A DNA stretch of 63,602 nt, filler included, from Lenisia limosa (GCA_001655205.1; 15 parts of 15 records of this genome joined end to end with filler, not necessarily neighbours in it), one strand, 5' to 3'; positions 1 through 63,602 are shown, numbered from the whole stretch's first letter. Translations and numbers: made by a program. Notes: a model not told the origin generated them from the sequence alone.

Positions 1-2
1 AT

Positions 3-2597
3 CTGGCTGTCCGGCGTCAGGCTGGTGGGGGGGGGCTATGTAGATCATATACAGTGACCGGGAGAGGACTTGGCCAATTTTCTTCGGGAAATCCCAGACT
101 TATCCTGGTCACTGTATATCAAATCATGGGGGGAGGGGGGTAACGTATATTTTTTATCAAATATCATATCATGGGGGTGCAGGGAGTATATTATTCAGTC
201 GTCTCACCCCAGATTCACCCACTTCTTTCCTTCGTTTTACTCCACCCAGGACTAGCCTTAGCCGCCCTCTCTGCCCTCTCCCCTCGAACTGCCATAATTT
301 ATGTAGCCTACCACCTTATCCCGATTCTTGGTAGGCGGAGATATAGCTTTTATATAGGGTTCGAAAAAGACCGGCTAAATATCGATAGTTTTCGAGGGTT
401 TATCGAGAAATTCAGTCTTTTTTCGAACCAAAGTGAAGTCTCGACTATTATATCCAAAAGTTGTATTATGATAGATAGTTATTATCAAAAAAAATATGAA
501 ATGATTTGCTTTAATCATTATGCTCGCATACTTGGTCTATTTCTGTCAATCTCTTTGGTTTCTGGCTTGGTGCAAACTTTTTGTATTTAGAGTCGATATT
601 TTGGCTCTTGCACCAAGTATTTTGGCCCTTCTTTATTGAGCCTTTAAAGTCATGGAGCAGTGTTTCAGAATTATCAAGTGTTTATTCTTGCAATTCAAAC
701 AAAAATAATCGCAAAACTATAAACACAAATCAACCACCAATAATATTGAGTGGGCGCCAATTCTATTATTACCACCAGAGAAAAGAAAGAGAACAACACA
801 AAGAGCAAAAGCAGTACCTGCTGTTGTATTTGAGCCTGAGCGATCTGGTAAATAAACAAACATTCATTCACCTTGAGAGCATTAACAGCCCAAGCCCCCA
901 CATGTTATTAGTCTGATATTATTCACAGTCACAAATCACAAAGAGAAAGAACATCAACAAAGAATAGTACCACGGCGGCGGCGGTTTGGGGTTGAAGGAA
1001 AGAAGCTGGTCAAAGAAGGTCTGTCATGTCATCAGCCTTCGGAGACATGCCGGCGCAGAGGTCTGAAACATAAACAGATATTCACAAGCATAGAGAAAAG
1101 AGAGAAACTGCATCAAGAAAAGTACCGGTGGAGGGAAGGCTGCTGCTGCGGCGTTGGGGGCAAGAAGTCCGGCGTTCTGAAAAATAAACAGAAATGCACC
1201 ATGAGTTGGGCCGAATAAAAGGCATGATTGCCTGAAGGGCTGCATTCATCCAGCATGCGTTCCCTGAGGGGTAAAAAAAGTGAACGAAATATAGTCTTAT
1301 TTTCCACTTGGCCGTTTCTGCATCGTCGACAGCTGCTTGCTCCTTTTCCACTGGTTTCGGCCTCGCATCATTAAGGGAAAAAAGAGAAGAAAGAAACCAA
1401 TTCCTACCTTCATGAAGTGAAATTGTCTGGGATTCTATGTAATTATATAACTTGCTTTCTTTCGCTTTTTTTAAAGAAGATTTCGACAGTTTTCGAGAAT
1501 TTATTGAGAATTAAGTTTTTTTTTTTTTTTTGTAGCCCTAAAACCATCCCCGTTGAAAGTTGCTCCCATACATAATTTTGAACTTTCTTTGTTACCCAAA
1601 ACGAACGCCAATGTTCAGTGTTGAAGGGTCATGTCACCCCCACTTTTGCTTTCAGATTCACCCGCTCCCCTCCGCTCTTTAGTTTTTTTTCTGTTAATTT
1701 TCCATTTACAGAGTTGATTTGGGCTTTTTTTTTTTGTTTGTTTTCTAAATTTTCCCAATTTAACCCTCCCTCCTCCATCAGAGGATCCAAATTCCATTCC
1801 CCATCGCAGGGGAGCTTCTGCAGCTCTGGTGCACATTGTGAAGAGAATCGGCCTTTCTGTCCTGGCTTATACCCCCCTTGTTGCTCTCCCGCTACTTGCT
1901 CGTTCGGCCGATAATGTGGGGTAAATGAAGGAAATTTCGAGGGGACAATAAGGGGTACCACACCCTCCACCTTATTGTGGGCTTTGTGTTTCATAAATTT
2001 CCCAATTGTACTCCCCGCCCCCACTTACACCCCCAGGATATCCCGACAAGGCGCATGAGTTCGACTGGGTTCGCCGCCCTAGTGCAAGTCTTCCCATTGT
2101 GGGGGGGGGGGGNNNNNNNNNNNNNNNNNNNNNNNNNNNNNNNNNNNNNNNNNNNNNNNNNNNNNNNNNNNNNNNNNNNNNNNNNNNNNNNNNNNNNNNN
2201 NNNNNNNNNNNTACTTAACGAGAAGTCGACAACATGTAAATAGAATCACAGACACGGGTAGCATTATGATTGAAAGGTACAATATAAGAATAGTTCATTT
2301 CATTTACTGCGCTTATTTGCCCTTAATACAAGTCTTCCCATTGGAGGGGTATTTGGAAATTATGAAATATAAAAGAACTCAGTTGGCGGACAACACACGA
2401 GGGTCGATAACAACAAAACAAAGCCCAGGCCTATAGCAGTTTGTATTATGTTTTTGTTCTTGTGGGATAGGGTTCATTGTTTGCGTCCCTCTTTACCTGA
2501 AATAAAACTATCATTAAACACACTGCTGTTTAATGTTCTTTACACCCCCAGAGCAAAGAAGTCCGAAGATGCTATTCCCCTTCCAAACCAATTAATG
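3..2597 (+). CDS. BTAF1: Internal fragment of a BTAF1/Mot1-like HEAT-repeat SNF2 protein (multi-exon, partial)
   Basis: Phase-consistent exons 1782-1915, 2037-2098 and 2552-2597 give HRRGASAALVHIVKRIGLSVLAYTPLVALPLLARSADNDIPTRRMSSTGFAALVQVFPL, which resembles Mot1/BTAF1 (V.PVLGRMSD..D.VR...T..FA.L..L.PL). Exons 3-24 and 250-~300 (LAVRRQAGLALAALSAL) are on the same strand, but their link to the later exons is not proven. Confidence 0.65.
52..114. mobile_element. 63-bp hairpin MITE (family G), CAGTG terminus, TA flanks
   Basis: ta|cagtgaccggga...tcctggtcactg|ta. Other copies at 61400-61462 (also 63 bp, TA flanks) and 58479-58554; partial copies at 10011-10036 and 30023-30056. Confidence 0.8.
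650..1425 (-). other. Minus-strand spliced unit of uncertain coding status (nested gene or pseudogene)
   Basis: A series of T-rich GT...AG segments on the minus strand (e.g. gtactttt...gtttcag, gtactatt...atatcag, gtactgct...ataatag) separated by GC-rich exon-like blocks. I found no fully open spliced frame. One frame contains GNACWMNAALQAI. Confidence 0.35.
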
Positions 2598-2899
2598 GTT
2601 TGCCAGGGNNNNNNNNNNNNNNNNNNNNNNNNNNNNNNNNNNNNNNNNNNNNNNNNNNNNNNNNNNNNNNNNNNNNNNNNNNNNNNNNNNNNNNNNNNNN
2701 NNNNNNNNNNNNNNNNNNNNNNNNNNNNNNNNNNNNNACGTCCAACTTAAAATTTATCAATTAATTCCACAAACAATTTATTTTACTGGTATCCTTACAC
2801 CTTAGGCCCAATTAGAGAAGGATGGAGATTTCCTTGATCAGTTACTCGATACCTCCAAAGTGGGGAGGGAGGTTTTCATATTATTATTCATATTATTAT

Positions 2900-2900
2900 T

Positions 2901-2960
<60 letters not shown>

Positions 2961-2961
2961 G
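2900..2961 (+). repeat. (TTG)n microsatellite
   Basis: About 20 perfect TTG units running into the contig end. Confidence 0.95.
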
Positions 2962-3061
2962 NNNNNNNNNNNNNNNNNNNNNNNNNNNNNNNNNNNNNNN
3001 NNNNNTTAATTAATTAANNNNNNNNNNNNNNNNNNNNNNNNNNNNNNNNNNNNNNNNNNNN
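2962..3061. other. Artificial contig spacer N44-TTAATTAATTAA-N44 (first of 14)
   Basis: An identical 12-mer with stops in all six frames, embedded in N runs, at 3006, 13440, 17307, 19666, 21371, 29178, 31291, 33751, 39141, 42580, 44587, 56374, 58655 and 62543. Genes are truncated at these points. Confidence 0.97.
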
Positions 3062-3076
3062 CCCCCCCCCCCCTAG

Positions 3077-5627
3077 GCCCAGTCTGTGTCAAGGATCAGG
3101 CGCATGAGAGATTGGCCACTGCCGTTGCTGCCCTCGTGAGAGACGAACTTGCAGCCAGAGCTGGCCAATTTGACGTGGGGGCTCTAGTGTTAAGCCGACA
3201 GAGCTTATATATTGGATTTTGTAGGATTTTTTTTTTTGTTTTGCATTCAAAATTTCTCTTCCTCGTATACGCTGGAGTGATAGGATGAGATGCGCAAAAG
3301 CGACAAGCCTGGTTTTGTTGTTATCAACCCTCGTGTGTTGTATAAGCCAACAGAGTTGATTCGGGCTTTTTTATTTCATAATTTTTCCAATTTTACTCCC
3401 CCCCCCCCNNNNNNNNNNNNNNNNNNNNNNNNNNNNNNNNNNNNNNNNNNNNNNNNNNNNNNNNNNNNNNNNNNNNNNNNNNNNNNNNNNNNNNNNNNNN
3501 NNNNNNNNNNNNNNNNNNNNNNNNNTCATTAGTCTCATCAAGCCCAAAAACGTGGGGGGTGGGGTAACTGTAACTCTCTTACATGGCGCAGAACGGACTT
3601 TTTTTATGACCTTTTCATAACTGTTTAGCTCCAAGGACATTACAACCTTCGCGTCCTGACTTCACGTGCACTTGAGATGATGAAGGTGTGTATCCTGCCC
3701 TATTATTACTCCTTCTGGGTCATAAACTTCAGGCTGACTAATATCAACATCAACTGTGTTTTTGATTCTCTTCTGTCCTCCTAGCATTAGCATTTTATTT
3801 CTATCCCTTCTGTGAAGACTTACTGTTGACAGTTTCTCTTTTCACACCCCCCGCAGGATAAGCCACATAGCTTCCACATTGAGACCGAGACTCTCGAGGG
3901 CAATGTCGTCTTCTTCTCAACAAATGTTTGTATGGATCTTGTTTTTTTTTTGTTTTTTTTTTCTCGAAATAGTGATATCATGTATTGTATTGTTCTCATT
4001 TCAATGACGATGCTATGCTGACTGCTGCCTTGAAAAAAAACTCTGTTGTTATACGAGTTATACGTTCATGTATATATGCTCGAGGTCCTAAACTATGTCG
4101 TTAATTCAATTTTCTGTGACTGTTTATATCAGAAATATATTACTGTTTTGAAGGGGAACAGCTGAATTGGCGACCGTAAATAATTAACGACATTAATTCA
4201 AATTAACGACATAATTTTGGACCTTGAGCATATGTATATTTTCAATAGTTATCTTTTACAACACCCTTCAGAACCTAAGACATAATGGTCACAATTTATA
4301 ATGTCTCTCACTTTTCAGCCCGAATTCCCGGTTCTTTGCTCACTTGGACGCTCATTAATTGGTATGTACTGCTCCCATCATTTGTTGATATTTGGCTTTT
4401 TTTTTNNNNNNNNNNNNNNNNNNNNNNNNNNNNNNNNNNNNNNNNNNNNNNNNNNNNNNNNNNNNNNNNNNNNNNNNNNNNNNNNNNNNNNNNNNNNNNN
4501 NNNNNNNNNNNNNNNNNNNNNNNNNNNNNNNNNNNNNNNNNNNNNNNNNNNNNNNNNNNNNNNNNNNNNNNNNNNNNNNNNNNNNNNNNNNNNNNNNNNN
4601 NNNNNNNNNNNNNNNNNNNNNNNNNNNNNNNNNNNNNNNNGCTGACTGCCTCGGGTATCTACTGCTGTCTGAGCCAGAGCCAGGCAAGACGCGACAGCAG
4701 CGAGGCTCTCCATGTCTTTGAGGTATGCCAAATATGGTAATAACCACTTACCTTATCAGGATGTCATAGATCTGCCAAATATGGTATAACCCACTTACCT
4801 TATTAGGATGTGAAGTCCATGCTCCTGTCCAAGCAGCTGACACAGCCTTCCAACGCCTTCATTGTCCCTGAGCACCTTCGTGACACGTTCTTTGTCCCCC
4901 TCTGCAGACCTCAGCATAAGGCCAAAATCTGGGACCTTGTAGGGCGGTAAAAATATATAAATAAAAACATTAATGTATCATCGGTAATGTAACACCAATA
5001 TCAGATGCATGAAGCAAGGAATAACCCGCTTCAGGTTGAACAGATGGTCAATGCCGACGAGAGGGTCGCTAAGGTTCCACGCTTCCTCAACGGCCTTGAA
5101 GTTGACACCTGGGAGGTGGGGGGGTATGTTTCTGTTGTACATATATGCCTAGTCTCCTGACACGTGCAGTGGAAGGACAGTGCCAACTCGCATCCGAGCC
5201 CCGAAATGACGAGGGCGTATCCTGTCACGCCGCACCCTGCTGCCGGCACCGCCCACTTCAAGGTCTGTTGCTAGGGTTCTGCGTATGCTGTAATGATTGA
5301 CATAAGGCTGTAGAGTTTTGTTCCATCTGGTGGTTGAAAAAGACTGGATCGCTATTGAGAATATTGAACTTCTCAAATTTTTGCTCACCCCACAGCCCCA
5401 CAATCATCTAGAAGACACACCACCCCTGCGGCCGGCCATGCGCTTTGAAAAGCCTGCCTTTGCCGTCCCCATTCCTGAGCTGACGCCCCAGATAGACAGG
5501 ACGCGCCACTACCCTGTGAGGAAATATTTCACCCATCGTTTGACTCGGAATTTGGTGTAACGTTGCACTGACGTTCCAGGCCCCTGAAGCTCGTGTGCCC
5601 CGTGCTGGCCTTTACCCCAAAATGTAG
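3077..5627 (+). CDS. Src1/Man1-family inner nuclear membrane protein, C-terminal MSC domain (5' truncated)
   Basis: Spliced product includes GPVCVKDQAHERLATAVAALVRDELAARAGQFD, FIVPEHLRDTFF, AKIWDLVEQMVNADERVAKVPRFLNGLEVDTWEWKD (the MSC W..V..D.R....I.G....WEW signature) and ends GLYPKM* at 5625-5627. Confidence 0.8.
3265..3408 (+). mobile_element. Family B splice-site-anchored intronic repeat (representative copy)
   Basis: Consensus tacgctggagtgatgggatgc..gaagcgactggcctgggc..ttgttatcaaccctcgtgtgttgtcagccaacagagttgatttgggc..tttgtttcataaattttccaattttactcccc(n). Copies or fragments near 1706, 1977, 2343, 19207, 30870, 31740, 33808, 35705, 37575, 43455, 58090, 60990-61225 and 62060. Confidence 0.9.
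4077..4230. mobile_element. 154-bp MITE with ~30-bp TIRs inside a Src1 intron
   Basis: Left tgctcgaggtcctaaactatgtcgttaatt and right aattaacgacataattttggaccttgagca are inverted repeats, with TA on both flanks. Confidence 0.8.
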
Positions 5628-5963
5628 GCTCTCTTTGTTATCTGTTTTAATGTACACTACCCCCCACATACCTGCTGTGTCCATTTAGAAATGCGAAGGG
5701 GAAAGAAACCACGGAACATCTTCATGTATTCATATTATTGCATATCATACCAGAGATACAGAGATAGGGGAATGAAAAATCTCAGAGTAAACACTGGTAG
5801 ACTCCACCGTTACCAGGGGAAATGCAAAATGATGCAGCTCAACTACCCTCTTCACGTTTCCTAGCCCAGTTGTCGAGGAACAACGACCATACCAACAGAT
5901 GCATATGGATAAATACAAGAGACACAAAAACCCTCAGACAAAAAACAACATACACAAGAACCT

Positions 5964-6932
5964 CTATTTTCGCCTACGCGCTGGTAACACACTCTCCACC
6001 AGTCTGTTGAGACCTCCTTCAAAGGTCTTGTCCTCTATGGCTGAGTTGATCTGAGAAGGGAGTAAGCAACACTGCTCTGCCTTGTGTTAATTAATCTATC
6101 AGGCCCTCCAACACATTGAGGATGTCAGAGATGAAAAAAATTATAATGTTCTGATTGAGTTATGATACCTCCGTAACATACATGATAAAACGGGGAGCAA
6201 ACTGCTCGTGAGTATATATCCGTGACTTGCGTGAAAAACTAAACTCGTTAGAAACTGTAGTATCGCCCCATATTATTTCCCTTTTCAACTTGCCCACTTG
6301 CTGCATTTCAGCGTGGCTTGGTGAATTAGCCCCCGATATAACGACTATAAACTTGACTTGAGTGTTGGTAACGCTGCCATACCTAAATATATATTATTAC
6401 AAGGAAAAGATAAAACAGCTTTCTGTTTTCATCTCCACGGATTTTTGAAAACAAGAGTAGCACATCACAAGATCAACATCTTTTAGCTTGATATTACATG
6501 CTATAATCTTGCAAGAGTACCCACGAACACTTTATGCTGATCTCCTGGCAGAATGAGCCCCTGAAAGAGCTTGTCCTGGGTGCTCTTTTGCCCCACTAAA
6601 CAGTTAGTTGCCTTGGGTTGCTGGTGCGTGGCCTTCTCAGAAAGAAAGTCAAAACAAACCTCTTGTTTTGTTATTTTTTTTGAGGATCGAAGTGCTTTGA
6701 AACCATGAAACATCATATATACCGATACGGAGTAGTTTTTGTATGAGTGAAACAGGAGAAGTATTATTCCCCCAACAATGCAAGGAAATATGTGGAAACA
6801 ACAAATCCCATTTGACAACCTAAGGCAAGAACTGCACCCACTGTTTTCCTCAAGGATATCCAAGGCTGAATACGCCATAAGATGCTCTTTTGGGGTTCCT
6901 TTCCCATAGGAAGAAATGAAGAGCGGTTGATT
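5964..6932 (-). CDS. TRAPPC2L: TRAPP complex subunit 2-like (sedlin family); first exon not located
   Basis: Exons give NQPLFISSYGKGTPKEHLMAYSALDILEEN...KLFQGLILPGDQHKVYGSVTNTQVKFIVV...FFTQVTDIYSRAVCSPFYHINSAIEDKTFEGGLNRLV...RRRK*. This matches the TRAPPC2L pattern [25 protein letters not shown] and NPFY. Confidence 0.85.
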
Positions 6933-7776
6933 CTAAGCGAGGTGGTGAAATTATATTAACTTGAAACAAATTGGAAAGACAAGCCCCGAAATAACACAAA
7001 ATCAAAGAGTGAAGAACTCAAGAAGGGGGGGAAACCGAAAAAACTTGGGGGGTTGACAAAACTTGAGGGGTTGAAAAAAACGGATTGTACTTCTATCATT
7101 TGTGAGCCCATTGTAACCAACTATCTTCCAAAAAAATAAGACTACACTGGGAAGAAATGAAAACAACGTAAATTAGAAAAGCATCGCAGGTTTAAGTTCC
7201 CCTTTTCCCTAATACCGCTTTTCCAACAATCGCTATACACAAAACATTCATGGTGACTGTATCAATCTAAATCGGTTAAGGAATAATATCTAGAAATGAG
7301 AAATAAAACAAGTTAACTGATCAATATGTGGAAGCAAGGAAGTAAACCTGGGTACAACGAAATACATTCATTATTTACCCACAAACCTTTAAGTGCACTG
7401 ATCAGTTAGTAATCAGTAAGTGACAAGAGGGAAAGTGCTGGGGCAACGCTAGATTAGAGCTTAGCTTCGTTAAAATCAAAGCAAATTCTGAAGATTCAAA
7501 GATAAGGCAAAAGAAGGAGTAGATAGACAGAAAGGGTCAGGAAAGGGTGAAAAGGGCAAAAAAACGAACAACTATGTCCAAGAATGTAACAAATGTAATA
7601 AAAAATGTAACAAATGATGCAAAAACATTGATTCCTAATTATTATATGATTGTACATTGTATTATAATAATTATAGAGTCATAAAGTCAGTGAGTTATCA
7701 TCATATCTGTGTAATCAGTCTCAATACAGCGTCCTCTCATCTGAAACACGTTGGTAATCAGATATCAGAGAACGCA

Positions 7777-10224
7777 ATGGAAGACCTTTTATCCAGTGGA
7801 GTTTCAGTTCTTGATGGTGGTGGTGCATGGCAGGTTGGTGAAGGTCAGAATACATGATTTCTTGATTTATGTCATGGAACTATCAATGGGTTGTCCTAGG
7901 TGTAACTTATTATGATATAATATCTGCACATGAAGTATACAATCCTATTTGGTATTGAGGTTTTTCGTAGCTGGAGCAACAAGGGGTGCGGCTTTCTTCA
8001 GTTCTTTGGTCATCAGCTGCTGTGATCGGTAGGAGTTTAGATAAAATCACACCAGGGTGTTCATAAGAACAAGTTCTCCAAGTCTTTTCCTTTCTTATTC
8101 TCACAATACCATTTCACATGAAAGAGACTCCCGAAGAAGTGGAGGCTGTTCACTCCTCTTTCGTATCATCCGGAGCGGATATCATTCTGACAATGACATA
8201 CCAGGCTTCAAATCAGGTTGGGTAATCTCTTTCATTAATCTGCGACTTATTAGTTATTAAATATGGCAAAGATGATAGAGGGAAAACACTTCCTGAAGAT
8301 TGGCAGCCCTAATAAGTTCTGACCCCCCAATGTTTCTGACCCCCTAAGACGTACAGAAAAGTCTTTGGAAATTGTCTGTCTGAATCATTTGAGGAGTTTA
8401 TCCGAAATGCCGTACAGCTGGCCAGAAAGGCAGCATCAAAAGTACATGGGAATATCACTGGTAAAGTAGTGATATTTTTTAATATCGGGAAACTCACTCT
8501 TTTTGAATCGTGAAGCTCTACGTATTATAAAACACGAATGTTTTTTAACTATTCTTTGAATCAATATCAGTACGGAATTGGGAAGTTCTAAATTCAGCAG
8601 AGCTCGCGGAATGTCTTTGTTGGAGGAAGTGTTGGACCTTACGGGGCTGGTTTACAAGGGGGCGCTGAGTACTCTGGTGAATACCGCTTGAGTCAGGTGA
8701 GAGAATAAAGCCAATATAAAGGTAATATTACAGATATGATATGAGGTACATCGTATTGATGTCCGTTTGAAATTGTTAAAACTTTGATACTCCTATTGTT
8801 GTGACCCTCCAGATAGAATACCAGGAATATCATCGTCCTTTGGTCACCGCGCTGATTCAGTCAAATGTCGACTTTTTGGCTTTTGAAACTCTACCTCGAA
8901 GTGATGAGGCTCTTGGTAGGTTGAAGGGTTACAACCGCTCTGTGGTTCATTTTTGATACTATCGATTTTAATTTTCAGCGATTAAATAATGTGTGGGTTT
9001 AGTTTATGACTGAAATAAGTCACAAATAGTACTATGGTAGGGATTCATCGACTTGAAAGTCAAGTATCAGGCAATAGTAGTGAATGTTGAATTGACAATG
9101 TGACCATCTTAGCTTTGGTATCACTCTTGACGAAGGAATTTCCTGGAAAGAAGGTTTGACAATACCCATTTTCTCCTTCAACAATTGATAACTCTGATCG
9201 AATTGAATTGACTCTATTTTTTGAGAAATTGATCCCTTTAGTGTTGGATTTCCTTTTCTTGTAACTCTACCCGGACTATTAATAATGGCACTGATTTAGC
9301 TGAAGCTGTGAAATTTATACAGGTTGGAATGTTAAGATGATTGAAAACGTGTAATGTATAAAAGAATACGTTTTCCTTCTCATACAGAAATCCGCTTTTG
9401 GTCACAGGCGATGGCCAATCCTGTTGTCTATCCATCCGCTTTGTTCCATAAAACACTAAACCAAAACAAAAGTTGAGAATTCATGAGGATAAGTACTTAT
9501 TTATTCTCCTAAGCCTCCAGGATTATGACTGTGTTCTTGGCATCGGGGTCAACTGCACTAAACCTATGGTTGGTTCCTGATCAAATGTAGAGCCTCCGCG
9601 ATTCATTAAAGCCAATGTGTTGATTAATTTTAGTTTGTCAGCGACATTTTGAAGACAATGAGGAGGTATACCAAGAAGCCCCTCATTTGCTACCCTGATT
9701 TGGTATGTCAAGGAATACGAACGGTGTGTCGGTGGTGGCAATAGAAAAGTTCACGGGGGGTAAGGCAACTGTTTTGGGTGAATTGATGATTATGACATTT
9801 GTCCATGTCATTTCTACCATTAACAGCATAGGGATGGAAATGGAAAGATGGAAAATGGGACAAGTCCTCGGGTAACGAGTCGTCCTTCTTACAACAGGCC
9901 AAAGAATGGGCCAAATATGCTGCTGTAATTGGCGGATGGTGGGGGGGAACCGAAAGTCAGAATTTCTGTGATTGGTTGGATAAACTCTTGTTATTTACTA
10001 TACTCTGCATAGTGACCGGATAAGGCTTGACCTATTGCACCATCACGCTTACAAGAGATACTGAGTTACATTGTATTTTCTTGTGTTTCGCCCATCGAAG
10101 GGGTAGAGGGTTTTTGGGCAGCAGAAGGCACTTTCTGTATTTCCAGGAATGTAACCATTCCAGTTGCACTGTTGGACCCGGAACTATCCAGAAATTGGCA
10201 AAACAAGTCCATGAAGCGGACTGA
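7777..10224 (+). CDS. mmuM: Homocysteine S-methyltransferase (MmuM/HMT family), complete multi-exon gene
   Basis: MEDLLSSGVSVLDGG, LWSSAAV, GADIILTMTYQAS, VGGSVGPYGAGLQGGAEYSGEY, LAFETLP, CWISFSC, GIGVNC, PLICYPD, and IGGCC spanning the last intron; TGA at 10222-10224. Confidence 0.95.
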
Positions 10225-10266
10225 CTCAGGTAGCTTGGCTGCATATGTCTGAGAGACCTCGTTGTT

Positions 10267-13200
10267 TCATTCACCGAAACTCTCGGTCGAAAAACCGACA
10301 TCTTCATGAAAATTCATTTCTTTTAGAGCCAAAAAAGAGGACCAATATCTTGTGGCTTCATATTGACCACTCTCGCTGCTCAACTGCTTTGAAAACGCCA
10401 GCCCTGATATGCAGTAATATGCGGAGTATCTTGCCAAAACCAACAGTAAAAAATAATAATATATTGAGCAGTTATCCGTTACTTGAGAGTTATCACCGCA
10501 TGAAGACCTGGTGAATAAAAAAAAAAGCAGCTGCAATCCTATTGAATCCTATGTAGAAATGACAATAAAAATGGAGTATCAGGTGGAATCCGTCCACAGA
10601 GATAGGTATTCGCTAATGATTAATTGGGCATTACTGGAACCTAAGTTCATGAAGAAACAAAGCTCTGTAACCAAAGGGCCAAGAGTGACCACATATTTTA
10701 CCCACCTCAGTTTATTCTCCCTTGCACCTGATAAAAACACCCTTCCCCTCAAACCTGGTGAAGGAAGCTGCTGCCACTGGTATCCATGTGGTTGGAGTTA
10801 CAGGCATAGTAGTAATGTGTCCCAGTAAAGTGGATTCCGGTATTCCAATGAGCGAGTGGCTCAACTGTACTTCTATTCAGTTAGCAACCGACAGAGGGCT
10901 AGGGTGTGATAAGCAAAAACAAATCCCACTTATAATATCATAAAATATCGATATAATATACTAGAAGTAATACATTAATGATTCGACTCAAAAAAGCAAA
11001 ATAAAGAACGGGTATTGTACTAAAGAGGAGTGAGCTGAAAATGAAGTAGTCCAACCACTTACATAAAAAAGGGGAAATTAGTCATTGCCAGATTGCCCTT
11101 GTTGGAGTATCCACTTGTGACGCCTTCGGGAATGTAGGTGACGTCATCGTAATGTCCAGTCAACTTTGTTACGTTCTGCAAATGTCAGTTGCATTGGATA
11201 TTATCTACATAGCTTTAATGCAGGGGAAATCGTTTTGATTGCTTTTCAAATATGTATAACAGATACACAAGATAGTATATTACATCAAAGATCATGTTAC
11301 TGATATAATCGGTCAGTGAAGCGAAAAGCCCTACCACAACCCCGAACAGACCTTCAAGGGGAAAAAACTGCCGGTTCCCGTCTTGACATAGTCCACCCCG
11401 GATGTGGTCGTGATATGCACACTTTGATACGCGACTGTTCCCTGAAATGTTGGGTGGAAGCCTAAGAACAATGCGAAATATTTACTCCTGTAATGAAAAC
11501 TACAGAGAAAAAAAGGAAAAACGGATCAGCTTAAAAGAACCTTAAAATGATCAAAATGAGAATAAAAGGATTTGGAACATTGTCAGCCAAACTATTCCGT
11601 TTTTAGTCACAGGCAGCATACCACACAGTAGAACCTGAGCCTTGTGAAGTCCATTTTGGCCATGAGACTGTTGGCCGCTTGGCCCCATTCTGAAGGGACT
11701 GTGGAGCCGTCAAAGCCCAGGGTGTGTTCGGAGTAGACTGGCAGCGTGGAGGTCAAATACTGAGGGGGGATGGGGGTGAAAGAAGGACGTTAATGATGAC
11801 TGTATTGGTTTCTATAAAACGCAGACAAAACAAACGACTCATATCGTGTGTAATATATGGGGGTTGTTTGTCACCAGTCCTCACTGTATTAGGAGCATCT
11901 GCACCCCCTTTTGCGTAGTAGTTCATCACCAGTCTTCGAAATGATAAATAGAGGTACGAAATGGTCAAAGTTGGTCTTAGAGTCTATAACTCTTGTCCAG
12001 ATTTGTAGTCATTTTTGAAATAAACTTGGAATATCCCTGATGGTCGAGCGGGAGTTGCATACTTTTTAGTCCTCGTTCATACCCCCCTACGTCCATCCTC
12101 CACCGTCCTCGTCCATATCGCAGTAGGCTGGTACGGCCTAATGTGTCATATAACGTCATAAAGACAATGCCGGTATTTTTAACAAGGGCTTTCCCTCCGG
12201 TCAAAATATAAGTGAATTATCGGTATTCATCTAGGATTTATCGATAAATTCAGTCTTTATTTGGGATCGTAGGGAAGAGGAAGGGAAGCCCAATTTGTGA
12301 AAAAACTAAACAAAAAATGTAATTCGAACAAAGCGACCTGATGATTTGAGTAAGCCCAAGGACAAACCTTCTGGTTTCCGGGTATCATAACGTAATAAGT
12401 ACCACTATCAAGGGTGTCTGAATTCATAAGTATAGCAAATTATAAAAGGATGTCAAGTCCGGACCATTACCACCACATTTATACAATACATGATAAGAAT
12501 ATTATCACCTGAAGAGGGTGTGAACACGTAAGACCACTTTTGCTCAAGAGTACTAGCAATAAGTATATGACATAGTAAGTTTATATGATGAGATATAAGT
12601 TTATATGATGCTATGTACATGTATAGCTATAAATATCATAAGTGTGTATCATAAGTATAAAACCAGATATTACTGCGAGCAGTAGAGATAAGCCGGCTTA
12701 CACCCGAGAGTTGTAGCAAGCTCGAGAATTGATAAACAGTCTGGGAAATCGCTGAAAGGCCCAAAAGCGCGATCCATCTGAGGAGGTAACTTTGAGAAGA
12801 AGAGAAAAGGCTCTAATGATTGATGATCAAATTGGTATCCAAATTATATATCAAGGGGTTTGTCAAAGGGATGAAGAAAGACAACAACAGTAATTATCAA
12901 GAGTAATTAAAGAAATCAATCCAGTTCCACAAGCTAACTCTTTGTGTTGAATTGAGAAGATCCAGTTTGTCTTCGAGTAAACTAATGGTGTTCAAAAGCT
13001 GAATGATGAAGGGTAAATACCTTTGAATTGATAGAAGGCCATCTATCTATCTATCTATCATAGGAGTGTTCCGTCGGATAAACAAAGGGGATTTTGGAAA
13101 ACCCTTGCCAAAGGTAAAAAAAATCCCTTCTAATCCCCTGTTGAACTCATTTTCCTTCCATATTAATTGAGAACAGAGGGGAAGTCCCATCCGTTCATTA

Positions 13201-13340
13201 TCTGTATATATTCATCCATAATGGCCCAACTGTTTACACGTTTACACAATAACCCACCGCATTTTCGCGCTGTATCACGGTGGACAGCGGAACTACGTCA
13301 TTTGATGTGGACGGCTCTGTGCACTGCGTTCCCTCAGGCA
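10267..13340 (-). CDS. Large multi-exon protein of unknown function (5' truncated; possibly secreted or membrane)
   Basis: More than 10 open exons with canonical junctions, e.g. YLTSTLPVYSEHTLGFDGSTVPSEWGQAANSLMAKMDFTRL, GTVAYQSVHITTTSGVDYVKTGTGSFFPLK, NVTKLTGHYDDVTYIPEGVTSGYSNKG. No family recognised. Confidence 0.6.
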
Positions 13341-13495
13341 GGCTGGGTGTTCATAGGTGAATGGAAGACGGAAAAAAACTCTCAGTTCAGTGTTGNNNNN
13401 NNNNNNNNNNNNNNNNNNNNNNNNNNNNNNNNNNNNNNNTTAATTAATTAANNNNNNNNNNNNNNNNNNNNNNNNNNNNNNNNNNNNNNNNNNNN

Positions 13496-15415
13496 CACGA
13501 CAACATCTCGGTTTGTGCCAAGGATTTTCCAATATATTCAGTGCATTGACCGGGGTGAAGCCAATAGCAATATGGGACAGATTCAATATATGGAGTTTAA
13601 CCATACCGGAATTGATACCGATGATGTCGTCAAGAAGACCCTCATATGTCAGCTGGGAAAGCAATGGGGTCTCGAGATCAGCAGTACGATCAAAGATCAA
13701 CAAATCATCAATTTCAGGCTGACAAGGTGAGATTCAAACATAGTTTAATATAATAAATGCACCAGTGAAACGACAACTAACCTCAATGTCAATCTTTTCT
13801 TTTCCTTCCTTCTTCATTCTCATTACCATATCAAAGACACTCTACATGATGAGAGCCAAAAGGAATAACATCTGAGAGGAGGAAATACAGGAAAGCTCCA
13901 AGCGAGCAATTTTAAACACAAGATTGAAGAAGGGTAAAGTATCATGAACATTCATAACTCTTGATTAAGGTGGTTACATATCTGAGCTAAAAGATGTAAT
14001 GTAACCATCAGATCCCTAACTCACCTTGGCGGCTGGACCCACTCCTCTAATGTGTGGAATTAGGCCGAAAGCAGCTTGTAACTTCATCAAAGCCCGAGCC
14101 ATGAAAAACAGTGACGTTTGGTCCCCGTCCTAAATCGTCAATTCACTGTTTTAGTGCTGTAAGATTTTCTTGATTCCTATACAATCAGGCTGTATGACAT
14201 CTACAAATAGTATCAAAGGCAATGAAACTAGACGATATATACCACAGTTTCTTATCAGAAAGAATCAATAACTGGGGGAGATAAAATGGAAAATACTCAT
14301 TGATGAAGGGACAATAGATCAAAAAAATATATATAACATCATATTGTTTCATTGAAGTTCAAGTGAACTTTTCGATTTTTGATTATCATAATCTTCAGTT
14401 GCACTACCCCTCGATTTTTTTATCACCACCCACAGCGGCGTATTCTCGGAAAGAGTCTGGAAGCTCAAGACTCAAAATATCGTCATCAAAGGGGACCATA
14501 TCAAATGAGACCTCCTCAATAATCAAGTCTGGGGGAGGGTTTGTAATGAGAAATAATAAAAGAAGGTGCCTGCCATGACGATCGATTACCAACACAATAT
14601 AGACATGGTCGTCATTCCGATTCGATAAAGCCCGTATATTAGTATCCATTATCACGAAAACCAGCTCACCTCCACGAACTCCGCGCTCGGCAAGGATTCT
14701 TTCACAAATCAGCGAGCTTCGGGGCGAAAAAACAAGATGGAAAGCCTTTTTAGTAGAACTCAGTCTAAAAGTTCAAAAATCGTTCCGAGCCTTCCACAAG
14801 ATCAAAGCATTCTTCCTTTAAAAAAAGAAAATGACTTGATCAACCAACCTGAACTTCTCAACTGCTCGTGCAACAAGAGCCATGCTTTTGAAGTCAGGCC
14901 GCACAAAGAAGAGAATGTTCTAAACAGTGGGTGAAAGGAGGCTGGGAGAGTAAAGTTCAAAAAGCAGCCATCCAAACCTGGGACGCTGGAGTGGGGATCT
15001 CTTCGTCAGTTAGGCGAATGATGTCAACCACGCCATGCTCCTACAAAAGGTAAAGGGGGAATCACTTATTTTAAATACTGGTATGACACGATGCCTCCTT
15101 TCACCGGTTCCAAAAATAAACAAACTAAAATCCATTCCTGTGAGTTACACAATAAATCCCTTTTTGTTAGATCATTCAACAGTGCTGATAACAGAGTTGC
15201 AAACCTTGAGGGAGTTTCCGTCAGTGACGAAAAAGAGTGAAGACATGATAATAGGCTCAATAATCAATGTGAATGGGCCATCAACCTGGAGAAGAAGAGT
15301 CAAAAAAGGGGGAAGAAATTCAAACTTTTGCAGAACTGAAGACTCTGTTGATTTGAGACTGAGTTTCCTTTTGAATAGCCTTCAAATTGATGGCTGCATT
15401 CTCTAACGCAGCCAT
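13496..15415 (-). CDS. VPS33: Vacuolar protein sorting 33 (Sec1/Munc18 family), 3' truncated
   Basis: ATG at 15415-15413 ([11 protein letters not shown]), [89 protein letters not shown]. Confidence 0.95.
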
Positions 15416-15701
15416 TTTGGCAACAACAAAAACAAAACAAGTACACTTAAACTCAATTCAATAACTATATTTTACAAATTCAATCAATTTAACGCGACCA
15501 ACAACTCTATTTTGCGATTTTTTCAAGTGTCAAAATAATTGTTGCACTTACCAAGTTAGGGCGACCGGATCAAATAAAAATCTTGAAATTAAAGCAAATT
15601 CCGACCTTTCCTTTGTAACATAGTGCTATTATTAAATTATTGTGTGCAAAGATATTAAAATAATTACAGTTTGTTGATTGGTTTTCTTTCACAAATTTGA
15701 A

Positions 15702-16964
15702 ATGAGGAAGTTTGTGCTACTTTCTTTGCTAGCACTTGTCTTCACAACAGCTGTAGCCTTTCCGGGTAAGTAACACTTTTCATGGCTGTTCATTTTTTCT
15801 TCCAATCTCATCTACATAGCTACAGTGACGACACAACCACCCTTTAGTTCAGCTCTAACCGTTGATGTGCTTTATGTGTACTCACATACAAGCGACCCAA
15901 CTGCTGACTGGGTTCCTACCACTTCTGACTGTTCTGTAGCAGGGCAAGGTAGGGGAAAATGCTTTTTAGCCGGAAATTATACCACTTTTCTGACCATTCA
16001 ACAGTTAGCCACCAGAATATCACTTCTGGTAATTCCGCCTCCTTCACCTTCCCACAAAACGGTGTCTATAAGCTGTGTTTACTCTGGGATGGGGAGTCCA
16101 GTTACACGGAGTACTCCAACGAGATCACCATAGACGGTAGGCCTATGATTATGGGTGATCGTTCATTTCATGTCCACCTCCCTTCGCGAACAATTATGGG
16201 CATCTTAGCGTATTTTATACGGCAGTTTAAGAGAATTCTGCAATTGGCATTACGAGTTTAGGATGTCTGGCCATCTCTGACGTGGAGACTTGCAAGAACT
16301 CTGGATGTCGTTATTGCGAGCTCAAGGGCTTCTGCGAGCTTGATGACGGTGCTGTCGACCCCACTTGCGGTACGCCCGGGCCTGCCGTCTGTCTAATGCA
16401 CACATTGGCTTTACATCACTCGTCTATGCTTGTCTTTACATCTGGCCCTTCATCTTCGTTTATAGTCTTCATGCCTGTGCAGTCTTTTTGTCTCTGCAGT
16501 CTCTCTCTCTATTTACTTGTCTAAAACCATTGAAAGTATTCAACATTGCCATAATAAATGAGCACAAATAAATATGTCTCAATTTGACATACTTGTGTAT
16601 ACTATTGTACATGGCATCTACTGAAATTCACCCTCTATTTATTTCTACCAAGGGCTTCACTTCGATTTGAAAAAGACCGCGATAGTTTTCGAGGATTTAT
16701 CGAGAAATTCAGTCTTTTTTCGAACCGAAGTGAAGCCCTATTTCCACCCTAATTCGTACCCACATAGCCCCCCCCCTCAAAAAAAAAATCAACTTCCCCT
16801 ATACCGCCTCCCTTACCCCCTAGTTAACTCGACCTGTTCGGCCGCGCAATTTGCCTCTTGTAGCGGCAACAACACCTGCATTGAGACCCAGTCCTGTACC
16901 CGGGTATCCCTGCATGATGACCTGGAATGCACGTTCACCTTCAAGGCCGGGCCGTGTGACGATA
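15702..16964 (+). CDS. Secreted or cell-surface cysteine-rich protein (3' truncated)
   Basis: Signal peptide MRKFVLLSLLALVFTTAVAFP; PSI-like CLAISDVETCKNSGCRYCELKGFC; Cys repeat CSGNNTCIETQSCTRVSLHDDLECTFTFKAGPCDD resembling dictyostelid surface-protein repeats. Confidence 0.8.
16652..16738. mobile_element. ~90-100 bp palindromic MITE (family A), best-preserved copy
   Basis: TIR GGGCTTCACTTCGGTTCGAAAAAGAC...GTCTTTTTTCGAACCGAAGTGAAGCCC with core ATCGATAGTTTTCGAGGATTTATCGAGAAATTC; flanks usually TA within CTAG. Other full or degenerate copies at ~357-442, 17065-17160, 31000-31093, 34341-34439, 39994-40068, 40716-40812, 43708-43800 and 56527-56617; halves or cores at ~1480, 12230, 31961, 35948, 37017, 38930 and 62032. 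Confidence 0.9.
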
Positions 16965-18559
16965 GTTGGGGGGGGGGGANNNNNNNNNNNNNNNNNNNNN
17001 NNNNNNNNNNNNNNNNAAACAAAAAACAAGCAATAACAAACACGAGCAACCAACGCTAAAACTAGGGGGGGGGCTCCACTCCGAAAAAGACTGGTAGAAT
17101 ATCGATATTTATCGAGGATTTATCGACATATTTAGTCTTTTCTGGGCCGAAGGGAAGCTCTGGAGGAGTATGACACAACTGGGGAATTGAGGAGCAAAGT
17201 CCCCGACAATTCATGATAATATCACCCAGGGGTGTCACCAAAAGTGCTGTTTTGACCGTTCANNNNNNNNNNNNNNNNNNNNNNNNNNNNNNNNNNNNNN
17301 NNNNNNTTAATTAATTAANNNNNNNNNNNNNNNNNNNNNNNNNNNNNNNNNNNNNNNNNNNNGTTTTGTTTTTAATACCACTTTTTCACAATTTTCTTTT
17401 AAATGCAGACGCTGCCACCCCTTTTAGATGAGCCATTTATTTAATTTAACCGTATAGACCCCTCTCGCCCGTCCGCAGCATCCTCAGTCCATTCTCTCCA
17501 ATTACGAAGACTCTTTTTTACAACAGTCAATATCGAAATCGTATGTGGAACCTGGGTTTTTATTATTATTATTATTATTTCATTTTATTGTATTTGTATT
17601 TCATTTTATTTTGTGAGGCAAGGGGGGGGGGGGNNNNNNNNNNNNNNNNNNNNNNNNNNNNNNNNNNNNNNNNNNNNNNNNNNNNNNNNNNNNNNNNNNN
17701 NNNNNNNNNNNNNNNNNNNNNNNNNNNNNNNNNNNNNNNNNNNNNNNNNNNNNNNNNNNNNNNNNNNNNNNNNNNNNNNNNNNNNNNNNNNNNNNNNNNN
17801 NNNNNNNNNNNNNNNNNNNNNNNNNNNNNNNNNNNNNNNNNNNNNNNNNNNNNNNTGCCGTGTCACGTGACTGCAGCCGATTCTCCCGCCCCTCACTCCC
17901 ATCTTTACCTGACCAATCCTCGCTGTCTATAGCAACGTTGATTGGTGTTCCAATATCTGAGCTTCGCTGATTCATCCAGGGTTTACATGGGAGTATAAGA
18001 TATTAAATTGGGTGTATGGTTGCAATGGGCATTGGTGGATAGAATGGCAGATAGGCTCAATAAACCTCTGGCGTCAGGGTGAAATTGGAATTCCCTTTTA
18101 GAATCCGAATTTTGTGCTGTTTTAGGATATTTGTTCGGTAGACTAAAAGACCGCTTAACAGTGAGATTGGTTTGGAACAATTGATGTGGATAGCTAATTT
18201 GAAAGGAAATTCTGGTGCAGGACCATTTTCTAGAACTGCTTTACTACACTGAATTAATAATATGCGTGGGCTGCTTTGGCGAAAGTTTTTTTTTTGCCCT
18301 AGTACTTCCCAGAGTCATATGGCACCCCACGTCAACGACCGACCAAATGTGAGGCAGAACAGGTTACACCCCCTTCCCTAACAATCAGGTAAATTCATTA
18401 ATTCAGATAAACTGACCATGATAAGTCCTTTGACAGGATATAGCTCAACATTCGTGTCAGTCAGTGAATATTGTACCCATTATTCAACAGTTCAGATATA
18501 TTGTACAAATAACCATTACGAGTACCTCACATTTACAGCCACGCCTTCACAGCCTCAAT

Positions 18560-18781
18560 GTTACTTCTTTCCCCTCGGAGCTCGGATACCTAAATAGTCA
18601 AAAGCGTTCAAATACATTCCTCTTATTAATATGTTCTAATAGCTACAATGTTGCTCCTTAGCTCGGATACCTAAATAATCAAACGCGTACCAGTATATTC
18701 CGCTATCATTTAATCATATAATACCATATTTTCCTACGATGTTGCTCCTTTTCCTCTCTGAACTCGGATACCAAAATATCC
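18560..18781 (+). repeat. Degenerate tandem repeat, 3 units of ~90 bp
   Basis: atgtt(a/g)ct(t/c)c...ctcggatacc(t/a)aaata recurs at ~18560, 18648 and 18739. Confidence 0.6.
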
Positions 18782-19136
18782 ACTGACAAAATTGAACATC
18801 CCCCATCAAAGCGAATTTATTATCTGTTGTTTTTGCGTATCAACTGGCATCAATTGGCCACATTTGCGTTGACTAATTGCGAATTGGATGAAGGACCAGA
18901 CCAGAATCCTAAGTGGGATTTTTGGGCCTTAAGTCGGAGTTGAGTCCAAAAATCCTAATCTTGGGTTGGAAATTGAAAACGATTTTAGAAACAACTTCCT
19001 TTTTGGGCAAGTTTGATTCAACTTAACATAAAGGAGCAAATTCTCAACTGTGTCTTCATTGAAATTTCCTTCGTTTTACTCCCCCCCCCCCNNNNNNNNN
19101 NNNNNNNNNNNNNNNNNNNNNNNNNNNNNNNNNNNN

Positions 19137-19590
19137 TGGACTTCAGAGCAGCCGCCACCGCGGCTTGGACTTTCACATCAATATCGTCAACTTGGACTAA
19201 AAGAACCTGGGGAGTAAAATTGGAGGAGTTATGAAACAAAAAGAGCCCAAAATCAACTCTGTTGGCTGACAACACACGAGGGTTGATAACAACAAGAAAA
19301 TAGACAATTTAATGAAACACGAATCGTGTCAGGATTTAGGTCACTGTGTCCTACCCCTACCCTACCTTAAAAGTGTTCTTCAAGGTGGCCGAAATGCTGA
19401 CACCTGACACATTGGTGACGTCCTCATTATCATCACCAAAAACGCCTGTTTTCATAGGAAGGCCCATTGGGCCCAACGGGCGAGCTGTTTTCTCAGGAAT
19501 TACGGGGACATCATCGACTCCGCCTGCAGCCGTCAGAGTGAGGAGTGCTTTCATGCGGTCTTGGAGAATAGTGCAGCTGAGGACTCGAAT
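19137..19590 (-). CDS. Exons of a probable HEAT/ARM-repeat protein (weak resemblance to the DNAAF5 C-terminus)
   Basis: IRVLSCTILQDRMKALLTLTAAGG...SATLKNTFK spliced in phase 0 to VLLVQVDDIDVKVQAAVAAALKS, a HEAT-like LL..LDD.D..VQ.A...AL pattern. Confidence 0.5.
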
Positions 19591-20003
19591 CTGGGGGGTG
19601 GGGTGAAAGATATATTAAGGCNNNNNNNNNNNNNNNNNNNNNNNNNNNNNNNNNNNNNNNNNNNNTTAATTAATTAANNNNNNNNNNNNNNNNNNNNNNN
19701 NNNNNNNNNNNNNNNNNNNNNTATTTCCCTTCTGTTTTTGAAAGTAATCTCAATCTTAATCAAATAATGAAACCCCAATTTCACATATTCACTAAAAGAG
19801 GGTAAGATTCAGAAAAAAATCCTGTGAAAAGGCAAAAGGGGGACCCCCGNNNNNNNNNNNNNNNNNNNNNNNNNNNNNNNNNNNNNNNNNNNNNNNNNNN
19901 NNNNNNNNNNNNNNNNNNNNNNNNNNNNNNNNNNNNNNNNNNNNNNNNNNNNNNNNNNNNNNNNNNNNNNNNNNNNNNNNNNNNNNNNNNNNNNGGTTGG
20001 TGT

Positions 20004-20939
20004 TTAAAAACGCGAACATGATTAAAACCGCGAACAAGCAAAAAATCGACATAAATCGCTTCAATAACACCCTTTTTAGTGGGAAATTCGGCAGTTTTGA
20101 GTACTAGACTATTAATAACATCAAAACAAAGAAATTTTGAGCAAAAAGAAAAAAAAGAGGAGATAAAAAATAATAATAAAAAAAAATCTTTTGATCAGAA
20201 TCGAACCCGGCCGGGGTCACCCAGTTTCCTTTACATGAGAATATTTTTTGAAACCCCCCTCTTTCAGAATAGTAGCATTTTGGGCCTATTAAAGTGCCCC
20301 ACTATAGAAACGCAGATTTTTAAGGAGATTCGAATCTGAAGTCCATTTTTGGAGAAAATGCAGTGGTTTTAAGGTGTTTAAGTCAACTTTTGTAACGGTT
20401 TTTCCAAGAAATTTCCTTGTTCAGTCTCTATATTGGAGCCAATGGACGAAATAGACGTCTGATTAAAGTATATGCTGCGTCAACAACCCATTTACCGTTC
20501 TGGAACGGCACAAAAGGTAAGAGTCAAATTCGCTTGATTTATTAACATCTTCTATCATTTTTCGCCCGGTAATTTACGCTCACTTTTTGCCCAATTTGAC
20601 TCGTATTCTCTACTTAAATGCCTCTAGGTTACTCAAGGGTGAAAAAAAATCAAATCTGAAGGTGCAAGAACGTCTTCACTTTATCGCAGGGACAATTCTA
20701 GGTCCATAATCAGTGATTTTAATGTATCGAATGAAAAATTGAAGTAACATGAAGGTGGTATTTTGCATGTATGTTGATACCCCTGCCCATTCTTATGAAT
20801 AAAACCCTGTATAAAGGAGTGTTTCGGGCGATAATTTGCAAAAAAATGCGAAATGGGTGTAAATAAGGAGCGTATTGGCTCAAAAATTGAAAGAAAAGCC
20901 TCCTTTTGTTCGCGGTTTTAATCATGTTCGCTGTTTTAA
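20004..20939. mobile_element. ~940-bp non-autonomous DNA transposon with ~34-bp TIRs
   Basis: Left ttaaaaacgcgaacatgattaaaaccgcgaacaa and right ttgttcgcggttttaatcatgttcgctgttttaa are inverted repeats; no convincing ORF inside. Confidence 0.75.
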
Positions 20940-21559
20940 CTATATATAGGTGACTATCATTTTCCGAATTAAACCCGGATTTTTCAGTCAAAAGTATTGC
21001 AAAATCATAAAATTGGTTAACCACCAGATCAATAACGTCAATACACTACATTACACTGCAAATAACATAAGAATATTTACAGAAGATAAAATCTGTCACC
21101 TAAAACAGGGTTATTTTACCAAGAAAATGAATAACAAACCGTNNNNNNNNNNATCAATACACTACATCACACTGCAAATAACATAAGAATATTAAGATAA
21201 AATCTGTCACCTAAAACAGGGTTATTTTACCAAGAAAATGAATAACAAACCGTTAAAATTATATTGTTAATTGCCATCTTCGCAGGTGGTATACATGGCA
21301 ATACTGAATCGTTGGATTACTAAATCNNNNNNNNNNNNNNNNNNNNNNNNNNNNNNNNNNNNNNNNNNNNTTAATTAATTAANNNNNNNNNNNNNNNNNN
21401 NNNNNNNNNNNNNNNNNNNNNNNNNNAGAAACCTTCTTTCCCCACCCCGCTTACTTGACGGATAACACACTCATAAAGGGGGAGGGTACAACCTAAAACT
21501 TCAAGAAGTCTGTTGTATGTTAGAAGATCAGAGTGACATCACAAGCACNNNNNNNNNNG

Positions 21560-22270
21560 GACGTTGACGGGAAAAAATGGAACAGTCTGCGGGAAGATTT
21601 GAGGTACGGTTTGCGATTTTCAGCATTTCCTTTGCTTCAGCACCGTCAATAAAGGTCCCATCAGCCTGGTATATCAAAGCAAATAAGTCAAATGACAAAA
21701 GGTTAAGAGATAATATCCAGACACAATATAAGATATGATATATCATAGTACTCTCACAGATTATACCAGAAGTATGGCGGAGTTATAGAAACCTTCTTTC
21801 CCCACCCCGCTTACTTGACGGATAACACACTCATAAAGGGGGAGGGNNNNNNNNNNGTCGCCAGGGGGGAGAGGAGGAAGAACTGCTCCTTCTTCTTTGG
21901 CAATGTCTGCGAGATAACCTCTATCATCCCCGCAATCATGAAGGACATATGTAAAGTTTTTCGTCATCTTTTCGGGGACTTCCTTCAATCCTGCTTCAGT
22001 CGGACTTGGTCGCATCTTCCCGGTACGCACCGGGCATAATTCCTCTGAAAAGAGGGAAAGGCAGGAGAAAAGGACCACTGGTCCAAAAGTGCCCCAAAGT
22101 CTGTGGCCATCCAGGGTTATTGATAAATCCCTTGTCATCACTGTGTCGAGAGACAGATGGGCGGACATCAAAATGGTAGTGCTTGTTACTCATTGTAAAT
22201 GATATGAGAGGCGGCATGACATATAACTGATGATTTTTCTTCAGGGAGTTGACATCTTCTTGGGTGGAAC
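21560..22270 (-). CDS. Multi-exon protein fragment of unknown function (scaffold order locally scrambled)
   Basis: Open exons KHYHFDVRPSVSRHSDDKGFINNPGWPQTLGHFWTS, YVLHDCGDDRGYLADIAKEEGAVLPPLPPG, ADGTFIDGAEAKEMLKIANRTSNLPADC. Confidence 0.5.
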
Positions 22271-22375
22271 TAAAGTAGATCACATTTCATCCCCCCCCCC
22301 CCCNNNNNNNNNNNNNNNNNNNNNNNNNNNNNNNNNNNNNNNNNNNNNNNNNNNNNNNNNNNNNNNNNNNNNNNN

Positions 22376-24146
22376 TTTGGGTTCCAAAGTCCAACACTGA
22401 CACATTCAGAAGACCAGGCGCGTGCATTGTTCAAGGCCATTTCAACACAGGATATGGATTCCATTCGAGAGTTACTACATGGAAACAATGACCTTGTCAA
22501 CACCGTGTTGACAGTGGAGGTATGCTCAATGGATATGCTGTGTTTGGCAAGTATCCCCCGTCTCTTGCTTACGGCATATTATTACTGGGAACGAACCAGA
22601 AATCCAAATATACCCCTAATCACCCTCCAGCACTCAGTCTCAATATTCTTCAAAACATATGCCAATTGTATCCAATTAACATTAATTCAGTGATTATGTC
22701 AGTATTTTGGAGCGTTGCTAACACGCAGGATGACAGTGACGACCCACAAAGGGAATACTTGACACTGTGTCTCGCAGCAAAGGCTGGTTGCCCGGATGTT
22801 GTGTCTCTCCTGCTTGATCATGGAGCTACTGTGGATCAACAGATGCATGTGAGGGATGTGAAGGCAATATTTATTCCAAAAGATTGTTTTGTTTTTCTGT
22901 ACATTATCAAGATTAATCAAGTTTTTCAACTTTGAATTCAAGAGAAATAAAGGCGTTTTTCATATGTAAATACACTGCAGCCATGATGCTTGAGACTTGA
23001 TAATGTAAAAATCATCTGAAAAGTATTTAGATTAAAGATACCCTATATTCGATAATTGCCCGATGAATCCTTTTATTATCTACCTGGCATATTATATTCA
23101 CTAGTGTGTGGTGCACCGTATTATGGAGTTGTGATTATGTCACCGTTTTTGCCAATCTGCCCAAGATCACAAGTCAGGGCTGTACCGCGCTTTCGGCCGC
23201 GTGTTTTTACGGCAAACCGGAGGTAGCCGATGTTTTGCTACAAAGAGGAGCTAGTATTGATCATGAAGATGACTGGGTGGGTGGGACTGAAGTCCTGAGG
23301 AAAGGAGCATGTTTCCTATATTTCTTGTTCTGGATTGTTTTAACGTTATGAGGGAAACGTTGACGGAGTTTCACTTCAGGAAACTGATTTTCCAGAAAAA
23401 GACCCCCTTATACCGTGCGATAGAAGAGGGTCACCTCCCTGTCGTTATGTTACTTCTCAGCTACAACGCGTCTTTGGATAATGTCTCAATTGATGTGGGG
23501 ATGGATCACTTTATGTTAAGGATGGGAGGTGCATTCTATAAATATACGTGAAATCTTGAACAAAGGATGTAACTTTTTTCATTTAGGACTCAACTGCTCT
23601 GCATATGCTCTACGCGGCTCTTTTTTGGGTTTGTTGGGAGGAGATATCATATGCATATTATTCAGCCGGTTGTAGTAGTTTGAGTGAACCTGCAGTCTTT
23701 ACGATGCCGTTTAGAAAATAACAAACCATCAAAATGAGCTTGTATTTACAATATTTCTCCTCCAGAAAACTTGTAATGAACTTGTTTTTTCACAATTATT
23801 GATTCATATGACGCTTTAGAATGAGTTTGTCGGTTCACCTGAAATCGAGGACTCGAAGATAGCGCGTATGCTGACACTTCTTCTCATGTCTGGTTGCGAT
23901 GTGCTTGGTGATAAGGTGCGTGACAGTATGTACTTCTTTTTGATTACCCATCTTAACTGTGTCATTTTATCTTAGATACTTCATAATCGTCTAGCTCATA
24001 GGGTGCTTCACTCTTTCATAATTACAAAAAAAATAGTTTTTTTTATCGAGGACATTTGATTACTATCATAACAGTTGTAGCTTGTCAACATTGATAAGGC
24101 AGATCCTTGGAAAGGAGCGTTGATATTAGATCACGAGCTTTACTGA
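22376..24146 (+). CDS. Ankyrin-repeat protein
   Basis: Ankyrin repeats in successive exons: ALFKAISTQDMDSIRELLHGN, LTLCLAAKAGCPDVVSLLLDHGATVD, GCTALSAACFYGKPEVADVLLQRGASID, KTPLYRAIEEGHLPVVMLLLSYNASLD. Probable end GALILDHELY* (TGA 24144-24146). The start lies in the N gap. Confidence 0.9.
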
Positions 24147-24525
24147 TTATGAATGTATGAATGTGTTCCCGATGGTCCTTAAATCATTATTATCGCATTC
24201 TTCATTCTTATTCAAAGGTTGACCCAAGCAATCCATGAAAAAATATCGAAATATCTGGGCTTCTGGTGTTTGCTGAAACTTGGCTGCAGCTTGGCTGAAG
24301 GAAGAAAAAACAAACACAAAAACACAAAAAATCATCCTGCAAGGGCTCATAAAATCAACCTTGTAACTAACCCCGGTCCGGGTTTGCCCATCTTTGAAGG
24401 CGCTTTTGTTGAGACGCTTTATTATATTTTTGTGAACATATCAACATAAAAAACCACATCAACCCTTGTTGACCGACGAACGCCCGCACAAAGGCAAAAA
24501 GTCCAAAAGTCCCAACACCTCCCAG
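24147..24525 (-). CDS. Small three-exon putative protein, convergent with the ankyrin gene
   Basis: Phase-consistent splicing gives LGGVGTFGLFAFVRAFVGQQGVSTKAPSKMGKPGPGLVTSQAAAKFQQTPEAQIFRYFFMDCLGQPLNKNEEC...FIHS*. No start codon located. Confidence 0.4.
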
Positions 24526-24733
24526 CTACTTTTTCTCTAGCAGTCAGTTGCAGTAACAAAAACAAAAAGTCTCAAGAAAAGCAAGTAAAGTAAGTGTATG
24601 TGATTATGTGGGTGTTGAAATGATTTGATTTGAGAAGGACTATATTTATACATGTCTGATTTATCCCACAATATGCTCTTCTCCCTTTTTTGGAGGTCAA
24701 TACTGCTTTTACTTTAATTTGCTTTGATACTTT

Positions 24734-27700
24734 ATGGCGCATATTATGGGCATTGGCTCCATGTTCTCTTTACTGTTTGTTGTTGTTGTTCTTCTTTCTT
24801 TCATCTTGTAGATGGCTGGTATGCGGAAGAAGCAAAATAAAGCAAAAGGGAAAACAAAGCAGGGCAAACCTGAATAATCCAGGAAAAAAAAATGGAAGGA
24901 AACAGAATAAGACTTTCCAGCATGAAAAAGAGCCGAATTCCACACAAGAAGCAGAATCACCCGTCATAGACACTGAAGAAGATTCAAGTTCTTCCGAGGA
25001 GGAGCCGGCTCAAAATGAAGACCGAGAGGAGAGATGCAGTCGGCTCTTGAACAGAATTCCCAGATTCCTCAAGTATCGTCAGAGACAAACACTGAGAACA
25101 CTGAGAACACTAGCAACTTCAGCTACACCAGTACAAACGAAGCAGTCGCATCTCAGGAAAACTCATTTGTATGATGATGGCAAAATTTTAGTCTTAAAAA
25201 TGGAGTGGTCTTTTTTGCTTGTTTTAAAAATTGTTCTTTGTGTTGTCATACTTAGAATATGAGTTACCTCCTATTGTTTCTTTTTTAGCAAAAACAAAAG
25301 TCTGTGGGCCCAAAAAACAACCACCCTTCTTTTGTTATGATTTCTAGCAAACCCAAATGTATATGCATTTCGAGAAACTCGAGAAAATACACAAAACGGT
25401 TGGTCAATAATAGATATTTTAAATGCACTGTAATTGTCGTAATATTATAATTACTTCTCTTGACAAGTTGTTTTTTATTGTTTCATAGTGTACACTGTGT
25501 GATAGCGAGAGTGTCTCGGATAACGATTGGGAAGAAAAAAGGCTTGGTAAGGTTTAATCAGGCTTTATTTATGTGGCCTCTCTATCTCATATTGCCGTTT
25601 ATTGCCACAATACAAGCAAGTCAGATGGTCTCGCCCAAATCTTGCGATGATGTTGTCAAATAAAAATATGTCATATTGTATACATATTATATGTCCAAGA
25701 TATTGTATAATATGAATAACTCGTACTAAAATTGTGATGATTTTAGACAATACTACATATCATTGCCTCTACAATGACATCAACAAGGCAGTCCAGTTTA
25801 AACAAACAAGTTGGTTGAGTCTTTTGACGTATTCCATTCATTTTATTTTCCCGATTGAGGTGTGTATATTTTGACTAGAGTTCCAAAATCTTATCATTCG
25901 CAAACAGGTATCATAGATATCCCTCATGTAAATAATCCTCGGGTGTTGTGGGTTGATGGTATTTCTAATTGTCCTTCTCATCAAAACATAATTTTCCAGG
26001 TAAAAGCAGAGCTCCAAACCTGTTCAAAGGAAACATGTTCATGTCTCATGCTAGAAAAACAAGCACTGACTTCCTCATTCTCAAGAGAAGCGACGGCAAT
26101 GGGAAGAGAGCAGCAAAGGAGTATAGTGCACTAAAAAATCTGAAAGTAATGTGATATTGAAAACGGAGTCACATTTTGACTTATGATGCAGGATGTAAAA
26201 TTCCTACACAAATATTACAAGAAAATTTTGCTGGAATTGTGTATTTTTGTCTTCCCCACTGCTTAGTAGGTTAAGCTTTAAAGGATTATTTGACGGTTTC
26301 ATGAAAACAATTGGTATCTTCACCTTAGTCCACGATACAGATCAGCTCTTGATAGTTGTCGTCATTATCAATCTTTTTGACTGGAGGAGACCAATGATTT
26401 ATCGTGCTAGTTGCATCCCAATGACCCTTATTCACTTCTTAGACTCCATTGGTACTCTTTTCTGGAAATATGAAGATGTAGGAGAAACGCACAGTTGCTT
26501 TTATCTGTGATGATACTCACTATTTTCCAGCTGGAGTACATGGAAGCTCACAAAGAACTGTTCAAAGACTTCTCAGAATGGAAAAAGCTTCAGTTTATGC
26601 TGGCATATTACCAAGGCTGCGAAAGTTAGAGAACTATATAATACATAGAATTATACAGTGATTTATTGAGTCAGTTGTACATGATATTATAATACATCAA
26701 AGATAATATTTCAGATAACTTCGACCCTTCTATGGAGTTTCTTAGCGAAAAGTAGGGACACATTTGATCAAATAATATGTTTGTTGATTAAAAATCTTCT
26801 ACCTCTGTATTTTCTTTTCTTTCCCTTATCTGTCAAATCTAAGGATTACAAAATAGGAAGTTTTCTGACGTGAAGAGATACACATATACTTCGATTCCAG
26901 AGTACATCATTGCCCCAGAATTGGTTGGCTTTGATACTTTGATGAATACCAACACTAATTATGACGCTTATAATTACAGGTGATGAAAGAGCAGTTAGCC
27001 GTGTATCTTGATCAGCTTGTCTACTGCATGACTCGAAGATTAAATACTGAACAGTGGGCATCTTGAGCAGATTGGCTGTCTTTCTCTTTTTGTTTTGAGC
27101 AAAAATCTCGGTTATTTTTGTTTACGGTGATTCATTCGTTGTTATATTTTGGCATATAAAGTGAAACTGTGCGTTCAGTTTTTAAAATTGTTGGGATAAT
27201 TCCTCAGGGCAGATTTTCTTACGAAACCTCTCCCATGGGAATTTTTAAGCGAGATGTGCACCGTTTGGAGATAATACTAGCATCCTACCCCCGTAAAAAA
27301 ACTGTTAAATTGAATAAAACTTTGCATTATCGGGAAGGAAGGCTTGAGAGAGCACGAAGACCCTCTGTTTCAAAGAAAGCCAGGATTGGATGGATCGGGA
27401 ATTTTTCCTCCTTTGATTTAAAATTGTCGTTATCCGAGGCTGTGTTATATGAAAATCTACCCTAAAAATTGTTCCGAATGGTGCTTTTCAAAACTACACG
27501 CATGGCTTCAAATTATTATGCAAAAGAAAAAAGTGAAAAGTCCCTCAAATACATCAACCGAGAATACTTCAAAAGCAGTCAATAGTTTACTTTTTTTTAT
27601 CACAATATTATTAAATGTTATAGTGTGAACAGACCTACCACTGATGACTTGTTACGAGATCCCCTTTTCTGGAGTGAAGAAACTACTGTATGATTTTTAC

Positions 27701-28494
27701 TATTTATTTATCAAATGTTGTAATATTAGAGCATGGGATATATTTTCATAAATTATTGGTTCTAATTAGCCAGGCAGCATTCCTTCGCCATATGAAGGAG
27801 ATACCTGAGACCCGCTGGGTTGAAGAAGAGTTGAAAGGCCTACTGAATAACTTTTTGACAAAACTGACACACCACATTGAAGGAGGGTAAGAGCTAATTA
27901 CTTCTTTGATACTTTCCAGACAATACATGGCTACACCAACTTCAGCAACAGAATCGAGTATGTCACAACTGACAATCGCCACCCCTTCAAGTGCGTTATA
28001 TTACTTTGTGCTTTCTCTTCATTTCTCACAACGCAGTTTCATTGTTTCATTGTTTCATTGATGAAAATGTTACATATTGTTTTTAGGCGCGAGTCCAAAC
28101 AGCACCTCAGTCAGCAGGTTTTACGTCATCTCCATAATTATGAGAAACACGTGAGTTTTGATGACAAGTAGGGTGGTACATTAAATATTGATTTGGTACA
28201 TCATATGCCAGAATATGATATGATAGTATATATAATACATCATGTATCTAACGCTGTAGACCCAATAGGTTCATTCGGATAAGAAGAGCATTCCCCTTCC
28301 TTATCCAAATGGCGTTCTACATCCTAGTCTACCTCGATACTGACAAGAAACTACAAAACATCTTCACAGATGACAAGAAACGACAAAACATCTATCCCTC
28401 ACAGCACTATGCCAGTAATCGAATTGATTTGATTGAGCGAGCCATGATGAAACAAGAGTATGCTAAAGAAATGGGTCTGGACTCCTTCGACTAA
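24734..28494 (+). CDS. Putative pseudokinase plus KEN-like (IRE1/RNase L type) protein
   Basis: Phase-consistent exons from 26531: LEYMEAHKELF...KFSDVKRYTYTSIPEYIIAPEL (APE motif, no HRD seen)...LQIIMQKKKPTTDDLLRDPLFWSEETTAAFLRHM (compare IRE1/RNase L L.HP.FW..R..L)...RAFPFLIQMAFYILV (compare KEN RFP.LL...Y); TAA at 28492-28494. The 5' exons and start codon are uncertain. Confidence 0.55.
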
Positions 28495-28833
28495 GATTGT
28501 TGAGAATGGTTTGTATCATTAGGTGAATGTATTATTTGGAAGGAGGAAGGAGGGTAGGGAGGGAGAAAACTTGTTCTTCCACTGAGGGAAGTGAAGCATT
28601 TTGTTTTTACACTCACGGAAGTTTCTCTGTGAATAATCATTGTGCAGTATTTACATAACATACATATATATTATAATATGATATATTATATCCTATATCA
28701 CTGCCCGTGAGGAATCGAGGCCAACCGTTCATGGAGCCGGATATTATCATGTTGGGTGCAGAAGGTCTCCCAGAAGGGGAAGCTGAATTACACATTTGCT
28801 TAATACCCAAGTAAAATACATTTCAAAGACATC

Positions 28834-29065
28834 TTAATTCACGAGTTGCCCATTTTCAACAACCTAAAATGTGAAAGGCAACCCAACAATAAACATTAGA
28901 AGTCCAGTGAAAGCCAATAGTTAGAGACAACATGAGAATCAAGACAATGCAGTTTAGCCCAGAATAAGACGGTCAACCTACCTTCTTGCCGGCCTTGTAC
29001 ACAGCAGACACCTGGGGGTCACCAAGCTCGTAAATCAGATGTTGCCAGTTGTTAGCGTCGACAAC
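28834..29065 (-). CDS. AMDHD1: C-terminal exons of imidazolonepropionase (HutI/AMDHD1-like)
   Basis: VVDANNWQHLIYELGDPQVSAVYKAGKK spliced to VVENGQLVN*; resembles the AMDHD1 segment WEHLIYQFG...VIAKGK. Confidence 0.7.
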
Positions 29066-29465
29066 CTGGTCATGGGTCAGCGGGAGTAGATGGGTAAGGC
29101 GATATGGGATAGGGTCAGCGGGAGTAGATGGGTNNNNNNNNNNNNNNNNNNNNNNNNNNNNNNNNNNNNNNNNNNNNTTAATTAATTAANNNNNNNNNNN
29201 NNNNNNNNNNNNNNNNNNNNNNNNNNNNNNNNNAAAAACGTAGATTAAAGGGTCCACTATTGTGCATCATGTCTACCCCCCACCCCTCCCCATCTTCAAT
29301 GATATAATTTTGTTGTACAAGCTACTTATTTTTCTCTGTACAGAATGCGTGTTATTGGTATTTTTTCTTCCTTCAATTCATAGATATATTTACATTCTTG
29401 TCTCAAAATAAATATTATATCGATATATTTTTTAAGGATGAGAAATAAAACAAGGTTGCTCATAC

Positions 29466-31245
29466 CCCTCCAATTATATGTATGATATCGTAATAACCCA
29501 CGGGCAATGATGACGTCAAGAAGTTCTACAACTGCCGCAAAGAGACTAGGGTTCGGAATCTGAGGGGGGGGGGGGGGNNNNNNNNNNNNNNNNNNNNNNN
29601 NNNNNNNNNNNNNNNNNNNNNNNNNNNNNNNNNNNNNNNNNNNNNNNNNNNNNNNNNNNNTCACGAACCGAATAATCTGAAGTTTGAATATGTGGTGGAG
29701 AAAGGTAGGGGGTTAAAGTAGCGCAATAGAATAGTAGTAACAATAAATATGGCAAACAAACAAACAAAACAATATAATAAATAATTATAATAAAAACCCA
29801 GATTGTGGGTAACGAACCTGCAGAAGAGAGGCCACGACCCAAAACAGCGAAGCATTGAGCTTGGAGGTGGGAGAGAGACTTGCCTGGGGAGGGAGTGAAA
29901 AAAATGTAATAGTTCATCTCATACTACATAAGATATTTATAATTATTTTACATATATACACTTGTATTACATATTAAAAATTATGTTACATATCATATTA
30001 AAATAGTATCATTTAACATGATTTCCCAAGGAAAATCGGTCATACCCCGGTCATCGTATATCATATAGCTATGCTATGATACAGTATCCACCCCCCCCCC
30101 CCCCNNNNNNNNNNNNNNNNNNNNNNNNNNNNNNNNNNNNNNNNNNNNNNNNNNNNNNNNNNNNNNNNNNNNNNNNNNNNNNNNNNNNNNNNNNNNNNNN
30201 NNNNNNNNNNNNNNNNNNNNNNNNNNNNNNNNNNNNNNNNNNNNNNNNNNNNNNNNNNNNNNNNNNNNNNNNNNNNNNNNNNNNNNNNNNNNNNNNNNNN
30301 NNNNNNNNNNNNNNNTGATATATAATATGCATATTACCATATCATAAAAATATGCCATGTATTTATTTGTTTCCCTAGATATCTATGTATATTTTTCTCT
30401 TGTTTCAAAAAAATCATATAATATAACCAACCTTGTCCAAGGGCCCCAAGAACAACAAAGGCTCTGGTGTGTAGTGTAGTTTGCCGTCCAAAGGCTGCAA
30501 CCGCCGCTAAACTACACCAAGTTAATTAATGGGAAAAGGGACAAGACGTCCCCGTGGACGCGTGAAGTATAAACCCAACCTCCCAAAAAAAAAATAATAA
30601 TAATAAAAAAAATAATAATAAAACAATAGTCAAAAAATAGTGAAACAATTGCAAAAACAGTATCTTACCCCACCTCTGCCAGTTTCTCAGCCATTTGTTA
30701 TATTGGTCCCTGGAGTAGAGGGGCTCAAGCGCACTCATAAACTCCAGAAGCAACTTTGTGACTGGTAGGATTCTGGGGGGGGGGGGGGGAAANNNNNNNN
30801 NNNNNNNNNNNNNNNNNNNNNNNNNNNNNNNNNNNNNNNNNNNNNNNNNNNNNNNNNNNNNNNNNNNNNGCTGACAACACACGAGGGCTGATAACAACAA
30901 AACAAACAAAGTCCAGGCCAGTCGCTTCTGTAGCATCGCATCCCATTACTCCAGCGTACGTACAATGGGAAGGTTTATGAATCCATTTTATGATCGAATG
31001 CTTCACTTCGGTTCGAAAAAAACCAGGAAAATATTGTTAGTTTTCTAGGATTTATCGAGAATTTCAGTCTTTTTTTGAACTGAACTGAAGCCCTAGTTAC
31101 CCCTCAACCTTCTCAAGTCAAAAGGGTCACCCTCGCGGGTCATGATACGCTTATAGTCCTGTCCAAAAGAGACGGGGTACGCGGCGGCGTTGGAGGAAGT
31201 TACCCCGAAGAGCAACAGGGTACCCGGACGTGAGGCCTCGGCTAT
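29466..31245 (-). CDS. NF1: Neurofibromin-like RasGAP, internal C-terminal-domain exons
   Basis: LLLFGVTSSNAAA, KWLRNWQR, TLHTRAFVVLGAL, ASLSPTSKLNASLFWVVASLLQIPNPSLFAAVVELLD, versus remembered NF1 segments KWLDQW, LQPRALVVFGCI and [27 protein letters not shown]. Confidence 0.8.
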
Positions 31246-31358
31246 TNNNNNNNNNNNNNNNNNNNNNNNNNNNNNNNNNNNNNNNNNNNNTTAATTAATT
31301 AANNNNNNNNNNNNNNNNNNNNNNNNNNNNNNNNNNNNNNNNNNNNCCCCCCCCCCCA

Positions 31359-32105
31359 CTGAAGCGTGTTCCTGCCCAACAGCGTTGTCCAAGTTGGTGT
31401 TTGGATTTTTGCTGATACTATTGTATCCGTAACCGGTTAGGAATACTCTCTAAATAAACGTAATGCAATTGAGAAAAGCATGATAAATCATTGTTGAGTT
31501 AAAAACAAATTCAACGCATTCACTGAAATTACCGAGAGAGAGGCAATGTTGTCAATTAAAAACAGGGGGGGAAATTAATAAATAGGGTAGTAGGCCAGTC
31601 CCATCTTACCACCGTTTCAGTACCATAGTCAACGCCCAACGCTCCTGTGCAAAGTAGCTCTCCGTTTACGTAGACATCTGGGGAATGTGAGGAAAACAGT
31701 GAAAAGGCCAGAATTTTTCGCCAATTCAGATTGCGGTTCTTGGGAGAGAAAAATTGCAACAACAAAGCCCAAATCAATTCTGTTGGTTGACAATACACGA
31801 GGGTTGATAACAACAACAAAAAAAAAAGCCAGGGCCATTCGCTTCTGCAGCATTGCATCCCATCACTCCAGCGTACTTANNNNNNNNNNNNNNNNNNNNN
31901 NNNNNNNNNNNNNNNNNNNNNNNNNNNNNNNNNNNNNNNNNNNNNNNNNNNNNNNNNNNNTTCTCGATAGATATTCGATTAATATCGATATTTTACAGGT
32001 CTTTTTTTGACTGTAGGGAATTCCTATCGTTACCTACCAGTAGAAGTCGCCCCAAGAACATAGACAAAGTGGCTCAGTTTAGTTTCGTCCAGAGTAACTG
32101 TGGAA
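31359..32105 (-). CDS. Exons of an unknown protein (beta-rich)
   Basis: Exons with canonical junctions, e.g. DVYVNGELLCTGALGVDYGTETV and LISTVTLDETKLSHFVYVLG. Confidence 0.45.
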
Positions 32106-32931
32106 ATGAGTCTGGTTAGAAACTGTAATCTATAATGTATTATATCCGTTGCATGGAGGGTAGTTCTTGATCATAAAGCAAATATTCATGTAGTCAGTGG
32201 GACATATCAATACTTCAAGGGTAAATGTCCAAAGGGAATACAATATATATTCTAAAATATGTAAGTAATCAATAATCCCCCCTCCATCTCGGGGTTTGTC
32301 AAGGTCCCAAAAAAAGGCTTAATGGCTTGATAAACCATTTATATGATATGAAATACATTATATCTTGGCACTACCCAATATAGAGACTTGGAGCAATTTA
32401 AATAGTTGGTACATTTAACATCATTGTTCCTGGAGCAAACCTGATGCGAGAGAACACTCTTCTAAACCAGCCTTTACATGGTATCGAAGATTGCCGTCTC
32501 TAATCCAATAAATTTTAGCAGTAAACTATACACATAGGAGGGTACATGAGTGTGATTGGTCACATGAGTGTGATCGATTNNNNNNNNNNNNNNNNNNNNN
32601 NNNNNNNNNNNNNNNNNNNNNNNNNNNNNNNNNNNNNNNNNNNNNNNNNNNNNNNNNNNNNNNNNNNNNNNNNNNNNNNNNNNNNNNNNNNNNNNNNNNN
32701 NNNNNNNNNNNNNNNNNNNNNNNNNNNNNNNNNNNNNNNNNNNNNNNNNNNNNNNNNNNNNNGTATGTTATGTGGTTGTTAAGGTAGTAACTGGTTTATT
32801 GGTCTCTTTCCTTCATTATTTTATCAATACCATTGACCCGTTTTTCAATATTTTACCCATAAATGGTGTTTGTTCCCCCTTTTCTCCATTTTAGAGATTT
32901 TTTTTTTTTGATAATTTCAGAATAAAAGAAC

Positions 32932-33706
32932 ATGGATGAGTTTGAAATTGCATTCCATACACTTCCTGGAAAGGTTAGTAGCAATAGTGTAATCATTTGT
33001 TTATTGCACACTTTTTTTTGAAATCTGCATCTCCCAATGTTACTATTCTAGGCTCAAAATGAACTAGAATGGCTACGTTTGGAAATGAGAAGACAGAAAG
33101 AGAAATTTTTCAGTCTCCCTTATTATTCTCAAATTCATTCGATTTATTCAATTGCCAAGGATATGGGCCAGGAAGACACGCTTTCTTACAAAAAGGTACA
33201 AACGTTGCTTTCGGTATGTAAATTGTTGTTATTTTTTATATGCTTGTAGCTCTCATCTACTAATTTGGTCTCAAAATATAAAAATGGAGCAATTCCAAAG
33301 CACTCTGGGGGTCAACGCAAAATTCACGAAGATCTTGAACCGGCCTTTTTGGGTGAGATTATTCAACTACTTCTTGTTGGGGAGCACCTCTCAGCTTCAG
33401 AATTCAAAAAAATTGTTTGGATTAGTATATTATTTCTATTTTTTTTTTTAACTGTTTAGGCTTCGAAATTTATTAAAGAAACAACTGGAAATACAATTGC
33501 TCCCGAAAATTTTTCAAAGAATTACGTCCCGAGACTACTGGAAAGATTTCCTATTCTAAAATCAGTGGTATGAGGGGTGAAGTTATGATACAATTTTGAA
33601 ACGATTGACTGCTCAGAAACCTAATGCATTGGACCGATCAAGAAGCCAAGCCCACAATGCTGAACGCTTGATGCAGCATCTCTCTGTTTTGTCACATCTT
33701 ATTCAT
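32932..33706 (+). mobile_element. Intron-containing pogo/Fot1-like transposase, N-terminal part (Tc5-type HTH); truncated by the contig end
   Basis: Five phase-0 spliced exons: MDEFEIAF...GGQRKIHEDLEPAFLGEIIQLLLVGEHLSASEFKKIASKFIKETTGNTIAPENFSKNYVPRLLERFPILKSVKPNALDRSRSQAHNAERLMQHL. This parallels Fot1/pogo GR.P.L..E.E..L...G.P.....I..MA...VGKNWV.RFL.RHP.L......LD..R. The DDE domain is not in the window. Confidence 0.7.
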
Positions 33707-34015
33707 NNNNNNNNNNNNNNNNNNNNNNNNNNNNNNNNNNNNNNNNNNNNTTAATTAATTAANNNNNNNNNNNNNNNNNNNNNNNNNNNNNNNNNNNNNN
33801 NNNNNNACTGCATCCCATCACTCCAGCGCGGGGGGGATTGAGATGACGAATATTGGTGTAACGGTACTTATCACAAATTAAATAAGGGGAATAATATTAT
33901 TCATGACAAATTTGAAAGCACTTGATTCCCTGCAAATTTGAGAAAACAAAATCAACCCCCCCCCCGCTCCCATTTTTCATCGAAATATCCTTCTATTCAC
34001 CCCTCCCCTGCTCAC

Positions 34016-37000
34016 GGCCTGATTTTGCGTTGAGTGAGTAGAAAATTGACGGTAATCCTGCAACTACGGGTCCACTTATGAGTCCTGCGGGGGGGGGGGG
34101 NNNNNNNNNNNNNNNNNNNNNNNNNNNNNNNNNNNNNNNNNNNNNNNNNNNNNNNNNNNNNNNNNNNNNNNNNNNNNNNNNNNNNNNNNNNNNNNNNNCC
34201 AAGACGGGAGTGAAATGAAGGAAATTTCGATGAAAAATGAGAGCAGGAAGTGCGGCGGCGGGAGGGGTATATTGATCCCTAGCTCTTGTTAATCCCAAGA
34301 TAGTATTTATATTGAATGGGGTACCTTGTTTCCAAAATTTGGCTTCCCTTCGGTCCGAAAAAGACCGTGAAATGCTCGATATTTTAAGAGGGATTTTCGA
34401 GTTTTTTTATATGTCTTTTTTGGGACCGAAGGGGCGCCCTGCTCCCACATCATTAGTATCCTGATTATCTTTGTTTCAATAGAGACTTTGCTCTTTAATC
34501 CTCATTAGAGACTTTACTCTTTATGATCTTAGTTTCAAAAGAGACCTTTATGATCCTAGTTTCAATAGAGACTTTATCTTTGAATCCTAGTTTCAAAAGC
34601 GACTTATCCCACTCACCTGCCGTTGTAGATATGATAAGGTCTTGGGGAGGAGGCTGTTTTCGGCTGCAAAGGAGCGTGAAAGGGGGAAATATATGGGGGA
34701 AAAAGGGGGGGAAAGGTGAAGAGAAATTCACAGGAAAATCTATGAAATCAAAAAGCCTATCCATAGATTGTATTTTGCTCCACAATGATATATATTGCTT
34801 ACTTTATCGCTGAGAAAAGCGGGAGAAGAGCGGAGGAAGACTTGCATGACGTCTGAATTTGGTAAATAGGGGGGGGGGGGGGGAANNNNNNNNNNNNNNN
34901 NNNNNNNNNNNNNNNNNNNNNNNNNNNNNNNNNNNNNNNNNNNNNNNNNNNNNNNNNNNNNNNNNNNNNNNNNNNNNNNNNNNNNNNNNNNNNNNNNNNN
35001 NNNNNNNNNNNNNNNNNNNNNNNNNNNNNNNNNNNNNNNNNNNNNNNNNNNNNNNNNNNNNNNNNNNNNNCCTCACCATTATTACAACATTATTATCATC
35101 TAATCCCCTCACCCATTAACTACATATAGAATATGATATCAAATGTAGTGTATATAACTCCCCCGCGTACCAAGAGCAGCACGTTCGGGTCATGATGTAG
35201 TAAAACATGGGCCAATGGGGGGCAACTTGAGAGGGGCGGCTGGCCTGCTTTGATGCTCAAATACTTTGGCAACACTGGGGGAGTAAAACGAAGGAAATTT
35301 CCATGAAGAATATTGGCGTAAAGGTACTAATTACGAACCTAATAATTTGAAACTCCAAACAAACTCCAAACAAACAAAAAACAAGTAATAACAAATACGT
35401 GCAACCAACGCTAAAACTAGAAAAAAAAACATATGACAAAAATACAAAAACAAAGACAAGTCCGAGCCAGCCTTTGAAGAGTTCCACCACCGCTCGAGGA
35501 AGAGAGTAAAAATGGAACATTAGGACCTAGCAGTAGCCCTCCCCCCTCCCACCATCAATATGGTCCGTCACGAGCACGGCAGTAGCCAGGCCAAGACTGC
35601 GACAAAGCAATACGCCAGCATGGCACGCAACACGCGCAAATCGCACCCATTTATCCCGGCCTGGGGGAGGATTATACCTTTTATAGAAAAAAAAAGAGGG
35701 GGGGGGGGGAGTACAATTGGAAAATTTATGAAACAAAAAAACTTAAATCAACTCTGTTGATTGACAACACATGAGGACAACAAAAAAAACAAAGCCCAGG
35801 TCAGTCACTTCTGCAGCCCCGCATCACACTCCAGCGTACGTAAAACGAAGGAATTTTCGATGAAGAAAGGGAAAAACAACAACAAAAGAAAGTATTTTAT
35901 GAAACTAAGAAGCCCAAAACCAGTGTTGTTTGTGGAATGTAGGTTGACTGATCAAATTTCGATATTTATCGAGAATTCATCGAGAAAGTCTTTTTTTGGG
36001 ACCGAAGGGAAGCCCGTACATGTAATTATACAATGTCATTGACCGCTTTTTCTTAAAAAAAAAATCAATGCGCATATCTGTCAAGACTACCACCACAGTG
36101 TCATCCAACCCCTATGTATTTATTTGTGATTTTTTTTTTTTGAAGAATTAAATGTATTCTCTTATTCACCCCCACCCCCCACTTTCAGCTTTGCCACTGT
36201 TCCATGATGACTGAACCAATGAACACGCTCGTCTTACATTCTGCCCTGTTAAACTCTTGGGAAAAACAAGGACCGAAACAATGGGGTCAAGGGGGGAGGC
36301 AAGAAAGAGAATTAAGGAAAGAGAAGAGAAAAAAGAGAGAAGAGAAAGACAAGACAAGACAAGACAAGAAGATAAATGAAGCAATGAATAAAACAACAAA
36401 AGAGTGACGGAAACAAACAGGAGATAGGAGGCATTAACATGAACTACAAAAGTACAACATTAGTAATACTCATCTAAACCCTTTCTATGATTAGCGCTTC
36501 ACTTTAACTTGCAAAAAAGACTGCCGTGTTTTTGTTATAACCATTTAAGACATGTTAAATATCAAGACTTATCAAGACTTATCAAGGTATCTCTTTATCA
36601 TTAACCCAGTTATTCCACCCAACATCCCTTTTGACTGGTACCCTCCTCCCAATTTCCTTTCCCTCTCTTTAAATAGGATAATCCCCCCGACATTTGCAGT
36701 ACCGTCCGCTACGGTATCAAGGGCGTCTGGTACGGAACTGGGCCAACGATGTGATAGGGCCTGGGTGGGGGGTGGCGGGTAAAACGAAGGAAATATCAAT
36801 GAAGAATATTGGCGTAAATTGACAATTTTATGAAACAAAAAAAGTAAATAATAGCAACTAAAAATTCCACAGTATTCACATTTATTCAGTAATAAAACAA
36901 CAACAACAACAACAACAAAAAAAAAAACTATGTATAATAATATATTTGTGTATGTAAATGTGTCACATAACTTTTTGTACAATACCAAAGAAATTGATCA

Positions 37001-39078
37001 GATTGTAATCTTCTAACGGTCCGAGAAAGAATCGATATTTAAAGAATATTTACAGAGGAATTGTCACCGTATTGCCAGCAGACCGACCAATGAGAGATTT
37101 TGGTGTCTGGTATCCCTATATTTGTTCAGATTGTACATATATGATATCAGATCACTTTTTGGATTATTATCACCGGTCATATGATCATATCACTAGTGGA
37201 TATGGTTAACATAATTATTGTCTTGCTAACTAAATGCCCGCACACCGATGAGAGGTTTTGACGGGCTATACGCACAGCCGGTTGGAGAATGGGGTGCTGC
37301 GGTAATTAAAAAGAAGAACCTATGAAACACTTTCTCCAAATAAATAAAAACCATTGAGGGGATACGCCGTACCCTCCCCCTCCCCCTTACTAAAATATCA
37401 TCATATACCAGCAAAATACACCCCTGACATAGTACCACAATACACCCATATCCCCACACACAACACCCATGCCCCCACCTGGCATGAAACAGCATTTGCC
37501 CCGAGGTCCAACATAGCCTCGAACAAGTCCTTCAAAGAAGACATGGACGTGAGGGTTGAGCTGTGATTTGTAAGGGGGGGGGGGGGGTAAAATTGGAAAA
37601 TTTNNNNNNNNNNNNNNNNNNNNNNNNNNNNNNNNNNNNNNNNNNNNNNNNNNNNNNNNNNNNNNNNNNNNNNNNNNNNNNNNNNNNNNNNNNNNNNNNN
37701 NNNNNNNNNNNNNNNNNNNNNNNNNNNNNNNNNNNNNNNNNNNNNNNNNNNNNNNNNNNNNNNNNNNNNNNNNNNNNNNNNNNNNNNNNNNNNNNNNNNN
37801 NNNNNNNAATTACGAACCGAATAATCTGAAATGTCAAACAAAAACAAAAAAACAAGCAATATCAAACACGAACAACCACGCTAAAACTAAACGGGGGTGA
37901 TTGGTCGAATGTGTATACTTTGATATGACCCATAGACATTAAGACAGAAAGTGTATGATATGATCTATCATTGACACAATATACAATACGATGTCTCCAA
38001 ATTTGGAAGTAATCTGACGATTGTATTTTTGTCCCAGTATTACACCCACAGAGTCTAGATAACAGCGTGGTCTTTCCCGATTGTGGCGGTCCTAAGTGGT
38101 AAAAAAGTACACGATAAAAAAAACCAAGAAAAAAAAAGAAAAAAAAAACGTTTTTTCAATGCTTGTGTGGACCCCCTACCCAACACCCGCTATAANNNNN
38201 NNNNNNNNNNNNNNNNNNNNNNNNNNNNNNNNNNNNNNNNNNNNNNNNNNNNNNNNNNNNNNNNNNNNNNNNNNNNNNNNNNNNNNNNNNNNNNNNNNNN
38301 NNNNNNNNNNNNNNNNNNNNNNNNNNNNNNNNNNNNNNNNNNNNNNTTCAGCAAGATACAACCTTATTTTTTATTTCTCATTGCTATACATATATAACAA
38401 GAATACCCCCCACCCCCCGCATACCAATTATAACATGACGCCTTGAAGACAGGGTTGGCTGGCCACTGCTTCCATAAGCCCTGGAAAATGTGACTATATG
38501 ATACCCCATGTATTTGTTTTTAAATTGTATTGTTCAAAAAAGAGACAATTTGGTGAACCCTCCCTATCACCCCCGCACCGGGCCTGTTCCAAGGCCTTAG
38601 CAGCCACGTCGTCCAAACTGTCGGAGTAAAACGGCTGGGGGCACGCGGTGAGGCCTTCCTGGATTGTGGCCNNNNNNNNNNNNNNNNNNNNNNNNNNNNN
38701 NNNNNNNNNNNNNNNNNNNNNNNNNNNNNNNNNNNNNNNNNNNNNNNNNNNNNNNNNNNNNNNNNNNNNNNNNNNNNNNNNNNNNNNNNNNNNNNNNNNN
38801 NNNNNNNNNNNNNNNNNNNNNNNNNNNNNNNNNNNNNNNNNNNNNNNNNNNNNNNNNNNNAAGGTTGAATTTATCGATAAATTTCAACCCCTTAGTACAA
38901 GCTCTTTATAGATATGATTTATCGAGGGTTTATGGAGGGTTTATCGAGGATTTATCGATTAATAACACACCCCTAGCCCCCAATCATACATGAAGGGCAT
39001 TCTGGGTTGCCTGCTGTTTTTGGAGGAGTTTTAGGCGGACGTTTGTTGGCTGGCTGCCCCATGCTTCCTTCCATGCAA
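34016..39078 (-). CDS. P-loop NTPase, possibly STAND/NACHT-like (multi-exon fragment)
   Basis: Walker A assembled across a phase-1 intron, RRHVIIG|PPQSGKTTLLSRL (exon starting at 38091), and a Walker B-like AVLVTDHID|AVVELF near 35540. Confidence 0.7.
34466..34610 (+). repeat. Degenerate intronic tandem repeat (~27-30 bp unit atcctagtttcaatagagacttt)
   Basis: About five imperfect units with no unique spacers. Confidence 0.65.
35277..35421 (-). mobile_element. Family D splice-site-anchored intronic repeat (representative copy)
   Basis: On the host-gene strand: ctagttttagcgttggttgc..tttcaaattattaggttcgtaattagtacctttacgccaatattcttcatggaaatttccttcgttttactccccc, followed directly by AG. Other copies or fragments near 225, 1918, 17017, 19060, 29661, 33975, 34205, 35840, 36775, 37808 and 61130. 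Confidence 0.88.
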
Positions 39079-39318
39079 CTGGGGGGGGGGGGGGGGNNNN
39101 NNNNNNNNNNNNNNNNNNNNNNNNNNNNNNNNNNNNNNNNTTAATTAATTAANNNNNNNNNNNNNNNNNNNNNNNNNNNNNNNNNNNNNNNNNNNNGTTA
39201 TGGGGTGGGTGACCTATAATTGATGTTATGGAGCTTCATAATAGCATTTTATCCCTGTCCTTTTTGTCTATCAACCCATATAGCAAAAATGGTGAAATGT
39301 CTTTTCTTATTATTGCAG

Positions 39319-42300
39319 GTGTAAGTGTGAAGACTCGTTTCGATGAAATCTCATTTGGTATGTTGGTCAATATTTTACTATTATCCAATATCTCTTATAA
39401 GCATGATGGTGCACGGCTTCGACAAGATAATTTGTTTTATTTTTAATTTATATATAATATATTAAGGTTGTAGGGTAGCTCAAGGCCAGATCGAACTTCA
39501 GCATGATATTTGCTTACTCCCTTCAGGAACATTCTGCCAGCACAATGACATCACCCTCACCAAAAACATGATTGGTCACCTCACCTTCGATGTCAGTGAT
39601 TTGTCAGCTGTTGACCCTACTGGGCTCCATATCAGAGTAGGCTGGCCCAGGGGATTGATGGTAGTTTGTTGTCCAAGATCATCGAGTGATACATAGATAT
39701 AATATAGTAAATATGTATATATAACCCCGTCCACAAAAATCGGTGCTTTTTGGGTTTTCCGAGTAAAAATAATTTTTTTTTAAAACAAAATCAAAATTCT
39801 GAAAACAAAAAACGTTCAAAANNNNNNNNNNNNNNNNNNNNNNNNNNNNNNNNNNNNNNNNNNNNNNNNNNNNNNNNNNNNNNNNNNNNNNNNNNNNNNN
39901 NNNNNNNNNNNNNNNNNNNNNNNNNNNNNNNNNNNNNNCCGTATCAGAGTTTCCATCATTTCTCAAATGAGTGGATATGGTGTATTATATCTAGGGCCTC
40001 CCTGTGGTACGAAAAGACTGTTGAAATATCGATATAAGGATTTATCGAGAAATTCAGCCTTGAATCCCTAATTATATCGTTGTGTGGGCAGTGGTGGTCT
40101 ATTTAAATTGGTGAAATAGCAACATAACTTTCATAACAATAACCTTCATTTGAATGCGGCTGAGGAGCTACTTGCATTTGTGGTGTCGTTTTTGCTACGG
40201 ATATGATAATGTTGTTCAGTCTTAAACCAATTTTCCAGCTCTTAACTTCCACAGACGCGAAGCAACAGTGTTGTTGAGAACTGGAACTCATTTGACCTCA
40301 CNNNNNNNNNNNNNNNNNNNNNNNNNNNNNNNNNNNNNNNNNNNNNNNNNNNNNNNNNNNNNNNNNNNNNNNNNNNNNNNNNNNNNNNNNTGATTCACTG
40401 TATTATGAGACGCAAAAAGAAAGCAAAAACCACTTCTGTCTAATTTGGGTGTCACTCCCTTCCGAAAAATAAAAGTACCGGAAAAATATCGAAAGTGGCG
40501 AAGCGAGAAATTCAGTTTTTTTTGGCTTGCAGTGAGTCCCTAACATCGCAGCTCTGCCAATCCAACACGTGCTGTGCAGCAACAGCCACGCCAAGCCATA
40601 CCCTCGTGTCGAAGGTCATGCAGGCCGAGGGCCCCGCTACTCTTGGGGTCTGGCCTTTTGCTATCCCGGATCAACCTTCCTATGAGGTGAGGTGGAGAGT
40701 TTTTGATTGGAATCAGGGCTTCACTTCGGGGTGAAAAATACCGATAAAATATCGATAATTTTCGAAGATTTATCGAGAATTTCAGTCTTTTTTTCGAACC
40801 GAAGTGAAGCCCTAATTGGAATACAAAAACAAGATGTTATAATTTAAGCTGAACAGCAAGAGTCAATAAAAATACCTTATACTACCAAATCGCGTGCTAT
40901 TACTTTTAGAAATTCCCATCAAGACATTCATTGGTGGTGAACTATCATATTGTTTCATGAATGGTTTTGGAATATTGGTTCTTTCCCTTTTTTTCACTCA
41001 ACGCGCAGGTTTGGTTCCAGAGGGGCGACGCTGAAGTGACTGGAATTCTTGGTTCAGGGCGTGAAGTGGGCTATCATCCTTTTGTGGCTCGGCTGGTATG
41101 CGGTGGTAATGGTTAGGCTTCATATCAATTGTTGGATCATTTTTAGTAATTCCTCATCATATCCATTTGTATGATATAATTTTCCTGCAAATCTTAATGG
41201 CAATCTGGCGCATTTATGATGAACCCTTGTTTTATCCTCGTTCATCATTTGACAAGAAAGTGGCCATATTATCATATCACTAGTAGATATGGGTCAACAT
41301 TTTGGTTCCAGCTGTCCTGAAGTTGTTGGTTTTAGATTGTTATAGTTCATCATTCTTTCAATTTCAAATACGAACTTGTTTGATATTGTGCAGTCAGGAG
41401 AAAGTGATCTTCACTTTTGGGACTGCATTCATTCCACAACGAGTGCGTCAGTTGGAGGTTGGTTGAGGGACTATATTTGTTTGAATCCGGGCAGTCAGAA
41501 AAAGATTAACATTGATTTGATATTATATTTGTCGAAGATGTGGAATAACCCAAAAATCTCCATCATCTTTATTTCTGTTGGAAAAGTCACTTTTCAGATC
41601 ACAAAGTTCGTGGCAAGTTCTTTCATTTCATGGCCGTTCAAACACCAGCCAAGTTGATATTCTATCTCAATGGAGAACGCGTGGCCTCACTCTCAGGAAA
41701 AACTTACTCTGGGGACAACTCCGTTTGTGGGGTGAGTCACCATGCCGCCATAAATGCTTCATTATTCAAAACTGCTTGGAATATCTGGTGTGTTTTGGCC
41801 ATAATGTCTGATTTGAGGGGGGGGGGGGGNNNNNNNNNNNNNNNNNNNNNNNNNNNNNNNNNNNNNNNNNNNNNNNNNNNNNNNNNNNNNNNNNNNNNNN
41901 NNNNNNNNNNNTTTTTCATAGTAACTCTTTTCTAGGCCTTCTATGTTCCAGGGTACAATAGCAACGCAATAGGACAAGCCGCCACTGATTCGTTGTATAG
42001 AGCATCTGAGGGCACGCAGTATATTTTGGTTGGTGGCCCTATGACGTATTTGTTGCTCATATCAATTTTTGGATCATTTTCACACATGTTACCAACTCCA
42101 TTAACATATTGATATATATTTAGCAAAATAAGGTTGTATCTAGCCGAAGCCGTCCACACAATCACGCTGATAAGAGATATGGATTTAATATTAATTCACC
42201 CAATCATTTGCTTTGCAACTCTGTGCACCAGCTTTCTGCGTGCCTCCCCAGCATACCTCATATCCACTGGTGTGATGATATAATAAATGACCGACAACTC

Positions 42301-42522
42301 TCAATGATACTCTGATACAATACATTTGGCAACCCTGTATTTCATTTCGCCCTCAAAGTCGGCCATCAGTCACTAGTGATACATAGTATATGTAGGTCAA
42401 AGTAGATTGTACTCATCGTAGTCCCCATTGTGCTTTTATTCTCCTACAGGCACGCATGTACAATACGACTCTCACTGATGCTGAAGTGGTACAGAAATTC
42501 GTCCAAGGTCCATCTGAAGATA
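39319..42522 (+). CDS. Laminin-G / concanavalin-like domain protein (partial)
   Basis: KFFHFMAVQTPAKLIFYLNGERVASL and ARMYNTTLTDAEVVQKF are LamG_3 hallmarks (H.A....L..Y.NG; RIYN..LT..E). Many canonical exons. Confidence 0.75.
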
Positions 42523-42741
42523 GTGGGGGGGGGGGNNNNNNNNNNNNNNNNNNNNNNNNNNNNNNNNNNNNNNNNNNNNTTAATTAATTAANNNNNNNNN
42601 NNNNNNNNNNNNNNNNNNNNNNNNNNNNNNNNNNNTCAGAAAAGCGGTCGCGGTTATGTTACAGGTCGCGGTCGTGTGCACTCACCTATATGTATATACT
42701 GTATACTTGCACATATTTCATATATGTGGGTCCTCAAAGCT

Positions 42742-43432
42742 CCGGACATCATTCAGAATTCCCGGACACATCAAAACTCNNNNNNNNNNNNNNNNNNNNN
42801 NNNNNNNNNNNNNNNNNNNNNNNNNNNNNNNNNNNNNNNNNNNNNNNNNNNNNNNNNNNNNNNNNNNNNNNNNNNNNNNNNNNNNNNNNNNNNNNNNNNN
42901 NNNNNNNNNNNNNNNNNNNNNNNNNNNNNNNNNNNNNNNNNNNNNNNNNNNNNNNNNNATGAATTTGGTCTCCCGGGGGTTTCCCTTTTGCCTTTTCACA
43001 GGATTTTTTTCTGAATCTTACCCTCTTTTAGTGTTAAGAAACAAAATTTGTACCCCTCGGAGTAATTGGTTCCGGGTTCCCATTTGCTTTGGCTATGTAA
43101 TGGTGAATTTTGAGGAAAAAATGCTAAAAATAGCACTGTCTACAGGGGTAAACTTTCCCGGATAGTTGCCATTTATTCCTTGAATGTGGCCTTTTATAAC
43201 GGTTTTTACTTGTTTTTGACCGTTTTTCGACCGTAAAAAGAGAGCTTAGGGACTTAATTTGGTTTTGACTCGATAATATGTTAAATTGGGGTTACATTAT
43301 TTGATTAAGATTGAGATAACTTTCAAAAACAGAAGGGAAATAGGGTTTCTGGGAGGTTTATGGTGATTTTGTATGGAAAACTCAAGCTGTCCGGGAGTTT
43401 TGATGTGTCCGGGAATTTTGAATGATGTCCGG
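42742..43432. mobile_element. ~690-bp non-autonomous DNA transposon (family F) with 38-bp TIRs
   Basis: ccggacatcattcagaattcccggacacatcaaaactc at 42742-42779 and its inverse at 43395-43432, followed by TA. Internal sequence (42975-43030 and 43280-43345) is the reverse complement of 19722-19849. Confidence 0.85.
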
Positions 43433-43600
43433 TACATATATGTATATATGTTATCAATCGTCGTGTGTTGTCAGCCAACTGAGTTGATTTGGGTTTTTTG
43501 TTTCATAAATTTTCCAATTTCACTCCCCCTTGGAACTCGAGCTTCTTTACGTTGGAACTCTTTCCTTTTTTTTTTGTTTTTTCTCCATTTCACCGCGTAG

Positions 43601-43991
43601 GAACTCGAGCGAGAAAAGGCGGCGTTCCATCTTGGAGAGGAGAAAATGAGGAAAAAATACGAGGATGTATGCCGCAATGTCTTGTCACTTTTTGAGCATG
43701 ACAGCTAGGGCTTCACTTCGGTCGAAAAAGTCCGGTACAATATCGATAGTTTCCAAGGATTTATCGAGATATTCGGTCCTTTTTCAAACGGAAGATTTCG
43801 ACTTGGTGGTTTTACATTTGTTTTGTTTGTTCCCAAATGCTTCCCAATAGAGTTGATTACTCTGTGTCGGTTGTGCTAATGACATCATCAACAGCTTTTC
43901 CAGTCTTCTCATCCTATAGGCCCTCCAGAACGCCATGAAGCTGCGTGAGGAGTTGAAGTCTATTGAGAGCCAAGGCGAAGCTGAGGACTAA
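43601..43991 (+). CDS. C-terminal exons of a coiled-coil protein
   Basis: ELEREKAAFHLGEEKMRKKYED spliced to ALQNAMKLREELKSIESQGEAED*. Confidence 0.6.
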
Positions 43992-44786
43992 GGCCACCTC
44001 AGGTTCCTAATGTACATTTGCTTTTGAGGAATAATTGATTTCATTATGAATATGCTATCTTTACCGCTCTATTTCAAAAGACTGGCCCCCATAAACATAC
44101 AGCTGTACATTACATGGTAATACTGAGATTGGGGGGTGGGGCTTATTTGGTTTTGGAAGAAATTCAAAATACATCGGGACATTATTAGGGCATAGCAACC
44201 TTTTTTTAACATATGTATCGAATTCAAGAAAAGGGAAACAAATTTCCCCGAGCCGGGCCTTCATCCAAAGACTTGGACTGGACACACGGTTGGCCGGGGA
44301 AGACCGAACCTTAGGACCAAATGTTGCGGAGGCACCCCACCCCGGTCTAGGAGCACCTAAAAAATGGGGAAAGCTGTTTTCAACTAACCTACTGGATATA
44401 CTGGAGAAGACTGAATTTAGACTGAAGCAGTTAGACATTGCAGAGACATTGGATCATTCAAAGTTCCTTTCTTTGTGTTACAGAAGAAAATGACTCTCGT
44501 GGGGGTGGTGCAGATGACAGCAACAAATTGCATACCGAACAANNNNNNNNNNNNNNNNNNNNNNNNNNNNNNNNNNNNNNNNNNNNTTAATTAATTAANN
44601 NNNNNNNNNNNNNNNNNNNNNNNNNNNNNNNNNNNNNNNNNNAAAACGCACACGGGTTGAAAAGGGGTTATGATTCGAAGAAATGAAGGAGTGCAAAGAG
44701 ATTTGCATAAGGGCAAACACGAATTCACGTGAAAACAAAACCCCATCAGAAACACCAAACTCGCACATACATAGATCCCTCCTCAC

Positions 44787-46646
44787 TTTTGAAAGACGAC
44801 CAAGTAGCCTTCTCTTCTCCTCAATTTTCTTCTCCTTCCTTCTCAGCTCTTCCCGCAATCTTTCAAGCTCGGCCTCTTGCTTCTCTGCCTCATCTAGCTC
44901 CTCCTCCTCTCTCCGTCGTCTCTCTTCCTCAAACATCCGTTCTTCTTCTCTCTTCTTGACCTCCAGGACCTTGTCTTCGATCTCCTTCTGCTTCCTTTTT
45001 TCTTCGTCTTCCTACAGTGGTTAACAACTTGGCTATGATAATTCTGTCGGAAATAATCACGACCGATTCATAGAGTTTAATTATTCTTCAGTCTTACACT
45101 CTCCATTTGACTGTACATAACATAATTCAATTGATAAATGCAAAACAAGAATTGGAATGGAACTCCAGACCTTGAGTTTGGCTGCCTCCTCAGTCTCGCG
45201 ACGGATGCGATCAGCTTCTCTGCTCTCGGCCTTTTGCGCCTTCTTCTCCGCTCTCAAGCGCTGCAAGGGTGAACGCGGTGAAGTGGAATGAAGACAGGTG
45301 GTTGTCTCAAACCAGATGAAATAGCACTTATAAGGTTATATCTGGCTGAAGGAGGTTGTGTGTGTGGGGGGGTATGTTCAATCCTTCTTTCACTGAAGTC
45401 TATAGAATATGGTTTAAAATGGGTGATTCTGTTCAACTTTTCCTGAACGAACTAGTATGATATGGATATGGACAAGTGTTACAAAGAAGACTGCCTTTGG
45501 TTACAAGTTCTCCTTCCCCCAGGTGATTATAATTTGGCCATTCCTACCCTCCTCTCGGCACGGGTCTCATCACGCTCCTTCTTGCGCATGGCTGCAAAGA
45601 TCTGTTCCCTCTCAGTGAAACACGGCCCGGGGTCGGATTCGTCCGATTCTGTCGACTCATCCGGAGAGTCACTGCAGTAGCGATAGTCGTCCTGAGGGGT
45701 GCGTCAAAACAAAAAAAAAACAGAAAATAAACAACTCTAAAAACACAATACCCCCGGGTCAAAGCTGTCTACGCACCTTCACGGGAGGATCGTCTTCAAT
45801 ATCCTGCTGTCTGTTCTGAAAAGGTGAGTGTGGGGAAATATATATAAAAAAAAAAGTAGAGAAGAACACAAACCTTTGACGGACGCTGTTCTCTGCTGTC
45901 CTCGCGTCTGTCCTAAAGAGGTGAGAGGTGAACAGCGATGTTATCGAGAAACATGCCACTCAATCACAGCAGCATTGTATAAAAAATGAGTGAAACTCCT
46001 CCACAACCCGAGCCCACAGACCCTTGATGACGAATGTGTCTCTTTATCATCATCGCGTCTATCCTAACAAAAGATGAATTTCACATTATTTTAATCCATA
46101 TCCAGATCTTTGTGAGAATTTCTGTACATATAAGTCAGGTATTCTTCTCTGGAAATATGCAAAAGAGACAACAACATAACTTTCTAGTATAAATACCATT
46201 ATTCCGTTTTTACCCTTGCCACCACATGAAAGTAGCATAAGCAGTACCCCCCACTTTTCTTGAAGACGAACCTTCGCCAAACTCGTCGTCACTCACAACA
46301 GGCCGGCGTCGCTGACAGGGTCAAATGCTGCCTTTTCGGGACCCATAAAGAATGTNNNNNNNNNNNNNNNNNNNNNNNNNNNNNNNNNNNNNNNNNNNNN
46401 NNNNNNNNNNNNNNNNNNNNNNNNNNNNNNNNNNNNNNNNNNNNNNNNNNNNNNNNNNNNNNNNNNNNNNNNNNNNNNNNNNNNNNNNNGCTTTGGCTTA
46501 TCTGAAGATTCTGTGCGGTCTCTGTCACTTCTATCTCTTTCTGATCTGTCTCTGTCACTTCTATCTCTGTCCGTTCTATCTCTTTCTGATCGGTCCCTAT
46601 CAGTTCGGTCTCTGTCGCTTCTTTCAGATCGATCAGATTTGTATCT
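44787..46646 (-). CDS. RD/RS-rich, charged coiled-coil protein (SR-related; partial)
   Basis: Exon 46646-~46490 encodes (DRDRS/ERDRT)n. Downstream phase-0 exons are E/K/R-rich (EEERRRREEEELDEAEKQEAELERLREEL). Confidence 0.75.
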
Positions 46647-47971
46647 CTGCAGAGGTCAATCGTTGTTCAATCAAAAAAAAAAACAAAAAAAAAANNNNNN
46701 NNNNNNNNNNNNNNNNNNNNNNNNNNNNNNNNNNNNNNNNNNNNNNNNNNNNNNNNNNNNNNNNNNNNNNNNNNNNNNNNNNNNNNNNNNNNNNNNNNNN
46801 NNNNNNNNNNNNNNNNNNNNNNNNNNNNNNNNNNNNNNNNNNNNNNNNNNNNNNNNNNNNNNNNNNNNNNNNNNNNNNNNNNNNGAGGGTAAAATAGGCA
46901 ATGTATGAAGCAATAACACCCAAGAGAACTTGCCAAAGGGGACAGATAGGGGGGGCACACGCAGACAACTCAACATGGGGGGAAAGAAAGAAACCCCAGA
47001 AGTGTTATTGTCAATCTAGATTGTACCAATAAAGTTGAGTGTGACAGACAAGACAAAAGGATGGAAACTCAACACCACCCGTCTTTAGAGGGCAGTACAA
47101 GAAAAATCAGCATCAAGAGACTGCAAGCGAGAGTTCCAGAGAAAAGGCCCATAAACTTGCCCCAAAATTATTTGTATAAATAAATAAACGAAATAGAACT
47201 CGATTATTCAAAAAGGGAATGGTAAAGTAAAGAGAAAGGAGTGATCTTGGCGCATAGAAATTGAAAGTGAGGAAAGGTTGAAGCTTCCACCTCCACCAGT
47301 TCGTTATATTTTATAAAATTAGCTTAAATATGGCAAATATGCACAAGAAGGGGACCACGGAAACCAAGATATCATTCCTCAAACCAAATTGACTCTTGTC
47401 GCACAATTGCCTCTAATTAGCCACAGTTCACGCGAGAAGCGCCTTGGAACTCAATTAAAATGGACAATCGCAAACAAATCTGACAATAACAATAACTTAA
47501 AACGTCTTACAACCCGTTTTAAAAAGAGACACACTTCTTTCTTCCTAAACGACTAAAAGAGAATCAAAAAGAGGTTTCCAAGTTATTCATATATCAGAGT
47601 CGGCAAAAGTAGTAGCTGGGGTACACGTTCACACCTTTATTGCTAAAAATGCAACGGTGTTAATTCGGCTGATTTAGAGATATTTAGAGAATGTGAAAAG
47701 ATATTAGAGATTTTGGAGAGAAAACAATATTTCAAATCTCTTTGAAAGTTCATTGGTATTGCGATTCCGTCGCTACTGTGTGCTATTTTATGGCAATTTA
47801 TTAACATATTTGACTTACATATTAACCAAGGAGGAGTCACGCTCATAGAGTTACTTTCAATTTTTCTCCCAGGCTCCCTCCACCACTGCAGACGCTATCT
47901 ACCATCCTCATTTACTTAAATTGGTAAAATAAGTAATATCCACTGTCTGCTAACACATCCTTCGTCGAGGC

Positions 47972-50900
47972 ATGTGTGGTATTTTGAGTTGGGCTGGTGG
48001 ATCCGTTCCCGTTTTTGTCGAACAAACTTTTGAGCATATTGAGAGGAGAGGACCTGACTATCGCCACCAAGTTCAAGCTGATGATGGTGGGCGTGGTTGG
48101 GGGCTAAGGTAAAAAAAATACCTATTACATTTGAACGACATTACTTTTCAACTATTTATATTTGGAGCGTTTTGAGGAAAGAGTATTGCAAACCAGTTCC
48201 ACAGACTGGGTTGTTCGTTATCGAGTTACGTTCACCTTTTTATTATTTAGGAACATGGGCTGTTGGGGCGGCCGTTTTGCAAATGCAGGTTAGGGGTATA
48301 TTAATTCACAAAACATTCCTAGCTAATCTGTAATTTGTAGTACATGATTTGAGAGATCTGTTACAGCAACTCTTGGGGAAAATACAGTAAAATGGCACAT
48401 TGCCAAGGTAATCCACAAGGATGTTCAAATTAACAATTTTGAGATTGTATTTTTTCGGGAATTCGCTCTGACAGTCCAGGGAGAGGTACCACAGAAACAA
48501 CCTTTTGAAACAGATGGAATTGTGGCAGCGTGGAATGGCGAAATATACCCTGAGTGGGGCTGGGGTTGTCTTACAAAAGTGCAAGTTGGTGAAAAATGAT
48601 AGTACTGAATCTTAGTTGTTACCATCTCCGTATCCCCAGCTTCCTTACATACATGTATTATGTGTGTGCACAACTCACAGCGCAGGGGAGACGAAATTTG
48701 TGAGTCAAACGACACCCAGGTTTTTCTCAGTACTGTCACCAACAGCATCCGAGGCAATTCAGTGAGTGGCGCAAATATAAATAAATGTCATTAGTATACC
48801 CATTTTGAAGAACAGGAATTTCAGCACTTTGTCACATCCTTATAACGGTCAAGGTTGAAGAAGCATCTCAACTCCTAGCCGCATTACTGGCCAAGTTCTC
48901 AGGTGAGCCAGGACTACTACTTATTGTTGTTATATCTGTGATTCAATATTACAGAGGGAGTATAAGATGTTGATTAGGGAATCGTGTCCTTTATGTTTGT
49001 TAAAACAGAAAACGACCCTACACCAGTGGCTGTAGATATCAGGGTAGTTTAACTTCTACTTCATAAGAAATCCAACAAAAAAACAAACAACCGATCCACT
49101 AGCTGTTGACCAAGGACAGAACCGTCTCACCAAACAGGTCCCTTTGCTTTCTCGGCTTTCGACAGCAACCGGCAAGTTATGTGGTTCGGCAAAGACCCCG
49201 TGGGGCGCCGTAGGTGTGCTTGGGGAGGGCTGGTGAGTTTTGAGGTTTTTGGCAGACATGGTTTCTGCCTGGTCTTGATTTTCTGAGAGGAGAGGAAATT
49301 CGACTGAGCATAAGTCAGCCATCTCGTATACACTTTTGCCACACATTACATGGTAGTTTTGTTCACACTTTAGTTTATTGGCCCATACTTCCCCATCAAA
49401 CCCCCTGGTACTCTCATCCGTAACTCCAATTATGTCGGATAATACAACTGCCGACACGCTTCCGATGAGTGAACGTCTGCCTTTGGATCCCGACATTCCT
49501 CTGGGCTCCAAGCCAGGCGGACCGATGAGTTCCTCCGACCAGCTAATGTTCCGAGAAGTCCCACCGGGAGTGATTTATTCCTACTCCGTGGCCACTAACA
49601 CGGTCACAGCGTACTCCATGCCTGACAGCGCTTTCCCCTTCAAATCCCTGAGAGCAGCCGTGAGAAATTCCGACGATCTTTCCGATCCAAATGTTCCCTC
49701 TCCGGCCACCCAGGGGTTCCTGCGAGTGCTGGCGTCTTCCGTGCGGACCAGACTCGCTGACGGGACCCGGGGACCCCTTCTTCCTCTCAAGGCACCCGAC
49801 CACCTCCTTCCTTTTGACTGGTTTGCCACTGTGGTACATGAGATGCATTGTGTTGTTTTTAAGACAAAGTGATGAATGAAATGTGTGCAAAAGATTACCG
49901 TTTTGTCATTTTACATTTTCACATGAAATAGTTCCTAGTAACTAATGTAGTGACTTTCGAGCGGCAGATGTTGCACAGGATCGCAAGTGGCTTAGTAAGG
50001 TTTGTTCCTTTCAAACCTTGGGAACAGTCTTTCTTTATCAGATTTGAAAGTGGTTCGTGTCATAGAATCCCTTTTTATTCCATGTTGTTTATTTTATTAT
50101 GCCAAACCACTTATACTATGTGTGTTTTTGTTTGGTTTCATTCATTATCATCCCACCCCCACCCCCCGTAGGTACCCCTTGGCACAGTCTTGTCCCCTGC
50201 TCAATCCGAATTCATCAAAGCCCGGAGCAACGCCATGGTCATGTTCAGTGGCGGAGTGGACTGCTCAATTCTTGCTGGTGCGGGGCAATTTTGCCAATTC
50301 TTGCTGGGTATCTGAGAGTAACACAACACTGTTGTAACAATAAGAAAGCAACCCTTATGAGTATGAGCGATGGAGACCCTGTCAATACACAAAAGAGTGA
50401 TTGCTTGATCAACAGATCTCGATATGGGCTATTGACATTGGAAGGAGTCGAGGAATAATAGGTGCTGTTATCACTGTGCTGATTATTCATCATTTTAGCT
50501 CTTGCTGCGCGTTCTCTACCCCCGGGTTCCACTATTGACTTGGTAGGCTCTTGGGTTTTGATAGTCTGGGAATAGCCTCCAGCTTGAATTTGAGATTGGT
50601 TTGAAATAAGCTGTATTCAATCAAGATATTTGACCCGACATTTTGAATGAAAAAACCTAAAATGCTGGTCCCCCTCGCGCAATTAATTGAAAAATAAACT
50701 GCAAAATTTGAAGAGCGACATATTGTAATGAAAACTCATTTTCAGACTATTATTTCANNNNNNNNNNNNNNNNNNNNNNNNNNNNNNNNNNNNNNNNNNN
50801 NNNNNNNNNNNNNNNNNNNNNNNNNNNNNNNNNNNNNNNNNNNNNNNNNNNTTTAAGAAATATGAGTCAATGGAAGTCAAGCTGGATCAAATGAAAGCAA

Positions 50901-53900
50901 TATTAAAGTACAACAATAAGATATATAATCACCCCCTCAGGTTACGGTAGCCTTCCACAGCCCAGACCCATTACAGGATAAGGAGGCTGGAATGGGCTGT
51001 TTCTCCCCAGACCGTCTCACCGCTATCGATGCACTGAAAGAGCTCAGAAAGTGGGGGGGGGGGGTGTCAGGAAGTTTGTGTGCGTAGCGGGAAGATGGGG
51101 TGTGTTTTTACGGTTAGATTTTGCTCATAAGTTATGTTTTGACCCATCACCCATCACCCTCACCGCATAAAAAACTTGTGACAGGCTTTTCTTATATCAG
51201 TGGGATCACCACCTTCAAAGGTTTCAAATAGGAAAGTAATTGATAATAACTGGCGATTTTGAGAGTAAGAGAGGAAAAAGTGGTATGAATTACGGGCGAA
51301 CGAGAATGGCGTGCTTTGGATACCCGAGCTAACTTTTCCATTTGTGCCTCTGCTGTAACTCTGGAAATATCTATCCCCCTCACCTCCCCCAGGTGCTGCC
51401 CTTGGATCATCTGGAGACTCATTAGAAGTGACACGTCTTCAGGTTCTGCTGACACTGCGGCTGCACAGTGAGGGGTAATCATCCGTGATGGTGTTGATGA
51501 TGATGATGGTGTTGATGATGATGGTGTAAAGTCTAGATGATGATGGTGTAATGTCTAGTTATGATGGTGTAATGTATTTTGGGCCCAAAAGTGAAACACC
51601 TATTAACCCACATAGAGTGAAGCGTTTGATTGCGCCATCAACTCGGGTTATGGACCTCAGCATCGGTTCGGCCCTTTGGTTCGCTGCTCAAGGTAGGGGG
51701 TGAGGTGAAGGTAATGGCTGATGGGTCGGGGAAAGTATCCCGAAAGACGTATTATGCAATATATTCATCGAGGACGTTAGGGTGTTTCAGTTCCAAAAAG
51801 AGTTTTCACCAGCCAGGAGCTGGGGAGATTGAGGTGGCCTCTGACAATGAGATGCGCAGATATCTCGAAGACGTCCACGTCGCCGCCGTAGAGGAACAAA
51901 ACAGACGAGAAAACGGATTGTATGCCGAGTAGGGGGTCATATCAGGTAATGGTGGAATGAGACATATTATAGCAGATATTATAAGTGGCAATAAAGGCTG
52001 TTATTGCTAAAGCGCAGAGATTAAAGTATTATTTTTCTAGTTATCCTAGTTTTTGCTTATCTTTTCCCAGTAAGATTGAAGACCTCATGCATGATAAAAT
52101 TGAAGACATCGCGAAAGCCATGAACAATGCTGCCAATATGGAGGCTTCTGAGGATCAGGAGTGGGGAAATGGTAGTTATGTTATGTATATTGTCGTCCTT
52201 GATGTTGGTTCATGTCATTTTTCTCTAATCTCATCTCATCTCAAATAATCAGGTACTCTGAGGAGTGGCAGGAGACGGCAGGGAAGATACCAGTACAAAC
52301 TCAGGCCCGAGCATGCTGTATGGGCTCCGGGGCGGACGAACAGGGTGCAGGCTACGCCAGGTGCCTCACAAGGTAGGGGATATTGGTGCTTCATGGGCTC
52401 AGAGAGCGGTGGTACATTTGGTTTATCTGTCAAATATTGGTTTATCAACAGGAAGAAGTGGACAGATTGCTTAATCTTTTACTGACATGGGGTAATGGTG
52501 CCCCAGGTTCAAGCACGCAGGCTGGGAAGGGCTTCAAGGAGAGATCCATTTGGACTGTTCGCGAATATGGAGTCGCAACCTTGCTCGGGACTGCAGGTAA
52601 GCGGTTCGTTCATTTGTTGAAGTACAGATTTTAACTGATGGAGCTTTTTTCATCAATATTCCCTAAACTGCAATCACGATGACAGCTCCCTACTCCTTGC
52701 GATTTGATTTGGTTGTCTCTGGAGTGACAGACTAATTCCTTGTTAATATGATGGCCTCCTAATGACCTCTAGTAATGCCAGGTTTTCTCAACCACTCTTC
52801 ACAATAGTGTGCCTCTTCCCAATCTATACACATTCTCACGTCTCCAGTCCTAACCCAATAGGCTCATTGGGGACCATGGGCGTGACCTTCGCACTCCCTT
52901 TCTCTGCCGCAAGGTGACGGCCTTCCTCAGATCCACTGCACTTCACCATGTGACTGATCCGAGACTGGTGTGAAGAGGGCAATACTATTTTTTGTGAAAT
53001 TGTATTTGAATTATTTTATGATGGTCCCTTGAAAACACGTTTTTATTTTGTCCAGAAGCCTGGTCTTGGAGAAAAAATTATTATCCGTTCAGCTGCCTCT
53101 GTTTGGGGGCGGGGGGTAGGAGATAAAAAGATTACATTTCTGAGGTGATTTTCATTTTTTCAAGGATAATCTTGTATTTTGATCAAGAGACTTCTCCCCA
53201 CACATTATGCTTGTGATCAATCTGCACTTCTGATTATTTCAAAACTATAATGCTGCATGGAATCGTATTAGTCCAAACTGTTGTCATTCGATCCAGGCTC
53301 TCGGACTAATCAGAACTGCCGTTTTCCCGAAGAGGGCAATCCAATTTGGCTCGAGGTTTGAAGGGAAACATTTATATAAATTGTCTTTTTTTTGTTTTTG
53401 TTGTTTTTATTGTTTTGAAAATGGAAGAAATTGTATCACATCACCCCCTTCACAAATATGTTTTTATTTCATTGTTTGATGGTAGTTTCAAATTTGGCAC
53501 CAAGTGTTGAGAGATTTTTTATAATCATCCATTTTGTCATATAGTTTGAAGAGTTATTGTTTATTCTGAAGGCTACTTTTTTTGGTATTTATCCTTCGTG
53601 TCATACATAATACATTGCCATTTATCCCTAGATCTGCCAAACTTGTTGTATGTCCGCCCAGAGAGCGATCAGCAGTAAGGGCCCAAGCAAGCTCTGATGG
53701 TAGCCTCCAGGTGGGGTTGCATTTTGCCAGCTTGCTGTGTCTATTATATTTAATCGGACTTGTTGAACCACATGGAGTCAGTTCACCTAAAATATCATCT
53801 TTTTTAACAACTTTATTTCCTTTTACCGCCCAGGGCTGGGGCCGGCGACACCGTGGACAGGCAGTCCTCACTGACAACGATGGAATGGGACTGGCCCCCG

Positions 53901-54366
53901 GCGGCTTGGAGAAGGCTCGAGAGCAACACAGGGCTTGGGAGGAAGAAAAGGCAAGAAAGCGAGCGGTTAGTGGAGATTGAACCGTATTTGTGTTTTTAGT
54001 ATTATATCTCATATCTTGATCCACGTACACTGATGTGATCTGTCTCCAATTTTCATCCATAAGGAGCGTTGTGTATGATCGGTTGAGGATACTATTGCTG
54101 TCTCAGTTCATGTAAACTCCTGGATGGTTTAACGGTTTTCTATTCTCTTAGTCATAAACCGGCCATAAAAGCATATGATACATACATATTTTATATTGTG
54201 CTCATTGTTTGATAGGATGTACATATTTCATCACCTTTTTCTATAATTTGGTTCCTGACTTTTTCAGTCCAAAGCTAGGAAGCAGGAGAGAAAAGCTGAG
54301 AGGCGAGAGGCGAACATCAAGAGTCACCAAGAGAAACAAAATTCCATATTAGCATCTTGTAGTTGA
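47972..54366 (+). CDS. ASNSD1: Asparagine synthetase domain-containing protein 1 (Ntn amidotransferase plus synthetase domain)
   Basis: MCGIL, RRGPD, QPF...WNGEIY, GPFAF...WFGKDPVGRRS, FSGGVDC, TIDL|VTVAF, PDRLTA, DLSIGSALWFAAQG, GSGADEQGAGY, SRNLARD, GDHGRDLRTPFL, GEKIIIR, PKRAIQFGSR; TGA at 54364-54366. Confidence 0.92.
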
Positions 54367-54849
54367 GTATGATTACGTGTATTTCGGGTGCTCATGGTTT
54401 CTAAAAATCAAGTTTATGTTGTTTTTGCTCTTTAGAGCTGAGACTGTTTCAGTAGTTTCTTGATTATATTTCAGTAGGTTCTTCTGTGGATGGAAATTAT
54501 TATTATGAGACTTCATCTTTATCAACTAATTTACATTGTATCAGATCATAGATTCGAGCTTAATTCATTCAAATAATAACCCATTTGTGTGGATGAAACC
54601 ATGGAAAGATTTCTAATGATTCCTAACTATTCTCTTCTAGATGATGGATCCACCCTGTTATTGGAATTGATGTAAAAAATACAATGCATATTCAGAAGAC
54701 TATCACATAAAGAAGATAGTTTGATTTGTGCCACCAGTTCTGGCAATATTCCTTATAGAGTAATCCACGGCACAGCGCACAACTACTTATGGAAGGTACC
54801 AGTTGAGATCGCCGCTCTTTGTGCCAGGTAATTCAACATTAACCTGACG

Positions 54850-55270
54850 CACAAAGTGCATCTTGGAATTGCTGTAGTTTTTGGACAAAAGGGTTTGGCG
54901 GTAAAAGTCTAACGCCCTCTTATGGAAGCCCTCCTCGATGGGAGCTTCTGTGAATTGAAATTTTCTAACTCCAATTTTTTTTTGTAAATAATAATAATGC
55001 AGATACGTGCGTCAATGGAGAAGTCAGCCCACATACAAAATCTTACTGCGCTAAACATCAACCAGTAGTACTTCCTAGAGGCGTTTCTGTGAATAGGCTT
55101 TTTCCTCTTCCTCAATTCTAACTGGTTTGGACATATTGCTGACAGAGCCTTCCTTCAATGATAAACATTTTGTGCTGTATTTCTCTTTAATATCTGTCAC
55201 TCATAGGACAGGTCGCTGGAAGAAAAGCCACTTGGTGGTGTTCCGAATTATGTAGGAAGAGTAATAGTTG
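54850..55270 (-). CDS. Possible exons of an unknown protein
   Basis: Open exon EAPIEEGFHKRALDFYRQTLLSKNYSNSKMHF and KYYWLMFSAVRFCMWADFSIDAR with canonical junctions; the gene could not be assembled. Confidence 0.35.
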
Positions 55271-55872
55271 TAACATATCGAAAAATTTATTTTGTCTAAC
55301 CAAGGTGATGTGGGAAATTGAGGCTGAAAAAACTTGTGTGCTAGTACACAGCTAATAATTATTGTGAAAAGGTTTAAGATGGTTCCCGCCCCCATTTTGC
55401 AATTTTTAATAATAAAAAAAATGCATTGAATCAGTTCATTTTTCGATACCACAAACCGTATCTCCAATTCTTGTGCATTCCTTTACGATACTTGTCTTAC
55501 AATCTGAGCAGTCTGAAGAGAGGGGGGTGGGAGGTGAAAATATGAAATTATATAAAAATCAATTAAATCTGTGGAGGTAAAGAAAGGAATTTACACAGTG
55601 GATAACAATATTCTGTAATCGTGTAAATCTGAAAACATGGAAGAAATATCAGCCAAATACTGGTGGATAGTGCAAATGAAGAAAAAGGAAGAAAAATTGT
55701 ACATCCATTGAAATTAAAATCAACTTAAATAGACCAGTTAATTGTGTAAAATAACCCGTCTATCAGGGAAACAAGCATATTGTTATTGAATTTAGAGTTA
55801 ATTAATTTTTGAAAACAACAAAAAAAACCAGATCAAAAGGCCTAGTTAGTAGGTGGCGCTAGCTTTAAATGT

Positions 55873-56078
55873 TCAGCACTTCATCTCCCGCCCACTTGAA
55901 CAGGGGTTGTTGGCAGACAGGTCACCTGTGACTGTGTTGAACGTTCCGTCCTGACACCGTCCGCAGGTCACACCGTTCCCAACGCGGCGATTGATTGAAC
56001 TGCAAAGAGTACACACCCCCGATGAGTTGCCGGCACATTTGATACTGGGGTATGACGTGCCCGGACAATCCTGGCAAG
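55873..56078 (-). CDS. Cysteine-rich exon with TNFR/furin-like repeats
   Basis: CQDCPGTSYPSIKCAGNSSGVCTLCSS...CGRCQDGTFNTVTGDLSANNPC after a ctacag acceptor. Confidence 0.55.
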
Positions 56079-56429
56079 CTGTAGAGGGATGATATCGTTG
56101 AATTGAGAGTACATGATGCATAATTATGCATTTGAAGCCGTACACAATCAGGTGTGAGAGGATAATAATTATAGAAAAATATTAACTCAGAAAATTACCC
56201 AACCATTAGTCTTATATCGACAAACACAATGCATTCTGCGTAATATTCCTATATTACACAAGAAATATGCATCGGATAGGATATACTATATCGATATATA
56301 ATTATATATATGATATAATATATAGCTACNNNNNNNNNNNNNNNNNNNNNNNNNNNNNNNNNNNNNNNNNNNNTTAATTAATTAANNNNNNNNNNNNNNN
56401 NNNNNNNNNNNNNNNNNNNNNNNNNNNNN

Positions 56430-58083
56430 CATTGATGTTATCCTCCTCGTGTACTCCAACTGCCTTGTCTCGACGGTCGAAAACGGTCATTCCATTCGCC
56501 GGTCCTAGAGGGAATGTTACGAGAAAGGCTGTGTACGGTCCGAAAAAGACTGCTGAAATCGATTTTTATTGAAGATTTATTGAGATATTCAGTCTTTTTA
56601 GGACCGTTGGGAAGCCCTAGTTATGAGTAATATAATAAACATGAGCAGAGAAATTAGCACCTCTTTTTTGATTCCAAAAACTGCTGTGAAGGGGTGTGGA
56701 AGAAGGGGTAAAAATCTCTCCCATGGAGAGCGCTTGAACTACAATTTGCCGCGAATAAACCAGGTCTGATACACCCATATTAATGATAGGCTGAGCTGTG
56801 CGTTAGTTGGCCATGTTTTTTAAGTTCTCATATTGTTGGGATTGTAATGTAGATTGACGTTCTGAACAGTGACCCTTCACAGCAATTTATTATAGAAAGA
56901 AATATGGGGGTAAAAGTAAAATAATAACCTCAAAAAGATTCAGCATATCGGAGAGAGAAAAACAAGATATAAAATGATATGACAGGAGAAAAAGATGTAA
57001 AGACAAAAAAACAGTTCACAACTCCACCACCACCAAACACGGATCTTAACATCTCCCCTCAGCAATACATTCCTCAATCCCTACCCTCATTTATTGACAT
57101 TACCATCCCAACAGTCACAGCCACGCTACCTCGCCGCCACATACCCCCTTGGTGCTGCACAAGCATATGAGTGGGATTGACTGTAAAAAGGTCGGGGAAG
57201 ATGCTGAGAAGGAAGCAGATCGAGTCGTGTTGCACTGACCCCACCTTCAGGAACATATCACCGTCACCTTGGGTTTTAATATGATAATGTCAGCAGGACT
57301 TTCAGGGAAGAGATCCTCGTTAGGTAATCATGGATATTAATTAAGAGGATAGTGTCTGCTAGCTACAGATAATTGGAGGGGTATGGAGGGGAAGGAGAGT
57401 TGGAATCTCGATTATTAGATTAAGGATTATGAGATATGAAGAAAGGGTTATTAAATTAAGAAAGGATTATGATATGACGAAAGGTCAGAAAAACATATTT
57501 CCACTTCGAAACCCCAAGATTTTAATTATTGTTTTTATAACAAAATTTTCACCTCCAATATGTTTATTTTCGGGTACTCGGATTCAAGTCCGAAGAGGTG
57601 AGGATGGAAGGGTATTAATTTGGGCTATGAGGGCGTGTGTATGATAGAATTGAGGGAAGCGCCCCAAGTACCTTCGTTGGGTTTGCCTGCAACCTTGGTG
57701 TACTGTTCGCTCATCTTCAGGACGGCCTAAACAAGTCAATCAAAGCAGGGGCTCAGGAAAGTTGACTCGCGGATAAACAAGTCAATCAAANNNNNNNNNN
57801 NNNNNNNNNNNNNNNNNNNNNNNNNNNNNNNNNNNNNNNNNNNNNNNNNNNNNNNNNNNNNNNNNNNNNNNNNNNNNNNNNNNCCCCACTCTTCCAACAC
57901 TTAAGACCCAAAAATCCGACTTAGGATTCTGGTCTGGTCCCACTTTCTACTACCACCATTTCCATCCACCCCTCCCACCTGGGAAACATGGCAATGCTCG
58001 CCGACAGCGGGAAGGACATGTAGGAAGAACTCGTGGGGGATGGGAACGTTTAGAGTTGTGTCCAGAGTCACCCAGATTGAATT
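56430..58083 (-). CDS. Multi-exon protein fragment, unknown function
   Basis: Exons NSIWVTLDTTLNVPIPHEFFLHVLPAVGEHCHVSQ, AVLKMSEQYTKVAGKPNE, VGSVQHDSICFLLSIFPDLFTVNPTHMLVQHQG, GPANGMTVFDRRDKAVGVHEEDNIN. Confidence 0.6.
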
Positions 58084-58726
58084 CTGGAAGGGGGGGAGAG
58101 GAGTAAAATTGGAAAACTTATGAAACAATAATAAAAAAATCAACTCTGTTGGCTGACAACAAAAGAGGCTTGAAACAACANNNNNNNNNNNNNNNNNNNN
58201 NNNNNNNNNNNNNNNNNNNNNNNNNNNNNNNNNNNNNNNNNNNNNNNNNNNNNNNNNNNNNNNNNNNNNNNNNNNNNNNNNNNNNNNNNNNNNNNNNNNN
58301 NNNNNNNNNNNNNNNNNNNNNNNNNNNNNNNNNNNNNNNNNNNNNNNNNNNNNNNNNNNNNNNNNNNNNNNNNNNNNNNNNNNNNNNNNNNNNNNNNNNN
58401 NNNNNNNNNNNNNNAAGCAACCAGATTGGTTAAACATTGGAGAAACATCCTTCTCAATTTGTTTTACGTAGTAACATACGGTGACCAGGATAGTCTTAAT
58501 TGATTTTCCTTGGGAAATCAAATTGCAAATCGGTCAAGACTTATCCTGTTACTGTGTATTTGTTCTTTTTTCTAAAATCAAATCAAATAGACCCCCCCCC
58601 CCCCAAAGGTNNNNNNNNNNNNNNNNNNNNNNNNNNNNNNNNNNNNNNNNNNNNTTAATTAATTAANNNNNNNNNNNNNNNNNNNNNNNNNNNNNNNNNN
58701 NNNNNNNNNNCCCCCCCCCCCCTCAG

Positions 58727-61700
58727 TCTTGTTGCCCAGCCCGTGTCGGAGCCGTCGGAACCGGTGGAGCCTTCGAGGCTGTCTGATGATGAGTCCGACC
58801 GCGTAGCTAATGTGCGTCTTGGCTGGGGTGTTTATACGTTGCTTTTCTGGATCTGAACAGTTTCTATTTTCCAATTAATTGAACAATACCAACATGGTAA
58901 AAAAAAATCATTTGATATGGCCCGAACTAGCATTTCAAGTATTGATTATCTAATATTTGGAATAGATACATATTCATGTACATGGTGTTATTATAAAGCT
59001 GTGTTGTTATTCCCCTCCAGCGCAAGAAGCCATCAAGCCGTCGGCAGCGCAGAGCCGTCTCTTCCGACGACGACTCTTCCGACGCTCCCACCAAGCCCGC
59101 CACCATCGTCCAACGCTACGATAATATTGATCCGACGGTCCTCTCTGAGCTGCCGCCTGAAATCCAGGCCGAGTGCATGACGCGTAAACTCCGCCCACGC
59201 CCCGCGCGCAATGAGCTCACCAGTGATGACGAGTTCATACCCTCCGGACCATTGACAATGATTTCATCGTCACGGCCTGTGCGCAAAAGCAAGCGCTCGC
59301 GCAAGCCCTTGGCGCGAATGACTGAAACGTTTTTCCGGTCTCACAGTACCCGACAGGCAAGTGAAAGGGCAACAGAACGCCTGCACGATATTGACATGGA
59401 TATAGGCCCCCAGGACAAGGTCGCCTATACCTGGACCGCTACCAAACCCAAATCCGATAATAAGCCGCCAAGGAAGTCAAGTCCAATCTCAATCCCCCCC
59501 ATGTCGAGTAAGAAGAACTACCCCGCACCGGGCCTTCCGATGCCTTCCGACGCTTCCGCTTCCGCTTCAGCTTCCGACCTGATGGCCACACCCGCCTTCA
59601 CGCCAGCGTCGTCTTTGTCGTCAACCGGTGGCATGCCCAGGTGGGGGGGGGGGGGTNNNNNNNNNNNNNNNNNNNNNNNNNNNNNNNNNNNNNNNNNNNN
59701 NNNNNNNNNNNNNNNNNNNNNNNNNNNNNNNNNNNNNNNNATAGTATACTGACCTTCAGGACTCTTCATGGGGCAATTGCAACAGCCAGTCGAAGCCGAA
59801 GCCATTCTCTTGGTATGCCTGCGGTATTGGTTTTTTTCAGAAGCACGGTTGATCTGGACTGCTTTCTCATCCTTCTTTCTTTTCTTTTTCCTTCTCTTCT
59901 TTGTTTTCTTGTTTTCTTCGTTCTTTTTTCTTCCTCTCTTCTTTCTTCCTCTCCTCTCTTAGGTGTGTACCTGTTTGATTATTGACTCTAATCCAATAAA
60001 AGAGTGATGGAGTGAACAGTTTGGCCAATATACCCTTCTCTGATTAATATTTCAACACATTCCAATATAATGACTTTTTGCGCTCTTTGACAAATTCGAT
60101 CTCACACACAGGGTCGGATGTGGCGCATGCATTGGATGTGGAATCGCGCAAACGGGACACCCAGAGGGAAATCCAGAACCTGGCTCGGAATATGACCACG
60201 TGGGGAGGAGGTACAGTGTAGTTTCTAGGGTGGCGGAATTTCAATTCCTCGAATTGTTGACACAGCAGGGACGAATTTGACATCTTTGGGAGTGCAATGA
60301 ACACCTCTCCTATGACGTCACCATTCTTCACGGGGTGGGGGNNNNNNNNNNNNNNNNNNNNNNNNNNNNNNNNNNNNNNNNNNNNNNNNNNNNNNNNNNN
60401 NNNNNNNNNNNNNNNNNNNNNNNNNNNNNNACAAGAAAATATCTTAAATAAATAAGGGAAACATAAGAATACAAATGATATCATAAACAAATCACCATAA
60501 ATAGTGTGGGGGCGCGCCTTCCCCTTCAAGAATATGATACGTCTTGAATTATCAAATATGCCGCTGCCACTTACCATCACAGCACAGTCTTGTTTCAATC
60601 CGTATGTTTCTCAANNNNNNNNNNNNNNNNNNNNNNNNNNNNNNNNNNNNNNNNNNNNNNNNNNNNNNNNNNNNNNNNNNNNNNNNNNNNNNNNNNNNNN
60701 NNNNNNNNNNNNNNNNNNNNNNNNNNNNNNNNNNNNNNNNNTTTGAAGACATTAATTGACAAAATTTGACATTAAAGTTGAAAATAGATCTCACTTCAAA
60801 TTTTCTCAATTAATTTTTAATGAATAAGGCACCCACCTGAGTGTTTTACCCTGCAGGCTGACACTACAATCGCCGTCCTTCCTACCCATGCAGATCGACG
60901 ACCATATGGGAATCCTGCCAACTACAGGTGCGTTCTGTTGCTCCTTAAACATCAAAGATATTGATCTCAGGGTTTTCAAAGCTGTTTGTTTTTGTTTCAT
61001 AAATTTTCCAATTTTACGAAGTGACTGGCCTGGGCTTTTGTTTTGTTGTTATCAATCCTTGTGTGTTGTGTTGTCAGCCAACAGTGTTGATTTGGGCATT
61101 TTTGTTTCATACATTTTCCAATTGTACTAGCTTTACGCCAATATTCTTCAAAATTTTCTTTTTCAACAGAGTTGATTTGGGTTTTTTTTGTTTCATAAAT
61201 TTTCCAACTTTACCCCCCCCCCCCCNNNNNNNNNNNNNNNNNNNNNNNNNNNNNNNNNNNNNNNNNNNNNNNNNNNNNNNNNNNNNNNNNNNNNNNNNNN
61301 NNNNNNNNNNNNNNNNNNNNNNNNNNNNNNNNNNNNNNNNNNNNNNNNNNNNNNNNNNNNNNNNNNNNNNNNNNNNNNNNNNNGTTCTGATATAATATAC
61401 AGTGGCCGGGATAACTTTTGACCTATTTTCCTTGGGAATCGGTCAAACTTATCCGACCACAGTACATACAGATATTAATGGGTTTACATCTCATGGGCAA
61501 CTTATCACAGTTATAGTTACAGGAGAATACGTTCTTATTTTATTGCTATTTTGACAATAAAAAAGGACATTAACTAAAATTTTACGATAAAAAAAGACAA
61601 TATGGGGATGCACATTTCTTTGCCCAGTGTCCTCCTATATTTCACCTCCCCCAGACTCCATGGAACACCCCACAATGCCGTCGGCTCCATTGCACCATCA

Positions 61701-62343
61701 ACAACTCCCCGCACAACNNNNNNNNNNNNNNNNNNNNNNNNNNNNNNNNNNNNNNNNNNNNNNNNNNNNNNNNNNNNNNNNNNNNNNNNNNNNNNNNNNN
61801 NNNNNNNNNNNNNNNCGGCCCGACCTCACCAAAACCTCCCGCCACCTCTTGCAGCCCGTCACGGTCGGCAGCATCTCATTCCGATGCCGAGACGTCCCCT
61901 AGTTCGGCCAGCCCGGACCTGATTGATGACGGAGACAGCTCAGCCTCAATGTCGGATAGGCCTGTGGCGCGCACACGAACTACGGCGCGAACTATTACCA
62001 GTGGTGAGGGGTGCGCTTTGTTTCTCTTCTAGGGCTTCACTTCGGTTCGAAAAAGACCAGTTGCAGAAGCGACTGACCTGGGCGTTGATTGATCAACAGA
62101 GTTGACTTGGGCTTTTTTGTTTTATTAAATTTTCCAATTTTACTCACCCCCCCCCCCAGNNNNNNNNNNNNNNNNNNNNNNNNNNNNNNNNNNNNNNNNN
62201 NNNNNNNNNNNNNNNNNNNNNNNNNNNNNNNNNNNNNNNNNNNNNNNNNNNNNNNNNNNNNNNNNNNNCCGCTCAAACCCTCGCCGATCCATGATCTGTT
62301 CGGCCAGCAGAAGAGTGAACCGAACTCCCCGGCCCGGCCTGAA
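58727..62343 (+). CDS. Ser/Pro-rich low-complexity protein with a ubiquitin-binding motif (UBM-like); may be more than one gene
   Basis: The long exon 59021-59640 contains NIDPTVLSELPPEIQAE (UBM pattern .D..VL..LP..I..E). Plus-strand exons continue to 62343; an alternative stop at 59983-59985 is possible. Confidence 0.6.
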
Positions 62344-62598
62344 GTGGGAGAGGTTTTTTTTTTACTTTTTGGGCAAATAGTCAAATTCCCATAATATATA
62401 GCCGTATTCCGGATCATTTAAAAAGGGGTGGCATAGTCTGTAGTTAAAAAAAAAGTGATGAAAGTGGTATTTTTCTTATTCCTCACCCCCCCCCCCCTNN
62501 NNNNNNNNNNNNNNNNNNNNNNNNNNNNNNNNNNNNNNNNNNTTAATTAATTAANNNNNNNNNNNNNNNNNNNNNNNNNNNNNNNNNNNNNNNNNNNN

Positions 62599-63602
62599 CC
62601 AGATGCCAAATGACGGACATTGTTGAGTAGAAGGAACTCTTATTAACTCCAAGAAGAATGCAGTTGTTCTCGTCACAGAAGTCCTTCATTTCATGGGAAT
62701 GTTTCAGCAGGTTGGGGGAAATGGCATCGGGGTGCTCTCGGTACCACTTTGCGATGGCATCATTATGTTTGTCTCCACAAAGAGGTATGTTCACTGAGAT
62801 TGGGGAAACCATTTCACCACCACGTGATTCAGCAGCTTTCACGGGATCACTACCACCAATAATGATGGATGCAGGAACATATTCGGCGGTCATTCGTGAT
62901 ACACTGAGTGCTGAGGCCATTACATCACACCTCGGACACCTTTAAAGTAGGCGGGACTAAAGGCAGTCTCGTCAGCAAAGAACCCATCCTAATGGGTTAA
63001 ATACAGTGTAAGAATAAACAAAGAACGAAAGTCCGCAAAATATTGAATCAATCAAAATAAAAGCAAACAATAATCCTTAGGACCAGCAAACCTTAGCTGG
63101 AATGGACTTCAATAACGCTGGTGATGAGGCTCCCAGTATGGTCGGACTTGCGCTCTTTGATATCCTTCATGGGTTAATAAATACACAAATAAGATTATTT
63201 CTATCAACTAGTCCAATACCTTCTCTATTGACGTTCTCAAATCCTGAAACGGTTTGCCGAGGCGTGATTTGGCTTCCTTGATATAGGTTTGTTCAAAGTC
63301 AGAGAGTTGCTGGGAAAGAACTTCAGTTGCTATAAGGGGTTAGTTGTAATATTTTCATAAATTACAATGAAAAGGTGGATCTCCTCACAAACCAGCTTCA
63401 AAATTGTTATCACGAGCAATGCGGAGGGCGGTGAGTTGAGTGGTGATAAGAGTTTCTATTGAAGTACAAATGCCATAGGAGAAGGCAGCCGCTTTCTGTC
63501 TTGCCTTAGTATTTGGCTGACACTCTCTTTGAGCCTGTACCAAGAAGGCATATTGGCGTTGGGCTTGGTTGATGCCTCTGGAGATGTACGTTGCTGACTC
63601 AG
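62599..63602 (-). CDS. Unknown protein fragment; phases not fully reconcilable (possible pseudogene)
   Basis: Open blocks ESATYISRGINQAQRQYAFL...DLRTSIEK and MASALSVSRMTAEY...MSVIWHL; the junction exons at 62930-63170 do not join cleanly. Confidence 0.5.

Follow-up and report, generated by a model that had tools for sequence, protein, structure and literature searches.

Two families of short, non-coding, dispersed repeats, denominated B and D, form in the breviate Lenisia limosa a high-copy, orientation-locked pair tied to the homopolymer tracts at intron ends. Their polarity at intron ends is real: copies are sense to the host gene at acceptors and antisense at donors. Both families were analysed in a window of 63,602 nucleotides, the whole stretch of DNA considered here, which consists of parts of assembly GCA_001655205.1 joined end to end.

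Source DNA and structure of the repeats

The exon at 13602-13733 matches a transcript-derived protein of Lenisia limosa (Breviatea), Vps33. The protein was mapped on the window letter for letter over 258 aa, interrupted by eight GT-AG introns. The other 165 aa are absent from the window, and because of this the linkers (12 letters between two runs of 44 N) are taken to join unrelated scaffolds. An ORF call on the same DNA, P0003, is unspliced and carries no splice information. Protein searches with two other exons gave no match, and no homologues of the host genes were found. DNA contigs derive from run X1 (single-copy depth 17.9), which may be the source of the assembly, and RNA contigs from run X2. 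Many N gaps are sited at runs of G or C; the window is therefore probably enriched in tract-rich DNA, and some element ends are hidden.

Three main repeat families, A, B and D, were recovered from the window by self-BLAST and profiles. Family A is a palindromic MITE. The first-pass annotation had recognised B and D and their polarity, both of which are borne out, and had assigned about 130-150 nt to each; this fits B (about 135 nt) but not D, which X1 contigs extend at least over 35277-35497 (about 220 nt), contig depth falling from 14,252 to 52 at position 35497. B and D terminate with a similar 24-nt motif, the last letters of which are TAC. Scanning with a matrix of the last 24-25 nt gave 18 ends scoring at least 15, against a mean of 0.8 and a maximum of 2 in 40 shuffles. 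The strict version of the shared end proposed earlier is found exactly in just two places of the window, so that the common end exists but is degenerate.

B copies are 66-88% identical to each other (median 80%, 33 pairs). Most B and D copies are short 3' fragments, fixed at the 3' end and variable at the 5' end. Long unlike flanks follow the 3' end of B in 407 X1 contigs (211+91+105) and that of D in 92; the copy number, contigs not being loci, is in the hundreds at least. TAC or GTAC is present at both B ends, a likeness of 3-4 nt only. The start of D was seen in one DNA contig, and B and D may have a common 5' motif too. The terminal motif stands at a single end of full-length B copies, the ends of which pair imperfectly over 7 bp; B lacks the terminal inverted repeats typical of MITEs, in contrast with the palindromic family A.

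No match to Rfam was obtained with B or D at E<=1, the sole weak match falling on family A. A tRNA scan was negative, and neither repeat has a Pol III head derived from tRNA, 5S or 7SL sequences. One D copy and two B copies were folded, with z-scores of 0.64, -0.15 and -1.43 relative to shuffles and no significant hairpin; a reading of B and D as structured non-coding RNAs was dropped, folding being no better than in shuffles. Domains of reverse transcriptases, other transposases or Rep proteins were not found in the 403 window ORF pieces scanned, out of about 449 of at least 50 aa. Metagenome contigs scanned for exact B patterns, and viral contigs scanned for exact D patterns, gave no matches.

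Position and orientation at splice sites

The coordinates of the repeats are collected in Table 1. The tabulated copies number 26, of which 21 are sense and five antisense to the host gene; two weak profile matches (34715-34759 and 46887-46930) are left out. The host strand was assigned by RNA for four copies and by open frames for 22. All 26 are intronic, in a window that is itself intron-dense. Where a 3' end is visible within about 30 nt of a splice site, nine copies are sense at an acceptor, two are antisense at a donor, and none shows the opposite arrangement (Fisher p=0.018), as had been noted at first sight. By adding five gap-interrupted cases the counts become 12 and four, again with none opposite (p=0.0005). 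The sequence is masked at some sites: the element end lies inside N at 17017, 29560 and 30777, and at 34088 the D end and the acceptor are 98 N apart.

Table 1. Copies of B and D and adjoining features in the window
Feature	Position	Strand	Orientation to host gene and context
D 3' fragment	226..240	+	sense; acceptor AG 248-249, motif A at -11; host strand assigned from open frame
B 3' fragment	1708..1764	+	sense; B-end-like stretch before; acceptor AG 1780-1781
D 3' fragment	1921..1945	-	antisense, right after donor GT 1916-1917
B 3' fragment	1976..2011	+	sense; acceptor AG 2035-2036; separate YTNAC at -10
G-tract-first insert, identity not assigned, 99 N within	2085..2343	-	flanked by 15-bp direct repeat
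15-bp direct repeat	2085-2099 / 2329-2343		includes exon end; possible target-site duplication
B copy	2340..2437	-	antisense, mid-intron; adjoins duplicated exon end
Full-length B with C11	3268..3408	+	sense; D-end-like stretch before; acceptor within N gap
D 5' part	17017..17062	-	antisense, downstream of donor 16965; 3' end masked by N gap; C9 at 5' flank
D 3' fragment with C11	19053..19091	+	antisense to minus-strand gene; donor in 45-N gap
5'-truncated B	19209..19307	-	sense; acceptor AG 19208-19207; motif A at -9
D internal fragment	29661..29699	-	sense; end in 83-N gap, then C14 and acceptor 29560
B end fused directly to B start	30870..30983	-	sense; rest in 77-N gap before acceptor 30773
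B without terminal motif	31746..31881	-	sense, about 70 nt upstream of acceptor having its own tract
Degenerate D tail followed by C7 and a B start truncated at the scaffold end	33807..33885	-	sense
D 3' fragment, between C10 and C-rich run	33956..34011	+	antisense, 15 nt after RNA-supported donor 34015
D 3' fragment	34202..34250	-	sense, 127 nt (98 N) upstream of RNA-supported acceptor 34085; inverted relative to 33956..34011 across one exon
Longest D (about 220 nt)	35277..35497	-	sense; occupies most of intron 35275-35552; RNA shows use of acceptor AG 35276-35275; motif A at -10; B-end-like stretch before
D end fused directly to full-length B with C12	35698..35867	-	sense; acceptor 35661 has separate tract, 52 nt away
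B-end variant joined to D tail	36767..36836	-	sense; acceptor 36761
D 5' part (37808-37899), 204-N gap, B end with C14	37574..37899	-	sense; acceptor 37561, separate YTNAC at -11
5'-truncated B	43441..43529	+	sense; acceptor 43600 lies 79 nt downstream; 11-bp duplication of the exon start behind B
B 3' part	58086..58178	-	sense; acceptor 58084
Head-to-tail stack: B end, truncated B, D tail, truncated B with C13	60987..61225	+	sense
Truncated B behind half of family-A MITE	62059..62157	+	sense; acceptor AG 62158-62159; later YTNAC at -14

The AG had been described as usually lying 0-25 nt after the tract. For 12 sense copies the end and the acceptor can both be seen, and the AG is found within 28 nt of the element end in nine of them and at 52, 79 and 127 nt in the remaining three. 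Several sense copies lie 50-130 nt from the acceptor, and the antisense B in mid-intron is about 250 nt away from the donor. Several of the coordinates first given were off by one: the G of the acceptor is at 249, 1781, 2036 and 62159, and the donor at 1916.

One RNA contig, number 8 of run X2, uses both the acceptor at 35275, 6 nt behind D, and the donor at 34015, which precedes an inverted D end. Its pieces match 34016-34083, 34803-34852 and 35171-35275; an interval of 48 letters matches the exon 34617-34663, and loose letters match 35554 onward. The junctions were read off these pieces, which make up an open frame across five exons. Stretches of the 33807-39096 region without RNA cover are uninformative on the use of splice sites there.

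Strong ends are followed by at least five C in the next 12 nt in 13 of 18 cases. The C-tract described as closing the elements is hence a feature of most ends and not of all, as four of the other five abut another B or D module directly. C-runs are absent at head-to-tail junctions, and are found also in introns free of B and D. Family A, indicated at the outset as a control, behaves differently in the window, a C4 or G4 run adjoining 2 of 15 copies.

Host introns and the origin of the polarity

The control set includes 59 N-free introns lacking B and D. Eight are supported by transcripts; 51 were predicted ab initio by a frame-based model that has no tract term and makes visible errors. In the first 20 nt after GT, runs of at least three residues are made of G in 21 cases and of C in 3; in the last 20 nt before AG they are made of C in 19 and of G in 2 (p=1e-7). 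Counts for runs of four are 8/1 and 6/1 (p=0.009). The motif YTNAC is found in the last 32 nt of 26/59 introns, compared to a mean of 14.8 in shuffles, none of 500 reaching as high; its A is at -9 or -10 in 14 cases. Even where B and D are lacking, host introns are therefore G-first and C-last, the polarity shown by the elements, and have a likely branch-point motif resembled by the element end. An element joining its 3' end to the C-strand of such tracts would acquire a sense orientation at acceptors and an antisense one at donors. The two ends of an intron do not pair more strongly with each other than with ends of other introns (-5.94 vs -6.07, p=0.58). Repeats of at least 14 bp number six, vs none in 10 shuffles, and several are not tied to splice sites.

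C-runs are found also on the 5' side of the elements. Eight of 23 copies have a run of at least four C within the 25 nt of their 5' flank, against a background of 6.2% (p=4e-5). About nine more of the 23 flanks, counted by eye, are another B or D end, and five of the 23 visible flanks are neither. The 105 X1 contigs that leave B near its 5' end give a consensus T-run and then a C-run ahead of B, with an agreement of only 0.51. At X1 joints a B or D end is followed, after 0-15 nt, by another copy of B or D, whose internal starting point varies widely. In the window copies are similarly stacked behind older copies at 30960, 35840, 36813 and 60987-61225. No target-site duplication (TSD) was found in unique sequence around identified copies, the single 15-bp duplication surrounding the insert of unassigned identity.

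B and D may be mobile elements of a non-autonomous kind, attached by their 3' end to a C-tract that was already there, the joining being probably due to target-primed reverse transcription; we give this reading about an even chance. The fixed orientation at intron-end tracts is likely due to insertion at tracts that the host already has; of the options first put forward, the targeting of homopolymer tracts is thus the one preferred. The G-rich strand of the tract would be cut, and would prime the copying of an element RNA ending in C's, by a reverse transcriptase presumably encoded elsewhere and recognising the end common to B and D. The orientation would flip automatically between donors and acceptors, because the C-strand of the host is sense at acceptors and antisense at donors. 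Insertion at an intron end would usually spare splicing, the element end resembling the host YTNAC plus C-tract, and sometimes the A of the element itself would act as branch point. The pattern is probably sharpened by selection against insertions that disrupt splicing. Counted against this reading are the failure to find reverse transcriptase domains in the window ORF pieces scanned, the missing Pol III head, the lack of TSDs in unique sequence, the five 5' flanks that are neither C-rich nor a B or D end, and the predicted status of most control introns; the possible 5' motif shared by B and D may also suit DNA elements better. Site-specific non-LTR elements have a precise boundary on the 3' side and a varied one on the 5' side, whether or not TSDs are formed, according to the accessible text of PMC4640811.

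The same targeting might be achieved through single-stranded DNA by an HUH, rolling-circle mechanism. B and D would then be non-autonomous Replitron-, Helitron- or IS91-like elements, inserted in fixed orientation at TAC plus pyrimidines, which we consider unlikely. Blunt head-to-tail junctions without TSD (30960, 35840), the TAC or GTAC at both B ends and the possible shared 5' motif all fit this route, as does the example of Replitron-1, for which the accessible part of PMC10288648 reports short direct terminal repeats, insertion in a specific orientation and right-end flanks that are carried along. It is weakened by the absence of a significant hairpin and of Rep domains in the ORF pieces scanned; moreover Helitrons, as far as the available descriptions go, have a terminal hairpin and insert between A-T or T-T, whereas B and D junctions are C-T, C-G or C-C. 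Reverse transcription is tentatively favoured over the HUH route. It is unlikely that selection alone made the pattern, insertion having no sequence preference and only copies with a C-tail fitting the local splice grammar surviving near splice sites. This would leave unexplained the C-runs in 5' flanks and the stacking directly behind older ends; boundaries are enriched in B and D and not depleted, and family A has no such adjacency. The intronic location of all tabulated copies in an intron-dense window is in line with such a filter, and purifying selection is known to shape the orientation of transposable elements near mammalian exons (PMC3088655, in the sections available). Quite unlikely seems also the capture of pieces of abundant repeats during the repair of fragile G/C tracts, by C/G microhomology or template switching and with no dedicated transposition machinery. 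Chimeric B and D stacks have microhomology junctions (36813, 61127), and short exon-end duplications are found at splice sites free of B and D too (50266/50295, 4726-4806). Against it, the TAC 3' end is very constant in two families and at hundreds of junctions, which suggests a recognised end.

In 3 of the 12 sense copies the A of the element falls at the position of the host YTNAC peak, at -9 (19207), -10 (35275) or -11 (249) from the acceptor, and there is no room for another motif. A separate YTNAC of host type is located downstream of the element in four, at -9 to -14. In the other five the A of the element is at -19, -20, -21, -52 or -127, and no later YTNAC is visible. The idea that the elements build branch point and tract plausibly applies to the first group; supply of splice signals by the element end would concern a minority of copies, all branch points being predicted. 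The homopolymer tail of an antisense Alu can similarly act as pyrimidine tract.

The suggestion that B and D create introns, alone or as two opposed insertions supplying both ends, is unsupported, and an introner-like nature is very unlikely. The intron 1916-2036 does have an inverted D end at the donor and a B end at the acceptor, but downstream of B its own YTNAC and tract are preserved. Of the 278 nt of the RNA-supported intron 35275-35552, about 220 are D sequence; the donor end of this intron has single-copy depth in X1. Donor ends of introns hosting B or D are unrelated. Because no copy (0/26) spans a whole intron, reaching both splice boundaries as introners do by definition in the accessible text of PMC9860276 and PMC12130899, B and D are not introners. 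Rather unlikely is the broader proposal that the target is the host 3' splice signal itself (YTNAC and C-tract), at which B and D would insert and which they would rebuild with their own end, splice signals offering a safe harbour throughout the genome. Successive waves of such elements would have formed or extended the G-first and C-last ends, and paired opposite insertions may occasionally make new introns.

Relation to known elements and significance

Site-specific non-LTR elements and their non-autonomous partners (R2, Utopia and microsatellite-targeting elements) resemble B and D for the fixed orientation at a repeated target, the boundaries described above, tandem insertion and the optional TSD (PMC4640811). 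Targets named in the available sections of that work are rRNA, tRNA and snRNA genes, spliced-leader exons, transposons, microsatellites and telomeric repeats, whereas B and D are found at intron-end C-tracts. Unlike these systems, B and D have neither a Pol III head nor a partner enzyme in the scanned window ORFs. Replitrons and other HUH elements share with B and D the orientation-specific insertion and possibly short direct terminal repeats, and their non-autonomous copies outnumber the autonomous ones (PMC10288648, accessible part); in contrast, B and D are heavily 5'-truncated, have no detected terminal hairpin and are linked to no Rep protein.

Introners are, as B and D, high-copy intronic repeats found at splice boundaries and able to carry a splice signal, but the similarity among B or D copies reaches one boundary only. 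Surveys of introners filter out secondary insertions into existing introns, according to the available text of PMC9860276 and PMC12130899. Lenisia is not named in the main text of either, nor in 12 of the 14 supplementary files of PMC12130899.

It had been assumed that ordinary intronic SINEs have no positional bias. This is too strong, since the orientation of intronic Alu and other SINEs depends on the nearness to exons (PMC3088655, sections available). In the same source, mammalian elements are depleted near exons and similarly oriented at donors and acceptors, while B and D are concentrated at boundaries and flip. Beside mammalian elements the flip remains unusual. A survey of mostly open-access literature on the Lenisia genome and introns, introners, SINE orientation, C-tailed retroelements, target specificity and protist elements at branch points returned nothing describing B and D.

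The introns lacking B and D provide a first look at the intron grammar of a breviate: a G-run after the donor, YTNAC at -9/-10 and a C-run before the acceptor. If only the tract-targeting reading holds, B and D are an unusual but understandable transposon family. The choice of target would go beyond those in the accessible text of PMC4640811, thousands of single-copy intron ends being treated as one repeated target. Insertions reaching one boundary may be overlooked elsewhere, as introner surveys discard such cases by design. With an end that mimics the branch-point and tract signal, B and D offer a case, open to testing, in which a mobile element acts back on core splice signals.

Introns lacking B and D ends

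Tracts are found also in the 59 N-free introns devoid of B and D, the short high-copy repeats located at intron ends (8 control introns are transcript-supported, 51 predicted). In these, a G-run follows GT and a C-run precedes AG, and YTNAC, the likely host branch-point motif, has its A at -9/-10 from the acceptor. Their donor consensus is weak, G being found at +5 in 39/59. Tract density differs from gene to gene: G4 donors are 7/18 in the gene at 47800-54500, against 0/11 in the ankyrin gene.

Other repeats, genes and linkers

Copies of family A, the palindromic control MITE, show no link to tracts. The repeat at 38347-38388 has a look-alike near 29425-29470. Neither longer element listed below, nor the asparagine-synthetase-like gene, had a match in Pfam.

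Repeats, exon-edge duplications and genes in the window
Feature	Position	Strand	Remarks
Family A MITE	353-440, 16651-16742, 30999-31097, 40715-40815, 11 more		~95 nt, ~15 copies
Small MITE-like family	48-119, 58478-58560, 61395-61468		short terminal inverted repeats
High-copy repeat	38347-38388		summed depth ~93,000 in DNA run X1 (single-copy depth 17.9)
~935-bp element	20004-20939		34-bp terminal inverted repeats
Second longer repeat	19722-19849, 42974-43342		common to both places
Exon-edge duplications	2085/2329, 43532/43600, 50266/50295, 4726-4806, 41010/41301
Homocysteine S-methyltransferase	8067-8953	+	Pfam
Vps33/Sec1	13593-15415	-	Pfam
Ankyrin repeat protein	22492-23548	+	Pfam
Presumably asparagine-synthetase-like	47970-54400	+	named from motifs in predicted gene model

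Possible minus-strand exons occur in the first scaffold at about 800-1420, within the span of that scaffold's plus-strand gene. Throughout the window, scaffolds are separated by N44, a 12-letter all-frame stop linker and N44 (e.g. 2962-3061, 13396-13495), and those on either side are unrelated. Vps33 ends at one linker, and 165 aa are missing.

Duplicated exon edges and a doubly decorated intron

Exon ends or starts are in some cases duplicated within the adjoining intron. The duplicated stretches are short (11-15 bp, one of ~47 bp); target-site duplication or scarring by repair may account for them. In intron 1916-2036 a D end in inverted orientation lies at the donor and a B end at the acceptor, with a 9-bp inverted repeat between the two; this intron looks like the product of two opposed insertions or of one fold-back event.
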